Origin: Candidatus Micrarchaeia archaeon
Lineage (GTDB): Archaea; Micrarchaeota; Micrarchaeia; CAILAH01
Assembly (NCBI GenBank): GCA_038874595.1
Contig: JAVZCB010000002.1
Span: forward strand, 32,001 to 96,000
Direction of reading: 5' to 3'
Length of the DNA: 64,000 bases
Shown: positions 1 to 64,000 of the stretch, piece after piece
Layout of the letters: each line of letters begins with the position of its first letter
How positions within the stretch are numbered: position 1 is the stretch's first letter
Notes under the pieces: model-generated
Told to the model about the DNA's origin: nothing
The model's database searches: none
The model's input: the letters and a program-made list of their open reading frames with translations, nothing else
Position numbers and translations under genes: made by a program

Positions 1-1277
1 GCAGGTACCAAATCCTTAACTAAAAGAAGGTTGCCATCACCAAGGTCAAGTTGATCAGAAATGTGCAGCAATTGGTATTTCTTCTCTGTTACCAACTCAA
101 CACTTTTATCATCGGCCTTTGAGAGTATCATCTCACTATCTAAATACATAACCCTTTTGCGAAGGTGCACATCACTAAAAGGTATTGCATACTTAAAACT
201 GCTGGCGTGCTCAACAAGCAAGCGATTACCACCACAATTTGTACCCTGCGCAGAACCAATGGATGCCCATACATTCTCTATATACTGCTCATTGTCTGTG
301 CCCATATAACCCATTTTATACGTTGATGTTTCAGCACTCAACTCTTGTGTTGGCCAGCATGAATCAACACTTGATACTATACCCAACTTGGCCCATCTGT
401 TACCTAATGTATATCCTAGGCCTACCTCTTCTACATATATTTTGTACACCTGCCCATTCACTGAAACTTCATGGATACAGCTTAAACCAAGAGAAGCTTC
501 CTTAAGCAAGACGCCATCCTTATCAACAATGTTTACAACTACCTGCGTTTCTTCCGGGTTGGCCGTAGCTAATATGTCCTTAAGCATTAACCTCCTGCCA
601 TTATCCAAAGGAAGCGATTCACCTATATGCAGCATACCGTTTGCACTCAAGTTTATTGCCGTTGATGGGAATTCACATGTACTTTTAATAGGCGTCACAT
701 CTTCCTTTATTAATTGCAGTGATTTATCACTCGCGAACACTGCTTTTTTTGCAGTAAGTGTGTACCCTGCAATAACCGAGCAGCATTCAAGCACCTGCTC
801 AACACCATCAGGATTCACCACCGTAATTGAATCTCCAACACCTACAACTGCCTCTTTTGCATTGTCTCTTCCAGCATACCAAAGCTTGAGCACGGCCTTG
901 CTTTTTTCATTATTGGTATTAATTATATCCTCTAAATACGCGATAACATCATTCTCAAGCTTCATAAAATTTCCCATATCCATCGTTGCAGTTTTATCCT
1001 CCTTACTAAAATCAATCTTTGAAGTGCCGGGGCAAAACTTAAACTTAGGCTCTTCATTATCATTTACTACTTTAACTATTGGTGTCTTCTGCTCTGGCAC
1101 ATTTACCTCCACATAGGGTGTGGCTTCATCGGCACATTGGACTGCCATCAGGCCGGAGGCAAGCACGGCAACCTTTAAAAATCTCTTTGTGCTCTCCTTC
1201 ACATTGTTCCATGCCTTAAAAACATACCCGTCATCCTTCGGGATGCTGGTTATTTTTTCTGGTTTGTAATTTTTCAT
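1..1277 (-). CDS. Partial (runs off left edge) lipoprotein-like surface protein
   Basis: Not in the ORF track. Manual translation from ATG 1277 gives MKNYKPEKITSIPKDDGYVFKAWNNVKESTKRFLKVAVLASGLMAVQCADE..., open to the window edge. Basic N-region, hydrophobic helix, then Cys. Confidence 0.8.
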   Translation of the reverse strand, partial: MKNYKPEKITSIPKDDGYVFKAWNNVKESTKRFLKVAVLASGLMAVQCADEATPYVEVNVPEQKTPIVKVVNDNEEPKFKFCPGTSKIDFSKEDKTATMDMGNFMKLENDVIAYLEDIINTNNEKSKAVLKLWYAGRDNAKEAVVGVGDSITVVNPDGVEQVLECCSVIAGYTLTAKKAVFASDKSLQLIKEDVTPIKSTCEFPSTAINLSANGMLHIGESLPLDNGRRLMLKDILATANPEETQVVVNIVDKDGVLLKEASLGLSCIHEVSVNGQVYKIYVEEVGLGYTLGNRWAKLGIVSSVDSCWPTQELSAETSTYKMGYMGTDNEQYIENVWASIGSAQGTNCGGNRLLVEHASSFKYAIPFSDVHLRKRVMYLDSEMILSKADDKSVELVTEKKYQLLHISDQLDLGDGNLLLVKDLVP

Positions 1278-1411
1278 GAGCTTTTTAGAAAAAATTAGTA
1301 TTTAAAAACATTTTGATTATGCTGTCAAACTATTTAAGAAAGACAACAAAAATCACATCCAGCTATTTTTTTAGCAGAGGAAAAGCAAAAAAAATGAGTT
1401 GGGTAAGTACT

Positions 1412-2818
1412 TTAATAATCTCCTACTGATTCATCTTCGCTGGTTGATGATGGGTTCCACGTATAGTTATATTTAACATACCACTCGGTTACCCCGCCAT
1501 CATTTCGATTTGTTGTGAAGATATATTCATAATCCCAATCGCCTTTCTTGCCTTTTTCAAAAACTTTTCCTTCAACCAAGGTTATCGGCGCACTTACAAC
1601 AGCTATTTCTGCGGTGCTTATGCCCGGGTAGTTTGGATCAATCTCAACACTATAAATGCGAATAAAGTAATTGCCAATTTTACCCAGCTCACCGCTATTA
1701 ATCGTGCCTTTCGCAACCTCTGTGTTTGTGGAATCCACTACTTTTATGACTGCAACTGGTGGCTGGCCGTTTGTTCCTTCTGATATGCTCTCTATCTCAA
1801 TCTTGTTACCGCTATTATCAGGCACAACAAGCCGTTCCTTAACAAAGAGCCGGCCATTATAAATTATTTCTTTGTAAAGCGTTATGCTGTTCTCGGTAAC
1901 TTCATAGAGGTTAAAAAATTTGCGGCTCCAATTGATAAAGAAAAACAGTGCTGTCGCATGCCCATACGCTTTAATAGTAAGGGGTCCGCCAAACTCAGTC
2001 CTGACTTGAACAAGCAACTTATCTATACACGTGTACCCTCCATCCGGAAAGTAGCCATCAACATATCCATATGTTTCATACATTATCTGCCGATTTCCGT
2101 CCTTCATCACGTTTAAGAACGGGAAATCATCATACGTTCTATCAGATAATTCACACCTATCAATAACACTAGTGTCTGGCACGCCGCCTGTATCGGAATC
2201 CAACACATCTCCAGCATCAGAAACGTCCTCTGAATTGACGTCTTTAACATCTATATCTGGTAGTGCCCCGCCATCACTTGAAACATCGTCAACATCGGTA
2301 TCTGGTAGTGCCCCGCCATCACTTGAAATATCGTCAACATTATTATCTGGTAGTGCCCCGCCATCACTTGAAATATCGTCAACATCGGTATCTGGTAGTG
2401 CCCCGCCATCACTTGAAACATCGTCAACATCGGTATCTGGTAGTGCCCCGCCATCGCTTGAAACATCGTCAACATTAGTATCTGATGGCCTTCCTTTATC
2501 CGCTGAATCACTAACATCCGCAACTTTTATATCTGCTGGTGAATTTGCACCTTGCTGTGGGTTCTCACCACAATTAGTCAGAGTATTGAAAACAATGGCT
2601 GCGGTAAGAAGAGCTGTTGCCAACGCCCTTTTTCCTTTCTTTAGTGCACTAACACCTGCATTCTCTTCAGATTTTTCGTGTGGTTTTTTTGTATTCTCCC
2701 CTGCAATCTCGCAAGCGTTCTCATATGGCTGCTGCTTATGCATTTTTGCAAAAGCTTTCCAATTCTTACGGCATCTTTCAATCTTAGCATTTTCATTAGA
2801 TGGTTTGTATGTTCTCAT
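1412..2818 (-). CDS. Lipoprotein-like surface protein with Asp-rich tandem-repeat linker
   Basis: 468-aa ORF: long basic N-region, KKGKRALATALLTAAIVFNTLTNCGE, repeats of PDTDVDDVSSDGGAL, then a beta-rich C-terminal domain. Confidence 0.85.
   Translation of the reverse strand: MRTYKPSNENAKIERCRKNWKAFAKMHKQQPYENACEIAGENTKKPHEKSEENAGVSALKKGKRALATALLTAAIVFNTLTNCGENPQQGANSPADIKVADVSDSADKGRPSDTNVDDVSSDGGALPDTDVDDVSSDGGALPDTDVDDISSDGGALPDNNVDDISSDGGALPDTDVDDVSSDGGALPDIDVKDVNSEDVSDAGDVLDSDTGGVPDTSVIDRCELSDRTYDDFPFLNVMKDGNRQIMYETYGYVDGYFPDGGYTCIDKLLVQVRTEFGGPLTIKAYGHATALFFFINWSRKFFNLYEVTENSITLYKEIIYNGRLFVKERLVVPDNSGNKIEIESISEGTNGQPPVAVIKVVDSTNTEVAKGTINSGELGKIGNYFIRIYSVEIDPNYPGISTAEIAVVSAPITLVEGKVFEKGKKGDWDYEYIFTTNRNDGGVTEWYVKYNYTWNPSSTSEDESVGDY
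2255..2479. repeat. Intragenic tandem repeat, 5 x 45 bp (15 aa)
   Basis: Unit atctggtagtgccccgccatcacttgaaacatcgtcaacatcggt at 2255, 2300, 2345, 2390 and 2435 with few substitutions. Confidence 0.95.
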
Positions 2819-2894
2819 GTATTAACCTAAAATGCTAAGATATATTAAGTTTTCTCTGCAACAGCTTTTGCCTCACACCTGGGTTCAAAAAAAG

Positions 2895-3440
2895 CTACTC
2901 TTTTCCTAATGCACCGCCAGTATCTTTCGCTTTAGGGGGCCTGCTTCTTGCATCATCAATAAGCGCAAGCCACGATTCGCCTATCTTGTTCAAGTAATTC
3001 CCAAAGGTCTTACTTAAGGAGATAACCATGGGACGGTACTTCTGCTTGCTATGCTCTGCACTTATAGTTTCACGCTCTACCTTAACAAGGCCGACGCGCT
3101 TTAAGCGGGGGAGGACACGGTTATAGAATGTGGCCTTTGAAATTGAGTTCACCTTGATAAAGTTTGATATCTCCTTACCTTCCATCTTATGTACCTGCAT
3201 AAGCTCTTTCATAAAAACAAGTGATATCTCGTGATATGTGGGCTGGTATTTTTTAGGAAACACAAAGTTGAGAAGCTCTTCGAGGGACCAATAATTCCTG
3301 AGAGGTGACTCATTGTCATCCTGGAACTTTCGGAGCTCGGGCGAATAGTGCGGTGGGAGGTAAAAAGACTCCTTGCTCGGGATGCCCCGGGTTGCAATCG
3401 CTCTTTTTAATTTATATTCAGTTTGTAGCGCCTCCTCCAT
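2895..3440 (-). CDS. Hypothetical protein, probable winged-helix DNA-binding domain
   Basis: 181-aa ORF; ISKATFYNRVLPRLKRVGLVKV resembles a wHTH recognition helix and wing. Confidence 0.65.
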   Translation of the reverse strand: MEEALQTEYKLKRAIATRGIPSKESFYLPPHYSPELRKFQDDNESPLRNYWSLEELLNFVFPKKYQPTYHEISLVFMKELMQVHKMEGKEISNFIKVNSISKATFYNRVLPRLKRVGLVKVERETISAEHSKQKYRPMVISLSKTFGNYLNKIGESWLALIDDARSRPPKAKDTGGALGKE

Positions 3441-3482
3441 ATCTCTATATCACGCTCCGAATTTATAAATATTTGAAGTTAA

Positions 3483-3713
3483 ATGAGTGTTATGTCAAGT
3501 GAAGGCGGGCTGTACAAGGAATCCCAAAAAGAAGAAAAGAGAAAAGGGGATGTTTTCAAGGAAAAGGAGATTCTTAGGGAATCAAAAAAAGAGCACGCCT
3601 ACAAGGCACATGCTAAAAGATTGTCAAACAAGGAAATATTCTCCATGCTCTCGGGGTTCAAGAAGAAATGGGTGAAAGGCCTGCTCGGAGCGCTGAGAAA
3701 ACTGCTCGGCTAA
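3483..3713 (+). CDS. Small basic hypothetical protein
   Basis: 76-aa ORF filling a gap, divergent from the gene ending at 3440, with TATA-like tttataaata just upstream. Confidence 0.45.
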   Translation: MSVMSSEGGLYKESQKEEKRKGDVFKEKEILRESKKEHAYKAHAKRLSNKEIFSMLSGFKKKWVKGLLGALRKLLG

Positions 3714-3773
3714 AAATAACGAGCAGGGAAATTACGAAAGGGCGTCTCGCTTTGTTTTAATATGTGCATTGCA

Positions 3774-4352
3774 TTATGTTAAGAATTTCTTTTTCAGCTT
3801 ATCAATAGCGGCCTTGACAGCAACTTTCTCATCGACCGTTATATTTTCATCTTTCAGGACAAGCTCTGCATACATCTCATCAAAAAAGCTAAGCGTCGAT
3901 TCCTTATCCTTCTCAAACGCGCGCCTAAACCAGGCAACGGCCTCATCCTCATTTTCAAGCATTACATAACAGAGACCTATCAGGCAGGCGGCATGGTAAT
4001 CCATGCCCTTAAGAAACGCCTCGTTAAGCGCCTTTATCGCATCCGAGAACCTGAACATCTTTATGAAAACGTATGCCTTGCCCATAAGAGGCTCAACAAG
4101 ATTTATGTCCAGCTTGGAGGCCATATCAAAGGCAAGCAATGCCTCCTCGTATTTCTCCATCTTAAAAAGCGTCATCCCCTTCATATACCATGCGAGGCCC
4201 TGCTTTGGGTCAAGCTTGGTTGCATCCTCATATTTCTCCAAAGCCTCCTTGTATTCACCGCGCTCGTACATCTCATTTGAGTGTGCAACCAACCCTTCAT
4301 ATGCATTGTCAACCGCATCCTGCTTGTTGTCGCCACTATCCTGGGAGGACAT
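3774..4352 (-). CDS. Tetratricopeptide repeat protein
   Basis: TPR consensus (AWYMKGMTLFKMEKYEEALLAFDMA...). Start moved to MSSQDSG to avoid overlap with the DUF424 gene. Confidence 0.85.
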   Translation of the reverse strand: MSSQDSGDNKQDAVDNAYEGLVAHSNEMYERGEYKEALEKYEDATKLDPKQGLAWYMKGMTLFKMEKYEEALLAFDMASKLDINLVEPLMGKAYVFIKMFRFSDAIKALNEAFLKGMDYHAACLIGLCYVMLENEDEAVAWFRRAFEKDKESTLSFFDEMYAELVLKDENITVDEKVAVKAAIDKLKKKFLT

Positions 4353-4404
4353 AACCCTTATTCTGCGGGAATGTTTAAATACATTGGAGGGCAAAAGCGC
4401 TACT

Positions 4405-4689
4405 ATGCATTGCAGGAGGCATGAGTATAAAGGAAAGGTTGTGTTTGCGCTGTGTGACAAGGACCTAATAGGCAAAAAGCTTGAGGAAGGAAGCATTGTG
4501 CTTGACCTTGATAAGTATAGGAATTTTTACATTGGTGATGACCTTGAATCGTTTGATGGCACATTTGAATCCATAAACGCGGTGGGTGAAAAAAGCACAA
4601 CCTTCCTTATCGAGAAGGGAATAGCGGCAAAAAAAGATTTGAAATATATAGCGGGCGTGCCAATTTTACAAGTGTACAAAATAAAGTAA
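4405..4689 (+). CDS. DUF424 family protein
   Basis: VFALCDKDLIGKKLEEG...NFYIG...INAVG...IAGVPILQ matches the archaeal DUF424 pattern; start at MHCRRH. Confidence 0.8.
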   Translation: MHCRRHEYKGKVVFALCDKDLIGKKLEEGSIVLDLDKYRNFYIGDDLESFDGTFESINAVGEKSTTFLIEKGIAAKKDLKYIAGVPILQVYKIK

Positions 4690-4889
4690 AAACATAATTA
4701 TGTGCTGGATTCTTTCTTGATCCACACAAGTTTTACAAATGTGCAAAATAAAGTAAGTTGGGCAGTTAATAAGATTTCCCCTTATTAAGCAGCATAAGGA
4801 GATATACCACGAGCACGATATGGTTACCAAACTATTCCTGTTTTGCTCTGGGCTGGCAATCCTGCTGCAAGTGCTGTGCGGTCTTCACT

Positions 4890-5354
4890 CTATTCCTGCT
4901 TTCCTTTAAGCATTGATGATATTACAGGAACATCTATATCCTCGCCAAGTGCCGCCTTATATCCAACATAAATCCCATAGAGCCATACAACCCAGCCAAG
5001 GAATAACATCCAGAATAACACGCTCACTGCCCAAAGCATGGCAGACTGCTTGCAATGAAACACTGTGCGCTCTTCTTTATTTAGCAGGTATAGTATGAGC
5101 GAGCCGAGCGGGAAAAAGAAATATGCAAGGAAAATGTCCCATCTCCCTGCCGGTGCGCTTTTTTCCTCCCCTGGCTTTTTTAGGTCCTCAGCAAGCCCCT
5201 TTGACATCTCGGCTGGCACAACCATCTCGCTCTCACCTGTATCGTGCCTAAGCTTATTTTTCTCGTCTTCAAGGAACTTGCCAGCTATTTTCGGCTTTGC
5301 CTCTTTTGGCTCGGTTTTCTTGAAATCTGTCTTTTTCTTAAATGTGTCCACCAT
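4890..5354 (-). CDS. Membrane protein, DUF4870-like
   Basis: LAYFFFPLGSLILYL...VFHCKQS...GYKAALGE.IDVPVI pattern after a charged N-terminus. Confidence 0.7.
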   Translation of the reverse strand: MVDTFKKKTDFKKTEPKEAKPKIAGKFLEDEKNKLRHDTGESEMVVPAEMSKGLAEDLKKPGEEKSAPAGRWDIFLAYFFFPLGSLILYLLNKEERTVFHCKQSAMLWAVSVLFWMLFLGWVVWLYGIYVGYKAALGEDIDVPVISSMLKGKQE

Positions 5355-5362
5355 CCAACCAC

Positions 5363-5719
5363 CTATAACAACTTTAAGTGTTTTGTAAGAGGGTCAATAT
5401 CAGATGATTTTGCAGGGCCGATTGCAAGTGCAGTTATGGTACCCGGCTCAAGCTGCGTAAGGCCAGCATCCTGTATGAGTGCACACGGCAGGCCCGCTTT
5501 CCTTGCTAAGGTAAAAATTGATTGCATCTCTGCAAGAGAGGCCTTTACTGCAATCTTTTTCTCGCCCTGTAGTTTCCAGTCAGATACAGTGCGCGGCGTG
5601 CTTCTGGCTGCATCCTCAAACGCACGCACAGCTGCGTGGCACGCCTGCGCAACCGCTTTCCCCTTTCCCATCTGAAGGTCACTACGGATAATTATCACTT
5701 GCTTTATCTCATCAAGCAT
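5363..5719 (-). CDS. pth2: Peptidyl-tRNA hydrolase Pth2
   Basis: KQVIIIRSDLQMGKGKAVAQACHA, QDAGLTQLEPGT, T.HLKLL. Confidence 0.95.
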   Translation of the reverse strand: MLDEIKQVIIIRSDLQMGKGKAVAQACHAAVRAFEDAARSTPRTVSDWKLQGEKKIAVKASLAEMQSIFTLARKAGLPCALIQDAGLTQLEPGTITALAIGPAKSSDIDPLTKHLKLL

Positions 5720-5773
5720 ACAGGAATCATTCTGCACTAAGTGTTAAATACATTTCAGAATGCAATGATAAGG

Positions 5774-6763
5774 ATGGAAGACATACGAGGGCTTGTCGAA
5801 GAGCTTCAAAAGGCCGAGCAGGCACGCATAAGCACTGCAAAGGAGCTACTAAAAATTGATGGGATAAAGGCTAAATGCGCAAACACGAATAGTGAAATTA
5901 ATATTAGGGTTGGGGCTGTTGATACGAGCATTATCCTGCAGGAGTTCCATGCGTTTGACCTTATGATAACAAAAACTGTTGGGGTTGTGTTTGAATACCA
6001 AAATGGGAGATTGAAAAGCCACGAGTATATACCTTCGCCGATGCCAAAGGAAAAGCTGCACGTTCACGGCTCAATGGACTTGATGGAGCTTGGGAATTAT
6101 AAGAGCATTGTGCGGCTGAAAGAGGAGATTTCGCTCGCAATCAGGATTGCTGAAAAGTGCGACCTCCTTTTGCTTGATGGATCGCTCGTTCCTCTCCCAG
6201 GTGATAAGCCATCATCAAAAGAGCTAAGAAAGGAATATGACGAATTGCTCGCGCTTTATAGGGAGCTGTTCTCAAAATATGAAAGCAAAATCGTAGGTGT
6301 AATTAAGGATTCACGAAGCAAGAGGCTTATGGAGGAATACTCCACACTTATTGATAGCTCTGTGATGTGCAATTCAACTGACAGCACACTGCTTGACCTG
6401 ATGCTTGAAAAAGGTGAGATGAGCAGGGTGCTTTCATACTCAAAGGACCCTAAAAGCAATGGTGTGCTGAAAGACCTCCTACCATATTCGGAGAGATTGA
6501 ATTGCGTGTACATCAAGCCTGGAAAGAATGACCGGCCAGTGCGGATTGAGATGTTTGGTAATGGGGAGGGTGTAATTGATAAGGTATATGCATTATGTGA
6601 TATAAACGATAACTATTCTTACCCCGCCGTACTTATTGATGTTGACCTGCGCGCGCTGATGGACCCCAGGAATGTTGAGAGGATATACAGGGAGATTGAG
6701 GTTGCACCTTACCTGAAAGATGTGCGCGCGCTCAGAAGGAACTCGCGGCCGTTCAGGACCTAG
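5774..6763 (+). CDS. nurA: DNA double-strand break repair nuclease NurA
   Basis: GAVDTS, LLLDGSL, VGVIKDS and SYPAVLIDVDLRA motifs; probable leaderless start MEDIRG. Confidence 0.85.
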   Translation: MEDIRGLVEELQKAEQARISTAKELLKIDGIKAKCANTNSEINIRVGAVDTSIILQEFHAFDLMITKTVGVVFEYQNGRLKSHEYIPSPMPKEKLHVHGSMDLMELGNYKSIVRLKEEISLAIRIAEKCDLLLLDGSLVPLPGDKPSSKELRKEYDELLALYRELFSKYESKIVGVIKDSRSKRLMEEYSTLIDSSVMCNSTDSTLLDLMLEKGEMSRVLSYSKDPKSNGVLKDLLPYSERLNCVYIKPGKNDRPVRIEMFGNGEGVIDKVYALCDINDNYSYPAVLIDVDLRALMDPRNVERIYREIEVAPYLKDVRALRRNSRPFRT

Positions 6764-6837
6764 GGCTCCGAGAGAGTTCAGAATGAAAGCGCATATTTTT
6801 AGCAAAAAAGCTTATAAATGTTCTTTGGGAAAGTATT

Positions 6838-6918
6838 CCGTAGCTCCACTCCGAGTTGCGGCCATAGTGGTCGCCAAAACGCCACCGCCAGTCCCGATGG
6901 ACTGGCCTAATTCTTTTT
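6838..6918 (+). ncRNA. Candidate small structured non-coding RNA
   Basis: GC-rich island with three consecutive hairpins between convergent genes. BRE/TATA (aaaaaagcttataaat, 6804-6819) lies upstream and a T-tract downstream. Confidence 0.5.
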
Positions 6919-6964
6919 AATGGCTTTGCATTAGCGTTAGCCTTACACACAGGCAAGACGCTGG

Positions 6965-9646
6965 TTACTGGCTTGCCCTGCGCATTGTGAGAATTCCTAT
7001 CCCTAAAAGCCCTATGAGAGCAGGGAGCACAAGGCACACTGATGGGCCAGATGGTTCCCCGGAGCGGATACACTTGTGTGCCTGGCACACATAGCCCGGA
7101 TCGCAATCGCTGTTTTTGTTGCAACTGCCCGTGCCTGCCGGCATATTTTGCCCTCCGCTTGCTGGCTTTTCGGAACAGACACCATTCCTGCACGAAATCC
7201 CAAGACCTTTGTAAACACACTCATAATCCTGCTGGCAGGGGATTTCCTTTGATAGTGGAACGGTTGCAGAGTAAACACCTATCGGCCTGCTCCCATCAAC
7301 CTTATCGTAGAACTCCTTTGTTGTTATTGTAAATGTTTCTGATGCCCTGTTGTTTGTATTGGGCTGGTACGCATACATTGTAATTGTTGCATCATACTCG
7401 CGCGGCGGGTACGGGACGTGTAATGCCCCTTCGGAAACTGGTACATCGTAGGAGTACGACAGGTGTGCATTTTCACCGCTAAACTTAACTTCTACGTGTA
7501 TCATAGCACCAGCGGTAACTGGATTGCCGTTTTGGTCAACAAGTGCAAGCTGGATTTCACTCCCGTTAAGCGCCTCAAGGTCGCTGCGGTAATCGGACGG
7601 CGCTGCACCGTTCCCTGAATAACCGAACGGCTCGCCCTGGTCCCATCTCCCATTATTATTTAGGTCCTGGTAGGCACCGTGCATAATAAATATCTTGTCA
7701 AGCTGTGTGATTCTCTTATCCTTGTCATAGTACTCAAGCAATGGCTTGTAGCCGGATGCGTTAAGCGCGATATACAGGTCACGCAGTGTTTTCACGTGCC
7801 TCACACCCTTTCCGTCACCGAAATCGCGCTTCTGCGAATATGCATCCATTAACGTTGAGATAGGGATAACTACAAAATCATCATCAATGCCCCCGCGCGC
7901 CTGCGGTGAATCGCGAAGGTCAATCAGCAGGGATGCAATCGCCATCTCCTCCATCATGCTGGGGTCGCTGTATTTGTTCTTCTCTCGGAAAACCTTCTCT
8001 TGCATCTGGTAATTGAGCTCAAGGTTGAATGCAACACCGCGTATGCGGTAAAGGTCATAATCAGGATTATCCTTGTAATAATTCTTCATCTCCCACGCAC
8101 AATACTCCGCCCATCCTTCAAGAAGGCCCCACTCTGAATTCGGGTTTGTGTAATAACCACCGTGGTCTACGCCCGGACGGCCTTCCTTTGTGCTGAACAG
8201 CTCGTTCTGTATGTGGTGGCAGTACTCGTGGTATATTGTATCTTCTATGTACGATGAAGTAAAAGAGGAGCTCATATCAAGAAGGCGCATCCCCGGCGCA
8301 TTTGGGTCATCGTCCTGCCACACCTCATCAACGTGGGTGTTGCCTTTCTTGTTATATATGAAGACCCTCTCTTTTACTGTTGAGGTTTTCTTGAATACAT
8401 TCTCCTTGAACTCAACCGCTTTCTGAGCGGTTACAAAAACCTTTGCAGCATCCGAGAGCTCCTGCACCTTATGACTTGTCAAGTCCATCTGGTAGTTTGA
8501 AAGGCGCGGGTCTGAAACCGGGATTGCATCTTCATATGAAAACCGTAATGGATAGTTTGGGTTATCCTCAACCACATACAGCCTTCCCTTTGACTCATCA
8601 AATACAACCTCAACCGAGATCTCATACCCGGGCTGGAATGCTTTCGGGTCATCCCAAACAAACCTGCCATTTTCATCTGTGGTAAGGTGGCCGTATGCGT
8701 AGATGTGAGTGTCCTTTACTGCAATCGTCTCTATTTTCACAAATTTGAGAGGAACCTTCTTGCCCACTGGGCTGTAATAAAACACCTCCCCCTGCATCTT
8801 CACCTGCCTGCACTTCGTGTTATCTTCACACCCCTGCGGGCACTGCTCCTCTTTATATGTACACGCACCCGTGCCTGGATCACACACGCCTTCAGTGTAC
8901 ATTACACCATTCTCGCACTTGTCAGGGCACTCTATACCAATACACTTGTTTTTTTGTGGTTGTGCTGCGGGCAGTGGCTTGGCGCAATCTATTTTGTAAA
9001 AGGTCTCACCACCATACGGGCAGTTGCACGAGCAGTCCATTACTGTATCCTTCCACTGCACATATGCCACAAACGCGCAGTCATTCCCAAGCTTTGCCTT
9101 GCAGTATGAGTTGCAGTAATCTGTAAGTGTTGTTGAACCATAGCAGGGATTCTTTTCCCCTGTGGGCTGTTCAGGGGGTTTCGATTGCCTGCATTTTGAT
9201 TCACAGGATGTTTGCACGGGCTTGCAGTACTTATCAAGAAGCGCATTGTAGCAATCGCTCTCCTTTTTCCTGCAATAGTCATCAAGCTCTGAGTAATCTG
9301 CCTGAATCTCGTTCGCTTTCATGCAGGACATATATAGGTTGTCACAGGTTGCCTCCTTTTCGGCCCTATAAGCTGCCCCTGGGTTTTCATAGTATTCAGA
9401 TGTGCCCCCTGATGACTGCACACCGCTCTTGCAGCGCCTGTATTCCCAGATGCAGTCAAAAGCGCACTGCTCCTCTGATGACATTGCATTGTAAGCAGTC
9501 ATGTCATAGAGTGCACAGTAGGAATATTCACACGCCCAGATTCCGGACATTGTCTCGCAATTTCTTGCGCATTCTATATAATCCATCTCGGCAAACACAA
9601 ATGTGATGCTGGACAAAACAAGCAGGAGCATTAGGTAAAATCTCAT
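6965..9646 (-). CDS. Secreted Cys-rich zinc metalloprotease-like surface protein with C-terminal membrane anchor
   Basis: Signal peptide, many Cys repeats, HEYCH plus downstream EGWAE, DLNNNGRWD Ca-binding-like motif, C-terminal CLVLPALIGLLGIGILTMRR. Confidence 0.8.
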   Translation of the reverse strand: MRFYLMLLLVLSSITFVFAEMDYIECARNCETMSGIWACEYSYCALYDMTAYNAMSSEEQCAFDCIWEYRRCKSGVQSSGGTSEYYENPGAAYRAEKEATCDNLYMSCMKANEIQADYSELDDYCRKKESDCYNALLDKYCKPVQTSCESKCRQSKPPEQPTGEKNPCYGSTTLTDYCNSYCKAKLGNDCAFVAYVQWKDTVMDCSCNCPYGGETFYKIDCAKPLPAAQPQKNKCIGIECPDKCENGVMYTEGVCDPGTGACTYKEEQCPQGCEDNTKCRQVKMQGEVFYYSPVGKKVPLKFVKIETIAVKDTHIYAYGHLTTDENGRFVWDDPKAFQPGYEISVEVVFDESKGRLYVVEDNPNYPLRFSYEDAIPVSDPRLSNYQMDLTSHKVQELSDAAKVFVTAQKAVEFKENVFKKTSTVKERVFIYNKKGNTHVDEVWQDDDPNAPGMRLLDMSSSFTSSYIEDTIYHEYCHHIQNELFSTKEGRPGVDHGGYYTNPNSEWGLLEGWAEYCAWEMKNYYKDNPDYDLYRIRGVAFNLELNYQMQEKVFREKNKYSDPSMMEEMAIASLLIDLRDSPQARGGIDDDFVVIPISTLMDAYSQKRDFGDGKGVRHVKTLRDLYIALNASGYKPLLEYYDKDKRITQLDKIFIMHGAYQDLNNNGRWDQGEPFGYSGNGAAPSDYRSDLEALNGSEIQLALVDQNGNPVTAGAMIHVEVKFSGENAHLSYSYDVPVSEGALHVPYPPREYDATITMYAYQPNTNNRASETFTITTKEFYDKVDGSRPIGVYSATVPLSKEIPCQQDYECVYKGLGISCRNGVCSEKPASGGQNMPAGTGSCNKNSDCDPGYVCQAHKCIRSGEPSGPSVCLVLPALIGLLGIGILTMRRASQ

Positions 9647-9697
9647 GGATTAGAATAGATAAGAAACTATTTAAACACTCGAACCAAATAGTTATGC

Positions 9698-10615
9698 ATG
9701 GCGCAAACCACCGTTGCAAAAAATAAGGCCGAACTCCTGGAAGAAGCTAAGCTTACAGAAGCTGCAAAGAAGCCGATACTTGATATACTTAACGGTAAAA
9801 CTAGATATGCCGAGCTGTGGTATGGGACTAATGCTTCTATGGAGAAGGCGTTTGCACAAATAAAAGATATTTTGCCGGAAAGGGAGTTTTACCTGAAAAA
9901 AAAGACTGCTATCGACACTGATGGCAAAGAATACCATATTATAACAATCGCTGCACGTGTAAGTGCAAAGGAAGTGCCTGTTGTTAAAAGCAAGCCAGTG
10001 GTTCCTGTTAAAAAAGCACCTTCAATCCAGGTTGATAAGACTGATATGGATTACGGTGTGCTTTCAGATAAGTTTGGGGATAAGATTGCAACACAGATTG
10101 TATACTGGTCAAAAAAGTATGGTATTGACCCGCTGTTCGTGGCATCGCTGATTGTTGCAGAGCAATCCGGAAGAGCTGATAAAAATGCCCTTGAAATTGT
10201 TGGGAAGAGGCTTGCCAAAAACCCAAATTACTATAATAAGACAGTTTCAGGTGAGGGAAATATAGACAAGGAATCGCGCGGCTTGATGCAGATTACAAAG
10301 CCAACTTATGAAACAATCACAAAACTGATGGGATTGGGGAAAAGCGCAAAATCATATGAGGAAGTTGTTGGGGATCCTGCACTGTCAATAAGGTATGCTG
10401 CCAGGTATGTTGCATACCTGAAGAAAACACTTAATACTGAGGATATGGATGAGCTTGCCGCAGCATACAATGCTGGCCCTGGAAGAGTCAAGAGTGCAAA
10501 AGAGAAAAACAAAGATATGGGGAAACTATCGCTTGAATACAGGCAAAAAGTAAAAACTGCTTATATGCAGCTCGAGGCTGAAAAGAAGAGATTAGGAAGT
10601 GAAATAAAGGAATAG
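9698..10615 (+). CDS. Lytic transglycosylase (SLT domain) protein
   Basis: KKYGIDPLFVASLIVAEQS (catalytic Glu), RGLMQI, SIRYAARYV and AAAYNAGPGRV motifs. Confidence 0.9.
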   Translation: MAQTTVAKNKAELLEEAKLTEAAKKPILDILNGKTRYAELWYGTNASMEKAFAQIKDILPEREFYLKKKTAIDTDGKEYHIITIAARVSAKEVPVVKSKPVVPVKKAPSIQVDKTDMDYGVLSDKFGDKIATQIVYWSKKYGIDPLFVASLIVAEQSGRADKNALEIVGKRLAKNPNYYNKTVSGEGNIDKESRGLMQITKPTYETITKLMGLGKSAKSYEEVVGDPALSIRYAARYVAYLKKTLNTEDMDELAAAYNAGPGRVKSAKEKNKDMGKLSLEYRQKVKTAYMQLEAEKKRLGSEIKE

Positions 10616-10647
10616 CTTAATTTTGATTTTGCAATGCCCAGCATCTC

Positions 10648-11364
10648 TTAATCTTCCATAAAATATGCTGCTGTTGGGTCTCCCATATCAGCAAGCTCTT
10701 TCAAATAAGAGGTAAGCTTTTTGTTGGATTTTACCCTTTTTATATCCAGCCAAATATCTGCCCACTTGTTGCCGCATTCTATTGCATCCAACACTTTAAG
10801 CATAGAACTCATATCGTTTTTTAGGCCTAACCACGTAAGAAGGCGGTATTTGAGTGAATTTGTTACAACCTGTTTTACGTAAGCACGAATGCTAGAAATC
10901 TTATTCTTAATTTGTTTATTTGAGATTGATTGATTTTCTGGGATTTGCTGTGGATTTGCAGTATCGTCCAATACGCTCCCTTTATTTCTTAATGCAACCA
11001 AGATTGCATCCATTATCTTATTTATATCGTCCGATGGTTGCTTATGATCTTCCTTCGGGGCCATCTCTTGAGTAGGCTGCTTATGGTTTTCGTCTTTGGG
11101 CGATGGGTTCTCCTTCGGGGCCATCTCTTGAGTAGGCTGCTTATGGTTTTCGTCTTTGGGCGGTAGGTTTTTCTTTTGGGCCAATTCACGAAGCTTTAAA
11201 GCTACCGCAGATGCCAAAATACTCTGGTTTTCTGCCGCATCCTTCATCATACCAAAATTTGATTGCCTTTTCTCAATTGAAGAATCTCTCTTATCTATGT
11301 TTTGTGTGGTTATCTTTCCAGTACCCATAAAAACGTACCCGCTTCCTAAGTATTTATTTGCCAT
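10648..11364 (-). CDS. Hypothetical protein with internal 20-aa repeat
   Basis: 238-aa ORF with PKDENHKQPTQEMAPKE twice. Confidence 0.7.
   Translation of the reverse strand: MANKYLGSGYVFMGTGKITTQNIDKRDSSIEKRQSNFGMMKDAAENQSILASAVALKLRELAQKKNLPPKDENHKQPTQEMAPKENPSPKDENHKQPTQEMAPKEDHKQPSDDINKIMDAILVALRNKGSVLDDTANPQQIPENQSISNKQIKNKISSIRAYVKQVVTNSLKYRLLTWLGLKNDMSSMLKVLDAIECGNKWADIWLDIKRVKSNKKLTSYLKELADMGDPTAAYFMED
11051..11162. repeat. Intragenic direct repeat, 60-bp period
   Basis: tccttcggggccatctcttgagtaggctgcttatggttttcgtctttgggcg at 11051 and 11111. Confidence 0.9.
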
Positions 11365-11432
11365 ATCTTGTATTTATATGTTTCCCTTTATGGTTACAAA
11401 TTCGCTAAGGCGCAGGGCATACAATGAGCATC

Positions 11433-11750
11433 TTATTTCTTTGTTTGTTTTGTATTTTTAGCAACCCATTTCTCAAAAGCAGGCGTTGATGAAGAATTCC
11501 ACGTAATAATTGCTGGAAGCTCGTAAGGGTGTGATTTATTGATTATTGCAATTGCGCTCTTTCTTTTGGCAGGAGTGGTCTTGGCAATAAGAATAAACTC
11601 AATAGTATCTTGTAATGTGCCTTTCCACTCATAAATGCTACGTGATTTTATAATGTTTGCGCAAGCCGCTACACGTGCTGTAATGAGCTGCCTTGCAACA
11701 ACCTTTGCGGATTTGAAATTCGGAAATGGCGAGTAAATTAATGTAACCAT
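11433..11750 (-). CDS. cutA: Divalent-cation tolerance protein CutA
   Basis: AACANII...SIYEWKG...KT...HPYELPAI. Confidence 0.95.
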   Translation of the reverse strand: MVTLIYSPFPNFKSAKVVARQLITARVAACANIIKSRSIYEWKGTLQDTIEFILIAKTTPAKRKSAIAIINKSHPYELPAIITWNSSSTPAFEKWVAKNTKQTKK

Positions 11751-11842
11751 GTATTCAGATGTTCATAAAATAATAAAAGCCTGTGCCACTATAAAAAATC
11801 AATAAGCAATTAGTACCGGCAAGCCGAAAGGTTTAGGAGCAT

Positions 11843-11986
11843 GGCTCCCTACAACTTCGGGTTGCCGGGGTGGTAGGGCCAAGCAAACCGAAAGGTTTGC
11901 GGGCACCTTTTGCAGACGCAAAAGTGTGGGCGCCGGCTCCCTACAACTTCGGGTTGCCGGGGTGGTAGGGGGCGCCGGCTCCCTAC
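11843..11986 (+). repeat. Hairpin-rich direct repeats in the tRNA-Cys leader
   Basis: ggctccctacaacttcgggttgccggggtggtaggg at 11843 and 11935, with a third ggctccctac abutting the tRNA. Confidence 0.9.
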
Positions 11987-12227
11987 GCCGAGGTGGCAGA
12001 TTGGCTATGCGGCCGGCTGCAGAGAGCCTTTTCTTTACAAAAGAAAAGTCTCGCGAAAAGAAAGTGTGATTGGCACTATCCACTATCCTTAGGGGATAGG
12101 TGTAAACCACACTAAGGACAACGTTTGGCGAAGCCAAACGATGCGCCATTCGCTTATGCGAATGTGCGAGGAGGTACCTCCTTCCATCAGCAACCGGCAG
12201 AGAGGGGTTCAATTCCCTTCCTCGGCT
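11987..12227 (+). tRNA. tRNA-Cys(GCA) with ~170-nt intron at 37/38 (12023-12192)
   Basis: 5' exon GCCGAGG TG GCAGATTGGCTATGC G GCCGG CTGCAG and 3' exon A CCGGC AGAG AGGGG TTCAATT CCCTT CCTCGGC T; all stems pair once the insert is removed. Confidence 0.9.
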
Positions 12228-12341
12228 TGTACTTTCTTTTGGTTTCGCCTCCGGCGAATATCCTAAAGAACCTACACTAAGAAACTCCTTCTGTACTCTC
12301 TTTTGGTTTCGCCTCCGGCGAATATCCTAAAGAACCTACAC
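12228..12341 (+). repeat. Direct repeat (64-bp period) immediately downstream of tRNA-Cys
   Basis: tgtactYtcttttggtttcgcctccggcgaatatcctaaagaacctacac twice, each with a ttcgcc-tcc-ggcgaa hairpin. Confidence 0.9.
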
Positions 12342-12440
12342 CAAAAACAAGCCTATGGTTATTTTAGTGATTAATGCAAAATACGTCGTGTGCTATTTTT
12401 TTCAAAAATAGATATGTATATATATAACATTAAACAAAAT

Positions 12441-13265
12441 ATGTATATGCCAACGCACCCTTACCTCTCAAAGGGACCCACCACTGCACTAAAGGAAAAA
12501 AGCGCTGAGGAGAAAAAGAGGTCATTCAACAAAATGAAAGTATTGGGCGCGCTCATTATAAGTATCCCTTCAATTATTGGTGCGTGGCAAACCTACCAAT
12601 ATGCAAGCACAAATTATCCTATATGGAATGCAAGCATATACAAAATTAATGGCGAGGGCAAAATGAAAAAGGTATGGGATAAGGGGAATGTGAATAATAT
12701 TAAGGAATTCACGCAGCTGCTTCCGGGCGTGCTCAACACAGATAATGAGAGATTGCTGGAGGGCCTGAAAGGTGTTATTATCCAATTCCATACAGAGGAC
12801 CGGCCGGAGATGATTGGCGGCAATTACGATTCTAAAAATAACATAATCCACATATACCCTGACACAACCAACGGTGTGCTGCTGCACGAATTACTGCATC
12901 ATATTTACGAGAAGGTGCTCACGGATGCGGAGAGGGCTGAGTTTAATGCATTTGCAAAAAAGGTTTACTCGCTTGCAAAAAAGGATACTGCTGAGCTATA
13001 TGATGCGCTTAAAGGCGGGCTTACCCCTGAAGGGATAAAATACTTTGAAAGGGCATATGAGATTTCATTGAGAGTAGAGCAATACAAGAACAATTTTCAA
13101 TCATCTCAGGAATTTGAGCGGTTTGCTGCGTCTGAACTGTTTGCCGCAGTGTTTGATTTCAAAGATTTTGGGGTAGCATACCCAATAAAAGCGATATATG
13201 AGAACTACCTTGATGAGTCGTTTGTTTCACAACTTGTAAATCAGCACACCAAAGATATGTTTTAA
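12441..13265 (+). CDS. Membrane-anchored putative zinc metallopeptidase
   Basis: N-terminal TM helix, GVLLHELLHH and a distal SELFA. Confidence 0.7.
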   Translation: MYMPTHPYLSKGPTTALKEKSAEEKKRSFNKMKVLGALIISIPSIIGAWQTYQYASTNYPIWNASIYKINGEGKMKKVWDKGNVNNIKEFTQLLPGVLNTDNERLLEGLKGVIIQFHTEDRPEMIGGNYDSKNNIIHIYPDTTNGVLLHELLHHIYEKVLTDAERAEFNAFAKKVYSLAKKDTAELYDALKGGLTPEGIKYFERAYEISLRVEQYKNNFQSSQEFERFAASELFAAVFDFKDFGVAYPIKAIYENYLDESFVSQLVNQHTKDMF

Positions 13266-13267
13266 AT

Positions 13268-13729
13268 ATGATGCACAGAAAGAATAAAGGTGAGATTATG
13301 CCAGAACAAGCAGAAAAATATTGGTTAAGCAACAAGCAAGGTTTTGAAAAGGCGTTGGAGGAATTTAATTATGCTGCAAAAAATTTCGTAGATGCTAGTA
13401 TTCTAGGAAAACTTGAAGCATATTTTAAACTGAGGAATGCGGGAAGGAAGCTTGATGATGCTGCGCGCAACCTGGCTGCGGAAATAAATGGATTTAGAAA
13501 ATATGGCTCAAGAGACATCGAAAAGCAAGTGAAGGGTGATCCAGTATTGCAGCTTGCACTCAGGATTGCCGAAGAGCAAAACAAGACCCTTCAGGCCGTT
13601 CCAACAAAGAATGTTGGAACTACCTCAGAAACTAAGAAGCGTACTGGAAATAAAGAGAGTATTGGTCATACCGGAAAAGTTTATGGGTATTATATCGATA
13701 AAGAAACTGGGGAAGTAAGAAAAAAATAA
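13268..13729 (+). CDS. Hypothetical protein
   Basis: 153-aa ORF directly after the peptidase; a possible start at 13298 follows GGTGA. Confidence 0.65.
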   Translation: MMHRKNKGEIMPEQAEKYWLSNKQGFEKALEEFNYAAKNFVDASILGKLEAYFKLRNAGRKLDDAARNLAAEINGFRKYGSRDIEKQVKGDPVLQLALRIAEEQNKTLQAVPTKNVGTTSETKKRTGNKESIGHTGKVYGYYIDKETGEVRKK

Positions 13730-13863
13730 TAACAGCACATCATCTTTTTCCGAATTTTTTTGATTACTAGAAGTAAGGTTATAGAAACATTAATAAACCT
13801 TACCAAAGAGAGTATTACCTACCAAGATACCTTTATATTTGTATTGTAATAGAGGGTGTAAAA

Positions 13864-14790
13864 ATGACCACTGTAAAAGAATGTCCCGAGTGTAAGGGCT
13901 CTAAAATTATACAGGATTATGAGCGTGGAGAGCTCATCTGCGCAACCTGCGGCCTAGTTATAAGTGATAGCATGGTCGATGAAGGTCCTGAATGGAGGGC
14001 TTTCGACAGCGACCAGCGTGATAAAAGGGCAAGGACAGGAGCGCCAATAAAGCTTATGAGGCCGAATAAAGGTCTCTCAACTGAAATTGACCAGTACAAC
14101 AGGGACATTCGTGGTGTCAAGATTAATACAAAGAAACAGGCACAGCTCTACAGAATGAGGAAATGGCATAAGAGAAGCAGCATCCAGAGCTCTGTGGAAA
14201 GGAATCTCGCAATTGCACTCACCGAATTGGATAAGATTGCATCATATCTCGGGCTGCACGAATCAATCCGTGAGGAGGCAGCGCTGATGTACAGAAGATG
14301 CATCGAGAAAGGAGTAAGGGGTAAGAACATTGAGGCACTCGTTGCAGCAGTAATTTATGCTGTGTGCAGGCAGAGAAACATGCCAAGAACGCTTGCTGAG
14401 ATCGCACAGGTTTCAGGTGTGAAGAGAAAGGATATAGGCAGGACATACAGGATACTTGTGCAGGAACTCAACGTTGGTGTGCCTCTTGCAAACCCGCTAC
14501 ACTATGTACCCAGGTTTGTAACGGCACTCGGCCTGAGCGGCAGGGTACAGGAGACTGCAATGGACATACTAAAAGATGCAATCGATAGGAAGCTCATTTC
14601 CGGTAGGGGGCCAACTGGGCTTGCGGCAGCCGCTGTTTATGCGTCATGCCTGCACCACGCAGAGCACAGGACACAGAAAGAAGTTGCGGAAGCTGCTGGT
14701 ATCACAGAGGTTACGATAAGGAACAGGTTTAAGGAGCTCAAGGATACGCTTAACCTTGACCTGCCTGAGATTGAAGGCCAGTTCGCATAA
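13864..14790 (+). CDS. tfb: Transcription initiation factor IIB
   Basis: CPEC...C.TCG zinc ribbon, GPEWRAF, two cyclin repeats, TEVTIRNRFKE. Confidence 0.98.
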   Translation: MTTVKECPECKGSKIIQDYERGELICATCGLVISDSMVDEGPEWRAFDSDQRDKRARTGAPIKLMRPNKGLSTEIDQYNRDIRGVKINTKKQAQLYRMRKWHKRSSIQSSVERNLAIALTELDKIASYLGLHESIREEAALMYRRCIEKGVRGKNIEALVAAVIYAVCRQRNMPRTLAEIAQVSGVKRKDIGRTYRILVQELNVGVPLANPLHYVPRFVTALGLSGRVQETAMDILKDAIDRKLISGRGPTGLAAAAVYASCLHHAEHRTQKEVAEAAGITEVTIRNRFKELKDTLNLDLPEIEGQFA

Positions 14791-14795
14791 TCCTG

Positions 14796-15527
14796 ATGAT
14801 GCGCAACATAACAAACAAGATAAAGCGCGAATGTGATGTTGTGCTCGTGGTTGCTGATGCGCGCAGCCCGGGCACGATTTTTAGGTTTCGCCCTTACCCT
14901 GGGCAGGAAACAATCCTTATCTTGAATAAGATTGACCTGTGCACAGAGGAGGAGATTCGCACACTGAGAGAGAAATACAGGGGCGCAATCCTCATGTCTG
15001 CACGCACAAGAAAGGGGAAGGGGCACTTATTGCATACGCTAATCAGGATAGCAAAAGAAAAGGAGCACCTTATCAAAGTAGGTGTTATAGGGGTGCCTAA
15101 CGTTGGAAAGTCATCAATTATCAACCTGCTACGCGGAAAAAGAAGCGCACGGACGAGCCCTACCCCTGGCGAGACAAAGGGGATTCAATGGCTCAAGCTT
15201 AACAAGAACATTCTGCTCTATGACTCACCAGGGGTGTTCATAAGGGATCCGGGGGAGGAGGCAATCGCACACGCATCTACAGTTTCAGCTGAAAAAATGA
15301 AAAACCCTGAGGAAGCTGCCACAAAAGTGCTGTCACACATAATAAAAACAAGGGGAAGGATACACGTCGCCGCACACTACGGGATTGAGATTGCAGAAAG
15401 CGATGACGAATACGCAATCCTTGAGAAGATTGCGGTAAGAAACGGGATGCTGCTCAAAGGCGGTGAGCTTGACACCGACCGGGCAGCCAAGCGAGTAATA
15501 CACGATTGGCAAACGGGAAAAATCTAG
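14796..15527 (+). CDS. Circularly permuted GTPase (RbgA/YlqF family)
   Basis: DAR, NKID preceding GVPNVGKSS, TPGETKG and DSPG. Confidence 0.92.
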   Translation: MMRNITNKIKRECDVVLVVADARSPGTIFRFRPYPGQETILILNKIDLCTEEEIRTLREKYRGAILMSARTRKGKGHLLHTLIRIAKEKEHLIKVGVIGVPNVGKSSIINLLRGKRSARTSPTPGETKGIQWLKLNKNILLYDSPGVFIRDPGEEAIAHASTVSAEKMKNPEEAATKVLSHIIKTRGRIHVAAHYGIEIAESDDEYAILEKIAVRNGMLLKGGELDTDRAAKRVIHDWQTGKI

Positions 15528-15573
15528 CGCACCATTGTGAAAGAATATAAGAGTTTAAAACCCAAATTTTATT

Positions 15574-16872
15574 ATGAGAGCAACAATCACGATTGCGCTG
15601 GCAGTGCTGCTTCTGGCAGCACCTGTGCTTTTTGCTGAGTGGACTGAGAAAATAGAGATTCATGTAGTGGACAAATTAGACAGGCCCATCAACGGTGCTG
15701 TCGTTACCGTACTTTACCAGAAACATTCTTTCCCTGTAACAAGCGATGAATCCTCTCTCGATGGGAAAATTGTGATGAAAACCAATGAAAGCGGTAAGCT
15801 TGTAATACCATTTGCAAACATGGTAAACACAAAAGAGAGCGAAATAAGATTTTACATTGTGAAGGCAAACTACAGCACGAGCAAGCAGCAAAGCGAAAAG
15901 ATATTATGCAGCAGCATGGGCCCAACGTGCCACGATAACCAGCCATACTTGAAAACATTCACTTTTGATGCATATCGTGTAAATATCCTGGTACTGGACC
16001 AGAACGGAAAGCCGATTGAGGGCGCAATGGTGTATTCGGGTGGTAATGAGTATGCAACATCAAAGGACGGAAAGGTATGGGTAACTGTGCCCAATGGTGC
16101 CACATATACGATAGTTGTTGAGTACGGCGGCAAGAAAAGGACACTAACCGGAAAAATCAGCGGAAGTGATGACCAGAAGACTGTCACGTTCAATAGGTAT
16201 ACTGTGCGTTTCAGGGTGCTGAATGATAAGGGAGAACTTGTACCAGCGGAAGTGCTCTTGGATGGCAAGATTGCACACACAGATGAGCAGGGGTACGTGG
16301 AGTTTGCAGATATACTTAGTGATAATATAGATATTTTCCTTAGGTATGGTGGAGGGTCCAGGAATTACAACTTTGCGCTTACAGGAAACCTTGATAGTGA
16401 GCTTATTGTTGATGAAAGCGAGCCAGCGGTATCCATCTCAGGGAAGACCGTAGATGAAAAAAGCAACGCTATATTCATATCTGTTGTTGCATCCGACCCA
16501 AACCCAAAATCAAGCGGGCTGCGCACTTCCGAACCGGTTATATTGAAATACAACGCGGGGGAAGGTTGGAGAACTGTTGCTATGTACCAGACCGGTAAAG
16601 GAACGTTCCAGACAACAATCCCTATAGTGTATGATAAGCAGATATTGCTTGAAGTCAGCGCTTATGATGCACAGGGTAATTCAAGGACAATTACGGACAG
16701 CATTACTGCAAGCAAAGAAGCCAAGCCAGGCACAGAAAACGAAAACACACAACAATCATCTGGTGGAGCCGGTGAGAGTAGCGGGCTTGATATGGTCACG
16801 CTTGCAGGCGGTGTAATCGTTGTGCTTATTGTGTTGATTATCCTATACAAGAAATACACTGGTGAGATTTAA
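15574..16872 (+). CDS. Membrane-anchored surface protein with carboxypeptidase-regulatory-like/Ig domains
   Basis: Signal peptide, repeated V.D..G.PI.GA.V motifs, C-terminal TM helix. Confidence 0.8.
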   Translation: MRATITIALAVLLLAAPVLFAEWTEKIEIHVVDKLDRPINGAVVTVLYQKHSFPVTSDESSLDGKIVMKTNESGKLVIPFANMVNTKESEIRFYIVKANYSTSKQQSEKILCSSMGPTCHDNQPYLKTFTFDAYRVNILVLDQNGKPIEGAMVYSGGNEYATSKDGKVWVTVPNGATYTIVVEYGGKKRTLTGKISGSDDQKTVTFNRYTVRFRVLNDKGELVPAEVLLDGKIAHTDEQGYVEFADILSDNIDIFLRYGGGSRNYNFALTGNLDSELIVDESEPAVSISGKTVDEKSNAIFISVVASDPNPKSSGLRTSEPVILKYNAGEGWRTVAMYQTGKGTFQTTIPIVYDKQILLEVSAYDAQGNSRTITDSITASKEAKPGTENENTQQSSGGAGESSGLDMVTLAGGVIVVLIVLIILYKKYTGEI

Positions 16873-16943
16873 GCCCGAGTAAACCGCAGATTACAAAAAC
16901 ATGCAGGTAGGTTATACATACAAGAAAACATTTGGTATGATAA

Positions 16944-17957
16944 CTAATCACTGAGCTTATACTGCCGCACTTTCACACCTGCCTCTTCAAGGAGTGCAAG
17001 CGCATTTCTGGAAAGAGGATACTTATCATTAAACACAACTTCAATTATGCCTGCATTAATTATCATTTTTGTGCATAGCAGGCAGGGGGAAAACGTTGTA
17101 TAAATTGTGCACCCTTTCGTGCTGACACCGTTGTATGCGGCCTGCACGATTGCATTCTCCTCACCGTGGGAGCAGAAGCACTCTTCGAGATTCTTGCCCG
17201 ATTCAGAGAATGAATTACAGCGTGGGCATCCACCCTCACTGCAATTTCTTGTGCCGCGCGGAGTGCCATTATAACCGGTAGAAACTATCTGCTTGTCGCG
17301 CACAATGACAGCACCAACCCTTCTCTTAACACAGTTGCTCCGTGTTGCAACCTGTTGTGCGATGCCCATAAAATATGCATCCCATGTCGGGCGCTCCTGC
17401 TTAAACTCCTTTGAGAGCTCACCAAGCACAAAATCTATCTTCTCATAAAACTGCTCGCGTGTGCCGTTGTTTTCTATCTTCTTATCAGCAAGCGCAAACG
17501 TCTTCTTAAGGTTCTGCATAGTGCTTTTCTCGTTTTCCATCTCAAACTGCTCGATTTCCCTGAACGCCTCAAACGTCTTCGGGTCTTCTTCACGGCCGCG
17601 GCTGCGCTGCCTCTCAAACCTCACATATGCATCAGCAGTCACATAAATAAGGTAAAAATTCCCAAGACGCCTGAGCTCCTCAACCTCAACCGGGTTGCGT
17701 ATGGAATCAATCACATAATTCTTATCCCTGCTCATCTTCTCTTTTGCGCGCACTGCAAGCACACTGGCACCAAACTTCTCCCTCAGCTCGTTGCCTTTCT
17801 GGATGAGTGTTTCTCTCGTGATTGGCCGGCCTTCCTCCTTAAGCGCCTCACGTATAATATCAGAAAGCGAGAGCGGGTAAAACCCTTTTTTTACAAGGTA
17901 ATCTATCGCTGTCGTCTTGCCAGCGCAATTTTCCCCTGTGAACCCTATGACTAGCAT
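16944..17957 (-). CDS. Fusion of P-loop nucleotide kinase-like domain and dCMP deaminase
   Basis: N-terminal IGFTGENCAGKTT and VIDSIRNP.E; C-terminal RPTWDAYFM, STGYNG, HGEENA and PCLLC. Confidence 0.9.
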   Translation of the reverse strand: MLVIGFTGENCAGKTTAIDYLVKKGFYPLSLSDIIREALKEEGRPITRETLIQKGNELREKFGASVLAVRAKEKMSRDKNYVIDSIRNPVEVEELRRLGNFYLIYVTADAYVRFERQRSRGREEDPKTFEAFREIEQFEMENEKSTMQNLKKTFALADKKIENNGTREQFYEKIDFVLGELSKEFKQERPTWDAYFMGIAQQVATRSNCVKRRVGAVIVRDKQIVSTGYNGTPRGTRNCSEGGCPRCNSFSESGKNLEECFCSHGEENAIVQAAYNGVSTKGCTIYTTFSPCLLCTKMIINAGIIEVVFNDKYPLSRNALALLEEAGVKVRQYKLSD

Positions 17958-18011
17958 ATGGATATTGCAAGTGATAATGCTAATAAATATTGCTTTGCCT
18001 AAAAAAGATGT

Positions 18012-18132
18012 GCTCCGGTAGTGTAGCGGATAGCATTCAGCCCTGTCACGGCTGCGACCCGGGTTCGAAGCACCTCTTTTGGGATGCCTAAAGAGCTGCA
18101 CCAGAAAGGTTTCGAAAATCCCGGCCGGGGCG
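18012..18132 (+). tRNA. tRNA-Asp(GTC) with ~49-nt intron in the T-loop (59/60; 18070-18118)
   Basis: GCTCCGG...CAGCC CTGTCAC GGCTG CGAC CCGGG TTCGAA [intron] T CCCGG CCGGGGC G. TTCG pairs with CGAA at the intron 3' end (BHB-like). Confidence 0.92.
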
Positions 18133-18145
18133 CTCTTTTTTTCAA

Positions 18146-18412
18146 TTATATTTGGGAAAAAATTAGCTGTGCTATTTTCTCTGCATCTCCCTTTTCACTT
18201 GCTTTCTTAATTATAACCTTACCGCGCCTGTAAAGTGCAACCTCAACCTCGCCTTTAGTCCCTATTGCGAGCACATCGCTTTTCATTTTTATGCTAAACC
18301 CTGCCTTTTGCAGGATAGAGCACATCTTCTCAGGAGATAATTCCACCTCGCTTTCAGGTACCACATCAAACGTGTTGCTGCCGCGGCACGGCGAGCTTAA
18401 CCGGTATTTCAT
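18146..18412 (-). CDS. Hypothetical protein
   Basis: 88-aa ORF; VALYRRGKVIIK...AEKIA resembles small archaeal alpha/beta proteins. Confidence 0.7.
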   Translation of the reverse strand: MKYRLSSPCRGSNTFDVVPESEVELSPEKMCSILQKAGFSIKMKSDVLAIGTKGEVEVALYRRGKVIIKKASEKGDAEKIAQLIFSQI

Positions 18413-18473
18413 TAATTATTTTGTATGCTATGAAATTATAAAGCATTATTTGAGTGTGGGGTGCATACCAAAA

Positions 18474-19070
18474 TTACTTGCGGGATTGGAGAAACACCAA
18501 AAAAAACCTCTGCAAAAACGCAAGCACTGAAAGGAGTGCACCCAAGGAAAGGAGATACATCGAATAAATAGGTGCAAAAAGGTATATGGTAAGCGATATG
18601 AATATCAGTGCCACCCGCTCGGCCCTTTCAAAAAAGCAGTGCAGCCTACTTATTTTTTGCTTGCCGAGCGTGCCGCGGTGGTCCGCATACGCTTTTGCAA
18701 ACGAAGTAAGGAACGTGCCGAATGCAATCATTATAAGGATAGAGTAAAGTGCAAGCGCCTGGTTTGGCCAGGTGAGGCTTATCATGGAGGCAAGCACAAA
18801 AAACTCAACTATGCGGTCTGAGATGCCATCAAAATAAGCACCAAACGGCGTTTCCTGCTTTTTTGCGCGCGCAACTATGCCGTCTACCCCATCAAGCATA
18901 AATGCAATGAAAACAAAAATAATGCCATAAGTCACATCCCCTAGAAATATGAGATATGAAGCAACAGCTGCTGAAACTATGGACAAGAAGGTAATCGTGT
19001 TTGGAGAGAATGGGATATATTTTGCAAAATGCTCAAACGCGGTTGTTTTTATTGCCTGCTTAACTCCCAT
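18474..19070 (-). CDS. CDP-alcohol phosphatidyltransferase
   Basis: SPNTIT and DGVDGIVAR...GAYFDGISDR signature. Confidence 0.95.
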   Translation of the reverse strand: MGVKQAIKTTAFEHFAKYIPFSPNTITFLSIVSAAVASYLIFLGDVTYGIIFVFIAFMLDGVDGIVARAKKQETPFGAYFDGISDRIVEFFVLASMISLTWPNQALALYSILIMIAFGTFLTSFAKAYADHRGTLGKQKISRLHCFFERAERVALIFISLTIYLFAPIYSMYLLSLGALLSVLAFLQRFFLVFLQSRK

Positions 19071-19106
19071 ATAGCAGCATTCACCTCAAACAAATAAATA
19101 TCCTTT

Positions 19107-20081
19107 TTATGCTGGTGCATCCTCTATCCTGTATTTGGGGCTTATTACCAATTCATTATCAGGATAGTTGCCATTGTACTTGCCATACAAAAAATGTGCC
19201 GTATATGCTATCATTGCCCCGTTATCCCGGTTGTACTCATTTTGCGGGGCACAAAAAGAAACCCCATTCTCTTCTGACATTGCACGGAGCATCCATTGAA
19301 GGCGCGTATTCTGGGCGACACCACCGCATAAGAGCACCTGCTTTTTCTTTGTTAGCATAAGAGCGCGTTCTGCCGCCTCACACAGCATCGCAAACGCAGT
19401 CTCCTGAAATGAATACGCAATATCCTCGGGGGCATTTGACGTGAGCAGTTGTGTACACCGCGTAAGGAGGCCTGAGAACGCAAAATCCATCCCCTTAACT
19501 GTATAGGGGAGCTCAATATACTTACCAGATTTAGCAATACGCTCAATCTCACCACCGTGCGCACGCTCAAGCCCCATCTCGCGGGCCAGTGTGTCAATCG
19601 CATTGCCAAGACCTATATCCAGCGTCTCACCAAGCACACGGTAGCGGTTGTTTTCTTTTATTAGCAGTTGCGTATTGCCACCGCTTGCATAAACAACCAG
19701 CGGGTCATTGAATTTACATTCGTGCCTGCCCACCTCTATGTGCGCAACACTGTGGTGTACTGGAATTATCGGGATTTTATAATGCGTAGCAATAAGCACC
19801 GCCGCAACACGCGAAACACGCAGGCACGGGGCAAGGCCAGGGCCTTTTGAATACCCAACCAGCCCTAGCTCAGAGAGCCTGATGCCTGCCTTATCTATGG
19901 CGGCATTGAGCACAGTGCTAAAATTTGCAGAGTGCGAATCTGCTGCATCGCTCGGTTTCATACCACCAAACGGCTTGGAATATGTAACACTCTCGTTTGC
20001 AATAATCCTTTTGCCATCGTATATCCCTATGCCGAGAGTATGGGCAGTGCTTTCAATCCCAAGCGATATCATAAAAACCAC
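19107..20081 (-). CDS. kae1: tRNA t6A threonylcarbamoyltransferase Kae1
   Basis: LGIESTAHT, GPGLAPCL, VHHSVAHIE, SGGNTQ, DNGAMIA. Confidence 0.97.
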   Translation of the reverse strand: MVFMISLGIESTAHTLGIGIYDGKRIIANESVTYSKPFGGMKPSDAADSHSANFSTVLNAAIDKAGIRLSELGLVGYSKGPGLAPCLRVSRVAAVLIATHYKIPIIPVHHSVAHIEVGRHECKFNDPLVVYASGGNTQLLIKENNRYRVLGETLDIGLGNAIDTLAREMGLERAHGGEIERIAKSGKYIELPYTVKGMDFAFSGLLTRCTQLLTSNAPEDIAYSFQETAFAMLCEAAERALMLTKKKQVLLCGGVAQNTRLQWMLRAMSEENGVSFCAPQNEYNRDNGAMIAYTAHFLYGKYNGNYPDNELVISPKYRIEDAPA

Positions 20082-20090
20082 TAAATGATG

Positions 20091-20837
20091 CTAGAACTGC
20101 ATATACTTAATCATATAAAGCGAGCCCGCATTTATCATCATATGCGCAAAAATAGGCGATTTCAAGTCCCCTGAAATCTTAAAGAGGAGGTAGAGAAATA
20201 TGCCTAGACCGAACGCCCCAACTATTTCATATACCGAGCCATATGAAAGATGTGCAAATGCAAAAATGATGTTTGCGGGGATTGGCCCTACATACCTTGT
20301 TAGAAACGAGCGGAAAAACACCTCCTCAGCAAGCGGTCCCACTGTAACTGCGTAAAGCAGTATATACGGCGGAAGCGCTGTTATTTTCTGGTCAACCTTA
20401 TGCGCATCATCAAAGCCAAGGTAATATGCGACCTGTGAGAGCAGGAATACCAGAACCAATGCCGGGAGCATTGATACCACTGCGAACAGGAAGGCGCGCA
20501 CAATCCCCCCTTTAAACCCGAGCTTTGAGAGTGTTTCAGCAAGCGTGGCACCGGTGCGCATATCCACACATATTGGCGTAAGCAGCATAATCAAAGAGAG
20601 CAATATAGGTGTGAAATAAATCACTTCATGCATACCAATCGCAAGGAGCGCTGTGAAAAGAATCATAAGAAAGGCATCTGCTTCCCTGCGCAATAACAGG
20701 ATTATTGGCAGCACCAATGCCGATGCTATATAGTATGAGCTTACGTTAGTGAAAAAAGAGATGGCTGCTGACACCAGCACAACACATGCTGCTGCGAGCA
20801 GTGCAAGCAGGGATTCTCTAACCTTGCTTTTTCTCAT
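20091..20837 (-). CDS. CPBP (CAAX/Abi) family intramembrane metalloprotease
   Basis: [14 protein letters not shown] and AHMMIN motifs; start moved to MRKSKV. Confidence 0.9.
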
Positions 20838-20961
20838 AGTAACCGCATTTACCGCAGGAGAACCTGTCTTTATGTTCTGCAAGCCGTGTTCCTGCGCCAC
20901 ACCGCGGGCAATCGCGACCCTTCTTGTATATACGTGGCTTCTCCTTCTTTTTATCGGCCAT
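20818..20961 (-). CDS. rps27ae: 30S ribosomal protein S27ae (eS31)
   Basis: Not in the ORF track. Manual translation gives [47 protein letters not shown]; it follows eS24 as usual. Confidence 0.95.
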
Positions 20962-20976
20962 TTTTACACCTCAAAC

Positions 20977-21294
20977 TTATGCTGCTGGCTTTTCCTTCTG
21001 GGTTTCGGTTGTTTTTCCCAGAGACTTAGCTGCCCGTGCAAGCAGGTGCTTAGGCTCAATGCGCATATCCTGCTCAGATTTATAAATACGTGCCTTGCCA
21101 TAGCACATCTTCTTGCCGAACGGCTGTCTTATATACTCAACCACTATCAGATTTTCATCTGCTTTAAGCGCGCTTGCAAGTTCCTTTATTACTGATGCCC
21201 TGGACGGTGTCTCTGCATCATGCCTAATCTCAAACGCAACTTCCATCCTGTTGAAAAAGGGGTTTGTGCTTTTACTCGTAATATCCATCTTCAT
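20977..21294 (-). CDS. rps24e: 30S ribosomal protein S24e
   Basis: NPFFNR.E, TPSR, FG...G.ARIY; GAGGTG RBS upstream. Confidence 0.95.
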   Translation of the reverse strand: MKMDITSKSTNPFFNRMEVAFEIRHDAETPSRASVIKELASALKADENLIVVEYIRQPFGKKMCYGKARIYKSEQDMRIEPKHLLARAAKSLGKTTETQKEKPAA

Positions 21295-21318
21295 AACAAC
21301 ACCTCGGAACATGATGCG

Positions 21319-21714
21319 CTACTCTTTACCTACCCTAACCACCATTTTCTTGCCCATTGTCTCAATATATTCAATCTCCTTGCCGGCAACCGCCTCCTCT
21401 GCCATATCACTTGGGATTGCAATGTCAAAATTCTCAAATGTGGTAAGGTCCATAACGACCATACTGTCGCCGCTCACTGAAATTATCTGGCCACGCTTCC
21501 TCTCAATTATAGGTGCCTCAACATCATCACCGGAATGCGTGAACAGCATACGTTTCTGCCCATCAAAGATACCTATCCCTGTTATCTGAACCTTTGCCGC
21601 GCCGTGCTTCCCTGGTTTGGAGGAGCTTATATCCACCACCCTGCACGGGAAACCATCTATCATTACGAATTTTCCGGGCTTTATATCCCTTGTATTAACA
21701 AACGTTGTGCTCAT
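21319..21714 (-). CDS. eif5a: Translation factor aIF5A
   Basis: Hypusine loop SKPGKHGAAK. Confidence 0.97.
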   Translation of the reverse strand: MSTTFVNTRDIKPGKFVMIDGFPCRVVDISSSKPGKHGAAKVQITGIGIFDGQKRMLFTHSGDDVEAPIIERKRGQIISVSGDSMVVMDLTTFENFDIAIPSDMAEEAVAGKEIEYIETMGKKMVVRVGKE

Positions 21715-21814
21715 AAGCTGATTTGAGCCTAATAAAATATATAAATGGTAAATAACTATTGATTGCTAATAAAATGCCTAATGCTGCACATAAATGGCGA
21801 AAGGAAGTGCAACT

Positions 21815-22537
21815 ATGATAGATGCGCATTGCCACCTCGTGGATATAAAAAATGTGGATTTTACCCAATTCTCCGAAATGGAGGCAATAGTTAATTCGGG
21901 GTATGATGTGTGCTCAAGCAGCAAAGCTGTTTATATGAAGCTGAACCGTGCTGCAGGTGATGTGCATTTGTATGCAAATGTGGGGATAGGCCCGCAAAAA
22001 TGCATGGGTCCTGACGCAATGCAGGGAGTTAGAGAGATTGAGGGGATTATAAGAGGGAATGAGAAAGTTATTGATGCGATAGGAGAGGTTGGGCTTGATT
22101 ACCATTGGGGGGATACTGAAGATAAGCGGAGGATGCAAAAGCAAGCATTTGTTGCAATGATTGCACTGGCAAAAGAACTGCAAAAGCCAATTGTGATACA
22201 CTCACGGCAGGCCACTGCGGAATGCATTCGCATTCTTGACGAAGCTAAATTTGAATATGGTGTCATGTTCCACTTTTTCTCTGGCAATCTGGAAGAAGCA
22301 AAAGATATTTCTGATAGGGGCTGGCTTGTATCCTTGCCTCCATTAAGAGGTGGGAGAATAAGCATTGCGCGTGCACTGGACCTTGAGAGTATTGCTGCTG
22401 AAACCGATGCACCTTATGTTGGGAAAACACCCTTGGATGTAAAGGAATCCATACGCATTATTGCAGAGGCCAAGGGCGCAGAGTTTCATGAGGTCGAGAA
22501 ATGCACAAGCGCAAACGTGAGAAGACTGTTCAAATAG
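21815..22537 (+). CDS. tatD: TatD family nuclease
   Basis: MIDAHCH, AIGEVGLDY, IVIHSR, HFFSG, ETDAPY. Confidence 0.95.
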   Translation: MIDAHCHLVDIKNVDFTQFSEMEAIVNSGYDVCSSSKAVYMKLNRAAGDVHLYANVGIGPQKCMGPDAMQGVREIEGIIRGNEKVIDAIGEVGLDYHWGDTEDKRRMQKQAFVAMIALAKELQKPIVIHSRQATAECIRILDEAKFEYGVMFHFFSGNLEEAKDISDRGWLVSLPPLRGGRISIARALDLESIAAETDAPYVGKTPLDVKESIRIIAEAKGAEFHEVEKCTSANVRRLFK

Positions 22538-22734
22538 CAGTATTGTGCCAGTGAATTAACTAATATGACTAAAAACAAAAAAGCAAAAGATGCATAGCAA
22601 AATTACAGCTTATCTAAAATGCACAAGCGCAAACGTGAGAAGACTGTTCAAATAGCAGTATTGTGCCAGTGAATTAACTAATATGACTAAAAACAAAAAA
22701 GCAAAAGATGCATAGCAAAATTACAGCTTATCTA
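22499..22734. repeat. Perfect 118-bp tandem duplication
   Basis: 22499-22616 equals 22617-22734 and covers the 3' ends of both convergent genes plus the intergenic region. Confidence 0.95.
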
Positions 22735-25700
22735 TTATGTCCCTTACCCTATCTGCAGCCTTTTTCATCGTGAGCAGGACAAAACCAAGGTCCTCATCAG
22801 GCCTTATTATTGCAAGAATAAGCGACTGCTCGCCTGCACGCACTATAACCTGCCTGCCAAGCGTTGCGTTGAAAGCAACATAGTTTACATCACCCTTGTT
22901 AAGTGCCTTTGATGCTGCCTCTGCCTTCTGCATCGCCCTGGCGCTCATAGCAGCCACGGATTCGGGGTTGCTGCCTTTAGGCAGGTTTGAGCTTATCACC
23001 AGCCCATCTTTCCTTAATATAATCCCACCGAGTATGCGCTGCGTATCAATCATCTCTTTCATTATGTTATCTAGGTCAGATTTTGTAACGCTCTTTATTG
23101 CCTTCAACTTCACAATCGTATTGCCTTCAAGCGCGACGGGCAGGTCGGTCTCTGAAATAAACCTTTCAACAACCCACGGCCTCCACTCTGGCGGTATCGT
23201 GCTCAGCATCGCTGGGTCGACACGCTCTTGCTTACGCAGCAGGCCTTCAATTGAAGATTTCCATCCCGGCCATGCAGAAAGCACTTCGCTCTTCTTGCGA
23301 AGCGTGAATAGTATTGAGTCAACCTTTGTGTTAAGTGAGATTATCTCGTTCTTTATCTGCTCTATCTCATCCAACCCAAACTTCTCAATCCTATCGCGCA
23401 AAGGACCGGTGCTTGTTGCATAGAGTCTTTCCATCTCATCAAAAGGAATGAGATTGTTCTTCTTGCACACCTCAACAAGAGTGCCTGCCTCATGCAATTT
23501 TGCATCAATCGCATCAAGCTGCTCTGAAAACTGCTGTACTGCCGAGACCTTCTTGCCGAGCTCAGCTGCCATATCCGAGAGAATACTGACCGTTGTAGCC
23601 AGCTCCTTCTCATCAACTTCATTCCTTTCTATCGCGTTTATTAATGAGTCAACATTTAACCCACCCAGCCTCTTTGAATATTCCTCAACCCGCATGCCAT
23701 ACCCTTTGCCGCGTGTGATCAGCGTAGATACCTCCGTGAAAAGCTCATTGACACGCTCAAAAGCACTAACGGAAACCATAAACCTTGCTATTGTGTTCTT
23801 AATGTCCGATTCAATCTGGCCATAACTGTCTGCAAGCTCCTTACTCCTGATAACTGCTTCTTCGATAGGCATCTGCTCCAATGATGCTATTGCCTCCCTT
23901 CCACCAAACGCTGCAAGCCTCTTCTCATAAATTGAAACATCAATCCCGTTTTCTTTGGCCTGTGTAATCAATGAGGGGATTGTATCCAAATGCTTAATTA
24001 TCCTGGCAATATGTTGTTTCATTTCATCTTCTTCTGCAATTATCTTGCCAAGCACTTCACGGAGGTATTTCATTTTTTCATTAATGGTTGCAACCAGCTC
24101 TGAGGCCTTATCAAACTGCTTTGCAGCAACGTTCTCACGCATATGTGAAAGCAGTGTTTCAACAGAAGCAACAAGGCGGTCTGCACGCGCAACCTTCTTT
24201 CCCCTGAGTTCTATTGCAAGCGCTTCAAGCTCGTGCCTCAGCTCACTTTCCCTGGATGCAAACCCCTCTTCTAGAGGCACACCACAGCTTTCGCACCTGT
24301 CTGATGCAAGCGAAGTTGTGCGGTTACATACAGGGCATGGGAATTTTGTAAGCTTGAGACGCTCAACCTCTGATAGCTTACCCTCTATCGAGCTGCGCTC
24401 CCTGCGTATCGCTTCCTGTATTGAGTCCAGGTACGTTTTCGCTGCGACAAACCCCTGCCCGGAATATATTATAGAATATCTGTTAGCCTCAACACGCCAA
24501 TCTTTCTTTTCAAGCTTAATACCATACCCTGTAAGTTTCCTGTAAAGTGGTTCCAGCTGGTCTATCTCATCCTCAATATCACTGCGCGCCTTCTCAAGCA
24601 CCTTCTCCTGGTCCATGCTCACTGAGAGCAGCTCATGCAGTGCAGAGTACTCCTTGCGAAGCTCTTTTTCAAGCAGCAGTTCCGCCTCTTCAAGCTCACC
24701 GCGCGACATTCTGGTCTCGGCTTCAGAAAGCTTTGAAAAGAACCTATCTATACGTGATATATCAAAGGAAATACCTGCAACTGCCGCGCTTTCCTTGAGT
24801 GACATTATATCCTTGCGCATTTTCAGGAGCTCATCCCTCATCTCTTTCTCAACAAGAACCTTGCGCAGGCCGTGCTCAACAGGCGCGCGCATATACCTCT
24901 CACCAAGGAAACGGGCTTTCAGCAGGTCTTCCAAAACGAACCCTATCAGGACAAGGCCAATAACTGTTATTGACACACCAAGCAGCAGGCCTATGCTTGT
25001 GGTCATTGCAAGTATTACATCATCAGTTTGTGGCTCTCCTGTGGAGGCTATTAGGTATCCACCTATTATAAGTGCAATCACTGCTGCAATTGTAAATTCT
25101 TTCCTGCCACGGCCGCCAAAACCGGCAACCCTATATATTGCTTCTGATATAGGCTCGTGCCTGGCTGCACTTACAAAAAGACTGTATACTAAGTAAAGAA
25201 GCGTATACAAAATATAGATTATAAGAAGGATAGCAAACAAGACAAGTGCCAACCCAAAGCCAAATCCAACATATGCGCGGATGGCTGCAAGTGCAGAGTT
25301 GAATAGCGCTCTCCCTTCAACGTAAATACCTATATTTTCAAGTGCAAGCACACGTATAGTCCCTGAAGGGTAAGTTATTTTCTGCATCTCAAGGTCCCAA
25401 TTTGCCGGAGGCGCCTGCACTTTATACCCAAAATCCACCCGTGTATCTGATGGTTTCTTAAAACTAATGCGATATCTTGCAGTAAGCGGTACCGAATCAG
25501 AAACATAGACAGGAGGCACAGTAAGAAAAGTTATGTCGGATTTGCGCACTGCAAATGATTCTGGGATTATTTCATCTGCATCAATGATGGCGTTCTCATC
25601 ATAAATGTAAGATGTCCTTGATGTTATCTCATACCTGGAATATGCAGAATAATACTGTGCCCTTGTTGCACCTGCATCTTCCACGTATATGACCTGCAAC

Positions 25701-26377
25701 TGCCTGAGCTGCTCGCGCGCAATTATAAGCTCATTCTGCGAGCATATCCCTAAATCGAATGCCTTATCCCAAATCAGCTTGTTTATTGCCTTTTCAAGCT
25801 CATCACGCTGCAGCAGGATATTATCAACCTCGGCTTGAGCGAGCTGGCTTTTTGATGCTATGATTGCGCGGAGATCCGCTGCCTTCCTCTTAACATTTGA
25901 AAAATCAACTGATGTCTGGTAAAGCGTGCCATTTAGGGCGGGATACTTGTTCAGGCCGTTATTGCAGCGCACGTTTGAAGTGCACAGGTTTTGGCATTCT
26001 GATTCACTGCTGCATACCGTAATAACATCATCCAATGCATAGTTACAGTTCAGGTTTATTGTTGCGAGCCTTGTTAATAAATCGTAATATGTATTAGCTG
26101 CCTGCTCATCCCTCTTGTAAACGGGTTGCAGGCTGAAATCCGGGTTTTTCTGTATCCCTATTATGATTATTTCCCGTGCCATCTGGAGCTTGCCGTCCGC
26201 CTGTGTTACAAACGTATACTTCCACACGTTAGGTATACCATCCCCATCCGTATCTGACTGCTGTGTTTTCTCAAGCACAGCTTTCTTTTGCGCAAGCGGA
26301 GTGGCACTCTCCAAACAACCCATACTCATAATAAATAGTGCAATAAAAAAGAGCAGTAGAGCCCCACGATAATTCAT
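22721..26377 (-). CDS. Large membrane protein: extracellular domain, TM helices, coiled coil, zinc ribbon, C-terminal Roadblock/LC7 domain
   Basis: Lipobox-like MGC and DTDGDGIP; about 3 TM segments; CPVC...CESC; C-terminal GGIILRKDGLVISS...AAMSA...DLGFVLL. Confidence 0.88.
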   Translation of the reverse strand: MNYRGALLLFFIALFIMSMGCLESATPLAQKKAVLEKTQQSDTDGDGIPNVWKYTFVTQADGKLQMAREIIIIGIQKNPDFSLQPVYKRDEQAANTYYDLLTRLATINLNCNYALDDVITVCSSESECQNLCTSNVRCNNGLNKYPALNGTLYQTSVDFSNVKRKAADLRAIIASKSQLAQAEVDNILLQRDELEKAINKLIWDKAFDLGICSQNELIIAREQLRQLQVIYVEDAGATRAQYYSAYSRYEITSRTSYIYDENAIIDADEIIPESFAVRKSDITFLTVPPVYVSDSVPLTARYRISFKKPSDTRVDFGYKVQAPPANWDLEMQKITYPSGTIRVLALENIGIYVEGRALFNSALAAIRAYVGFGFGLALVLFAILLIIYILYTLLYLVYSLFVSAARHEPISEAIYRVAGFGGRGRKEFTIAAVIALIIGGYLIASTGEPQTDDVILAMTTSIGLLLGVSITVIGLVLIGFVLEDLLKARFLGERYMRAPVEHGLRKVLVEKEMRDELLKMRKDIMSLKESAAVAGISFDISRIDRFFSKLSEAETRMSRGELEEAELLLEKELRKEYSALHELLSVSMDQEKVLEKARSDIEDEIDQLEPLYRKLTGYGIKLEKKDWRVEANRYSIIYSGQGFVAAKTYLDSIQEAIRRERSSIEGKLSEVERLKLTKFPCPVCNRTTSLASDRCESCGVPLEEGFASRESELRHELEALAIELRGKKVARADRLVASVETLLSHMRENVAAKQFDKASELVATINEKMKYLREVLGKIIAEEDEMKQHIARIIKHLDTIPSLITQAKENGIDVSIYEKRLAAFGGREAIASLEQMPIEEAVIRSKELADSYGQIESDIKNTIARFMVSVSAFERVNELFTEVSTLITRGKGYGMRVEEYSKRLGGLNVDSLINAIERNEVDEKELATTVSILSDMAAELGKKVSAVQQFSEQLDAIDAKLHEAGTLVEVCKKNNLIPFDEMERLYATSTGPLRDRIEKFGLDEIEQIKNEIISLNTKVDSILFTLRKKSEVLSAWPGWKSSIEGLLRKQERVDPAMLSTIPPEWRPWVVERFISETDLPVALEGNTIVKLKAIKSVTKSDLDNIMKEMIDTQRILGGIILRKDGLVISSNLPKGSNPESVAAMSARAMQKAEAASKALNKGDVNYVAFNATLGRQVIVRAGEQSLILAIIRPDEDLGFVLLTMKKAADRVRDIIDKL

Positions 26378-26427
26378 AATGATACATCTCTGAGAATGTT
26401 TAAATACATTCCAATGTTTAAAGTAAA

Positions 26428-26692
26428 CTGGATAGGCCGGGGGGCCAGGGGTCCCTTGTTACCGCAAATCCCCTTCAGGCGGGGCCGAAAAGCCGGGAGA
26501 GGCTTCAGGATGGTGAGCGGGTCCGTACGTCCCGCGTCGATCTCCTGCCTTACGCGGCGGCTCGCTGTGCGAACCGGGTTAGGCCGGAAGGAGCAGCCCT
26601 AAACACTGCGTGCCGTGCCGTAAGTCAACAGGAGGGAGTTGGCGTGCGGGGTGCCTTAACATTATCTTGCTGTCCATCCCGGTGAATCCGCT
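26428..26692 (+). ncRNA. ffs: Signal recognition particle RNA (7S)
   Basis: Alu-domain start taggccgggggg...gtccc.tgt.acc..aaatc...gcggggccgaaaa; helix 8 gggttaggccggaaggagcagccc; TATA tttaaata about 30 nt upstream. Confidence 0.95.
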
Positions 26693-26756
26693 TATGTTAG
26701 AAAACGGGTGAGAAGGAACAACCTTCTTCTCCAAAGAGCCATTGCCATCTGAAGGC

Positions 26757-26869
26757 ATGAGATTAGAAGGAGAGAGGGGGCGAAGCCCACTTCCTCTCAA
26801 AAAACACTCTGCCCCTTTCGGGGGGTATGAGATTAGAAGGAGAGAGGGGGGCGAAGCCCACTTCCTCTC
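26757..26869 (+). repeat. Direct repeat with GCGAAGC hairpin upstream of tRNA-Ser
   Basis: atgagattagaaggagagaggggg(g)cgaagcccacttcctctc at 26757 and 26827. Confidence 0.9.
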
Positions 26870-26873
26870 CTCT

Positions 26874-26957
26874 GCTGGGGTCGCCTAGTCCGGTAGGGCG
26901 CTGGATTGCTAATCCAGTGGCCGAAAGGCCGCGGGAGTTCAAATCTCCCCCCTAGCG
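26874..26957 (+). tRNA. tRNA-Ser(GCT)
   Basis: GCTGGGG...CTGGA TTGCTAA TCCAG, long variable arm ggccgaaaggcc, GGGAGTTCAAATCTCCC, CCCTAGCG. Confidence 0.97.
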
Positions 26958-27031
26958 TCCTATTTTATAAGTAAACCCGCAATTGAAACTTTTAAAAAGG
27001 GTGCATGTGCTAATAATAGAAGGTGTTGTGT

Positions 27032-27415
27032 ATGATGAAGCAAATCACTGTTGTTGTGCAGAATAGGGTAGGGGCACTTGCAGACGTGACAGAGGTATTG
27101 AGCAGGAGCGGCATTAACATAATCTCAATTTCCGCGCAGGGGTTTGAGAACAACGGTGTTATCAGGGTGCTGACAACTGATATGAACACTGCACTGCACG
27201 ATTTGAGCAAGGCGGGGTTCAATGCAATCGTTAATGATATTATTGTGTTGAAGTTGCCTGACAGGCCGGGTGAGCTTTACAAGGTAACAAAGAAGCTCTC
27301 AAAGGAAGGGCTGAACTTAAGGGCGGTTTACATAATCGGCAAGGAAAATGACAGGACGGTTGTAGCGATTGACCCTGAGGATTACCAGAAGGCTGTCAAG
27401 GCACTCGAAAAATAG
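27032..27415 (+). CDS. ACT domain-containing protein
   Basis: Tandem ACT motifs NRVGALADVT...INI and DRPGELYKV. Confidence 0.9.
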   Translation: MMKQITVVVQNRVGALADVTEVLSRSGINIISISAQGFENNGVIRVLTTDMNTALHDLSKAGFNAIVNDIIVLKLPDRPGELYKVTKKLSKEGLNLRAVYIIGKENDRTVVAIDPEDYQKAVKALEK

Positions 27416-27437
27416 CATTTCCCTTTCTTTTTCTTAT

Positions 27438-27815
27438 TTATGGGAGTCGTGTTATTATTATTGCGCCGTCCCGGTTTTCTATCCTGAACTCCCCAGCCAC
27501 ATTCTCGCTTACTTGGGACGTGTATTGCTCTGGCACTACACAAACATATGATTCAGCAATATATACCTCACGCGAAGTGCCATTGAACGCAACTGGCAAT
27601 TGCGAATAAAAAGTCCTCACAGCACCGTTACCACTTATTTTTGCAGAAAGGATTTTCTGTGAGATTTCTTCGCATGTGCGCTCCATTACAAGCCGCGATG
27701 CATACACTACTGACTGCTGCCCCTGTGTATGTGCAACCGCAAGCAAAGCCGTAAACACAACTGCAAGCGCACTTAATGCAATTAAAAAATCAAACACTAT
27801 CTGGCCGCGCTGCAT
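27438..27815 (-). CDS. Class III signal peptide (type IV pilin-like) protein
   Basis: RG|QIVFDFLIALSALAVVF prepilin motif. Confidence 0.8.
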   Translation of the reverse strand: MQRGQIVFDFLIALSALAVVFTALLAVAHTQGQQSVVYASRLVMERTCEEISQKILSAKISGNGAVRTFYSQLPVAFNGTSREVYIAESYVCVVPEQYTSQVSENVAGEFRIENRDGAIIITRLP

Positions 27816-27816
27816 C

Positions 27817-28491
27817 TCAGGACACCTCAACTGTAATTGTCTCGCGCTCGCCGCTTGGGCTCCTTAATATAACTTTTCCTGATGAGGTTGCTGTTATTGT
27901 GAGCTGTGCCTCACTCCCTGCAGCAATTTTTTGTGACTGCCAGCTTAGTGTGATGCCTGTACTTGGTGATGCTGTTATTGTTGTTTCCTTCTGGCCCGGG
28001 TTTTTTACAGTTATCGATACCTCTTCTCCAGGATTGGTATATACGAGCACTCTTGAAACAGCAAGTGATGGGCTATCAGTAATAAACACATATCCGGAAT
28101 GTGATACTACATACACCTCATAATCCCCGGGTACAAAAGATAGGTTGCCGCTTACCGGAACATCAAAAAGCTGCGGGATATCTCTGGCACCGTACTTCTG
28201 CTCTGTCCTTATGTTAATTATGTTATTAGAGATGTATGATTCCTCTGGAACTACCGTTGTTGGGATATGAATCACTGATTTCTGCACCGAGCCGGGACCT
28301 CCCTCATATGCCTGCCTGGCAAGCTGTGCCAGCTCACGCAGGCTGCGCTCTGTTAACTTTGAATCCAGCGTAGCCTGCATATCCTCAAACGAGGAGCGAG
28401 AGGCTGCAACCAGTACACCTAACACGAGCAAGGCAACTGCAAGTATTGAGATAAGCTCTATCGATGCCTGGCCTTTATGCGAATAAGCCAT
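27817..28491 (-). CDS. Class III signal peptide (type IV pilin-like) protein
   Basis: KG|QASIELISILAVALLVL with Glu at +5. Confidence 0.85.
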   Translation of the reverse strand: MAYSHKGQASIELISILAVALLVLGVLVAASRSSFEDMQATLDSKLTERSLRELAQLARQAYEGGPGSVQKSVIHIPTTVVPEESYISNNIINIRTEQKYGARDIPQLFDVPVSGNLSFVPGDYEVYVVSHSGYVFITDSPSLAVSRVLVYTNPGEEVSITVKNPGQKETTITASPSTGITLSWQSQKIAAGSEAQLTITATSSGKVILRSPSGERETITVEVS

Positions 28492-28601
28492 ATGCAATGA
28501 AATATGCACAGAGTAATATATACCTATTTCTTGGTGGGTTTGGCTGTTATCCAGGAAATTAACAAAAGGTTTTTAAACATATAAGTATATACTTATATGT
28601 T

Positions 28602-28877
28602 ATGGGCAGGATGGCTGAGGCATTTAAGGCGATGGGTGACGAAACTAGATTAAGGATACTAAAACAGCTCTTAAAGGAAAGATTGTGTGTTAATGACATC
28701 TGCAAAAGGATTGGCACCACACAGCCAAACATATCACAGCACATCTCTGTGCTGAAAAGGGCTGGCCTGATAGAAGTTTCAAGGCGTGGTAAGAAGTGTT
28801 GCTGCAGAGCCAAAAAGCCAAAAACTGTGCTTAAAGCCATTATGCTGCTTGAGAAGGTGATAAGACATGAGAGTTGA
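28602..28877 (+). CDS. ArsR/SmtB transcriptional regulator
   Basis: FKAMGDETRLRIL...TQPNISQHISVLKRAGLI. Confidence 0.95.
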   Translation: MGRMAEAFKAMGDETRLRILKQLLKERLCVNDICKRIGTTQPNISQHISVLKRAGLIEVSRRGKKCCCRAKKPKTVLKAIMLLEKVIRHES

Positions 28878-29184
28878 TATGGATAAAGACCTGGAAGAAC
28901 TGCGTAGGAAAAAAATGGATGAAATGCTTAATAGTAACAAGAATGGCCATAACATCATAATATACAGGACGCCAACGTGCCCATACTGCCATATGGCTGC
29001 GGAGTACCTGAGGAGGTTGGGTGTTGAGTTCAGGGAAGTTGATGTAAGCAGGGACCAGGCCGCTGCAATTGAGATGATAAGAAAAAGCGGACAGATGGGC
29101 GTACCTGTGATTGATATAGATGGAATGATAATTATTGGGTTTGATAGATTGGCCATAGATAGTGCGTTATCAAAAGTAAGATAA
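28867..29184 (+). CDS. Glutaredoxin-like protein (NrdH/YruB type)
   Basis: CPYC active site and SGQMGVPV. Confidence 0.92.
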   Translation: MRVDMDKDLEELRRKKMDEMLNSNKNGHNIIIYRTPTCPYCHMAAEYLRRLGVEFREVDVSRDQAAAIEMIRKSGQMGVPVIDIDGMIIIGFDRLAIDSALSKVR

Positions 29185-29199
29185 GCTAAGTCAGAAAGG

Positions 29200-29688
29200 C
29201 TAGTACGGCCTTCCTCCTTTCATTTTCCATCTTTCAAAAAGCTGAAGACATTCCTTGCGCATAAAAGATGGGATGATATTTATTTTCAGTCGGCCGAGAT
29301 GCTTTAGTTGTATGTCCCGCACCTTTATCTCATTAAAGCCGTAGCGCGCCGCATCAGATATCGTTGTACCGTATATGATTGTGCTTATTCGCGCCCAGTG
29401 TATTGCTGAGAAGCACATCGGGCACGGCTCGGTAGTAGAGTATATTGTGCATCCAGATAGATTAAGAGATTTGAGCTTCTTGCACGCTTTCCTGATGGCG
29501 TTAACCTCCGCGTGTGCTGTAGAGTCACAGCTCTTGAAGACAGTATTATGGGCGATTGATATAACCTTGCCATCCTTGCTAACTATAGACGCACCGAACG
29601 GGCCGCCTTCACCTTTTGTAATTCCTTGAATTGCCGATTTTATGGCAAGCTGCATATACTCTTCTTTTGGTGTTTCTAACTTTCTCAT
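29200..29688 (-). CDS. Nucleoside/guanine deaminase (CDA-like zinc fold)
   Basis: GGPFGA, HAEVNAIR, EPCPMC, AIHWARI. Confidence 0.9.
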   Translation of the reverse strand: MRKLETPKEEYMQLAIKSAIQGITKGEGGPFGASIVSKDGKVISIAHNTVFKSCDSTAHAEVNAIRKACKKLKSLNLSGCTIYSTTEPCPMCFSAIHWARISTIIYGTTISDAARYGFNEIKVRDIQLKHLGRLKINIIPSFMRKECLQLFERWKMKGGRPY

Positions 29689-29738
29689 TAATGTAAACTC
29701 TCCACCAAACTTAAAAAGTGTTAAACAGAAGATAATTC

Positions 29739-30602
29739 ATGGCAAAACCCTCTTGGCTGAAGATAGGGTTACCAAGCCGAAAGTATGAAGATACAAAACG
29801 TATCCTTTCATCCCTGGGAATTACTACTGTGTGCAAGGAGGCAAAATGTCCTAACGTGAATGAGTGCTGGGGAAGAGGGACTGCAACGTTTATGGTCCTA
29901 GGTGATGTATGCACGCGCGGGTGCAAATTCTGTAACACAAAAACGGCACAGTGCGGCAGGGAGGTGGACCAGAAAGAGCCGGACAGGATTGCAAAGGCCG
30001 TGCTTGCACTTAACCTTAATTATGTTGTTATTACTAGTGTTGACAGGGATGACCTTGACGATTTAGGGGCGGGGCATTTTGCAAGATGTGTTGCTGAGGT
30101 TAAGAAAAAAACTAACGCGAGAGTTGAGGTATTAACACCAGACTTCCAGGGAAAAACAAGCCTTGTTGATATGGTTTGTGAGGTGGGTCCTGAAGTGTTC
30201 GGGCATAATGTTGAGACTGTTGAGAGGCTGCAGAAAATTGTCCGGGATTCAAGGTGCGATTATGAAACCTCACTTAAAGTGCTGAGGCATGCTGCAAGCA
30301 AGCACAGTGGCATTATCACAAAATCTGCACTTATGGTAGGGATGGGAGAGAGTGTGGAGGAGGTTATTGGAACACTTGAAGATTTGAGAAATGCTGGTGT
30401 GCGGGCGGTTGCAATCGGGCAATACCTCCAGCCAACAAAAAGGCATTATCCTGTAAAGGAGTATGTTACGCCGGGAAAATTTGCTGCGTATGAGAAGGCA
30501 GCAAGGGAGATGGGGTTTGACTTTGTTGAGTGTGGCCCATTCGTTAGGAGCTCATACAAGGCGTGGGAGATGTTCTCCACAGGATATAATACTTTGTGCT
30601 GA
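29739..30602 (+). CDS. lipA: Lipoyl synthase
   Basis: CKEAKCPNVNEC, CTRGCKFC, VRSSY. Confidence 0.97.
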   Translation: MAKPSWLKIGLPSRKYEDTKRILSSLGITTVCKEAKCPNVNECWGRGTATFMVLGDVCTRGCKFCNTKTAQCGREVDQKEPDRIAKAVLALNLNYVVITSVDRDDLDDLGAGHFARCVAEVKKKTNARVEVLTPDFQGKTSLVDMVCEVGPEVFGHNVETVERLQKIVRDSRCDYETSLKVLRHAASKHSGIITKSALMVGMGESVEEVIGTLEDLRNAGVRAVAIGQYLQPTKRHYPVKEYVTPGKFAAYEKAAREMGFDFVECGPFVRSSYKAWEMFSTGYNTLC

Positions 30603-30629
30603 TTTCTTAGTTGGGGGAAGAGGTGCTGT

Positions 30630-31715
30630 GTGATGGTAATAAAGAAGGTATTTTCTGCGGGTGTTGATTATATACAGGTGCTTGATGAAAACGGAAAGGC
30701 CGATAAGGCACTTGAAAAAGAGCTTGTTAAGGACGGGCTGAAAAGGGAGCATCTCATCGCGCTTTACCGTTATATGGTCACTGCGCGCGTGCTTGATGAG
30801 AAAGCCATAAACCTGCAGAGGCAGGGCAGATTGCTTACATATGCACCGTGCAAAGGAGAGGAGGCAATATCAGTAGGCACATCATTTGCGCTCAATAAGG
30901 ACGATTGGGTTGTGCCTTCGTACAGGGAGCAGGGGATGTACGTTACAAGAGGCGTGCCCCTGAAATATTTCATGATGTATTTTATGGGGTTTGAGGAAGG
31001 CAACCACCTTCCTGATGAATTCAACATAACACCTGTATGCGTACCAGTAGCAACGCACTTCCCGCACGCTGCTGGGATTGGGATTGCACTCAGGTATAAA
31101 GGGGAGAACAAGGTTGTGATGACATATACAGGAGATGGCGGGACTTCTGAAGGAGATTTTTATGAGGCAATTAATTTTGCAGGTGTTTACAACGCGCCCG
31201 TGGTTTTTGTCATAAGAAACAACCAGTGGGCGATTTCTGTGCCAAGGAAAAAGCAGACTGCTGCAAAGACTATTGCACAGAAAGGCATTGCTGCAGGGAT
31301 TAATTGTATGCAGGCAGATGGGAACGATGTGCTCGCAATGTATTACACTGCCAAGAAAGCCGTTGAGAGGGCAAGAAAAGGGGATGGCCCAACGCTTATT
31401 GAAGCAGTATCATATAGGATGAGCATGCACACAACTGCTGATGACCCTAAGAGGTATATGCCGGAAGAAGAGATTGAGGCATGGAAAAAGAAAGACCCGA
31501 TTGAGAGATTCAGGAAATACCTGAAAGCAAAGAGAATATTGAACGAGGCACTTGAAAAGAGAATCTTAAAGCAGGCGAACACAGATGTTGAGCATGCTGT
31601 TGAAGAGGCCGAGGCGTTCAGGACTGATTACACGCATATGTTCAAGAGCGTTTATGAGAGGATACCTGCCGAGCTTGAAGAGCAGATGGAGGAAGCGGGA
31701 AGATTTGCAAGGTAG
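30630..31715 (+). CDS. pdhA: Pyruvate/2-oxoacid dehydrogenase E1 alpha
   Basis: GDGGTSEGDFYE...NNQWAIS TPP motif; HTTADDP. Confidence 0.93.
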   Translation: MMVIKKVFSAGVDYIQVLDENGKADKALEKELVKDGLKREHLIALYRYMVTARVLDEKAINLQRQGRLLTYAPCKGEEAISVGTSFALNKDDWVVPSYREQGMYVTRGVPLKYFMMYFMGFEEGNHLPDEFNITPVCVPVATHFPHAAGIGIALRYKGENKVVMTYTGDGGTSEGDFYEAINFAGVYNAPVVFVIRNNQWAISVPRKKQTAAKTIAQKGIAAGINCMQADGNDVLAMYYTAKKAVERARKGDGPTLIEAVSYRMSMHTTADDPKRYMPEEEIEAWKKKDPIERFRKYLKAKRILNEALEKRILKQANTDVEHAVEEAEAFRTDYTHMFKSVYERIPAELEEQMEEAGRFAR

Positions 31716-31768
31716 GTGATCTTATGAATGGTTATATGAAGATGTGTTGTTTTGTGAGGGGTGGTTGA

Positions 31769-32746
31769 ATGGCTGAAGTTAATATGATTCAGGCAATCAA
31801 CATGGCGCTTGCACAGGAGATGGAGAGGGATAAGAGGATTGTAGTGTTCGGTGAAGATGTTGGCAAGAACGGTGGAGTGTTCAGGGTGACGGACGGACTT
31901 CTGGAAAAGTTTGGCGAGAAAAGGGTGTTTGACACGCCTCTTGCCGAGTCTGGGATAATTGGCACTGCTGTTGGGATGGCATATGCTGGGCTGCGGCCAA
32001 TACCTGAAATACAATTTGATGGGTTCTCTTTTCTCGCTTACAACCAGATCAATGCGCACATGGCAAGGATGAGGAACAGGACACGCGGCAGGTATCCAAT
32101 GCCAATAATCCTCAGGCTACCGTACGGTGGTGGGGTACGGGCACTTGAGCTCCACTCTGAGCCTATTGAAGGGATGTTTGCAAACATACCTGGAATCACA
32201 ATTGTTATGCCTTCCGGCCCGTACGAGGCAAAGGGGCTGCTTGCAGCTGCTGCTGAACTTAACGACCCTGTGCTGTTCCTGGAGCATAAGCGTCTTTACA
32301 GGGCATTTAAGGAGGAGGTCCCTGAGAAGAGATACACGCTGCCGATAGGCAAATGCAAGATTGTACGGGAGGGTAGTGATGTTACCATAGTTGCATGGGG
32401 TGCAATGGTCAAGATTGCCGAGAATACTGCAAAGGAGCTCAGCAATGAAGGGATAAGCTGTGAAATTATAGATGTGCGGACAATCAAGCCGCTTGATGAT
32501 AAGATGATTATTGATTCTGTGAGAAAGACGGGAAGGCTCGTGATTGTGCAGGAAGCAATGCGCAGCTTCAGTGCAGCTTCGGAGATATCTGCACGTGTAG
32601 CTGAAAAGGCGATTATGAGCTTGCGTGCACCTGTTGTAAGAGTTACTGGGTACGATGTGCCCGTGCCTCTGCCAAAGCTTGAGGAGTTCTTCCTGCCAAA
32701 TGAGAGAAAAGTAAAAAGTGCTGTGCTTGATGTAATGAGGTATTAG
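31769..32746 (+). CDS. pdhB: Pyruvate/2-oxoacid dehydrogenase E1 beta
   Basis: GEDVGKNGGVFR, DTPLAE, EIQF, LHSE. Confidence 0.93.
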   Translation: MAEVNMIQAINMALAQEMERDKRIVVFGEDVGKNGGVFRVTDGLLEKFGEKRVFDTPLAESGIIGTAVGMAYAGLRPIPEIQFDGFSFLAYNQINAHMARMRNRTRGRYPMPIILRLPYGGGVRALELHSEPIEGMFANIPGITIVMPSGPYEAKGLLAAAAELNDPVLFLEHKRLYRAFKEEVPEKRYTLPIGKCKIVREGSDVTIVAWGAMVKIAENTAKELSNEGISCEIIDVRTIKPLDDKMIIDSVRKTGRLVIVQEAMRSFSAASEISARVAEKAIMSLRAPVVRVTGYDVPVPLPKLEEFFLPNERKVKSAVLDVMRY

Positions 32747-32759
32747 TGAGGGTAGTAAG

Positions 32760-33314
32760 GTGCTTATGATGAAACGGGTTGCCAGAAACAGCAGAGGAAT
32801 TGCCATTGTGCAAAAGCGTGATGGTAATATCAAGCAGTCTTACAGGACAGGGCTTGGTTTCGGTACGGTATCCGGTGTCATAACAACGCTCGGCCTTATA
32901 ATGGGGCTGGATGCGGGGACACATTCCACGGCAGCTGTGCTTGGTGGGATTATAACGATTGCAATCGCGGATGCGCTTTCTGATGCGCTTGGCATACATG
33001 TATCTGAGGAATCAAGCAAAGATACAACTGAAAGGAGTGTTTGGGAATCAACACTTGCAACGTTTGCAACTAAACTTATAATTGCACTCACGTTTGCCGT
33101 GCCGGTGCTGTTGCTCCCGTTGGATACGGCAGTGATTGCATCGGTAGCTTGGGGCATGCTTCTGCTTGGTGCGCTCAGCGTGTACATCGCAAGACTGAAA
33201 AAGGAAAATGCATACAATGTGCTTGCAGAGCATTGGGGGATTGCCGTGCTTGTGCTGCTCGTTACGTACCTTGTTGGCACGTATGTTGTAAGCCCCATGG
33301 TTGGTGCGGCTTAG
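32760..33314 (+). CDS. VIT1/CCC1-like membrane protein
   Basis: FG..SGVITTLGL...IADALSDALGIHVSEE; start uncertain. Confidence 0.8.
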   Translation: MLMMKRVARNSRGIAIVQKRDGNIKQSYRTGLGFGTVSGVITTLGLIMGLDAGTHSTAAVLGGIITIAIADALSDALGIHVSEESSKDTTERSVWESTLATFATKLIIALTFAVPVLLLPLDTAVIASVAWGMLLLGALSVYIARLKKENAYNVLAEHWGIAVLVLLVTYLVGTYVVSPMVGAA

Positions 33315-33323
33315 AAGAGGTGT

Positions 33324-34763
33324 ATGAAAATGGTGTTTGAATTTAGGCTTCCGGACCTCGGTGAAGGCATGGAAGAGGCCACGATAATAAAATGGCTTGT
33401 TAAACCTGGGGACATTGTCAAAAAGGACCAGAAAGTGGCGGAGGTAGAAACGGATAAGGCGGTGGTTGAGCTGCCTTCACCTTTTGAGGGAAAGGTGCTA
33501 GAGCTAAAATTCAGGCCTGGTGATACTGTTAAGGTTGGCAGTGTATTGTTAACGATAGGCCCTACAACTGCAAAGCTTGAGGTTGAAATGAAAGAGGATA
33601 ATGAAAAAGCAAATGCTGTTGAAGCACCGCGTGAAGTTCTTGCAACGCCACGTATCAGGGCACTTGCAAGAGAGCTTGGTGTAGATATCGCGCTTGTAAA
33701 GGGAAGTGGTGTGCACGGTGAAATCACGGAGGAGGATGTAAGAACAGCTGCGGCAAAGAAAAGGCCTATCCTGCGCGAGTTGGACCGTAATGAAAAGATG
33801 CGTATTGTTGAGAGGGTGCATGAGCACCCGCCGGCCGTTCAGGCAGTACCGCGTGCGCGCGACCTCGCAAAAAAGATGGGGATAGACTTGTCAAAGGTTG
33901 CAGGGACCGGGCCTGGCGGGGTAATACTTGAGCGTGATGTACAAAGCGCTGCTGAGAGGTTGGAGAGCATTGTCAAGGTTGATAAAATCAAGAAGGATGA
34001 GAAGGTTTCATCAATAGATGAGAAAATCACACATCCGCTTAAAGGTGAGCTGGCCAAATATGTGGAGGTGCGCATACCTATCAAAGGTGTAAGAAAGGCG
34101 ATCATGGCACGGTTGGGAAAATCAAACTGTGTTGCTGTGCAGGCCACTGCCATTGAAGATGCTGATGTGACTTCACTTGTGGAGATACGCGAGCGCGAGA
34201 AGATAAATGCTGCAAAGGATGGGATACATCTTACCTACCTGCCATTTGTGATAAAGGCCGCTGTGATTGCGCTTAAGAGGCATCCGTGGCTAAATTCAAC
34301 AATAGATGAGCACACAAACGAGTTTGTGATTAAGAAATACTACAACATTGGTATTGCTGTTGATACTGAGGATGGGTTAATAGTGCCTGTGGTGAAAGAT
34401 GTTGACCTAAAGAGCATTATGGATATTGCACGCGAAATAATGGTTCTTTCAGAAAAGGCACGAAAGAGGGAACTCTCGCCGGATGAGATTAGCGGCGGGA
34501 CTTTTACAATATCAAACTGGGGGTCGATAGGTGCAACGTATGGCGTGCCGGTGCTAAATTATCCTGAGTGTGCTATCCTGGGTGTGGGAAAAATACAAAA
34601 GAAGCCTGTTGTGGTAGGAAACAGTATTGTGATAAGGGATATTCTACCTCTATCGCTCACGTTCGACCACCGGATAACTGATGGCGCGGAGGCGGCAAGG
34701 TTCCTGCTCGAAGTGAAAAAGCACCTAGAGGACCCTGGCAAGCTGCTGGTTGATATAGTATAA
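33324..34763 (+). CDS. pdhC: Dihydrolipoamide acyltransferase E2
   Basis: Lipoyl domain ETDKA, two E3-binding domains, DHRITDG. Confidence 0.93.
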   Translation: MKMVFEFRLPDLGEGMEEATIIKWLVKPGDIVKKDQKVAEVETDKAVVELPSPFEGKVLELKFRPGDTVKVGSVLLTIGPTTAKLEVEMKEDNEKANAVEAPREVLATPRIRALARELGVDIALVKGSGVHGEITEEDVRTAAAKKRPILRELDRNEKMRIVERVHEHPPAVQAVPRARDLAKKMGIDLSKVAGTGPGGVILERDVQSAAERLESIVKVDKIKKDEKVSSIDEKITHPLKGELAKYVEVRIPIKGVRKAIMARLGKSNCVAVQATAIEDADVTSLVEIREREKINAAKDGIHLTYLPFVIKAAVIALKRHPWLNSTIDEHTNEFVIKKYYNIGIAVDTEDGLIVPVVKDVDLKSIMDIAREIMVLSEKARKRELSPDEISGGTFTISNWGSIGATYGVPVLNYPECAILGVGKIQKKPVVVGNSIVIRDILPLSLTFDHRITDGAEAARFLLEVKKHLEDPGKLLVDIV

Positions 34764-34764
34764 T

Positions 34765-35532
34765 TTAAGATGCCATCTGTGGCATGAAGGACATCCATAG
34801 GCCCAGCAGGGATGCCCAAAGTATTAATAGCAGGACTATTACTACCAATATAACAACTAATAGCGGTAGCACGATTATGATGATAGTCTTTAAGCTGCTC
34901 ACTTTATGGACTTCCCTTAGTGCCAAGAACTTCAGGTATATGCTGTAAACCCATACAAACAGTAATACTACCTCAAGAGGAAATAGAAGACAAGCACAAG
35001 CAGTCCCGACCGTCGGGATTGATGTAAGCGCGCTGGATAAGTTAATCAAGATGTATATTGGGAGCATGATGATGAACATGCCCAGATGTGGCATTACGCT
35101 TGCAAAAAGATGCCTGCTGAAATTTGCGGTTCCACCTAATAGCTTTGCAAGAATAAACTCAAAACCAGCATATAACAGACTCAATATGGGTGAAATGAGT
35201 GCTATAACAGAAGATAGTGCAAAGATTACAACAAGCAAGGAAATTAAAGCTATAAATGCCACTGGGTTTACCACATATTGTATAAGCAGTTGTGGCAGGT
35301 AGCTAAAAATTGCAGATATGACCAACCCTAACAGTGCCACCACATAAAGGTCGATGAGTATGCTGGGCACGGTTACATTTTTGGCTTCTGCCACTATTTT
35401 TAAGGGGTTAAGGAAGAAATTTTTCCATAGCTCCGCTTTTTTGTAGGGAATAAAAGATATCAGCAAATCAACTATGCCGAGGTATTTTTTTAGTATATCA
35501 TCAAGCTCATCAAGCTGTGTCATAATATTCAC
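34765..35532 (-). CDS. Yip1-like membrane protein
   Basis: Multi-TM protein with LAKLLGG and LREVHKVS motifs. Confidence 0.75.
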   Translation of the reverse strand: MNIMTQLDELDDILKKYLGIVDLLISFIPYKKAELWKNFFLNPLKIVAEAKNVTVPSILIDLYVVALLGLVISAIFSYLPQLLIQYVVNPVAFIALISLLVVIFALSSVIALISPILSLLYAGFEFILAKLLGGTANFSRHLFASVMPHLGMFIIMLPIYILINLSSALTSIPTVGTACACLLFPLEVVLLFVWVYSIYLKFLALREVHKVSSLKTIIIIVLPLLVVILVVIVLLLILWASLLGLWMSFMPQMAS

Positions 35533-35596
35533 CTGTGGTTATCTGGCTTTACATCTTATTGCTATATTTTATATATGTTTGATGAGAGCTTAAAAC

Positions 35597-37018
35597 ATGG
35601 TTATGGGGGAAATAGGAAAGGAACGCACACTCGTAATTATAGGTGGCGGCCCTGCTGGATATATGGCTGCAATACGTGCAGGCCAGCTTGGCATAGATAC
35701 TATACTCATTGAAAAGGAAGAAATTGGTGGTGAGTGTTTAAACAGGGGTTGCATTCCATCAAAAATGCTGTTGAACGCATCATCACTTGTACGTGATGCT
35801 AGTTATTTAAGGAGGATTGGGATTTCAGCAAAGATTGGGAATATTGATATGAAAAAGGTAAAAGCGGAAAACCTGAGGGTTATCGAAAAGTTAAGGAGAG
35901 GTGTTATGTTTTTATTAAACAGTTATGGCATAGAAATAATCGAAGGTGAGGCCCGTTTTGAGTCCTCTAATCACATACTCGTAAAGAGAACGGATGAAAG
36001 TGTAGAAAGCATAAGGTTCAAGAACGCCATAATTGCCACGGGCTCAATCCCGTATATTCCAAAAGAGGCAAAGCTGGGAAAAAATATTATTACATCACGC
36101 GAGGCACTATTCCTTGACAAGCTCCCAAAGAAAATTGTCATAATTGGGGCAGGATATATTGCGGCTGAGCTTGGGACATTTTTTGCTGAGATGGGATGCA
36201 ATGTTAGCCTGCTTGCACGGTCGAGATTCCTGTCAAGGTTTGACCCGGAACTGGTGTCTGAAGTGCTGAAATCAAAAAGCAATAAGATAAGCATATATGA
36301 TAAAAGCTCTGTGGTTTCAGTAAAAGAGGATGGGAAAGGTGTAGTTGTGGAATTTACGGCAGGTGATAAGGGAAAACTGCAAAAGCTCCGCGCAGATAAG
36401 GTTATAATAGCTATCGGGAGAGCACCTAACACGACCAGTCTTGGGCTGGAAAATACCAATGTAAAAACAGATAAGGATGGATTTATAATGGTAAATGAGA
36501 AACTGCAGACAAGCGACCCAAACATATATGCGGCAGGGGATTGTGTAAAAGGCCCGATGCTTGCACACAAGGCGTTTATGCAAGGGTTTGTTGCAGCTGA
36601 GGCCATCGCAGGAATTAAAAGCAGTGCGTTTGAGCCGCGCTGTATCCCTGAAATAGTGTTCACAAACCCAGAGATTGCAGTTGTGGGGCTTGATGAGGAA
36701 GAGGCAAGAAAAAGAGGATATGACTTAAAGATTGCAAGGTTTCCTTTCTCTGCACTTGGCAGGGCAGTTGCAGTATCCCGTGAGGACGGATTTGTAAAAT
36801 TAATCTGTGACAAGAGCAATAGAGTGCTCGGGGCGGGAATCGTTGGAAAGCATGCATCAGAGCTTGCAGGGGAGATTGGGATTGCAATTGAGATGAACGC
36901 ATACCTTGAGGATATGTTTGCAACCGTACACGCACATCCTACGTTTTATGAATCGATACACGAAGCTGCGGGGATATCTCTTGGCAGGCCGATGCACTAC
37001 CTACCCAAAAGAAAATAA
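35597..37018 (+). CDS. lpdA: Dihydrolipoamide dehydrogenase E3
   Basis: GGGPAGY, GGECLNRGCIPSK, HAHPTFYE. Confidence 0.96.
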   Translation: MVMGEIGKERTLVIIGGGPAGYMAAIRAGQLGIDTILIEKEEIGGECLNRGCIPSKMLLNASSLVRDASYLRRIGISAKIGNIDMKKVKAENLRVIEKLRRGVMFLLNSYGIEIIEGEARFESSNHILVKRTDESVESIRFKNAIIATGSIPYIPKEAKLGKNIITSREALFLDKLPKKIVIIGAGYIAAELGTFFAEMGCNVSLLARSRFLSRFDPELVSEVLKSKSNKISIYDKSSVVSVKEDGKGVVVEFTAGDKGKLQKLRADKVIIAIGRAPNTTSLGLENTNVKTDKDGFIMVNEKLQTSDPNIYAAGDCVKGPMLAHKAFMQGFVAAEAIAGIKSSAFEPRCIPEIVFTNPEIAVVGLDEEEARKRGYDLKIARFPFSALGRAVAVSREDGFVKLICDKSNRVLGAGIVGKHASELAGEIGIAIEMNAYLEDMFATVHAHPTFYESIHEAAGISLGRPMHYLPKRK

Positions 37019-37091
37019 ACTGCACTTGGTATTATTGGCCTTTTAAAGAGCTTCCAAAACCCTTGGGAAAATTCCGCTTTTGCTGTGCCAG

Positions 37092-37868
37092 TTATCTCCA
37101 GAAATTCCAATCACGTGAGGAATATTTTGATTTCGCGAGCCAGTACGCATCAGCCAGCTCTTCCTGCGTGAACGTGCCAAAGCTGAACTCCTTACCTGCG
37201 CAGAACGCATCAAGTACCGAAGCGTAAAGAGCATCAAAAGAAACTGAATCACCGGTAAGCTCCCTTATGCTTGTTACCCTCTCCTTTGCTGATTGTATCA
37301 TCTTATCACGAATTTTTGTATCTGGCACTTTGAGGCACCTGAACATAGTTTCAGCATCCAGGCCATACAAGATCGTCCCGTGCTGCTGCAGGATTCCGTC
37401 CCTGCGCGTCTGCGCGTTCCCGGATATTTTCCTGCCGCTTGTAACAATATCGTTGATGGGCTTGAACTCTGCATGTATACCAACACCTGCAAGCCCCTCA
37501 ATTATCCAGTTGCATATTATTTTGTAAGATGCTATAATATCTTTGGGAAACATATTCTCTGGTGCTAGCACACTATACGTGAGCTCGCCCTTTGAGTCGT
37601 GATATACTGCACCGCCCCCAGTCCGCCTTCTTACAAAATTTATGCCATTTTGGGTGCAGTAGTTTATATCAACTTCGCGCTCAATCTCCTGGAAATATCC
37701 TATGGATACGGCCGATGGTGACCATGTGTAAAAGCGTATTGTCGGTGGGGAGGCACCTCTTGAAATGGCACGGCATACTGCCTCATCAAGCGCCATGTTC
37801 AGGGCGGCATCATGTTCAGTTAGTTGTATAACCCGCCACTTCGTATCAGGCATCATCAATCGCCTCAC
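37092..37868 (-). CDS. lplA: Lipoate-protein ligase catalytic subunit (LplA/LipM family)
   Basis: NMALDE, RRRTGGGAVYHD, KISGNAQ, QHGT. Confidence 0.9.
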   Translation of the reverse strand: MRRLMMPDTKWRVIQLTEHDAALNMALDEAVCRAISRGASPPTIRFYTWSPSAVSIGYFQEIEREVDINYCTQNGINFVRRRTGGGAVYHDSKGELTYSVLAPENMFPKDIIASYKIICNWIIEGLAGVGIHAEFKPINDIVTSGRKISGNAQTRRDGILQQHGTILYGLDAETMFRCLKVPDTKIRDKMIQSAKERVTSIRELTGDSVSFDALYASVLDAFCAGKEFSFGTFTQEELADAYWLAKSKYSSRDWNFWR

Positions 37869-38127
37869 TTATCATATCTGAAATATCTGATGGAGTAAAA
37901 CCAACTATTTCTGCATTGACAGATGAAAAAACCTCTGCAACACCCTCCGCGATGTTATCCTTGTGCAAGCCAACCATCCTGCGCTCAATTTCAATGATTG
38001 CATCTTCAGGATGCATAAAAAAATCCCCTGTTATGCGTATGCTGGCAATCCTGCCTTCCATAAATTGCACATCAACCCTGACAAGCTTGCCGCCTCTTAC
38101 TTTACGCTCTATCTGGACCATATGCAA
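37846..38127 (-). CDS. Lipoate-protein ligase C-terminal subunit (LplB-like)
   Basis: KVRGGKLVRV...ITGDFFMHPE. Confidence 0.88.
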   Translation of the reverse strand: MHMVQIERKVRGGKLVRVDVQFMEGRIASIRITGDFFMHPEDAIIEIERRMVGLHKDNIAEGVAEVFSSVNAEIVGFTPSDISDMISEAIDDA

Positions 38128-38135
38128 TCACGATA

Positions 38136-38522
38136 CTATCTTTTGTTTGTTTTATTATGTATCACCTTGCTGCACGCTATGCGGAACGCATCAAGGGAAA
38201 CCTTAACACAACCTACCCTGCCTATTGAAGGCGTAAAGCCAAGCAGGCGTATCATCGTGTTAAAATCGGATTTGCACACGTTGTTTATTTTCTTTCCTAT
38301 TATGTAGTCACAAAGCATATCCGCACTTACAGTTGCAAGTGCACAGCCGTGCCCATCGTGCCTTGCATCCTCTATAATCCCACCATTCCCAACAGAGACA
38401 TATATTGTTATGCTATCGCCGCACGGTGAGTTTGATGCACTGCCAGAAAACGAACCACGTATTTTTCCCTTGTGCTGCGGCTTCTTGTACCTTTCAGCAA
38501 GCGCTTCATAATCAATGTCCAT
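38136..38522 (-). CDS. sufU: SufU/NifU-type Fe-S scaffold
   Basis: NSPCGD, GCALA, RVGC. Confidence 0.9.
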   Translation of the reverse strand: MDIDYEALAERYKKPQHKGKIRGSFSGSASNSPCGDSITIYVSVGNGGIIEDARHDGHGCALATVSADMLCDYIIGKKINNVCKSDFNTMIRLLGFTPSIGRVGCVKVSLDAFRIACSKVIHNKTNKR

Positions 38523-38530
38523 TATAACAC

Positions 38531-39727
38531 CTACGCACCAAACACCCTCTTCACTTTTTCAAGGCCGGCAAACAGCGCATCTATGTCCTCTCTTGTATTA
38601 TAGAAGTAGAGGCTAGCACGTGCAGTATAATCAACACCCAACTGCTTGTGGAGCGGTTGTGCACAGTGATGCCCTGCTCGGATGCAGACGTTCACCTCAT
38701 CAAGAATTGCTGATACGTCATGCGGGTGTACACCCTTAATATTAAATGAAAGTATGCCTACTGCATTTTCAGTGTCCATGCTTGAATATACTTGGATGCC
38801 TTCTGTTTCGCCTGCGCGCTTGAGCATATATGCGAAGAGGCTTTTTTCTGTGCTCTCAATCCTATCAAAACCAACCTTATCCAAGTAATCCAATGCGGCT
38901 GAGAAGCCAATCACGCCTGCAATGTTTGGGGTTCCTGCCTCAAACTTCTGTGGAAGCTCTGCCGGCTCAAACCTCTGCCTATCAGCTTTTCTTATCATGC
39001 TGCCGCCGCCCATGTAGGGAGGGAGAGCGTCAAGGCTCTCTTCCCTGCCTACCAGCACACCCACACCTGTCGGCCCAAGAAGCTTATGTGCAGAAAACAC
39101 GATATAATCAGCTCCCAGCTGTGAGAAGTTAACTTTAAAGTGTGCAGCACTTTGTGCACAGTCCATAATAGTTGTTGCGCCGCACCGTTTAGCCAGCCGT
39201 ATGATTTTTACGGCATCGTTCACGGTGCCAAGCACGTTTGATACGTGCACAAACGAAACAACCTTTGGGCAGTGGGTTTCAATCTTGCTCTTAAGGTCAT
39301 CATAATCAAGGGATGTGCCATCCAGCTCAACATACTCTATGTTTATTCCTATCCTGCTTTTTAGCATAAGCCACGGGATAATGTTGCTGTGGTGCTCCAT
39401 TGCAGTCAGAAGCACCGTATCCCCTTTCTTAAGTGTTGAGCTCCCAAGCGTGGCCGCAAGCAGGTTAATTGATTCAGTAGCGTTTCTTGTGAATATCACT
39501 CCTGCTGGGGTAGCACCAAAAGCCTTGGCGGCTTTCTCGCGGGTACGCTCATACATTTCAGTAGCACGCTCGCTTATCCTGTAAACGCCCCTGTGGACAT
39601 TTGCAGGGTACTCCTTATAATACTCTGCCTCGGCCTCAATCACTTGCACAGGCTTGAGTGATGTTGCCGCATTGTCAAGGTAATGAAGCCTCCCAATTAT
39701 TGGAAAATCATTCCTGTAATCTATCAT
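38531..39727 (-). CDS. sufS: Cysteine desulfurase SufS
   Basis: YLDNAATS, FSAHK, RAGHHCAQP. Confidence 0.96.
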   Translation of the reverse strand: MIDYRNDFPIIGRLHYLDNAATSLKPVQVIEAEAEYYKEYPANVHRGVYRISERATEMYERTREKAAKAFGATPAGVIFTRNATESINLLAATLGSSTLKKGDTVLLTAMEHHSNIIPWLMLKSRIGINIEYVELDGTSLDYDDLKSKIETHCPKVVSFVHVSNVLGTVNDAVKIIRLAKRCGATTIMDCAQSAAHFKVNFSQLGADYIVFSAHKLLGPTGVGVLVGREESLDALPPYMGGGSMIRKADRQRFEPAELPQKFEAGTPNIAGVIGFSAALDYLDKVGFDRIESTEKSLFAYMLKRAGETEGIQVYSSMDTENAVGILSFNIKGVHPHDVSAILDEVNVCIRAGHHCAQPLHKQLGVDYTARASLYFYNTREDIDALFAGLEKVKRVFGA

Positions 39728-39736
39728 AATAACACC

Positions 39737-40603
39737 TCATATTTCACTTTTTACGTGCATGCGCCCTAAAACGGTATCATAAGCAAGTACGTTATCTATT
39801 GTGGATGCCATCTTATTTATCATTTCCAAAACAAGGCCTTCCTCGGCAAGCGCAACTGCATCCTCAGGACTTATGCCCCTGCTGCACATATAATCGAGCT
39901 CCTGCCTGCCTAAATTCATTACAGATATGCCGTGCGATGCCTGGGAATCCCTGCTGTGTATTTTGAGTATCGGAAGTGCCTTTACGCTCGCGCCTGGCGC
40001 AACCATAAACCTGCCTTTCATACTCCCAACAACTTCATTTGTGCTTTTAGGAATGTATATCTCACCAGTGAAATTGCAATGTGACCCTGTGTGCAGCACG
40101 CCCGCGACATCAATTACACTTTGTGAATCCCTGCCAGCGTGCCTGACTGAGATGAATTGCTCTGTGCTTGTTTCTGGCCCAAACGGCCGTACAAGCGTGT
40201 TTGCACACACCTTTGATTTTTCATATGATACAAAAGTGGCCTTGCCTGCAAAATTTCCTTTGTGAGAGAGTATGTTATTTAATGTCAAACTGGAGTGCTC
40301 CTCAGCCGTCATCTTTGCGCCAAGTGTAGTATGTAAATTCTCCCCTTTAAAGTTGAGTGTTGTTGTACAGATTGCACTTTTGCCAATATCTGTGTAAAGG
40401 CAGAGGTTATGCTCTTTCTCGCGCGATTCGCTGATTATTGTGAGTGCTAGCCCTCCTTCATTGTTAACATTAATGTGTACATCACCTGAATAAAGAATAA
40501 CCAGTGTGGCAGATGCACGCACACCTGGCGGTATATCTATTGCTACTGAATGGTCCTTAAACGCGGCATACTGTGCATTCCCTACGAAATATCCCATCCT
40601 CAT
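39737..40603 (-). CDS. sufD: SufD-like Fe-S assembly protein (divergent)
   Basis: P.LKI...ASHG...YMCSRGI motif in the suf operon. Confidence 0.8.
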   Translation of the reverse strand: MRMGYFVGNAQYAAFKDHSVAIDIPPGVRASATLVILYSGDVHINVNNEGGLALTIISESREKEHNLCLYTDIGKSAICTTTLNFKGENLHTTLGAKMTAEEHSSLTLNNILSHKGNFAGKATFVSYEKSKVCANTLVRPFGPETSTEQFISVRHAGRDSQSVIDVAGVLHTGSHCNFTGEIYIPKSTNEVVGSMKGRFMVAPGASVKALPILKIHSRDSQASHGISVMNLGRQELDYMCSRGISPEDAVALAEEGLVLEMINKMASTIDNVLAYDTVLGRMHVKSEI

Positions 40604-40647
40604 ATTGGTTACCTCCTATCGCCGGTGGCCGGCAGCATCATAACCAT

Positions 40648-41472
40648 CTACCTTGATTGCGCTTTCGGTACAGACCTCTGCGATTTTGCGTTTAAACGCC
40701 GCTTGCTTGCATGTGGTGCATTACTAGCATTTATGATAGAGAACCCTTGCTTTTCAAGGAGTGCTGCAAGCTCGGGGCCTCCCTCTTTTGCAATTTTACC
40801 ACCCGCCATCAGGTAAACGCGTGTCGGTTTTATGAACTTAAGTATGGTTGGGCTATGTGTTATTAGGATTATGCCTGTGCCGGCTTTTGTACATTCAAGT
40901 ATTATGTGTGCAGCACGCTTGGCAGCATCCACATCCAGGCCGGAGTCGACTTCATCAAGCACTGCAAACTTTGGCTTTAACATAAGCATCTGTGCAAGCT
41001 CATTTTTCTTCCGTTCACCACCCGAGAACCCGGAATTGACAGGCCTGCTGTAAAAGCTTGCATCAAGGCCGGAGCGCATAAGCGCATCCTCAAACTTCTT
41101 CTTAAACGTGGCGGCATCATCCCCGCTCCCGTGCGCAAGCAGCGCCTGCCTCATAAAGTTTGAGTTTTTTATGCTCTCAATCTCAGGAGGGTTTTGAAAT
41201 GCTAGAAACAGGCCGGCACGTGCGCGCTTGTGCATTTCAATCCTTGATAGATCTTTTCCTGAAAGTAGTATCTTGCCTGAAACTGCATACTGGGGCATTC
41301 CCATAATGGCGTTTGCAAGCGTTGTCTTCCCGGAACCGTTCTGCCCCATTATCACATGAATTTCACCTGCACGAACTAATATCGAAATGTTGCGCAAGAT
41401 TTCTTTTTTACCTATGGAAACGCATAATCCCCTTATCTCAAGCGCGTCTTTTTTTATGTTTTTATTTACCAT
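40648..41472 (-). CDS. sufC: Fe-S assembly ATPase SufC
   Basis: GQNGSGKT, FSGGERKKNE, LDEVDSGLD. Confidence 0.96.
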   Translation of the reverse strand: MVNKNIKKDALEIRGLCVSIGKKEILRNISILVRAGEIHVIMGQNGSGKTTLANAIMGMPQYAVSGKILLSGKDLSRIEMHKRARAGLFLAFQNPPEIESIKNSNFMRQALLAHGSGDDAATFKKKFEDALMRSGLDASFYSRPVNSGFSGGERKKNELAQMLMLKPKFAVLDEVDSGLDVDAAKRAAHIILECTKAGTGIILITHSPTILKFIKPTRVYLMAGGKIAKEGGPELAALLEKQGFSIINASNAPHASKRRLNAKSQRSVPKAQSR

Positions 41473-41489
41473 GAGACCACCAATATATT

Positions 41490-42818
41490 TTATCCTGTGC
41501 TTCCCTCCATCTCTATCTGGATAAACCTGTTCAGCTCAATTGCATACTCAAGCGGGATTTCTGAGATTACTGGAGATATGAAACCACTAACGTAAAGCAT
41601 TATTGCATCCTGCCTCTTAATCCCCCTGCTTTCAAGATAATTGAGTTGCTCTTCTGAAATCCTACCGGCGCTTGCCTCGTGCACGTAAGATGTTCCTTTA
41701 GATTCAATTATATCAGAGTATGGAAATGTATCAGACTTTGCGCCGCGGCCAATCAGAAGTGAATCGCACTTCGTGGAGGATGTCGAGCCAACTGCACCCT
41801 TGCTCATCTTTACAAGCCCGCGGTATACTCCATAACCGCTGCCGATGCAGATGCCTTTTGATATCACGGTAGAATGGGTATTCGGTGCTGTGTGAATCAC
41901 CTTTGCACCACCTTCCTTAACAGTCCCGCTGCCTGCAAGCGTTATTGTAAGATGGCTTGCGCGCGCCCCCTCACCTAATAAAACGCTTGAAGGGTAAAGC
42001 ATTGATACTTTTGCACCGAGAGAACCGCCTATCCATTCCATAAGTGCATTCTTGCCTACAAACGCGCGTTTGGTATTGAGGTTGTAGATGTTTTTGCTCC
42101 AGTTTTGGACTGTTGAATACCTCACGTGGCTGTTCTCCTTTGCATAAACCTCAACAACTGCTGAGTGGAGCGCATTCTTATCATAAACTGGTGCTGAGCA
42201 CCCCTCAATATAGTGGACACTTGCACCTTTCTCTGCAATTATAATAGTATGCTCAAACTGCCCTTCGCGCTTTGCATTCATGAAAAAATACGCCTGCATC
42301 GGGACACCAATGCTGACACCGCGCGGCACATAAAGAAATGAGCCGCCGCTCCACACTGCGTAGTGGAGCATACTGAACTTGTTATCATTTACGGGGACTG
42401 CCTTGGCAAAGTACTGCCGTACAAGCCCTGGATGTTTCCTGACCGCCTCGTCAAGGCTTGAAAATATAACGCCCTTCCTTTCCCACTCCTCCCTAAGCCG
42501 CTCGTAAACACTTTCAGACTGGTATTGTGCAATTGAGCCGCCAAGAAGTGCCTTTTTTTCAATTTCCGGGAGACCCATCTTCTCGTACACCTTTCTTATG
42601 CTCTTCGGCACATCTTCCCACCTTGTGGCCCTGCCTGCATCAGGAGGGGTGTAATAATTTATTGAATTGAAATCCAGGGACTTTAGCGAAGGCACCTGCC
42701 ATTCCGGCATTCTTGCTTTGCTGAATTGCTCAAGTGCAGATAGGCGGATACGAAGCATCCACTCTGGCTCATTCTTAGCCTCTGATATCTCTTTTACGAG
42801 CGATTTGTTAAGCACCAA
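41490..42818 (-). CDS. sufB: Fe-S assembly protein SufB
   Basis: EPEWML, WSGGSF, GQFEHT, YIEGCSAP, PLEYAIELN; TTG start after GGGGA. Confidence 0.96.
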   Translation of the reverse strand: MVLNKSLVKEISEAKNEPEWMLRIRLSALEQFSKARMPEWQVPSLKSLDFNSINYYTPPDAGRATRWEDVPKSIRKVYEKMGLPEIEKKALLGGSIAQYQSESVYERLREEWERKGVIFSSLDEAVRKHPGLVRQYFAKAVPVNDNKFSMLHYAVWSGGSFLYVPRGVSIGVPMQAYFFMNAKREGQFEHTIIIAEKGASVHYIEGCSAPVYDKNALHSAVVEVYAKENSHVRYSTVQNWSKNIYNLNTKRAFVGKNALMEWIGGSLGAKVSMLYPSSVLLGEGARASHLTITLAGSGTVKEGGAKVIHTAPNTHSTVISKGICIGSGYGVYRGLVKMSKGAVGSTSSTKCDSLLIGRGAKSDTFPYSDIIESKGTSYVHEASAGRISEEQLNYLESRGIKRQDAIMLYVSGFISPVISEIPLEYAIELNRFIQIEMEGSTG

Positions 42819-42834
42819 TTAAATCCCCTATGCT

Positions 42835-43059
42835 TTACTCAACCTCAACTATGAACTTCTTCCTGTCAACAGGCACTATCCTTACAGTTTTTCCCTTTGC
42901 AATGCCCATATACTTTGCAAGGTCTTCTGGGACAGATATTATGAGGGACCTGCCTGAATAACTCACTTTCCTCTCAAAGAAGAGGTTTTTCTTTTGTATA
43001 TTATCAACACACCTCTCGCATGTTGAGCATTTGCCTTGTAATGAGCGCTGCACGGCCAT
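42835..43059 (-). CDS. AbrB/MazE/SpoVT-type DNA-binding protein with Cys-rich N-terminus
   Basis: RKVSYSGRSLIISVPEDL...GIAKG; CSTCERC at the N-terminus. Confidence 0.8.
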   Translation of the reverse strand: MAVQRSLQGKCSTCERCVDNIQKKNLFFERKVSYSGRSLIISVPEDLAKYMGIAKGKTVRIVPVDRKKFIVEVE

Positions 43060-43142
43060 TATATCACTGATTTAATTAGTGAAAGATAAGTATATAAACA
43101 TGAATTACCCAGATATGTCTCTACTTATCCTTGCGAGCCTTG

Positions 43143-44792
43143 TTATGTTTCTTGACAAGCAGAATCAGAAGATGTTGGTGCTTGCCCTTCCTTACCCTGA
43201 CATATCCCTGCAAGCTTCTGGTCTTTCCTCTTCTCTGCTTCAAGCCGTTCAAGATCATATTCTTTCATGTCAACAAACTGCATCGTGTCAGCAAGCAGCG
43301 GGTGGACCTCCTTTATTTTCCTATACATATCCTGTGCAATCCTCCTGTAATCCCTATGCCCCTGCCTTCCGCTTCTCAGCTCAATTAAATGGAAAGCCTC
43401 ACGCAGGTTCATCCTGATATACCACCTAACCTTGTACGCGAAAGGCACAACGTACTGGGCGTGAATTGGGGATAAGGAATGCAGGCTCCAGAATACACGG
43501 GCCGCATTTTCAAGCGCCTCCCTAAACTCGCTTTCGTACCCCGCATCATCTATTTCATAAGGGATATCATATCCGTGAGCAACCGTAAGAAGCTGCCTCT
43601 CTTGCGTAAGTATCCTGTGCCTATGAAGGTCCCTGTAAGCACCAAAGTTTGCTGTGATATCAAAGAGGTAATAAGTGTTCTCAAATGCGCGCCCCGGCTT
43701 ATGCCGCCTGTTTGTGCGGTTCCCAACATAATCGCGCAACACCTTAATCTTTTCATCATCAGTCATTGAATTGGCTATCTCGATACACTTTTGCATGCTT
43801 ACACCAGCAGAGCCAGAATAGAGAATTGCCGCAATCACCTTCTCAGTGCCATCTTTATCATAATCAGCAAGAAAAACCGGCTCCTGGCCCCCAAAAGGCC
43901 TTAGCTCCTTAACAAAAGAAGGATAACTGCTGCTCCCAAAAAATTGCACTGCCTCATCACCGTGCTTTGAGTATGCCCTCTTCAGAAAAACAGGAAACAC
44001 TTTGCTGAGCTCATCGTGCATTTTTCTGCCGAGATGAGTTATCTCGCTGAGTTTTGACGCGCGAGATTTTGTGATGAGATACTCAAATGCACGGCCGTTC
44101 CCGAACAGGCCCACATTAGTAAGCGTAGATGCAGGAAGAAGCCCGCGCAGCGTGTCACACACCTTTGCACGTATTGCTGACTCGTATGCACGCCCGCTTG
44201 TGCTCTCATCACGCGGAAACCTTTCCTCAAAGTATTGCTGCATCTTCGGCATGAGCGCGCTGTACGTATCAAAAAGAAGGTTGCATGCAGATATGTACTC
44301 ATCTGCGTATTTGGTGCCCATTATATACTCATCACGATAGAACTTGTAGTTACCGTTCACTTTTTCATTGAAATATACATACCTGCTCGACTTCTCGAGT
44401 GGTGATATGCCTATCCGCGCATCCTCAATAAACTTGGTTGCAAGGTTGCTTATATTCTCAAGTGCAATGTGTGCGCCTGCAAGCTCGGCAACTGAGTCGT
44501 CTCCGTATTCAACCAGAACACGCTCATAAAAATTATCTGCCTTTGAGATTGCACCCTCAAGCCTGGTATCAGAGCTGGCCTGGGGATGGAGCTCTTCCAA
44601 GCGGATTTCAGAACCGCTTATGAACTCATCAAGCAGGAGGCGCTTCAGGCTCTTTGGTGAGCGGCTGTACCGTGAGAACAGCGTCCCTTTAACAACTTCT
44701 GGCATGTTTATGAGCACAAAAACGTCACCATCAACGTTTGTGCAATATCTTGAAAGCGCAGATTTCTCAAAATCCGTAAATTCTTCTGGCAT
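43143..44792 (-). CDS. thyX: FAD-dependent thymidylate synthase (double-domain ThyX)
   Basis: YGDDSVAEL, EKSSRY, RDLHRHR, ELRS..QGH. Confidence 0.9.
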   Translation of the reverse strand: MPEEFTDFEKSALSRYCTNVDGDVFVLINMPEVVKGTLFSRYSRSPKSLKRLLLDEFISGSEIRLEELHPQASSDTRLEGAISKADNFYERVLVEYGDDSVAELAGAHIALENISNLATKFIEDARIGISPLEKSSRYVYFNEKVNGNYKFYRDEYIMGTKYADEYISACNLLFDTYSALMPKMQQYFEERFPRDESTSGRAYESAIRAKVCDTLRGLLPASTLTNVGLFGNGRAFEYLITKSRASKLSEITHLGRKMHDELSKVFPVFLKRAYSKHGDEAVQFFGSSSYPSFVKELRPFGGQEPVFLADYDKDGTEKVIAAILYSGSAGVSMQKCIEIANSMTDDEKIKVLRDYVGNRTNRRHKPGRAFENTYYLFDITANFGAYRDLHRHRILTQERQLLTVAHGYDIPYEIDDAGYESEFREALENAARVFWSLHSLSPIHAQYVVPFAYKVRWYIRMNLREAFHLIELRSGRQGHRDYRRIAQDMYRKIKEVHPLLADTMQFVDMKEYDLERLEAEKRKDQKLAGICQGKEGQAPTSSDSACQET

Positions 44793-44876
44793 AATTCTTT
44801 TTGTACCTAAACTATTATATGTGAAAACATCCAAAAACCTATATAACGAAAAATGCAAAATAAGGAAAAATAGCTA

Positions 44877-47800
44877 TTAGTGGTTGCTGAGCCATTGCAA
44901 TATCCTTGTGTACACCACGTATACCTTATCATTGAAAGTACCAATGTTGCCCTGGTTATACACCTGCACTGTTGGACCGCTTGGTGTATATGAAAGCGAC
45001 CTTGAAGTAACGTTAAGAGGTGCATCTGCAACCAGTGTGCCGCCAACATAAACCTGCAGGCTCGCATTATACTGCTCAGGCAACGGGCTCGGCTCAAGGT
45101 TTGGGCTGCCTGTAGGCACGAATGATATCAGCGCCGAACCGCTCGCAGTCGTGTTTGAATATCCAATACCTATGTTGGAGACGTTAGTGTTCGTGTACTG
45201 CGGGAGTGCTAACGGGGGCAGGCCGTTCTGCTCAGTAACCTGGACACGTGCGTTTGGTATCGGTACAAGAGTAATATGGTTTAGCACCGTTACGTTAAGG
45301 CCGTATGGCTTGCCTGCCCTCAACGGGTAATTATTGCCCACAACCGTACCGTTGGTGTATACTATAATGTTGAGCTTCTCACCACCGCCACTTCCACCAA
45401 GCGTGAGCCATTCCTTAACCCTTGAGTATACCCTGTACACATCATCATTGAAATAGCCTACGTTGCCCCTGTTCGGCACTGAAACCGCTGATGAATTCGC
45501 ATAAGGCAGGTTCCTGCGCGATACAGTCATTGCAACCGTACCTTTGTGAATGCCATTCTTATACGCCCTTACTGTTATGTTGTATGCACCTACTTTCTCA
45601 GCAAGCACCTCTGCAGCGCCTGTAGGAACAACTGTCAATGAGATATTACCGTGTCCATCGGTGTGCGATTTAGCATAAACATAGTTGCTGACGTTTGAGA
45701 CGGTATACTGCGGAAGGGCAAACGGCAGGTAGCCGTTATATTCATAAATCCTTACCTCGCTGTTCGGCACACCTGTTCCATTAAAGTACTTCAAGCGTAC
45801 TGTAAGGTTATACGGCTCACCTGAATTATAGAAAGATGTTGTCTGCTTCCCATCAACGAGCGTGATTATTGTGTAGGACGGCGATTCTGTGTATCCTGAG
45901 AATGAGGTGACACTAAACCTCATTGTATTTGGTGTCAGGCATACTTGCGAGGCTGGTGAGTACTCGTAACCGGCTGCCAATATTTCAGCCTTGCTCTTTG
46001 GGAAACCTTCCGCCCTAAGCACGCCAACACCACTTTCTGGACCGCAATCGCTCACATTAATCGTTATTGTAGCGCTCTTGTTGAGCTGTGCTGCACCAGA
46101 GTGTGAGCTGTTTAATGAGACAAACTCCTTATCGACTATGATGTTTGTCCCGTTTGTTAGGTATGCGTATGTGATGTTAGCAAAGCCCCATTTCACACAG
46201 CCAGCTTCTGAGCTGTCCACGCATACTGATAGGTTCGTGAAATTGTTCGAGTTAGCGAATGTTGTTGAATAACCTATGTAGAAAGACGCGTTATATATAA
46301 GAACATCTGATAACCTGTTAAACTCTGGTTGGTTTGCACCTGCAGATGAAAATATAATCATTGGGAACACGCTTAGTGCGGGGTCATGCATTGAAACATC
46401 AGAAATATTATTCCAGTCAGAATCCTGGTTAAAGTATATTGAAGCCATTGACCCATAAACTTCCCCTATATGGATATTGTTTGCAATGGCATTCTCCATC
46501 ACAATCCCGTATAGGTTGTCTCCAAATGTATTATTGGTAAGGTTTGCATAATGCGTCCTATAAACATATGCCCCTAAGAAATTGCCTTCTGACCTTGAGG
46601 CGTTTATTCTTGAGTGGTTGCTGAATAGGATTATAAGACCGTTGTTTTGCAGCGTATCTGAGCCACGCAATGTTGTGTTTGTAACATTCGCCCTTATCGC
46701 ACCGCAAAGCACAAGCTCTGAGTACTGGCCGTTAGCAAGGTTTGTCGGGACGTTTACAAAAAGTATCGGCCTGTTGCCAGAGCCGGTTACATTCTGCAAT
46801 GTTGTGTTACATATGGCATAGTATGGAGAATCGATAACTTGAAGATCCATCATGCCGCTCTCCTGTATTATGTCGTGTGCAAGCCTTGTACCTGTAAAAA
46901 TACCACCTATGTAAACACCTATCACAGATGAGTTGTACACCCTATTATAAAGAAGGTTATTGTAGTTTCCTCCTATTACAATTCCTCTTGAGGCAAAAAC
47001 TACCCTGTTCCAGGAAACATTATTCAAGGAGCTCTGGTCCAAAGAGATGCCATCATAACATCTTGTAATATTGTTTGATGAAACGTTGGCATAGTGGCTA
47101 TTCCTTATGTAAATCCCATTCCCATCAGAAGAACTGCAATTTACAATCTTGTTGTATGCAACCAGTGTCCTGTTTGAGTTTTGGTCAACAAATATGCCTT
47201 TTGATGTATTGTAAACAAAATTCCTTACGTGGCGGTTGCCTATTGCGTTCTGAGACATTATCGCGGCCGCTGTAAATCCAATGCCCCCACTAATATTTTG
47301 TATGGAGTTATCAGTGTAATTATTGTTATATGAGCCCAGGATCAATATGCCACCGGCAACATCGCGCCCTAACAGGTTATAGATGTGGTTATCATATATC
47401 GTGCTGTTTGTTGTGCCAAAATCTACTATGCCTCCCACCATTACACCAGACGCTGTTGCCGAGAGGTCCTTTATAGTGTTGCCTCTTATTGTAACATTAG
47501 ATAGATTGCCGGCTGACGGGCCACTAATCATCAAAATCCCAAATACCTTGCTTGAGGCCGGACCTGGCACATCTAACGTTATATTCCTTATCGTGTTATT
47601 AGCAATCACAAAGCCGCTGGATTTGTTCATGCTGTCTCCCAGTATTATTCCGCTTACGGTTTCACCATCATCAAGCTCGCTCCTGAAGTTCTCGATTGTG
47701 TTGTTAACTATCCAAATGTTGTTGAAGTGGTTGTAATTGTTTGCATCCTCGCCAAAATTGATACCGTGTGGCTGCTTGCCGCTGTCTGCTGTGAAATTCC

Positions 47801-50800
47801 TGAAAATGTTATCTAATATTAGGATGTTGCGGGCTGGATAGGCTGCTTCAAAACCTGCCCTGTAGTTCATGAAAGTGCAGTTGCGTATTGTTATATTCTC
47901 TATGTAGGCTGGCACACCGCTGTAAACAAACATTGCTGTGCCATTTCTGTTACCGATGAGCGTGCTGCCGTTGCAGTCAAGGCCAGATTTTGTAGTAAAC
48001 AAGAATAAGTAACCATCATTTGTTGAGTTCCAGAACGCAGGAATGTGATAGGTATCCTTACAAAGGATAATTGGTGCGTTAACCATAAGCTGGATGGGGG
48101 AAACGCCTGATATGTTAGTAAGCCTGCCCTCCCACGTGCTATTATCAGAAAGATTTACACATTGCAAAGTTTCTGCAAGCGGCCCGAACGGGCTGCTAAA
48201 GTTAGTAATCTCATACGCTGTTATGGTATTTAAGATTGGGTTTAGTTCCTGCCGTGCAATAAACCCTTTCCTCTGCCAAGAACCTGCGCTACTGCTGTAT
48301 TTCCATATCCTGATATCAAACTCTGAATGGCCAGGTGGGACCATAGTATCCTCATAGTAAAATGTTAAGTTAAGCCGCGAGGTGGGTGATGTGTTCTGGA
48401 TTTCCAGGAATAACGGTGGGGTGGCCAGCAAATGGTCAACACCAAACGGCAAAAGTGCAGACGGCATCGTTGTATTGGAAATCACCACATCAATATCACT
48501 AAATGAAATGTGTGTATGGTTAAACCTCGAATTGTTGACTAATGTATGGGATCCTTGCAACGAGATATAATATACCCTGTTCGTGAGGTTTACCTGGGAA
48601 ATGTTCATGTTGTTAAATGTGTTATTCTTAGATTGGGCGATGACCACTACACCTTCAGGTATGCCCCATCCCTGGTATACATAAAGCGGGTATCTCCCCG
48701 TAAGGTTTTGCAGCCTGATATTATCAAATATATTGTTCCACGCCCCAAACATAACGATTGATGGCACAACAACGGAATTTATACAGGAAACGTTTGAAAC
48801 CTGTGTATTGTTGGTAAACATCATATAAAGGCACTGCAAATTCTTATCAGATGTGGAATTGCTTATGCTAATGTTTTTGGACCATATGAGGTTAATTGCG
48901 CGCATGTTACCTACATAATCTGGCGGTAGAATAGGCAGAAAGGGGTCTACGTTATTTAGACGCTTAAAAGTGTTGTTGTACGCACGGGAATTCTGCGTAA
49001 CAAAGAATTTTATACCTTGGAGGGTCTCACCTGTGACGTTCCTCACAGTTACATTATCTGAAAATCCAATATATACAACGTGAGATACCGAAGTTATACT
49101 AAGATTTTCAAATATGACATTTGAACAATCAATGCACGCATAGTAACCGCCGTTAGTGTTTGTTTCAACATAGTTGTGCTTGTCGTTCCCTGCCCAAGAA
49201 CAATAGTAGTATATGGGCTTTCCATTTATTGTATTTGAAGTGTCTATGTCATGCTCAAAATAGTCGTGTACGATAGGGCCCATTACCTCCCCATCATCAT
49301 ATGCAAGCCCGAAGTTCTCAAAATTATTCACAAATTTGTTATTGCGCATTATAAAATGCTTGAACCGTATTCCGCTGCCTCTAAAATTGTTTGTTATGTT
49401 GTTGTCCTGGAGTGTTGTGTTATGGGCGTGGACGTAAAGTGCATGGAAGAGATTATCAAAAGAGCAGTTAGTTACCTTAAACTTTTCTGCATAGCCAATA
49501 AAGTAGTTGCCATAGGGGTCACTGCCCGGTATCCTGCCTTCTATCCCGCCAGTCATATTATAGAAAACTGAGCGGTCAATCCACACATTAGAGACATTTC
49601 CGTGGTTATGGAAGCATATGCCCCCATATTCTATCCCACCATTTGAGCAATTCAAGTATGATATGTTTACATTGTAAACATTCGGGTAAAGATAGATGTG
49701 GGCGCGGTCGCCAAATGCCGCCACGCTCGCGTTTGAGTAGGTAATGTTTACGTGCCTCATCCGTATGTTGTATGTGCCCCAGAACAGAACCGAGGTGATA
49801 TTGTTTTTATGGAAGGATGAGTTCTCTATCCTGATGTTTGTTGAGTTTGCAATCCTTACAACTGCGAGCGGGTTGAAGACATTATTATCCGTACTCGCCC
49901 TGTGCAGCGTGAATTTGCTGTTAGAGATTGTTAAATCATCTGCAAAAACAGCCTGAACAGACTTATTGTTGTTTGTGCTTGTTAAGTTGTCAATGAGAAC
50001 TGATTGGGTTGCGTTTGAAAGGTTGAGTACCATATAAGAGTTGAACACACTTGTATCTCTTATGCGCAAATCACGTGATATGCTGGTTTTATTGCCATAA
50101 ATGTAGAAAGCAGTCGTGCTATTAACCACCCAGCTGCCTGTGAAATTGATGTGTGATGAAGCGTTTACGGCAAATCCCTGCGGCGTATTATATATGCTGG
50201 TGCCGATAAGCTCTGACTGGTTCGTATCTATCAGCCATATTCCATAGAGGCAATTGCTTACATTGCTGTTGCTTAAGGTCAGGTTGTTAATGTTCCATTC
50301 TGAAATAAAGGCTAAATCACACCTCGTGAAATTATTGCCTGATACTTGGTTATGGTCAGAGTTCTGGGTTATCTCAACACATATGTTTGGGATATTATAA
50401 AACCTGTTGTTATTGAAGGCAGAATAGTTTGTGCTTATTATTAAGGCGCCCCTGCTTCCAAAGGAATGAATCCTGTTTAAATTAACCAGCGCATGTGCTG
50501 AGTTCTCAATGCGTATACCTGCACCGTTTGTGAAGTTGTAGATATCGTTTAGTGTCACGCGGTCGCGGGTGCCGTACTCAATGTTGATGCCATAAGTGCA
50601 GTTATAGATTGTATTGTTGAGGAAAGTATTGTTTGAGCCGTCCTTTGAATATATCCCAGTGCCTGCAAGGATGCTGAATATAGTGTTATTAGCAACAGTA
50701 TTGTTATGGCTGTTATCCATCTCTATCCCGTACTGTGTCCCGTTAAATATCATGTTTCCTATGATTGTGTTGTTATATGAAGGGTCCAGATAAATGCCTG

Positions 50801-53333
50801 TAGAAATATTGTATATCACCACCCCCCTTATATGGGTGTTGTTTGATGAATTAACAACAATCGCCCTTGTTGTATTGAATATTGTACCGTTCATTATAGT
50901 AATGTTCTTCAGGCCGGGCACGACATATACACCGGTTGCCCCATCCCGAACATTATAACCATTCAAATCAAGTATGACGTTGCTTGAAGTTATTCCTATT
51001 ATTGCAAGTGTAGCACTGCCCTGCGAGTAATCCCTAGAAAGTCTAGTAACACCTGGCGAGGATATTGTCATATTGAAGCTGTTTTCATACTTGTTTACCG
51101 CAGCATAACCTGAGAATGAGGTTGCGTTGAACCTAAGTTTAGTGCTGGAGATACACTCCCTATAACCAGGTATAAATTCAATGCCTGTTGAGAGCACATC
51201 TGCTCTAGATAGCGGCAACGAAACTGGACTTCTATAAATTGTGAAGTCGTTGGGATTGGAGCATCCGCTCACTAATAATGTGACGTTTGCAGGGCCATCA
51301 AACTGTGATGCACCCCAGTGTGTACCATCCATAGATACAAAATCTGCCCCTATGAACAGGTTATCAATACCCCCGCCTCCTTGGTAGCCGAGGAATGCGT
51401 TTGTAATCTGCCTGAAGCTAAACATGATGCAGGTTGAAAGTGAATTATCATTACAAAGTGTAAGATTGGTAAAGTTCTGCGGGCGGTAGCCTGAAAAATC
51501 CCAACTGAATCCAACATACCTGGAAGTATTGTATAGGGTAATGTTATAAAACGCATTCGCATCTGGGAAAGTTGAGGGGGTTGTGTTTGAGAATTGTATT
51601 GCATACGTCCAGCTATAACCGTATGCAATGCTATGGAATATGGAGTTCGAAATAACGTTTTCTTTTGAATTGTCCTTCAATAAAATTGCGTTTACAGGGA
51701 AATATGAGATTGTATTGTTATCAAGCACACATTTGCTTGTGTTGTCAAGCATAATGCCTGTGCTGAACGGGCCGGTACTGCTAGATATTATATTATCCTT
51801 TGCAGTACTGCCATTTGATTCTACCAAGTGTATTGCATTAGTGCCTGATAGAAATATCGTGTTGTTAATGATTGTTATGTTAGGTGTTGGGGAATCACTT
51901 GGCCCTGGTGACCAAGCACGCTGTGAGCCGATAGCGTCGTACTGCGAGCCAGAGATGTAATTGCTTGAGATTAGGTTATGGCCAGAGCCATTCATTAGCA
52001 TGATACTATTGCTTCCACCAAGCAGATGGTTCCTTAAAATACGGGTGTAAATGCTGCTTGAGTCAAGCATAATATTCTGCCCGCCGTTGTTATACGCCGT
52101 GTTATTGGTAATGTTACAGTTCTTGGACCCTTTAAGATATATGCCAAACCCTGTGCTGCCTGATATGGTATTGTTTTCCAGCCGTGTGTAGTGTGATTTG
52201 AATATGCCTACACCAGTACCAAAGCCCAATATGTTGTTTATGTTGCTCACATTATTGCCTATAATTGAGTTAAGGCTGGAGGAATCCACATTTATTCCCA
52301 TACCATTTGTGCAGTGGCTGATGCTGTTATTATAGATTAGGTTATTAGATGAGCCAGAACCTATATCGATGCCGTGGCCACTGTTGTTGTATAGTGTGTT
52401 ATATGCAATGATGTTGCCAGTACTAGAGTCAAACAACCCTATGCCTTGGGCAAACCCTGAAACTGTATTGTTGTTTGAAAGGATGCGGTTGCTTGTTATG
52501 TTGCTGCTTAAAACCCCTGAGAAAATAATACCTGCATTGTTGTTGAAGCTTATAGTATTATTATGGAAAGAGCTGTAAGCGATTGTACCACCACCTATAC
52601 CATAGTTCCCGTTGTTGAATATTATGTTTTTTGAAATGTTCGCACTTGAAATTGTACCTATTTGAATACCAATATCATTATTGCCATAAATAGTATTGTT
52701 AAAAACTGTGAGGTTTATGCTGCTACCAAACGAAGCGCCTTTATCATTGTTATAAATAACATTACGAATAAGCCTGGTATTGTTTGCTGCAAAAACCTCA
52801 AACCCTGTCTCTTCATTATTGTGGATTTTGCTATCTGCAAGTGTAATGTTGTTTACAATATAGGCCATAATGCTTTTGTTGTTGCCGTATATGTCAACGT
52901 TCTGAACTGTTGTGTTGTTCAGCTTGTACATCCATATAGCAATTGGTGTTGAGGCGCCCGGTGCAGGTACGTAATTAAGGTAATCGTGTATGCTACAATT
53001 CTTGAAAGTTATATTAGTATTTATGACACTTGAACCGCCAAAAAAATCGTTCGGGTCACCTATGAAAACTGCAATTGCATCAAAAGCCCCAGTACCATCG
53101 ATTTCGTTTCCCTGGCAGTCTATTATTATATTTGAGGTATTAAAGAGCAGGCATACTGGCATTGAAGGGTGTATTATTCCATAAAGTGTGTCATTGATGC
53201 GATATTCAGTGTATGGGGTATCATATATACCGCAAGCAGATATGTTTGTGTATGCAAAAGAGACTGAGATGGCTAAAGATAAGACAGCAAAAGCTAATAC
53301 AAATAGTCTTAAGCACGTTGAGCATTCCCGCAT
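44877..53333 (-). CDS. Giant secreted parallel beta-helix (NosD/CASH-like) protein with two C-terminal 'B' domains
   Basis: 2818 aa; signal peptide; very many N.I.NN.I repeats; internal duplicated ...TSFSGY domain; no TM anchor. Confidence 0.9.
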   Translation of the reverse strand: MRECSTCLRLFVLAFAVLSLAISVSFAYTNISACGIYDTPYTEYRINDTLYGIIHPSMPVCLLFNTSNIIIDCQGNEIDGTGAFDAIAVFIGDPNDFFGGSSVINTNITFKNCSIHDYLNYVPAPGASTPIAIWMYKLNNTTVQNVDIYGNNKSIMAYIVNNITLADSKIHNNEETGFEVFAANNTRLIRNVIYNNDKGASFGSSINLTVFNNTIYGNNDIGIQIGTISSANISKNIIFNNGNYGIGGGTIAYSSFHNNTISFNNNAGIIFSGVLSSNITSNRILSNNNTVSGFAQGIGLFDSSTGNIIAYNTLYNNSGHGIDIGSGSSNNLIYNNSISHCTNGMGINVDSSSLNSIIGNNVSNINNILGFGTGVGIFKSHYTRLENNTISGSTGFGIYLKGSKNCNITNNTAYNNGGQNIMLDSSSIYTRILRNHLLGGSNSIMLMNGSGHNLISSNYISGSQYDAIGSQRAWSPGPSDSPTPNITIINNTIFLSGTNAIHLVESNGSTAKDNIISSSTGPFSTGIMLDNTSKCVLDNNTISYFPVNAILLKDNSKENVISNSIFHSIAYGYSWTYAIQFSNTTPSTFPDANAFYNITLYNTSRYVGFSWDFSGYRPQNFTNLTLCNDNSLSTCIMFSFRQITNAFLGYQGGGGIDNLFIGADFVSMDGTHWGASQFDGPANVTLLVSGCSNPNDFTIYRSPVSLPLSRADVLSTGIEFIPGYRECISSTKLRFNATSFSGYAAVNKYENSFNMTISSPGVTRLSRDYSQGSATLAIIGITSSNVILDLNGYNVRDGATGVYVVPGLKNITIMNGTIFNTTRAIVVNSSNNTHIRGVVIYNISTGIYLDPSYNNTIIGNMIFNGTQYGIEMDNSHNNTVANNTIFSILAGTGIYSKDGSNNTFLNNTIYNCTYGINIEYGTRDRVTLNDIYNFTNGAGIRIENSAHALVNLNRIHSFGSRGALIISTNYSAFNNNRFYNIPNICVEITQNSDHNQVSGNNFTRCDLAFISEWNINNLTLSNSNVSNCLYGIWLIDTNQSELIGTSIYNTPQGFAVNASSHINFTGSWVVNSTTAFYIYGNKTSISRDLRIRDTSVFNSYMVLNLSNATQSVLIDNLTSTNNNKSVQAVFADDLTISNSKFTLHRASTDNNVFNPLAVVRIANSTNIRIENSSFHKNNITSVLFWGTYNIRMRHVNITYSNASVAAFGDRAHIYLYPNVYNVNISYLNCSNGGIEYGGICFHNHGNVSNVWIDRSVFYNMTGGIEGRIPGSDPYGNYFIGYAEKFKVTNCSFDNLFHALYVHAHNTTLQDNNITNNFRGSGIRFKHFIMRNNKFVNNFENFGLAYDDGEVMGPIVHDYFEHDIDTSNTINGKPIYYYCSWAGNDKHNYVETNTNGGYYACIDCSNVIFENLSITSVSHVVYIGFSDNVTVRNVTGETLQGIKFFVTQNSRAYNNTFKRLNNVDPFLPILPPDYVGNMRAINLIWSKNISISNSTSDKNLQCLYMMFTNNTQVSNVSCINSVVVPSIVMFGAWNNIFDNIRLQNLTGRYPLYVYQGWGIPEGVVVIAQSKNNTFNNMNISQVNLTNRVYYISLQGSHTLVNNSRFNHTHISFSDIDVVISNTTMPSALLPFGVDHLLATPPLFLEIQNTSPTSRLNLTFYYEDTMVPPGHSEFDIRIWKYSSSAGSWQRKGFIARQELNPILNTITAYEITNFSSPFGPLAETLQCVNLSDNSTWEGRLTNISGVSPIQLMVNAPIILCKDTYHIPAFWNSTNDGYLFLFTTKSGLDCNGSTLIGNRNGTAMFVYSGVPAYIENITIRNCTFMNYRAGFEAAYPARNILILDNIFRNFTADSGKQPHGINFGEDANNYNHFNNIWIVNNTIENFRSELDDGETVSGIILGDSMNKSSGFVIANNTIRNITLDVPGPASSKVFGILMISGPSAGNLSNVTIRGNTIKDLSATASGVMVGGIVDFGTTNSTIYDNHIYNLLGRDVAGGILILGSYNNNYTDNSIQNISGGIGFTAAAIMSQNAIGNRHVRNFVYNTSKGIFVDQNSNRTLVAYNKIVNCSSSDGNGIYIRNSHYANVSSNNITRCYDGISLDQSSLNNVSWNRVVFASRGIVIGGNYNNLLYNRVYNSSVIGVYIGGIFTGTRLAHDIIQESGMMDLQVIDSPYYAICNTTLQNVTGSGNRPILFVNVPTNLANGQYSELVLCGAIRANVTNTTLRGSDTLQNNGLIILFSNHSRINASRSEGNFLGAYVYRTHYANLTNNTFGDNLYGIVMENAIANNIHIGEVYGSMASIYFNQDSDWNNISDVSMHDPALSVFPMIIFSSAGANQPEFNRLSDVLIYNASFYIGYSTTFANSNNFTNLSVCVDSSEAGCVKWGFANITYAYLTNGTNIIVDKEFVSLNSSHSGAAQLNKSATITINVSDCGPESGVGVLRAEGFPKSKAEILAAGYEYSPASQVCLTPNTMRFSVTSFSGYTESPSYTIITLVDGKQTTSFYNSGEPYNLTVRLKYFNGTGVPNSEVRIYEYNGYLPFALPQYTVSNVSNYVYAKSHTDGHGNISLTVVPTGAAEVLAEKVGAYNITVRAYKNGIHKGTVAMTVSRRNLPYANSSAVSVPNRGNVGYFNDDVYRVYSRVKEWLTLGGSGGGEKLNIIVYTNGTVVGNNYPLRAGKPYGLNVTVLNHITLVPIPNARVQVTEQNGLPPLALPQYTNTNVSNIGIGYSNTTASGSALISFVPTGSPNLEPSPLPEQYNASLQVYVGGTLVADAPLNVTSRSLSYTPSGPTVQVYNQGNIGTFNDKVYVVYTRILQWLSNH

Positions 53334-53446
53334 AATGCCTGCACCACCTTAATTATATATAATATAATTTAAATACCTGCCATATAATAAGGGCGGCTTT
53401 TAATAAGAGGATCAATACTAAAGACCAAGACGGCCAAGCATACTCA

Positions 53447-55369
53447 TTATTTAGAAATTATCCCTGCCAGTAGGTAGGACAAGGCTAATATTGCAAGAAA
53501 GGCGGCCAAGCCATAGAGTAATGGCAAATACCTGCTTTCATTGTGTTTAAGCCTTTTCTTCTTCCAGCGGTATGCCGCAAGTGCGCCAATAAGGCTCAAA
53601 AGCAAGGATAATAATAACAGGCACAGGGGCTCATAACCGTACTGAGGCTGCACCTCGGCAGGCCGCTTTGAAACGTATAATGTTATCTTGCCCGTGGATT
53701 GGAGGAGACCATACTCATAAACCTCTACTGGTATTTCATAAGAGCCAGGTGCCGTACCTTCGGGAACATATATTGTGTAATTGATGTTTGCAAACCCTCC
53801 AGCTTTTACTATCGAGGGGACCGCTGCAAGCCGGACCCAATCTTTATACGGGCCGAGCAGGACAACTGTTGCATCTGCGGAGTGCGCATTTCCAGTGTTT
53901 AATATTGTGAGCATGCTGCTGTGCGGCACGGAAGGATAGACTGACTCAACACTATCAACAACCTTCAGCACGGGTTTTCTTACTGTTAGGTATACGTTTG
54001 CTGAAAGCGGCACCCATATTGTTTTATTGTAGAGCCCTATGCATTCAAAAATCCCTTCCGTGGGCCCTTTGTAGGTTAGGGCCATCTGTGGGCTCATATC
54101 TAAGTATATCGTTGCATTTACAGGGGTGCGCGCAGAAACGTGAGATGAATTGAGAGCTACCCTTACATAGCCGGCAAGATCCGGCCCTAAATCAACACGG
54201 CAGCTCACATTATCCAGCGGAACATTTGAAAATAATGTTACGCTTGCACTGCCACCTTGGGGATAATTGTTTTCAAGGTATATATCCTCACGGGAAGGCT
54301 TAAAGAGAGGTGATGGGGGAGCAACTGGATGTGTCTTATTTGTAATGTTTATCAGACCGAACCAGCCACCACCGCCCCCCGTCACACTGAATGTTATGCT
54401 ATCATGGCCAACGTTGCCGAAGTAATCCTCCGCATAAAGAACAAGCGAATATGTGCCGGCTTTCAGAGAGGAGAGGATGTATGATGTGTCGCAGCTAGGG
54501 AGAGAATAACTTTTCCCGTTAAGTGTATACCAGCAAGATTTCACGCCATCATTATCTGTTATGAGGAAATTAAACGGAATCTGCTCACTTTGCCTGTATT
54601 TGCCGCCGTCCACTGGAGAGTATATCTTGACATATGGGGGGATTGAGTCATCCTTAACTGGGCCTATGCCATTTACAAGTATCGAGTAATTCCCGGTATA
54701 GCCGGCAAGTGTAAGCTGTGCGATTTCGCCAGGTTTTACTATTGCTGTGCTTGTTGTTGTCAAGCCATCCGATTTTACAAGGCCGACAACAAGGTAAGGA
54801 GTAACCGGGATGATTTTGTTACCGTTTATGTCTGTTGAGTTTATTACCGTCACATTAACCAGGTTGCCTGAACGGGTGACATTAACTGTGTAATTTCCGG
54901 TCAGCCAGCCCCTGTGGCGCACAAGCTTCCACCTGAAAGCAGATGAGAAATCTGAAGGCGTATCGCTGATAAGAACAAAGGGAATTGATGGGTACCACGC
55001 CTTAAAGCTTGATATCTCCAGCGGAAGGTTGACACAGAGTGTGGGCGGCACGGAAGTTACCTTAACTGAGTAATGAGTTATCTCAATATAGTGCCCATCA
55101 ATGTTTGTGCCATCAGCATATGCGAGCGTGATGTATTTGTTTTGCAGGTCAGATGCGGACGTGCTGCATACACGAAGCATCGCGTCTGGATTTGATATGC
55201 TGTTGTCCTTGTACGAAGTTGAGTTTACATCATACGTTAGGTTTAGGCTTTGCAGAGGATTATCTGCGCGCACTATAGATACTTGATAGTACTGTGCGAA
55301 TGTGCCCGCGGATAGGATTAACAAAGCGAGAACAACTATTTGCAATCCAACCCGTACGTTTGCTGACAT
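53447..55369 (-). CDS. Membrane-anchored surface protein ('C' domain, Ig-like domains, C-terminal TM hairpin)
   Basis: Signal peptide; PP.V.I.SP and YAEDYFGNVG Ig-like motifs; two C-terminal TM helices. Confidence 0.85.
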   Translation of the reverse strand: MSANVRVGLQIVVLALLILSAGTFAQYYQVSIVRADNPLQSLNLTYDVNSTSYKDNSISNPDAMLRVCSTSASDLQNKYITLAYADGTNIDGHYIEITHYSVKVTSVPPTLCVNLPLEISSFKAWYPSIPFVLISDTPSDFSSAFRWKLVRHRGWLTGNYTVNVTRSGNLVNVTVINSTDINGNKIIPVTPYLVVGLVKSDGLTTTSTAIVKPGEIAQLTLAGYTGNYSILVNGIGPVKDDSIPPYVKIYSPVDGGKYRQSEQIPFNFLITDNDGVKSCWYTLNGKSYSLPSCDTSYILSSLKAGTYSLVLYAEDYFGNVGHDSITFSVTGGGGGWFGLINITNKTHPVAPPSPLFKPSREDIYLENNYPQGGSASVTLFSNVPLDNVSCRVDLGPDLAGYVRVALNSSHVSARTPVNATIYLDMSPQMALTYKGPTEGIFECIGLYNKTIWVPLSANVYLTVRKPVLKVVDSVESVYPSVPHSSMLTILNTGNAHSADATVVLLGPYKDWVRLAAVPSIVKAGGFANINYTIYVPEGTAPGSYEIPVEVYEYGLLQSTGKITLYVSKRPAEVQPQYGYEPLCLLLLSLLLSLIGALAAYRWKKKRLKHNESRYLPLLYGLAAFLAILALSYLLAGIISK

Positions 55370-55387
55370 CAGTACACCTTTTGCATC

Positions 55388-57091
55388 TTATGGAGCAACT
55401 AATTTTTTGGTTATGCTGAACATCTCGTACAACCAGTCAAAGACCGGCAAAACATAATCCTTAGACTGAATTTCCTTGCTGTTCACCCAGCCGGGGTCTG
55501 CGCATGATTTATCAGAGACAAGAAGAGGAACGGTTGTCGTGAACGAGCCATTGTAATATACAGTAACAGGGGTCGTAACATACATTGAGTAGTTGCCTAT
55601 CCTGGAAGATAGGATTGGGCCACGCACCGGGTCGTTGTATAGCTTGTTGCAGGTAGGTGCTATCACAAGCTTTGCATACCCGCTCGTGTTCCCAGTGATT
55701 GTGCCCCTTACAGTGCTTGAAACACCTATCAGGGTTCCTGAACTGTTCCAAATCTGTGTTGGTGTGAATGGATTAAGGCCATTGATTTCAGTTATAATAA
55801 GCACGGGGCTCGGATATATGTTGCCATCTGAGTCGTTTATATACATCGTAACATTATAAGGCCTGCCAGCATATGGGAATATGTTTGTCTTGTTGTTATC
55901 TATGAGTATGTAAAGCGTGCGCACCGGATTGACCACAAGAGTGCCTGAAACAATGTTATTCTCATCGCACTCAACAAGCACATTATTCCTGTCCGCATGC
56001 GCGGTAAAAATGTAAGAGCCGCTGCGTGCTGTGTTTGAAAAAGTGACTGAGCGGGTTGTTGAGCCGCCTGGCAGGAGGTTCTCTGTAATTATCCAGCTTG
56101 TACTGTTTACATAGCCACCAGGCCCTGTTATGTTGAGTGTCAAGTTGAAATCTGTAGTTATTGGGACATTCCCTGTGTTTGTAAGTGTGATTGTGGCAAC
56201 CGATGAGCTCCCTGAATAAATCGGGTTTGCACTGAACCCCAGCGTTGGAACGATGTTAGAACCTATGCATAGCGCAGTACCAATACCGTTAACGACGAAA
56301 TAGCGCGTGTATGCGCGCTGGTCGTTTACGGTCTCGTTGAAGCGCAGCTGGACTGGGAGTTGTGATGAGGAGTTGATTATTTTTGCATCACAGCAAGAGC
56401 TGCCATGGTCATCACTACATAACCCTACTATCAGTGCACGGCCTTTCGAAGAACTTATGCCCCAGTCAGGATCTGAAGGCGATTTAACTTGCGTGCCTGC
56501 ATCTGTCTGAAACGTAATTGCACTGATACTGCCAGTAACGTTGCCTGTTGTGTGCGAATATGTTGCTGTTGTAGAATACGTGCCGCGCAACGTGCCGTTT
56601 TTATAATCCAAGAATGCAAATGATGGGTTTGAGCCATCGATGCTGTTGGAATACAATATGTACGGCCTGCCGGGGAATGCTGAAACATATATTATAGGAG
56701 TCCTTGTGAAATCCTTGAACTGCGAGAATGCAAACTTGTCAACGGGCGTCATATAGCACGTGCCCCCAGCTGAGATTGATGCGTTTACGAGGGTTGCTGA
56801 TGACCCTGCTGTAAGGTCCTTGCTTATGGTGATATACGTGGCTGTCCCGGAAGTATTCATTGCATAAACTGCTGCAACGTACTTCTTACCTACGTCACAT
56901 ATTTTTATTGTAAAATCAGGGTTGGTTGCCGGGTCAGGCAACACATCAACATACACTTTCTGTGTGTATGATGCAGTAACGTTCCACACGTGGCCTGATG
57001 AATTTGTAATGTACGCTGCCTGTGGGAATGCCTGCGAAAGCAGCATAAAAAGGAACACTAAGACCTGCAATAAATGCAAACGACCTGACAT
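55388..57091 (-). CDS. Secreted protein ('C' domain, CARDB-like Ig domain, 'B' domain)
   Basis: Signal peptide; ITLTNTGN...ADRNNVLVECDENN CARDB signature. Confidence 0.85.
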   Translation of the reverse strand: MSGRLHLLQVLVFLFMLLSQAFPQAAYITNSSGHVWNVTASYTQKVYVDVLPDPATNPDFTIKICDVGKKYVAAVYAMNTSGTATYITISKDLTAGSSATLVNASISAGGTCYMTPVDKFAFSQFKDFTRTPIIYVSAFPGRPYILYSNSIDGSNPSFAFLDYKNGTLRGTYSTTATYSHTTGNVTGSISAITFQTDAGTQVKSPSDPDWGISSSKGRALIVGLCSDDHGSSCCDAKIINSSSQLPVQLRFNETVNDQRAYTRYFVVNGIGTALCIGSNIVPTLGFSANPIYSGSSSVATITLTNTGNVPITTDFNLTLNITGPGGYVNSTSWIITENLLPGGSTTRSVTFSNTARSGSYIFTAHADRNNVLVECDENNIVSGTLVVNPVRTLYILIDNNKTNIFPYAGRPYNVTMYINDSDGNIYPSPVLIITEINGLNPFTPTQIWNSSGTLIGVSSTVRGTITGNTSGYAKLVIAPTCNKLYNDPVRGPILSSRIGNYSMYVTTPVTVYYNGSFTTTVPLLVSDKSCADPGWVNSKEIQSKDYVLPVFDWLYEMFSITKKLVAP

Positions 57092-57160
57092 AACTACACC
57101 TGCTTCTACTGCACTTTTTTTGTATGTTGCACATTCTCACCAATACTTTATATTGCTTAA

Positions 57161-58747
57161 TCATATTGTTGAAATGGACGCCCCCATATTTGAAAGCACC
57201 ATATTGATGTTCTGCAGCGAAGATGCTATCAATGTTGCTGTTGCCTCATCCATATCCTCATCCATTGCCGCCGGCGGCTCAAGCTGCGTATCTACAGGAA
57301 AAGAAACCTCTGCAAACTGGACATTGCTTTTGTAAAGCCTTATTGTCAGGTTTGCGTTGTTATTATACTTTGTCGGGATTACCACGAGCAAACTTCTTGT
57401 GTCCAAAAGCTGTGCATTTGAGTAGTTCTTATCCGGCTGTTGCGGGACGACCATTATGAAGCCTGAATCCTCGCGGACAGTCATATCTGCAATAAATGGT
57501 GAACCAAGATTGTCAAGCGCTGTAACGTTGATTATATTTGGTGCGCCTGCCTTGAGTACCGGCACGGCTGTGTGAGTCCCATCCTCCGATATGTTTATTG
57601 CATGGCGTTTCATCTTACCTTCTGAAATCCACTTGGTTGCTGTCGCTGCAAGGGCGTTCATGTTCTGCACAGAGCTCTTTACCTGGCTGGAGTATTGGGG
57701 GCTTACAAGCGAGCTGCGATATGTGGGTGAAAGCGAGGCATAATCTGTTATGTTAAGCCGCTTAATGCAATAAATGGGGCTTGTAACTTCTACATATATC
57801 TCATAGCCATACGAGTCAGGTATGTTATAGCGTGTTGGTGAGACAGCATACATCGCCTGGCCGGTGCCATCTGCAACTGCATAGCCTCGCTGGATGTGTG
57901 TGTTTGCACCAAATAATGGAAGTAGAATATTACGGCCATTAACTTCAGAGAGCCGCAACTGTGCGTTTGGGATTACCGCACCGCTTCCTAAATCGCGCAC
58001 AACAACACGCAGCTCGTAAGGCACACCTGTTTTCGGGAAGTGTGTTGTATAAGTGCCGTCTATGTATGTGTCTATGACGCATTCAGGATAAACATAAAAG
58101 TAATAACTCTCGTTCCTGGGCATCATATATTGGAAATCAAAAACGGTTGTGTTGTAGCCTACCTGGGGGCCAAGCGTTACTATAAAGAGTGGCTCAACGC
58201 GCGTGCCGTTGTTGAATTTCAATATGCTCAAATTGATATTTGGGTTTAGTATTATGTAGGGGCACGGGATTACAAGGCCGCTAATATTGCAGGAGTGGTA
58301 AATGCATGCTGGGTTGCAGAAAGTATAGAGCGGGCTCTCAATGAACTTCATAAAATCTAGGCCTGCAAATGTCGTAAAGCCGGAAAACATCCCGCCATTG
58401 CCGAAATCTGCGGGTACTGGCGACTGAAAATGGCTTGGCGAGGGACGCACCGGCAAGCGGGTAAGTATTGCACTCTGGCCTGGGAAACTCCCATTGATAT
58501 ATGTTGTGTAAACTGTTGCATTTTTGGCATATACAAATCCGATCGGTTTTGAAACGTCCGGAGATACCGAAACGTTCATCCAGCCAACAACCGCTGCCCA
58601 ATGTGAAGTTGGCATATTAACTGATAGGTTTGAGCTGGAGATGTTACCGCCGCGCGTAACCATGCTGCCTGCGTGAGCCGCGTGCGCTGCAAGGATTATT
58701 AAAATGAATAAAAATAGAAAAGATGGGCACTGCGACGCAACCATCAT
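57161..58747 (-). CDS. Secreted protein ('A' domain plus two 'B' domains)
   Basis: Signal peptide from MMVASQ; RGGNISSSNL...HWAAVVG and YYFYV like the 224-aa protein; two G.PY/G.PN repeats. Confidence 0.85.
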   Translation of the reverse strand: MMVASQCPSFLFLFILIILAAHAAHAGSMVTRGGNISSSNLSVNMPTSHWAAVVGWMNVSVSPDVSKPIGFVYAKNATVYTTYINGSFPGQSAILTRLPVRPSPSHFQSPVPADFGNGGMFSGFTTFAGLDFMKFIESPLYTFCNPACIYHSCNISGLVIPCPYIILNPNINLSILKFNNGTRVEPLFIVTLGPQVGYNTTVFDFQYMMPRNESYYFYVYPECVIDTYIDGTYTTHFPKTGVPYELRVVVRDLGSGAVIPNAQLRLSEVNGRNILLPLFGANTHIQRGYAVADGTGQAMYAVSPTRYNIPDSYGYEIYVEVTSPIYCIKRLNITDYASLSPTYRSSLVSPQYSSQVKSSVQNMNALAATATKWISEGKMKRHAINISEDGTHTAVPVLKAGAPNIINVTALDNLGSPFIADMTVREDSGFIMVVPQQPDKNYSNAQLLDTRSLLVVIPTKYNNNANLTIRLYKSNVQFAEVSFPVDTQLEPPAAMDEDMDEATATLIASSLQNINMVLSNMGASISTI

Positions 58748-58754
58748 CTTAGAA

Positions 58755-60509
58755 CTACCTCTTTCTCTTAGCAGTCTCGTGCTCCTCTGCCTGCCCGCCC
58801 CTCCTTGTAGCAAAATATATCACCACTATCAGGAGAATTATCACTAATATTATTAAGCCAATCATCAGCGGGTCTATGCCTTTATCACTTGCAATACGCT
58901 GGAGTGGTACTACTGACTCTTTTGTTTTTTGCAGGAACCCTTCCCTTGCACCATATTTGAGTGAGACCTTAACTTCTTTGTTCGCCTCCAAATCAGAAGG
59001 GGATAAGCTAGCTGGCAGTGTTACCACAGTAATTGAGCCTACTGGCACTTTGGTTGTGGCTCCACCCTTTAATGTTGTTAAGCTTCCGCCCATAACAAGA
59101 GATACTGATGCCTGCACGTACGCATCCTGCTCGCCTGTGTTCTTAATGCTTATTCTTAAATCGCCATCTTTATATGAGACACCTGCAACGTCAACATCTG
59201 AATTATCCATAAACGAATACGTTGCAATATCAATTGACTTTGCAGTAAACGCTGTAAGGGATTTTGGGGTTTCCCCATATCTTACTATAACATCACCGGT
59301 AATCTTACCCTCCTCAATAGATGGCAATTCATAATCATACTCAAGCCCTTTCGTCTCGCCGCGCTCTATGAGTAAGGGTTTCGTGTCTCCCAGCACTTTC
59401 AGCTCAGTATCGTCCTGTTTTATGTGTATTTCTGTCTGGTAATATTCCGGCCCTTCTGCCTTGCTTGTGATTTCAAGCTCGATTTTGCCAGTCGCCTTGT
59501 TGTATTTCAGGGAATCTATACTCATCCCAAGGACGTATGAGGGGACCGGGAAAATATCAAGAGGGAATGTGCCCTGGGTGCCAGGCACTGACTGCCCAAA
59601 CTTTACTATTACAGCAATTGATTTGTCGCTACCCTCGCTCTGCAGCTGGGCCTGCACTCTTTTCTTGAGATCATATGCCGGGTTTATGAGATTGCTGCCT
59701 ATAAGGATATATGAGCCCAGCTTGCCCGTGCGGGCATTTTCAAGCACAAAATCATAGGTAGAATCTGCAATTATAGGTGATATCAATACCACTGGAAGCG
59801 TGCCATCAACCATCCCCTCTTCTATAAACGTGCCATCGGACATTATCGCCTGCTTAACACCGTGCTCATTTACCATTTTTGAAACCAATTCAACGTTATC
59901 CTCATACTTGTCTTCCCCTTTGCCTATTACAGTTGGGGAGTACTTCTCTAGCTTCTTTCTTGTTGCTGAATCTACATATCCGAAAATTGTTACTTGCGGC
60001 GAATCCTTCCTATCAAGAAATTTGACAACATTATCAACGTTTCCACTATACGCAAATATGACGTAAGATTTTGTCATTTTTGCATATGAAATCACTGAGA
60101 TTGCATTCTGGCCAAAAGAAGGGTCTATTATTATGAATTTGTTTACTCCTGACTTCTCTGCAAGGTCCAGGTTTGTCTTAAACCCATCTGCGGATACACT
60201 GTATAAAGTTACCTTGTTTGATTTTCTCAGCTCATTTTCAAGGAATGTCGTAACTGGGGTGTTTGCGGATTGTATAAGCAAAATATCCCTGCCTGAACCT
60301 ACCTTGGCTGCTGTAAGCTGATAGTTACCATTAAACGGCATAAACCGTGCGCCTATACCTATTGCGTTTGCATAGTAAATGCCTGATAATACATCAAGGC
60401 CGCTTTTTGAGTTTATAACAACATAATTCTCTGCAAACGCGAGCGGAAATGCAAACAAGAGCAACATCAATACAGCATGCTTGCTTATCATCATAACACC
60501 CCTACACAC
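58755..60509 (-). CDS. Membrane-anchored protein with cell-wall-binding-repeat-2-like N-terminal region and Ig-like domains
   Basis: Signal peptide; VINSKSGLDVLSGIYYA and IGKGEDKYEDN resemble CWB2 repeats; C-terminal TM with basic tail. Confidence 0.75.
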   Translation of the reverse strand: MCRGVMMISKHAVLMLLLFAFPLAFAENYVVINSKSGLDVLSGIYYANAIGIGARFMPFNGNYQLTAAKVGSGRDILLIQSANTPVTTFLENELRKSNKVTLYSVSADGFKTNLDLAEKSGVNKFIIIDPSFGQNAISVISYAKMTKSYVIFAYSGNVDNVVKFLDRKDSPQVTIFGYVDSATRKKLEKYSPTVIGKGEDKYEDNVELVSKMVNEHGVKQAIMSDGTFIEEGMVDGTLPVVLISPIIADSTYDFVLENARTGKLGSYILIGSNLINPAYDLKKRVQAQLQSEGSDKSIAVIVKFGQSVPGTQGTFPLDIFPVPSYVLGMSIDSLKYNKATGKIELEITSKAEGPEYYQTEIHIKQDDTELKVLGDTKPLLIERGETKGLEYDYELPSIEEGKITGDVIVRYGETPKSLTAFTAKSIDIATYSFMDNSDVDVAGVSYKDGDLRISIKNTGEQDAYVQASVSLVMGGSLTTLKGGATTKVPVGSITVVTLPASLSPSDLEANKEVKVSLKYGAREGFLQKTKESVVPLQRIASDKGIDPLMIGLIILVIILLIVVIYFATRRGGQAEEHETAKRKR

Positions 60510-60669
60510 TGTTTCTATTCCCTATTTTTATTACATTACTATAGCGTAATATTATATAAAGGAATCATACCTGCAGGAAATTGCCGTAGCAGGAATATAA
60601 TACCATAATACCGGCTTATTAATAGCACGCTCTTTCCAGGATACGTGCATCAGCGCATTAATGGATAAT

Positions 60670-60702
60670 AAGAAGAAATGCAAAAAAGAAAGAAAAGAGG
60701 TT
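60670..60702 (-). terminator. T-rich archaeal terminator after the 224-aa gene
   Basis: Minus strand ...cctcttttctttcttttttgcatttcttctt directly after the stop codon. Confidence 0.55.
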
Positions 60703-60708
60703 TCCAGC

Positions 60709-61383
60709 TTATGCGAGCTCTGCGTAGAAGTAGTATGTGGTCAGGCCTGTATCTGGCGTTGTTGGAACCATCAGCTCATAGTGTGCTGGGTTGCCAAGGT
60801 AGTTGTTGCCTGTTGCGTTTGCTGCTACGCAGAATGCATAATTTGTTGTGTCTGTAATTGCACAGGTCCTGAATGTATCTGCTGCATTGTTGCCTGTGTC
60901 AACTGCTGGAGCACTGTTAATAGCACCCTGGCCTGCAAAGTTCAGTGTGCATGTCCCGGTAAGTGTGTTGGTTGCGTTGTCTGCCGCATTACCTAAGTTA
61001 TAGAATGAGTTGACGCCTGCAGCAGTTGCAGCAGCTGCACCAAGGAAATTGAATGCACCACTGTTTGATGCACATACATAACCACTGTTAATCGTGGTTA
61101 CAGACCACCTGTAAACATAGTTTGTTGTGCTGCCTGCAGCAGAGGTTAAGTAAATCGTACCTGTCAGGTTTCCAAAGAAGGCTGCCCACCTGTCAGTTAA
61201 TGATGTTGCTGAGAGGTTCAGGTCTGAGATGTTACCACCTTCAATGGATATCCCCTGTGCTATCGCACTGCCCTGCCACCTAGCATAATAGCTTTGGGTG
61301 GAGTTGGTTGCGTTGTATGGTGTTGCGAACGCGAGGCCGAACACCATCAATACTCCAAACATGGCCATGTATCGCCAATTCAT
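60709..61383 (-). CDS. Small secreted Ala/Thr/Asn-rich 'A'-domain protein, putative major filament subunit
   Basis: Signal peptide; EGGNISDLNL...RWAAFFGNLTGTIYL...YVYRW...YELMVP...YYFYAEL; strong RBS AGGTGA. Confidence 0.85.
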   Translation of the reverse strand: MNWRYMAMFGVLMVFGLAFATPYNATNSTQSYYARWQGSAIAQGISIEGGNISDLNLSATSLTDRWAAFFGNLTGTIYLTSAAGSTTNYVYRWSVTTINSGYVCASNSGAFNFLGAAAATAAGVNSFYNLGNAADNATNTLTGTCTLNFAGQGAINSAPAVDTGNNAADTFRTCAITDTTNYAFCVAANATGNNYLGNPAHYELMVPTTPDTGLTTYYFYAELA

Positions 61384-61416
61384 ATTGTATCACCTGGAAC
61401 GTATTCTGCAGTAAGG

Positions 61417-61460
61417 TTTAAATATCTTATATGATATTCCTTCCCACAAAGAAGGATATC
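61417..61460 (-). promoter_or_regulatory. TATA box with adjacent inverted repeat upstream of the 224-aa gene
   Basis: Minus-strand tatttaaa at 61417-61424; gatat(t)ccttc-N7-gaaggatatc at 61433-61460. Confidence 0.45.
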
Positions 61461-61553
61461 TATCTGGTAAGAGTTACTGGCGTGAAATGATTGGTATTAA
61501 TAAGTATTTTGGTTGTAGAAAACTATTTATTTTGGGCCTGAGTAAATTACCTC

Positions 61554-62918
61554 ATGAAAACGCTAAAACACTCTAAGATTAATGATATAAAAGAGAACGA
61601 GCTGAAACAGACCTCTAATAAAGTTGAGTTTGCGAGGCTCTTTAAAGATATGCTAAAAGATGAAAATAAAGAAAGCCTGCTCACCAAATTAAAGGAGAAA
61701 GGCAAAAAGGCAATGATCACGCTTATCGCCGTCTCAATGCTTTATACTACTAACATAAACTGCGGTGAGAGTGTTCCACAACCGCCTGTCGTTGAGGATG
61801 CGGTAATAGCAAAGGATGCGTCTCCAAAAGAGGATGCTACTGCTCCAGATGATGTTAGTGACGCTGGGAAGGATGTACTGGAAGATGCTAAAGGGGATGT
61901 AGATGTTGATAGCGGGGTGGGTGATGATACCGCTACGGACGCTAAAGAGGATGTAAATGACGACAGTGGGATTGATGCTGGGGAACAGGTTGATGATGTA
62001 GGGCTTGATGCAGATGATACTATTGATGTTAACTGGCCGGATGCGGGAGTGGATGCTCAGGATGTTCCTGATACGGGTGATACTGGCGAGGTAACAGATG
62101 TATGTACGCCAGGAGAGTGGGAAACAAAAGCTGAGGATAAGAGCAGGGATGATATTTTTATATCAAAAGAAGGTACAAGCATAGGTGTGAATACAACGTT
62201 TAACGTAGAATACGAAACTAACGGCTGTGAAATCAACAATGAACATATAACTCGCATAATATACAAATTTTCACCCTCTATAAACCTAGATAAAATGTCG
62301 CTTTCCCAGGTGCAACTAGGGCTGTGTACAACTATTGATAATTGCGATTTGCTGGAGCTTGAATATCCCGGAGAAACTTCTGCGATAAAGCTGGCACAAA
62401 CTTATGGGTTCGGGCTAGAGAAGGAAATAATATTCGGCATAAAAAGGATTGTTGATAAATCAAATGAGTTTACCGGGTGCCATCCAATCTCACCAAAATG
62501 CTACACAATGAAAGAAACAAATGGTACAACTGAGAGGGATGTTCAGGTATGCTGCTTTGGGAATGGCCAGCAGCCTATCGATTTGTACTATAATAAGGTA
62601 AGGTATAGCGTTGCAACCACAACAGGTGCCACTTGCTTAAGTGCAGATGACAGGTGCTTGGAGCTGCTTACATTTACACCTAATGAAGACATAAGCAAAA
62701 TAAAGTACAGATTTTCCGTTGCCATCGACCAGCCATATATGATGGTTCAAGGAAAAACAATATGCTACGGCGACTCTATGCAGGTACCGCTGGGTAACGT
62801 TACAAAAGAGTGTGTTCCTTTCGAAAAAGATGGTAAAGTTTTCTCTGTGGAATATGTAGAGAAAGATGCAAATGGGGATATCAATAAAATCGCAATGAAG
62901 GTAAACAACAAGGAATAG
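61554..62918 (+). CDS. Lipoprotein-like surface protein with Asp-rich linker
   Basis: KGKKAMITLIAVSMLYTTNINCGE, DAG-rich acidic linker, Cys-rich C-terminal domain. Confidence 0.85.
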   Translation: MKTLKHSKINDIKENELKQTSNKVEFARLFKDMLKDENKESLLTKLKEKGKKAMITLIAVSMLYTTNINCGESVPQPPVVEDAVIAKDASPKEDATAPDDVSDAGKDVLEDAKGDVDVDSGVGDDTATDAKEDVNDDSGIDAGEQVDDVGLDADDTIDVNWPDAGVDAQDVPDTGDTGEVTDVCTPGEWETKAEDKSRDDIFISKEGTSIGVNTTFNVEYETNGCEINNEHITRIIYKFSPSINLDKMSLSQVQLGLCTTIDNCDLLELEYPGETSAIKLAQTYGFGLEKEIIFGIKRIVDKSNEFTGCHPISPKCYTMKETNGTTERDVQVCCFGNGQQPIDLYYNKVRYSVATTTGATCLSADDRCLELLTFTPNEDISKIKYRFSVAIDQPYMMVQGKTICYGDSMQVPLGNVTKECVPFEKDGKVFSVEYVEKDANGDINKIAMKVNNKE

Positions 62919-62944
62919 AAGATTTGCTTTTCACTTTTATTTGA

Positions 62945-64000
62945 TTACTCCAGTTCTATATATATAGTTATTGTGTTCCCTGCGCCTTCATATGTTGCGA
63001 GGGTATACGGAATCATTGCAGCGTACATATACTCACCGTACGTGTCAGGTTCTGGGGAAGGACTTGCCTTGACTGCCCATACCGTGGATTGTGTGCCTGA
63101 ATACTCACTACCACCATCTGATGTGTCCCATAATATACCTGTCTTGAATTGTGTTGGTCGTAGTGATGAGTTTGCAACGGGGACGTTTTCAACTGTCCTC
63201 TTGTAGATTGCATAACTGTCTGTCTCTTTTGGAATCGTCCCATCAATTGAATATGTCTTGTTTATATTATCTGGGAATGATGTACTTGAAAATGCCGTGT
63301 CAAGCTCAATGAAATCGTTAGAGCTCGCTCCACCGGAAGTATCCCTGCCTATTGCCTGAAGCGCTTGCCAATCAATTATCGAATCACCATCTGCAAAGTA
63401 CACGTTAACAGCCTTTGCATCATTCCACTTGTAGACATATCTTGAAAGCCCTCCTTCACTGTCTGTCAGATAAATGCTCCCATTAACATTTCCAAAAAAT
63501 CTCTGCCAGAGGCCTGAGCACGAGAATTCACAACCATAATGGTTATTCTCGGCCCACTGGTACCAGTAGTCACAGTAGTCTTTCTGGCCGCTGCTTGATA
63601 TCATTCCGTTAATATAGTTGTTTTCAATATCCATGTTATCATTAAAGCATATGTAGTTGCTTGAAAGTGTATAAGTGAGGCTGTTCTGGTCAAGATAGAT
63701 TCCCTTAACGGTGTTTCTTGATATATTATTACCACTTAGGAAAATGGTGTTGCTGTTCACTGAATTTATACCGTACGTGTTTGAAACTACTGTGTTGTTG
63801 TTTGCGTAAACACGTACTGAAGAGATAATATAGACACCCCCATACAATGCGCTCGGATTCCTGATGTAATTAAACTCAATGAAGTTATCCTCGCTTACTC
63901 CAAGGAAGTGCACTCCAGAATACTTGTTGTCAATAAAGGTGCTGTTTGCAATCAGGTTATATCCTGTACCATCAAGCATTACACCGTGTTGTGTATTATT
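62945..64000 (-). CDS. Partial (runs off right edge) beta-helix protein with C-terminal 'A' domain
   Basis: Frame stays open upstream of the listed Met to the window edge; NosD-like repeats, then WQRFFGNVNGSIYL...YVYKW...YAAMIP...IYIELE. Confidence 0.88.
   Translation of the reverse strand, partial: NNTQHGVMLDGTGYNLIANSTFIDNKYSGVHFLGVSEDNFIEFNYIRNPSALYGGVYIISSVRVYANNNTVVSNTYGINSVNSNTIFLSGNNISRNTVKGIYLDQNSLTYTLSSNYICFNDNMDIENNYINGMISSSGQKDYCDYWYQWAENNHYGCEFSCSGLWQRFFGNVNGSIYLTDSEGGLSRYVYKWNDAKAVNVYFADGDSIIDWQALQAIGRDTSGGASSNDFIELDTAFSSTSFPDNINKTYSIDGTIPKETDSYAIYKRTVENVPVANSSLRPTQFKTGILWDTSDGGSEYSGTQSTVWAVKASPSPEPDTYGEYMYAAMIPYTLATYEGAGNTITIYIELE

Follow-up and report, generated by a model that had tools for sequence, protein, structure and literature searches.

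How DPANN archaea locate their hosts and stay attached to them is not yet understood, and cryo-ET has shown thin filaments, without molecular identity, on Micrarchaeota cells (PMC11329633). Does the gene cluster described here encode an appendage of this kind, and how would its parts be joined? The cluster lies in a window of 64,000 nucleotides (the whole stretch of DNA analysed, C2:32001-96000) of a 918-kb genome that is 93.5% complete. Since the named homologs of this genome's proteins belong to Ca. Micrarchaeota, Anstonellaceae and Bilamarchaeaceae, the organism is, judged from its sequence, a Micrarchaeota-type DPANN archaeon. An initial annotation had read the cluster as seven co-oriented minus-strand genes encoding a surface appendage made of three daisy-chained domains, A, B and C. 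The seven open reading frames are all where it had placed them, but their series is broken by a plus-strand gene of 454 aa (Table 1). The beta-helix protein that it recognized at the window's edge is real, but the frame there encodes just its final 351 residues; the complete protein has 4862 aa, and its gene extends 13.5 kb past the window. The one gene of the seven that it left unlinked belongs in fact to a CWB2-repeat family and is the most constant partner of A. From sequence comparison and structure modelling, we think it likely that the locus encodes a strand-linked surface fibre; that it encodes either such a fibre or a short strand-linked stalk is highly probable.

Table 1. Features of the cluster, in window positions unless a contig is named.
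Feature	Position	Strand	Remark
Small A protein, 224 aa, cleavable signal peptide, without anchor	60709..61383	-	probable major fibre subunit
Codons for A residues 42-64, predicted donor segment with GGN[IV] motif	61192..61260	-	trimer interface, conservation
CWB2-repeat / Ig-like / C-terminal TM protein, 584 aa as called	58755..60509	-	start probably 60494
Base A'-B-B, 528 aa, no TM	57161..58747	-	donor-only A variant plus two B modules
Adaptor C-CARDB-B, 567 aa, no TM	55388..57091	-	domain profiles
Membrane anchor C-Ig-(Ig-Ig)-TM-TM, 640 aa	53447..55369	-	domain and TM searches
2818-aa beta-helix giant with C-terminal B-B	44877..53333	-	Beta_helix/NosD matches; adhesin-like
Last 351 aa of 4862-aa beta-helix giant (C2:94945-109533)	62945..64000	-	probable tip adhesin
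Acceptor-only A domain, final ~200 residues of 4862-aa giant	about 62945-63550	-	profile comparison, residue classes
Orphan 454-aa gene within cluster	61554..62918	+	probably outside system

The sharing of A, B and C between proteins held up in profile-profile comparisons of families built in this analysis, with E values from 3e-9 to 3e-21. The small A protein matched the N-terminus of the base family (98.5%, E 2.9e-15) and the C-terminus of the 4862-aa giant's family (99.2%, E 2.4e-19), and the C domains of the adaptor and anchor families matched each other (96%, E 3.2e-9); comparisons between different domains (A vs B, A vs C, B vs C), made as negative controls, gave 0.07-0.12%. Scores of the B1/B2-giant profiles were set aside because two partial base proteins were in the set. 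A single B profile recovered exactly the five copies that had been proposed, two in the base, one in the adaptor and two in the 2818-aa protein (E 1e-27 or better), and the CARDB domain of the adaptor and the TM segments of the anchor were likewise found. None of the outcomes that the initial annotation had named as speaking against its reading was observed. The B module is an Ig-like sandwich with a helix of ~25 residues, and its structural matches are generic Ig-like (Z 5-7.6). The A family comprises 1173 clusters at 50% identity, the nearest Atlas clusters being unnamed proteins of Woesearchaeota and Nanobdellota. Its members fall into four classes: stand-alone subunits of ~225 aa, bases with an N-terminal A that is short of the first 22 mature residues, giants with a full A, and giants whose terminal A is short, without the GGN strand. 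In the large fusion matches, which reach 5626 aa, A is strictly C-terminal. Eight A proteins are present in the genome, including those of a second cassette on contig C5.

How might the small A protein interact with itself? Its residues 21-45 form an extension, residues from about 46 to 62 the donor strand and residues 63-224 the core. In the monomer model residues 20-61 were unplaced and the remainder formed a confident beta-rich core; the donor segment was unplaced in the monomer model of the base as well. When several copies were modelled together, as the initial annotation had proposed, three A chains assembled head-to-tail with a score of 0.69 against 0.04 for the best control. This score is a model confidence, and three copies cannot show the length of a fibre; in the calibration, 20 of 30 solved pairs and 1 of 23 single chains attained the mark, counts that are only roughly valid for the A trimer. 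The trimer runs agreed in at least 88% of contacts, with a partner pLDDT of at least 80. Residues 42-64 were inserted into the next subunit, residues 21-41 being unplaced, and residues 55-57 touched strand 66-73 as well as residues 103, 202 and 219 of the neighbouring copy. In the model these contacts read as a donor strand completing the neighbour's sheet. Further top-ranking pairs were W93-D135, L79-W66 and I77-T63. The predicted interface is asymmetric, polar and linear and leaves the ends open, and its best pairs include the invariant residues T63, W66, G71, W93 and D135 (5/6, from 116 sequences). No sequence relative of A was found in the PDB up to E 10, so recall of a solved complex by the model is unlikely. 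The monomer had no fold match in a Foldseek search of the PDB (best E 1.1), its best VIA match had a Z of 3.2 (rmsd 3.1, 69 residues aligned), viral structures gave a best E of 0.08, and no match of A to known pilins was found in sequence or in fold. Because the monomer model lacked the donor strand, these failed searches do not establish a new fold.

A polar chain has two different ends, and the classes of A differ accordingly in their conserved residues. Conservation of the GGN motif is 91-100% among subunits, bases and full tips, and the short tips are without it. For the acceptor residues L79 and W93 it is 97-100% among subunits; bases, that of the window included, have lost them, and the short tips largely retain them (L in 81%, W or Y in 87%). 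Base proteins thus keep the donor strand without the acceptor hairpin, and tips do the reverse. From this reciprocal loss of acceptor residues and GGN motif we conclude that, as read from the sequences, each of these classes has a single function, donation in bases and acceptance in short tips, as expected of the two ends of a polar chain. In 17 of 42 bases the hairpin is replaced by a second donor-like motif (p<0.05; 11% of subunits have one), 33-38 residues downstream and mostly at one fixed offset; it was undetectable in the base of the window. That base was modelled with a pLDDT of 88 and with its N-terminal strand free (residues 23-44), and its matches, in fold searches that bore mainly on the B part, were generic Ig/MG sandwiches only, all in B. 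The roles first proposed for the three A proteins are thereby strengthened: the A-B-B protein as base by its donor-only A and free strand, the beta-helix giant as cap by its acceptor-only A, and the small protein as polymerizing subunit by the trimer model and the class-wise conservation. Against this scheme, about 60 fusion proteins with a full A combine donor and acceptor features; they may be in-line minor subunits or alternative tips.

The same parts would also serve a fixed display complex, as proposed for WxL/Csc clusters, a short stalk in which strand exchange connects the base to a giant adhesin through one A spacer or a few. The parts list is the same (a small protein, a membrane partner and large proteins that have the small protein's domain at their end), the giants are long enough to be stalks on their own, and giant-BB proteins bypass A altogether. 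We nevertheless regard a short stalk as unlikely, since the modelled self-association of A is head-to-tail with open ends and nothing in the model limits its length, the A gene has an AT-rich box upstream and a T-tract downstream of its own, and up to four A paralogs stand in tandem (L097:6668-9717). A rough codon-bias score placed A at the top of the cluster (rank 116 of 848) and is too weak to use.

The system is not adequately described by three daisy-chained domains. Its conserved core is, on sequence grounds, a set of four genes, namely the small A, the CWB2/Ig/membrane protein, the base, which carries A at its N-terminus, and a giant with A at the C-terminus, and the B and C domains are optional: among 121 genomes searched from the phylum, the full A-B-B protein is present in 11 and the core in 27. 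The clustering in other genomes that the initial annotation had anticipated was indeed found, the order A, CWB2 protein, base, giant recurring in dozens of loci. Strong stand-alone A matches and strong CWB2-family matches occurred in the same 27 of 27 genomes, though the 121 genomes are related and mostly incomplete, so that the co-occurrence is inflated by relatedness and is not an independent statistic. Neither family was found in the two most sampled families of the phylum (0/38 and 0/22), and the CWB2 gene adjoins A in nearly every locus. PF04122 was matched by 48 of 67 members of the CWB2 protein's family at E 0.05 or better (best 3.7e-8), the protein of the window itself giving no match, and CARDB by 22 of 67, on the Ig part. 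A GG-x-TNLDLA stretch in this family was considered as a donor motif and rejected, as it falls on the usual CWB2 helix. The CWB2 protein of the window has no N-glycosylation sequon, compared with 7-228 in the remaining proteins of the cluster; sequons are scarce throughout its family, which fits a sheltered part of a machine. We infer that it is the likeliest assembly platform or chaperone.

In clostridia, CWB2 anchors surface proteins to wall polysaccharide. In line with this role, A might be a sorting or capture tag that the CWB2 protein recognizes, tethering passengers singly to envelope glycans, with the small A as a free accessory. The strictly C-terminal position of A in giants and its strict co-occurrence with the CWB2 protein agree with such a tag, which would leave unexplained the donor-only membrane-anchored bases, the reciprocal loss of residues and the homo-oligomer interface; we consider it improbable.

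The core cassette is apparently not confined to DPANN archaea, because it is also found on ANME-2c-like contigs. On one of these the four-gene core has flanks 94-95% identical in DNA to a contig without the cassette at this site (L126 vs L128). A protein encoded on that second contig is on record for Ca. Methanogaster ANME-2c ERB4 as well; the ANME-2c assignment rests on neighbour genes and not on a binned genome. The cassette lies between an ELP3-like gene and a fumarase gene in L126. Five further related contigs carry A, base and CWB2 genes, and four of them the tip. The CWB2 family had no match on viral contigs, and plasmids had no match for an A homolog. This patchy presence, together with the empty-site allele, speaks against the possibility that A forms or decorates a two-dimensional envelope layer, as an S-layer accessory or sheath. 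The secreted proteins do look heavily glycosylated, and Ig, CARDB and CWB2 modules are common in envelope proteins. We hold this reading very improbable, however: a separate S-layer gene (PF05124) is present at C4:90915-93653, 0 of 116 A proteins match an S-layer family, and the interface in the model is linear and polar, with specialized pieces for the two ends.

How would the fibre be held at the cell? Single-chain bases have a C-terminal hydrophobic segment in 33 of 33 cases. The A'-B-B base has none, and wherever its locus extends far enough, genes for C-CARDB-B and C-TM proteins follow it. The sequences therefore suggest that the B/C trio replaces the single-chain membrane-anchored base as an optional split anchor. 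Physical linkage of base, adaptor and anchor is supported because A' is fused directly to the anchor's C-terminal half in L034/L073 and L075. Anchoring through B and C modules, as first proposed, is in line with gene order, single-chain bases and these natural fusions. In the B tree, which does not discriminate between possible partners, the two B-B pairs arose separately; that a two-plus-one pairing of B arose twice suggests a three-helix dock. The 2818-aa giant does not seem to share the B hub to which the initial annotation had assigned it. Giant-BB genes directly precede a type-2 adaptor and anchor in L112 and L113, and such a pair exists in this genome 50 kb away, outside the window (C2:134649-138740); the giant would thus probably dock on this paralogous C-B adaptor. 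A 570-aa Cys-rich, Kazal-like protein precedes the type-2 pair (together C2:134649-140536), and a gene of similar size is found there in G131. A module of ~117 aa occurs four times in the 4862-aa giant (L001:946-15534), and one of ~120 aa is common to this protein and the 2818-aa giant; neither has a Pfam name.

We compared the cassette with known surface structures. That it is not type IV pilus or archaellum machinery, as the initial annotation had argued, agrees with the lack of a prepilin motif and of an assembly ATPase in the cassette. By inspection no protein of the cluster has a class III signal peptide, the N-termini ending in A-x-A and the Ala next to the mature chain being almost invariant, and the three PF00437 genes of the genome are on other contigs. 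In chaperone-usher pili (FimA/FimH, PapA/PapG/PapH) the tip consists of an N-terminal adhesin and a C-terminal acceptor-only pilin domain, donor strands are N-terminal and the terminator donates only. The cassette has the same polarity of tip, donor strands and terminator, and an N-terminal donor strand is predicted to complete the next subunit, with class-wise conservation; unlike these pili it has no usher, outer membrane, sequence match or reported fold match, and no gene matched an usher or a PapD-family chaperone in Pfam or NCBIfam. The Pam pili of CPR bacteria belong to small host-dependent cells and combine Sec-exported subunits, donor-strand links, an acceptor-only tip (PamT), a TM-anchored terminator with an N-terminal strand (PamR) and membrane-tethered helpers (PMC13278184). 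The cassette resembles them in all these respects and in having no ATPase or usher, but the Pam pilin has two domains, a chaperone-usher-like Ig fold and a donor strand in the linker, whereas A has one domain and an N-terminal donor; Pam has PapD-like chaperones where the cassette has a CWB2-repeat partner, and in the cassette the tip is joined to a passenger thousands of residues long. The haloarchaeal tafi (TafA-G) are encoded by an operon with a major subunit, a two-domain tip and a TM anchor, with predicted strand exchange (PMC11821415). They share with the cassette the archaeal operon, the predicted strand exchange and a single domain common to subunit, tip and TM anchor, but use Tat and a dedicated peptidase, TafD, and in the tafi model the tip donates and the anchor accepts, opposite to the polarity inferred here (PMC11821415). 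A has no RR motif, and the window's cluster has no peptidase gene. AbpA and TasA are glycosylated subunits of about 200 aa with a signal peptidase I site and an N-terminal donor strand, and the ABP operon has no dedicated peptidase (PMC9245690). These features recur, or are predicted, in the cassette, which differs in its dedicated tip and base classes and in that no TapA/AbpB-like gene was recognized; PF12389 matched 0 of 116 A members, and no solved subunit in the PDB matched in sequence. The WxL/Csc systems of Firmicutes consist of a small protein, large proteins with the same C-terminal domain and an Ig-bearing TM partner. The cassette has this architecture, with a CWB2-based partner instead; the WxL domain (PF13731) was matched by 0 of 116 A members, and a WxL identity (Atlas feature score 0.75, below noise level) was rejected. 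The S-layer and hamus-type families PF05123 and PF05124 had no match in A members, and the genome's PF05124 gene is elsewhere. As far as sequences and models indicate, the cassette would work like the donor-strand pili (Pam, chaperone-usher, tafi, ABP) but lacks a defining feature of each. No published description of the A family or cassette was found in the literature searched, which covered few subscription papers.

The fibre favoured here would be of a non-type-IV, ATPase-free kind, joined by donor-strand complementation. Its subunits would cross the membrane through Sec and be processed there by the general signal peptidase, and the GGN[IV] strand at the N-terminus of each A would enter the groove of the next, more distal subunit, the modelled joint being locked by the W93-D135 and L79-W66 contacts. 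Extended to a filament, such a chain would carry at its distal end the giant beta-helix protein, whose C-terminal A can presumably only accept, and at its proximal end the base, whose A would be limited to donating, since another segment, in many cases a second, internal donor motif, takes the place of its acceptor hairpin. A TM helix of its own would hold the base at the membrane or, here, B-B:B and C:C docking to the TM anchor, as gene order and fusions suggest. Assembly would most likely take place on the CWB2 membrane protein. If chaperone-usher and Pam pili are a guide, the tip may come first and the base terminate and anchor the fibre, whose likely role would be to display glycan-binding passengers for attachment to partner cells or aggregates. 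We give appreciably less than even weight to the wider reading of an independently evolved class of archaeal pilus, with a subunit fold of an unsolved type, a CWB2-derived assembly factor, swappable passengers both at the giant tip and in line, plug-in B/C anchoring, a role in DPANN host attachment and, as a variable island, in ANME-2c aggregation. The cassette is a concrete candidate for attachment of DPANN archaea to their hosts and supplies a candidate subunit of 200 residues, with specific residues, for polymerization tests; it would assign a function to a family of >1000 protein clusters without a name, and to many archaeal giants ending in A. Its occurrence on ANME-2c-like contigs, alongside an allele with an empty site, makes it a candidate for consortium adhesion too, in anaerobic methane oxidation.

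Several further observations concern the genome and the A loci. The orphan plus-strand gene had no A, B or C match, and none among 40 relatives had a match to it; its charged N-terminus, hydrophobic segment, Cys and Asp-rich 'DAG' repeats recall lipoproteins. A close relative has a further gene, of 225 aa, in its place, and C5:90289-91113 has, by eye, a similar N-terminal layout. Downstream of the cassette (window 38531-44858) lie ThyX (Pfam Thy1) and, by eye, a SufB/SufC/SufD-like operon, unrelated to it. The second complete core cassette (G000 C5:2387-7027) has a TM base, a CWB2 paralog and a small A, and the giant-like frame beside it runs off the contig start. Three unlinked passenger-A fusions (C5:11397-14213, C5:46863-48998 and C4:126741-129059), two with a full and one with a short A, suggest exchangeable tips or in-line passengers. 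Elsewhere, one base reaches 2238 aa (L065:4696-11412), one A is split by an insertion of ~170 aa (L123:8753-9895), and a subunit gene (L074:9204-9922) and a base gene (L117:5797-7358) are each in two frames, by frameshift or assembly error. Very divergent A-fusions with CWB2-like neighbours were seen in other families, at L070:8260-12876 and L071:15911-19749 and are possibly a distant subtype.

Follow-up and report, generated by a model that had tools for sequence, protein, structure and literature searches.

How surface proteins that carry no membrane anchor of their own are held on a cell is the question raised by a run of minus-strand genes in the window, by which we mean the whole 64,000-nucleotide stretch of Micrarchaeota DNA analysed here. 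Micrarchaeota, like other DPANN archaea, live on host cells to which they are attached, and giant surface proteins are encoded in their genomes. Three of the proteins encoded here, P1, P2 and P3 (Table 1), end in one or two copies of a module that we call B, and the original prediction had assembled the five copies into a 2+1+2 heterotrimer forming a five-membered ring. Following up that prediction, we arrive at a different arrangement: with a probability of roughly 55%, B serves, in cognate 2+1 sets, as a lineage-specific C-terminal module for docking, by which surface proteins without an anchor are tethered via P2 to P4.

Table 1. Proteins of the cluster, their B modules and the module helices, with positions in the window.
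Feature	Position	Strand	Description
P1	44877..53333	-	giant secreted protein, 2818 aa; two C-terminal B modules
B2	44880..45380	-	type II, position 2; P1 residues 2652-2818, a beta-sandwich with a terminal helix
B2 helix	~44886-44954	-	AF2 segment residues 310-332
B1	45399..45881	-	type II, position 1; P1 residues 2485-2645, a beta-sandwich with a helix
B1 helix	~45402-45470	-	followed by GGSGGG linker; AF2 segment residues 138-160
P4	53447..55369	-	640 aa; signal peptide, P2-like N-terminal domain, Ig-like domains, no B
P2	55388..57091	-	567 aa; signal peptide, P4-like N-terminal domain, CARDB, one C-terminal B
B3	55391..55927	-	P2 residues 389-567; type I, single copy
B3 terminal helix	~55397-55462	-	P2 residues 544-565 (AF2)
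P3	57161..58813	-	550 aa ORF; signal peptide, ~200 aa domain, two C-terminal B modules
B5	57164..57610	-	P3 residues 402-550; type I, position 2
B5 terminal helix	~57173-57217	-	LQNINMVLSNMGASI
B4	57620..58087	-	P3 residues 243-398; type I, position 1
B4 helix	~57626-57670	-	VQNMNALAATATKWI
P6	58755..60509	-	584 aa; N-terminus signal-like; a single TM segment plus basic tail at the C-terminus

Evaluating the cluster proteins for anchors, we found that the sole hydrophobic segment of P1, P2 and P3 is N-terminal and signal-like, which bears out the earlier description of them as anchorless. In archaeosortase-type sorting signals a C-terminal motif precedes a hydrophobic TM helix, after which comes a basic tail, and no such signal (PGF-CTERM and similar) was present at the C-termini of these three proteins by Kyte-Doolittle hydropathy, with a mean of at least 1.8 over a C-terminal 19-residue window taken as a TM segment. 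P1 possesses right-handed beta-helix repeats (Pfam Beta_helix 2.4e-74, NosD 6.7e-55), a signal-like N-terminus and 147 N-X-S/T sequons, without a C-terminal TM segment. P2 has 60 homologues at 44-66% identity, all named ones being Micrarchaeota; its CARDB domain (PF07705, residues 287-379) passed the gathering cut-off (27.3 versus 22.7 bits) and is annotated on nearly all of these homologues. The AF2 model of P2 reached a pLDDT of 87.4, and in Foldseek the whole protein matched generic multi-Ig strings only. The true start of P3 is probably the internal MMVAS... P4 ends in two TM segments, and its N-terminal domain is homologous to that of P2 (BLASTP 1e-4; hhalign 99.5%, E 2.7e-23, 185 columns).

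All five B modules lie where they had been predicted and all are homologous, and the ten peptide strings quoted in their support match exactly within the minus-strand ORFs of P1, P2 and P3. Aligned over about 165 columns, the modules share invariant residues (G21, P23, E47, G50, P86, T87, Y107), and the common motifs that had been noted (G-x-P, E-x-x-G, P-T) are near-invariant. Pairwise BLASTP linked B1 to B2 (2e-28), B3 (1e-9) and B4 (2e-8), B3 to B4 (1e-7) and B2 to B4 (9e-7), while B5 was weak in BLAST (0.007 against B2) yet reached 6.7e-17 against the iterated family HMM. What fell away was the division into ‘first-type’ and ‘second-type’ starts, an artefact of where the second copies had been cut, as the N-terminal strand is the same in these second copies. 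Those classes are not natural groups: a tree of the modules joins the P2-type modules of both sets described below, and places the two giant modules as each other's closest relatives (midpoint-rooted, a grouping not to be over-read).

When 1.84 billion protein representatives were searched with an HMM built from the five modules, 197 representative clusters were recovered, with a C-terminal location and a conserved helix; B is thus not a widespread stand-alone Ig domain, a possibility that would have counted against the original prediction. Taking those P2 homologues and family-HMM matches that fit the iterated model, and counting matches of at least 80 model positions as whole B modules, the last whole-B match ended no more than 3 residues from the C-terminus in all matching proteins but three, in which the second copy has diverged too far to be counted. 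With the same three exceptions, all matching proteins combine the G-x-P, E-x-x-G and P-T sandwich with a C-terminal amphipathic helix in one or two copies, as do the five window modules. Copy number is fixed per protein class, with two copies in the giants, two in proteins of about 540 aa and one in those of about 565 aa, two being the maximum, and minimal proteins consisting of a signal peptide and a B tandem also exist. Known families did not account for the module: Pfam and NCBIfam returned no above-cut-off family, sub-threshold Pfam signal was limited to one of the five modules (MG4, PF17789, 18.2 bits versus a cut-off of 24.7; Big_1, PF02369, 13.2 versus 34.9), an ESM Atlas search with the P2 module gave only sub-threshold Big_1/MG4 leads (scores 0.82-0.84), a profile search of the PDB had an unrelated dioxygenase as its best match (E 0.0039), and a description of the module was not found in the literature on Micrarchaeota and DPANN surfaces. 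B is an undescribed, Micrarchaeota-specific C-terminal end-piece made of an Ig-like sandwich and an amphipathic helix.

The sandwich comprises about 135 aa and is followed by the conserved helix of about 22 aa. Structural comparison by VIA-align matched the sandwich to the MG1 domain of E. coli alpha-2-macroglobulin (Z 8.1, rmsd 2.1 A over 77 aligned residues, and Z 7.6), to MG4 of complement C4/C5 (Z 7.0-7.5), to invasin (Z 6.5) and intimin (Z 5.9), and weakly to SlaB (Z 5.5), and the top Foldseek matches were A2ML1, C5, CD109 and intimin D0-D1 (E about 1e-5). Since a Z near 8 is at a level that VIA-align calls common, these values give a fold class only, and the modelled sandwich resembles the macroglobulin-MG/Big_1 Ig-like class. 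MG domains, and the Big_1 domains of intimin and invasin, share this sandwich but form internal strings of variable number, whereas B is strictly C-terminal in at most two copies, and none of the structural matches covers its amphipathic helix. The segments that had been called helix-like are indeed predicted as helices by AF2, in P2 and at the end of each of the two modules in a 334-aa P1 tandem segment (residues as in Table 1), with a mean maximal hydrophobic moment of about 0.47 and a mean hydrophobicity of 0.0-0.2. Despite its GGSGGG linker the P1 tandem was modelled by AF2 as a single rigid unit, with a pLDDT of 93.3 and a pTM of 0.91 (block-mean pLDDT 86-95 in the helix regions), and the pTM and pLDDT values together hint at helix-helix packing within it. 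The lone helix of the P2 module was modelled less confidently (pLDDT 65-79), though its alignment is deeper and well conserved; over 43 homologues its sequence is conserved, with the consensus VYDWLYEVYSITKKLVVP.

Seeing B as a dedicated C-terminal module in fixed copy number, on anchorless carriers beside a TM-anchored partner, is compatible with a role in assembly or anchoring, and we evaluated its counts and synteny across genomes. The B count per homologous locus, on which the original prediction had staked its ring, is three rather than five. A carrier with two B modules, a P2 with one and a membrane-anchored P4 with none follow one another at 22 of 23 orthologous Micrarchaeota loci, for a total of three B modules, and the remaining locus, cut inside P2 at a contig end, shows two. 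P4 lies directly downstream of P2 in all loci that reach that far, and none of these orthologous loci holds a B-bearing giant beside P3 and P2. Exactly three B modules were found in each of 17 other Micrarchaeota genomes (12 in the class and 5 further), and B is present in only 17 of 151 class genomes. Five is not the total here either, as this genome alone has six, the sixth lying outside the window (G000:C2:137025-138770). A second cluster type, giant (two B) followed by P2' (one B) and P4', occurs at two loci (L010, L013), so that in relatives the giant's tandem is immediately followed, on its downstream side, by a P2 of a second, divergent type, whose copy in this genome lies 48 kb from P1. 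A Kazal-like protein encoded upstream of P2' was considered as a hidden tandem carrier and rejected, as B went undetected in it even when the HMM settings were relaxed.

The B sets of this genome also separate by helix type, with P3 and P2 of the window on one side and the giant and the P2 paralogue 48 kb off on the other. Type I helices read QNMNALASTATKW, ALQNINxVLSNIGKSISTV and VYDWLYEVYSITKKLVVP, and type II helices FNDxVYRVYxRVKEWL (twice) and EYVSQIAQFAYNVFAALSKWIG. We assign P3, P2 and P4, all within the window, to a type I set that is orthogonal to type II, and the giant P1 to a type II set together with the P2 and P4 paralogues 48 kb downstream. Given two such sets in one genome, the five B modules of the window amount to one and two-thirds sets and not to a pentamer. 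One genome (L035) encodes an 1837-aa beta-helix giant with a type I tandem adjoining a type I P2, and this giant with a P3-type tandem beside a P3-type P2 indicates that tandem type tracks the partner and not the passenger. At finer scale, AQQNIN in place of ALQNIN at position 2 co-occurs with N for D in the YDW motif of P2 (only in L009/L034 and L030), a co-variation that is probably one evolutionary event.

We envisage the docking module as follows. A carrier protein would end in a B tandem and its neighbouring adaptor, P2, in a single B, making a cognate set of three, while the passenger part of the carrier would be interchangeable, either the P3 N-terminal domain or an adhesin-like beta-helix giant, or next to nothing. 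The tandem may fold as a rigid unit of two sandwiches and two helices, which the P2 module would complete through helix-helix and sandwich packing, a 1:1 pseudo-trimer being the simplest stoichiometry. What would in turn keep P2, as the adaptor, at the membrane is a pairing between its N-terminal domain and the homologous one in TM-anchored P4, which would serve as the membrane base. From module homology, fold class, C-terminal position, the copy rule, synteny, the co-variation of types and the P2/P4 homology, all of them observed, we infer that the modules associate physically as B:B:B, the stoichiometry in which they do so, and that P2 is in contact with P4. The genomic data also agree with other stoichiometries, for instance two P2 per tandem (a four-helix bundle) or higher rings, and the conserved counts in orthologues partly reflect common descent, not stoichiometric constraint. 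In this genome the giant P1 and its proposed partner P2' are not neighbours; P1 stands directly behind the type I set, a position that would also fit cross-assembly.

Against this reading we weighed several others. A 1:1:1 heterotrimer of P1, P2 and P3, with five B modules as a pseudo-pentameric ring around a five-helix bundle, accords with the homology of the five modules, with the helix at the end of each and with the co-directional genes within 14 kb here, but we regard it as very improbable, as it is contradicted by the counts in homologous loci and in the 17 other genomes, by the different P2 type beside the giant's tandem in relatives, by the differing helix types of the two sets and by the sixth module; three-module sets are more likely a 2+1 docking unit than a five-membered ring. 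The B helices could rather lie on the membrane surface, each acting as an in-plane amphipathic anchor on the outer leaflet or on the S-layer underside without any B:B assembly. Their hydrophobic moment at near-zero mean hydrophobicity, the KK pair that ends the P2 helix and the lack of other anchors in B proteins would suit such a role; we nonetheless consider it unlikely, as the internal tandem helix precedes a glycine linker and is confidently modelled within a rigid unit, and as the strict 2+1 rule, the P2/P4 adjacency and the partner-specific helix types are left unexplained.

We are similarly doubtful that B serves only as an Ig-like structural spacer, its helix packed against the sandwich of the same module, with counts reflecting the orthology of three old gene families and no docking involved. 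This is what a generic MG/Big_1-like sandwich and counts conserved within orthologous groups might lead one to expect, but spacer Ig domains are internal and variable in number whereas B is found neither internally nor in more than two copies, the tandem cassette has moved onto unrelated passengers with its P2 neighbour kept, and the highly conserved P2 helix has lower AF2 confidence when alone. Quite improbable in our judgement is a multi-component S-layer or stalk like SlaA/SlaB, in which B would provide lattice or stalk contacts and not a discrete docking knob. The cluster does encode TM-anchored and anchorless glycoproteins, SlaB is among the weak structural matches, and a search of this genome for Pfam S_layer_N found no match; that detection is insensitive in the class, however, with S_layer_N found in 8 of 151 genomes when we checked for anti-correlation with the B cluster. 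The restriction of B to few class genomes and the highly variable passengers, unlike lattice proteins, also speak against it, and Micrarchaeota S-layers have been ascribed to another family (bioRxiv 10.1101/2021.04.28.441871; 10.1101/2024.05.28.596244).

Returning to the docking reading, a B tag with a fixed 2+1 partner rule offers a concrete and cheap hypothesis for giant surface protein attachment, and a sequence signature with which to find displayed proteins in metagenomes. Its sets are possibly an orthogonal pair of protein-docking parts from thermo- or acid-tolerant organisms. The survey also puts right the idea of a pentamer and shows that one of the two sets lies only partly inside the window. 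A functional likeness that we would draw is to cohesin-dockerin, where a short terminal module borne by interchangeable passengers docks onto its cognate on a scaffold or anchor protein, and distinct specificity types coexist within one organism. Dockerin is built of a duplicated Ca-binding helix pair, cohesin of a jelly-roll; no sequence or fold relation to B was found, cohesin and dockerin Pfam families having no match in P1-P4 and P6 (E <=0.01) or in the B modules (E <=10). Unlike that system, both B partners carry the same sandwich-plus-helix module, 2+1. Tentatively, and at less than even odds, the cluster may belong to an undescribed non-covalent docking system of Micrarchaeota, an archaeal cohesin-dockerin counterpart mounting host-contact proteins, in which a tandem tag on interchangeable passengers locks a single-copy adaptor tag into a pseudo-trimeric knob, an N-terminal domain common to the adaptor and a membrane protein ties the two together, and at least two orthogonal types are able to coexist per cell.

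A further likeness is to SlaA/SlaB of Sulfolobales, where a membrane-anchored partner made of beta-sandwich domains and helices holds a glycoprotein that has no anchor. The coiled coil of SlaB runs into its own TM helix, and such a stalk, with a coiled coil continuous with its own C-terminal TM helix, is absent from the B proteins, which have no TM segment. SlaB is a homotrimer (PMC11329633), whereas the proposed B set would be a hetero-assembly (2+1) whose TM protein, P4, is a separate one. From the same phylum, SLP_Mh of Ca. Micrarchaeum harzensis is likewise a surface protein that is secreted and N-glycosylated (bioRxiv 10.1101/2021.04.28.441871); it belongs to a different family (Pfam S_layer_N, ~101 kDa) and has no B module. 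Next to P3, P6 has neither a B module nor an N-X-S/T sequon and no Pfam or NCBIfam match, and it is encoded near the cluster, in varying places, at 14 of the 23 loci.

All peptides quoted by the original prediction are present in the window, and the five segments to which they belong, here called B modules, are homologous. Two lie in the giant P1 (B1 and B2), one in the proposed adaptor P2 (B3) and two in the carrier P3 (B4 and B5). Their alignment spans ~165 columns, in which G, P, E, G, P, T and Y positions are invariant; B1, B2, B3 and B4 are linked by BLASTP at 1e-7 to 2e-28, and B5 is the BLASTP outlier, yet an HMM iterated over members of the family detects it at 6.7e-17. The separate "second-type" starts described earlier proved to be truncated quotations, the leading strand being the same in second copies. 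Since an SRP RNA of archaeal type lies inside it, the window is archaeal; its genome spans 918 kb in 7 contigs (93.5% complete), and all named relatives of its proteins belong to Candidatus Micrarchaeota, including Bilamarchaeaceae, Anstonellales and Micrarchaeales.

Features of the window, with the six genes of the co-directional row (P6 to ThyX) listed in order
Feature	Position	Strand	Remarks
P6, neighbour	58755-60509	minus	no Pfam match
P3, two-B carrier	57161-58813	minus	no Pfam match
P2, one-B proposed adaptor	55388-57091	minus	CARDB domain
P4, TM-anchored protein without B	53447-55369	minus	
P1, giant	44877-53333	minus	2818 aa, right-handed beta-helix; Pfam Beta_helix 2.4e-74, NosD 6.7e-55
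ThyX gene	43143-44858	minus	
tRNA-Ser	26873-26960		
Archaeal SRP RNA	26425-26694		
Roadblock/LC7 protein	22721-26377		1218 aa
ORF	6965-9646		893 aa, no Pfam match

AF2 models of P2 (43-sequence alignment; pLDDT 87.4) and of the P1 tandem, the two modules at its end (29 sequences; pLDDT 93.3, pTM 0.91), give each B module that they contain an all-beta sandwich and, after it, a 22-23-residue helix. Structure searches placed the sandwich with macroglobulin MG and Big_1/invasin-type Ig domains (best VIA-align Z 8.1, rmsd 2.1 A over 77 residues; Foldseek E ~1e-5, with TM just 0.22 over the whole unit), a likeness in fold only. None of these matches covered the helices or the two-module arrangement, no related solved structure was found, and the sequence matched nothing in Pfam or NCBIfam at curated cut-off. 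The fold class of the sandwich is thus ordinary, but the module of sandwich plus terminal helix is uncatalogued.

Copy number and position of B follow a rigid grammar. A profile of the five modules recovered 197 proteins (E <=1e-3) from 1.84 billion representatives, and B is present in 17 of 151 sampled genomes of the class. We re-scanned proteins fetched from homologue and profile searches with the iterated HMM, taking at least 80 model positions as a whole-B match. The last such match ends no more than 3 residues from the C-terminus in all proteins but three, whose second copies diverge too far to be counted. Proteins 700-3334 aa long carry two copies, save for one of 760 aa that has only one; those of ~520-600 aa carry two (P3 type) or one (P2 type), some complete-looking genes consist of a signal peptide and the tandem alone, and no re-scanned protein held three copies or an internal one.

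The original prediction had read the 2+1+2 modules of P1, P2 and P3 as a five-membered ring and named the count per locus as a check that could refute it. P2 served as the anchor for 23 loci, drawn from different assemblies of Micrarchaeota, and modules were counted within ±10 kb. The gene order was invariably a two-B protein, then P2 with one B, then P4 with none, and 22 of the 23 held three modules; the remaining one (L039) shows two, its contig end cutting inside P2. In L028 and L031 the neighbouring beta-helix giants run over the edge of the locus, and because their genomes hold just three B modules, these giants are without B. With a 37-row module alignment as query, twelve class genomes gave exactly three matches and less complete genomes one or two; five further genomes, reached via fetched loci, gave exactly three each, and the six of the window's genome are unique in the class sample. 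Across genomes and loci the conserved number is therefore three, not five.

These proteins form two sets, type I (P3, P2 and P4) and type II (a two-B giant, the one-B paralogue P2' and the P4 paralogue P4'). The giant-P2'-P4' cluster occurs in the family of the window's genome and in another family (L013, L010), and in one genome (G005) its parts are split over contigs L011 and L012. The window's genome carries its P2'-P4' pair outside the window (G000:C2:134649-138770), preceded by a Kazal-domain Cys-rich protein rather than a giant. This divergent second cluster (L001 4649-10536 = G000:C2:134649-140536) comprises the Kazal protein (570 aa, Cys-rich repeats, Pfam Kazal_2 1.3e-6), which has no B module and whose C-terminus is also amphipathic-helix-like (GILNTFVDNINMLFRVQ), then P2' and P4' (788 aa; CarboxypepD_reg and bMG3 matches).

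Each set has its own helix sequences: in type I, tandem position 1 reads SQVKSSVQNMNALASTATKWI, position 2 ALQNINxVLSNIGKSISTV and the single copy of P2 VYDWLYEVYSITKKLVVP; in type II, both tandem positions read FNDxVYRVYxRVKEWL and the single copy of P2' EYVSQIAQFAYNVFAALSKWIG. The P1 tandem is of type II, as in the giants adjoining P2' in relatives, and a FastTree of the modules joins the P2-type modules of both sets in one group and makes the two giant modules sisters. Tandem type goes with the partner and not the passenger, most tellingly in L035, where a 1837-aa beta-helix giant that ends in a type I tandem is the immediate upstream neighbour of a P2 of the same type, as expected of a docking cassette and not of simple orthology. 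Unlike other type I loci, L009/L034 and L030 combine AQQNIN for ALQNIN at position 2 with N in place of D in P2's YDW motif, a co-variation that fits a helix contact and is probably a single evolutionary event. Close orthologues of the type I set (P3+P2; window 55388-58813) occur in two further families of the class (E ~1e-250 to 1e-290), and none was found in the other eight genomes (G001-G008) of the family to which the window's genome belongs, which carry only type II; lateral acquisition could account for this distribution, as could loss from the relatives or their incompleteness. In one genome the P3 orthologue is divided between overlapping ORFs of 413 and 189 aa with one B each (L005 3482-5055 = L020 8422-9995), the cause being a frameshift or else an error in sequencing.

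P1, P2 and P3 are indeed anchorless, as originally proposed, each having an N-terminal hydrophobic segment as its sole one; C-terminal TM segments number two in P4 and one in P6. P4 comes after P2 in every locus long enough to show it, and sequence comparison confirms that their common N-terminal domains of ~190 aa are homologous (BLASTP 1e-4; family alignments compared by hhalign, 99.5%, E 2.7e-23). The tandem was modelled as a single rigid body despite its glycine linker (the same pTM of 0.91; helix-region block-mean pLDDT 86-95), whereas the single P2 helix, which is just as conserved, reached only 65-79 when modelled alone. We infer an assembly in which the two tandem helices would pack against each other, the P2 module would complete the unit, most simply as a pseudo-trimer of three sandwiches and three helices, and pairing of the P2 and P4 N-domains would tie the complex to the membrane.

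B is likely a dedicated assembly or anchoring module, and to this extent the original interpretation is partly supported; the five-membered ring is the least likely arrangement, since loci and genomes count three. Alternatively, the helices may bind the membrane in-plane, B may serve as a passive spacer, or it may take part in an S-layer-like lattice. The published Micrarchaeota S-layer protein is a different protein (bioRxiv 10.1101/2021.04.28.441871; 10.1101/2024.05.28.596244), and its reported family, S_layer_N (Pfam PF05123), went undetected in the whole genome of the window, which is no proof of absence because the model is insensitive in the class (8 of 151 genomes detected). Published work on Micrarchaeota surfaces, which includes generic CARDB/PKD surface proteins (PMC5498576), yielded no description of the module. 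As a probable modular docking module of surface proteins, B would be a variant on a familiar type of system, working like the non-covalent anchoring of cohesin-dockerin and of SlaA/SlaB but belonging to neither family; it is cheaply testable and bears on the display of giant host-contact proteins by DPANN archaea.

P6 (584 aa, no family match) has a signal-like N-terminus, a basic tail to its TM segment and zero N-X-S/T sequons, against 2.3-5.2 per 100 aa in its neighbours; it lies beside the cluster in many loci, with varying position and strand. Elsewhere in the window, the gene of the 1218-aa protein adjoins the SRP RNA and tRNA-Ser; its product has a Roadblock/LC7 domain (9.9e-9) at the C-terminus and also gives weak matches of coiled-coil type (EzrA).

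Follow-up and report, generated by a model that had tools for sequence, protein, structure and literature searches.

DPANN archaea live attached to hosts, and little is understood of how they mount their surface proteins. The locus described here raises this question through one small gene: what does a 224-aa secreted protein, encoded at positions 60709–61383 (− strand) of the window (the whole 64,000-nucleotide stretch of DNA that was analysed), do once it has been exported? A preliminary description had cast it as the major subunit of a filament, in which each subunit would lend an N-terminal segment to the next. The locus suggests another kind of system, testable and in two parts: a handle with an apparently new fold and an archaeal CWB2 anchor.

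A small secreted protein with its own expression signals

The protein (P0001) is the stand-alone form of what we call the A domain, as judged from the ORF call, 46 close homologues of ~225 aa from Micrarchaeota MAGs, and the 495 cluster representatives found in an exhaustive search. Its residues 1–20 (61324–61383, −) read as a Sec/SPI-type signal peptide, consisting of MNWRY, a hydrophobic helix and AFA, and both AlphaFold models place a helix at residues 3–19. Sec export with a signal-peptidase-I site is also what is expected of donor-strand subunits. We rejected the reading of A as a type IV pilin with an archaeal class III signal peptide because the signal is of the wrong type: after the hydrophobic helix come an AXA site and a polar mature N-terminus (TPYNATNST), and the mature part is all-beta.

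Behind the signal peptide lies an N-terminal segment (residues 21–65; 61189–61323, −), delimited by the models and by conservation, which carries R35-W36 and a TEGGN(I/V)(S/T) motif and is the stretch that had been claimed as a donor strand. Within it, G49-G50-N51-I-S (61225–61239, −) is the most conserved sequon of the family: across 135 sequences, G50 is invariant, N51 is conserved in 94%, and a sequon is present there in 93%. A second sequon, at N56, lies five residues further on, with opposite strand parity and 56% conservation. The remainder of the protein (residues 66–224; 60712–61188, −) is predicted to form a beta-rich core of ten strands and two short helices, modeled mostly at a pLDDT of 88–98, with the cysteine pairs C104/C185 and C145/C173, a terminal TYYFYAEL strand, and a fold without a known match. 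That A has four cysteines (C104, C145, C173, and C185), several glycosylation sequons and no membrane anchor had been noted before, and the ORF translation bears this out in full, with seven N-X-S/T sequons, no TM segment or C-terminal anchor, and YYFYAELA as the last residues. C104 and C185 are each conserved in 84% of the 135 sequences. The mature protein is acidic, with few charged residues and a high content of A, T, N, and G, a composition like that of surface proteins, and the source genome contains a gene for an STT3/AglB-type transferase.

The TATA box, inverted repeat, AGGTGA ribosome-binding site and T-rich terminator that had been ascribed to this gene are all there. The AGGTGA site lies 6 nt 5′ of the ATG (61390–61395, −), and GGTGA is found at many orthologous loci. 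At 34–55 nt 5′ of the ATG, a TATA-like TTTAAA/ATATAA region (61417–61438, −) sits within the palindrome AATATC-ATATAA-GATATT, and orthologous loci have TATA-like boxes at a similar distance. A T-rich tract (CTCTTTTCTTTCTTTTTTGCATTTCTTCTT; 60670–60699, −; 50% T, with a T6 run) begins ~10 nt past the stop codon and is a candidate archaeal oligo-T terminator. The TATA-like box, the GGTGA site and the T tract after the stop codon are present at most of the 21 orthologous loci, with a run of at least five Ts following the A stop codon in 16 of them. Within the source genome, a GGTGA/AGGTG-type ribosome site precedes only 12% of ORFs of at least 200 aa, and its combination with a downstream T-rich stretch (at least 50% T and a T run of at least 6) occurs in only 6 of 561 such ORFs, among them A itself and the putative S-layer gene. 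With a separate TTTATATAA box for the next gene, A is most probably transcribed as a monocistronic unit. These observations support the view that A is transcribed on its own and has strong expression signals shared by other genomes; such conservation fits high, separate expression, and the protein is probably made in quantity. A scan for sigma-70 promoters and hairpin terminators, which is unsuited to archaea, gave nothing above shuffled sequences.

The palindrome at the A promoter (61421–61438; repeat I2) is 18 bp long and perfect (6+6+6), with the TATA-like hexamer at its center, and could be a regulator site. It was not seen at the closest orthologous locus (L017), and its 6-bp arms may therefore be due to chance. 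A second, imperfect inverted repeat (GATATTCCTTC ... GAAGGATATC; 61433–61460), which the detected repeat I1 overlaps, lies upstream of the TATA region, and the orthologous loci inspected showed no counterpart. GATATC-like words recur as far as 61460, beyond the palindrome.

Predicted fold and the N-terminal segment

From an alignment of 46 sequences, AlphaFold gave a confident core and left residues 20–61 unplaced (pLDDT ~30, below 50), though these hold invariant residues. From a deeper alignment, of 135 stand-alone A sequences, the monomer was predicted with confidence throughout (pLDDT 90.8, pTM 0.83), and residues 21–65 were placed in cis at a pLDDT of 81–88. DSSP assigns these residues as coil, so that the segment would wrap the ten-strand core of its own chain and not form a strand.

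Neither sequence nor structure searches linked this model to a known family. No family in Pfam or NCBIfam matched A at E up to 0.1, its profile matched nothing under E 0.46 among PDB sequences, and the best values obtained with the model were E 0.83 (TM ~0.1) for Foldseek against the PDB, Z 2.4 for VIA-align against 48,161 chains, and E 0.1 for Foldseek against BFVD. No pilin, TasA, bundling-pilus or thread subunit, whose folds characterize the known donor-strand filaments (PMC9715654), appears among the Foldseek PDB, VIA-align and BFVD rows. Chains with a pilin-like Ig fold or a TasA-like jelly roll are thus missing from the hit lists, which is not proof that A has neither fold. A lead to a WxL domain in the Atlas, scored 0.75, was rejected as being at chance level and without Pfam support. 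On the strength of the models, A is predicted to be a self-contained secreted glycoprotein domain whose fold is apparently new, and a confident model without a structural neighbor makes it a good target for structure determination.

The segment recurs elsewhere in the window, and its distribution had suggested a filament in the first place. In the A cluster, a 550-aa protein (57161–58747, −) begins with a diverged A-like domain, which starts at GGNIS directly after the signal peptide and is followed by two B modules. The GGNI...W segment that it shares with A was found by tblastn (54% over 24 aa), and hhalign extends the homology with A to the entire N-terminal domain, between TEGGN and the terminal YYFY strand (probability 99.1%, E 5e-19, 160 columns, A residues 47–221), which establishes the A-B-B architecture proposed for this protein. 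The giant beta-helix protein ends in an A-like domain (62945–63510, −) that matches A from W66 onward only. Here TEGGNIT is absent, and the Cys motif CDYWYQWAENNHYGCEFSC stands before the conserved W, a replacement also found in six other genomes. The preliminary description was thus right that the segment is common to A and the 550-aa protein and missing from the terminal domain of the giant. In seven giants and other large proteins from seven genomes, the window's giant included, TEGGNIT is replaced by C[DN]xWxxWxENGHxGCxYxC..W. The three-Cys motif occupies 63510–63560 (−) in the window and, at loci L014, L021, L027, L012, and L007, likewise takes the very place of TEGGNIT in free A, possibly as a disulfide-knotted stand-in for the N-terminal segment.

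These data bear directly on the proposal of a donor-strand or segment-swapped filament with A as its major subunit, in which GGNI would be passed to the next subunit, the giant would cap one end, and the 550-aa protein would start or anchor the other. Several features speak for it: the SPI signal, an N-terminal extension of ~45 residues that contains the most conserved motif of the family, strong separate expression signals as in pilin genes, and a segment left unplaced in the shallow model beside a confident core. The three domain classes also suit a filament, one being the full domain, one a segment-less domain that ends the giants, and one a domain that starts exactly at GGN after the signal peptide. 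Known archaeal threads, moreover, combine Sec/SPI export with N-terminal donor strands (PMC9715654).

Against this stands, above all, the deep model, in which the segment is ordered in cis as coil, together with the lack of any similarity to a pilin, TasA or thread fold in the searches above; the proposed donor-strand mechanism found no support on either count. A self-contained monomeric fold, named in the preliminary description as the outcome that would speak against strand exchange, is what was found, as far as a monomer prediction can tell. The two sequons at N51 and N56, being of opposite parity, fit poorly to a strand with one buried face. The giants do not simply lack the segment but have a conserved Cys motif instead, so the asymmetry that had been read as a filament terminator is real but has a simpler reading: the position would be filled in cis rather than left open, as a trait of this subfamily. 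What survives of the major-subunit idea is that A is a separate transcription unit and the free form of a shared module; the segment-swapped mechanism finds no support here. Since segment exchange lies beyond what a monomer prediction can exclude, we retain the filament, and consider it improbable.

The A family and its CWB2 partner

Among the best 187 of the 495 A representatives, there are 146 stand-alone proteins (~225 aa) and 40 fusions, in which the A domain, N-terminal segment included, always ends within four residues of the C-terminus. The cargo domains fused to A are Laminin_G_3 (ConA-like lectin), F5/8-C (discoidin), Beta_helix/NosD, and a Mal s 1-like propeller. That the full segment is retained between cargo and core in these fusions argues further against the filament. 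In a FastTree phylogeny of 186 domains, one clade holds 37 of the 42 fused copies (SH-like support 93/98), and the cargo-linked copies would thus descend from an old paralogue and not from repeated fusions. The two stand-alone A copies of the source genome fall in different clades. Two further, more diverged A classes exist, one at the N-terminus of the 550-aa protein and its relatives and one at the end of the giants. No natural A-A tandem was found among the 187 proteins, nor any fusion of A to the protein encoded next to it, p584.

This neighbor (58755–60494, −) is a 584-aa protein with a signal peptide, a CWB2 triad at residues ~21–290, two Ig-like/CARDB domains, and, as read from the sequence, a C-terminal TM helix with a basic tail. 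In Clostridioides, CWB2 is the module through which surface proteins are anchored to the wall. The p584 profile matches the CWB2 triad of C. difficile SLP_H (7acx_B) with an E-value of 5e-5 over two repeats, PF04122 matches 13 of 24 p584 members (best E 7.9e-9), and CARDB matches 8 of the 24. The nearest Atlas structures are CWB2 proteins in 10 of 10 cases, aligned over residues 21–290, and p584 has the three tandem repeats that form one complete triad. No charge complementarity was seen between acidic A and the CWB2 part of p584, which is not notably basic.

The association of the two genes is close to obligate. In 20 of 20 fetched loci, from 20 genomes, stand-alone A directly adjoins a p584 homologue, in co-directional or, often, divergent orientation, and by hand count p584 lies within 1.6 kb of ~42 of 47 stand-alone A genes in ~40 Micrarchaeota genomes. 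Of 201 genomes searched in the phylum, 44 have A and 45 have p584, and every strong A match is accompanied by a p584 match in the same genome; where A occurs alone, the A-like matches are all weak, and the sole strong case of p584 without A lies at a contig end. The exceptions to adjacency are three stand-alone A genes located 15–17 kb from p584 or on another contig (genomes G069, G081, and G128) and one on contig C3 of G152, where the same contig has no p584 match. The source genome has two A and two p584 genes, which form one adjacent pair in the window and another on contig C5. A gene of the 550-aa type follows p584 in 15 of 21 loci, which indicates that the conserved core is a gene triad of free A, CWB2 anchor and A-tipped stalk protein. 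Read from the genomes in this way, adjacency and co-occurrence prove a functional link between A and p584, not physical contact. A universal partner of this type also weighs against the filament, as we know of no donor-strand system that uses a CWB2 membrane anchor.

A further possibility is that A is a secreted lectin-like domain that binds a host cell or glycan and, as a C-terminal module, targets cargo to it, with p584 acting as a co-receptor or being linked through regulation only. A is indeed beta-rich, extracellular and joined to glycan-binding and beta-helix cargo, and the organisms that encode it are DPANN symbionts. The top Foldseek rows for A, at E ~1, are viral receptor-binding jelly rolls and a legume lectin, but they lie at chance level (TM ~0.1), and no known sugar-binding motif was found in A with Pfam or NCBIfam. 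Such targeting would also leave unexplained both the strict C-terminal placement of the domain and its near-obligate adjacency to a membrane anchor, and we give it little credence.

Another idea is that A and p584 are the two components of a lattice or coat, comparable to C. difficile SlpA (a CWB2-triad H and an exposed L subunit) or to SlaA/SlaB, in which cargo-A fusions would take the position of A. In favor of this, the two genes form a near-obligate pair with matching copy numbers, A has an S-layer-like composition, and it shares the combination of SD sequence and T tract with the putative S-layer gene. CWB2 triads also tile the C. difficile S-layer (PMC8881574). That putative S-layer gene is itself an argument against the lattice. 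It is a 915-aa ORF on contig C4 of the source genome (G000; 90915–93653, −) with full-length homology to a ~930-aa PF05123-like protein of a related genome, and it has the same rare GGTGA site and strong downstream T tract as A. It is likely the main S-layer protein, resembling SLP_Mh, the described Micrarchaeota S-layer protein (bioRxiv 10.1101/2021.04.28.441871). A, with 224 aa and no Pfam match, has none of the marks of that type (PF05123-like, ~100 kDa, ~900–950 aa, S_layer_N-like regions), and its small size and the separate candidate on contig C4 led us to reject it as the main S-layer protein; A and p584 would accordingly form an additional system. A scan for PF05123 matched just 9 of 201 genomes and is too insensitive for a comparison of its distribution with that of A and p584. 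A is also small for a lattice former, and the pair is absent from most families of the phylum, including two large ones in which neither gene was found (0/56 and 0/36 genomes). We regard the lattice as unlikely.

A possible surface handle and its relatives among known systems

The reading that we prefer, with a probability of roughly 0.55, is that A is the free, probably abundant form of a Micrarchaeota-specific tethering or co-assembly handle, an extracellular domain of ~200 residues, which works with the membrane-anchored p584. As read from its sequence, A would be exported through Sec and cleaved by signal peptidase I after AFA. It would then be N-glycosylated at the conserved GGN(I/V)(S/T) sequon and at N72, for which the AglB/STT3 gene would provide the enzyme, and is predicted to fold into a compact monomer, with two disulfides stapling neighboring strands and the N-terminal segment wrapped around the core in cis. 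Near-obligate adjacency and co-occurrence suggest that the mature protein would be retained non-covalently on the distal CWB2 triad of p584, which would stand on the two Ig-like domains and the C-terminal TM helix. The contact could be between the proteins themselves or could run through the conserved glycan, since in Bacillota the ligands of CWB2 triads are glycopolymers. Cargo proteins (ConA-like lectin, discoidin, beta-helix, and propeller) would dock onto the same receptor through their C-terminal A domains of the sister clade, while the giants would use the Cys-motif variant and the stalk proteins the N-terminal variant. Free A would occupy or coat the anchors that hold no cargo, and would not be a classical donor-strand pilin. 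Of this scheme, the analysis shows the domain classes, what p584 is, how closely the two genes are linked in position and occurrence, and the monomer model; the abundance of A, the role of its glycan and its physical binding to p584 are the parts that we infer.

Besides the missing charge complementarity and the few A genes that do not lie close to p584, two points count against the handle. It is hard to see what a cargo-free handle would be for, unless it is structural in its own right, which keeps the polymer and lattice readings alive, and in the 550-aa protein the diverged A-like domain stands at the N-terminus, so that some subfamilies can do without a free C-terminus. A bolder version of the handle goes further, and we hold it to be doubtful: A-type domains, as a universal handle of new fold, and the membrane-anchored triad would form a new archaeal display system, the triad would recognize the conserved N-glycan on the GGN(I/V)(S/T) loop, and the three domain classes (free or cargo-linked, Cys-motif giants, and N-terminal stalk) might fill the three grooves of one triad. 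Docking through a glycan would then be the equivalent, in a cell without a wall, of the binding of CWB2 to wall polymer.

The nearest known logic to the proposed handle and anchor is that of C. difficile SlpA H/L and the Cwp family (PF04122; PDB 7acx/7acy). As in that system, p584 has a complete three-repeat CWB2 module, and a small exposed partner and many cargo proteins are joined by one anchoring logic, with clustered genes. Unlike it, the triad of the A system would be carried on a membrane-anchored stalk in a wall-less archaeon, and cargo is attached to the A domain, a partner that is not a CWB2 protein, so that the roles are inverted. The SlpA subunits come from one precursor, interlock through LID/HID segments and form a 2D lattice; A and its anchor are encoded by separate genes and not by one cleaved precursor, and the fold of A is unrelated to that of SLP_L.

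With donor-strand filaments (chaperone-usher pilins, TasA/TapA of B. subtilis, the AbpA bundling pili of Pyrobaculum, and the Saci_0406 threads of Sulfolobus), A shares the profile of a small, Sec/SPI-exported, beta-rich glycoprotein with a conserved N-terminal extension. The A fusions carry the subunit domain C-terminally, as do FimH and PapG, and A has its own strong expression signals, as do genes for donor-strand major subunits. It differs in that its extension is predicted to be a coil packed in cis, in that no similarity of fold or sequence was found, and in that no chaperone, usher or TapA-like gene is present, the conserved partner being the CWB2 membrane anchor.

A recurring terminal module on diverse cargo, combined with a specific receptor on the cell or a membrane-anchored stalk ending in a C-terminal TM helix, is also known from cohesin–dockerin pairs, SLH-type display and SlaA/SlaB of Sulfolobales. 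Unlike the modules of those systems, to which it is unrelated in sequence and structure, A spans ~200 residues, is predicted to be glycosylated and disulfide-stapled, and also exists as a free, probably abundant protein. Our literature search found no paper on the A domain or on archaeal CWB2 anchors in DPANN. New here are the adjacency and co-occurrence of A and p584 across the phylum, the cargo clade, and the replacement of the segment by a Cys motif in the giants. If the handle reading is true, the system would organize giant beta-helix and lectin-like proteins, which are likely to be involved in host contact, in several Micrarchaeota families, and a bacterial wall-anchoring module, CWB2, would gain a function in wall-less organisms.

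Some further features of these loci are worth recording. The sole plus-strand gene of the cluster (61554–62918, +) encodes a 454-aa protein with a long acidic linker rich in D, A, and G and a Cys-rich C-terminal domain; it had no family match and was not found beside A in the other loci examined. In genome G042, of the same family, a 612-aa ORF (L017:6322–8160, −) consists of the N-terminal portion of the 550-aa protein fused to most of the 640-aa membrane protein, a natural fusion which suggests that the 550-aa and 640-aa proteins of the window act as one unit. In three genomes of one family (loci L010, L024, and L025 of G190, G001, and G121), A is flanked on both sides by p584 paralogues, one of full length (560–603 aa) and the other of 485–513 aa, matching the first two thirds only. 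A second copy of the module lies outside the window, at ~2387–14213 on contig C5 of the source genome (G000), where an A-tipped stalk protein (2387–4465, +), a p584 paralogue (4534–6240, −), and a stand-alone A (6353–7027, +) are followed by a 938-aa cargo-A fusion (11397–14213, −).
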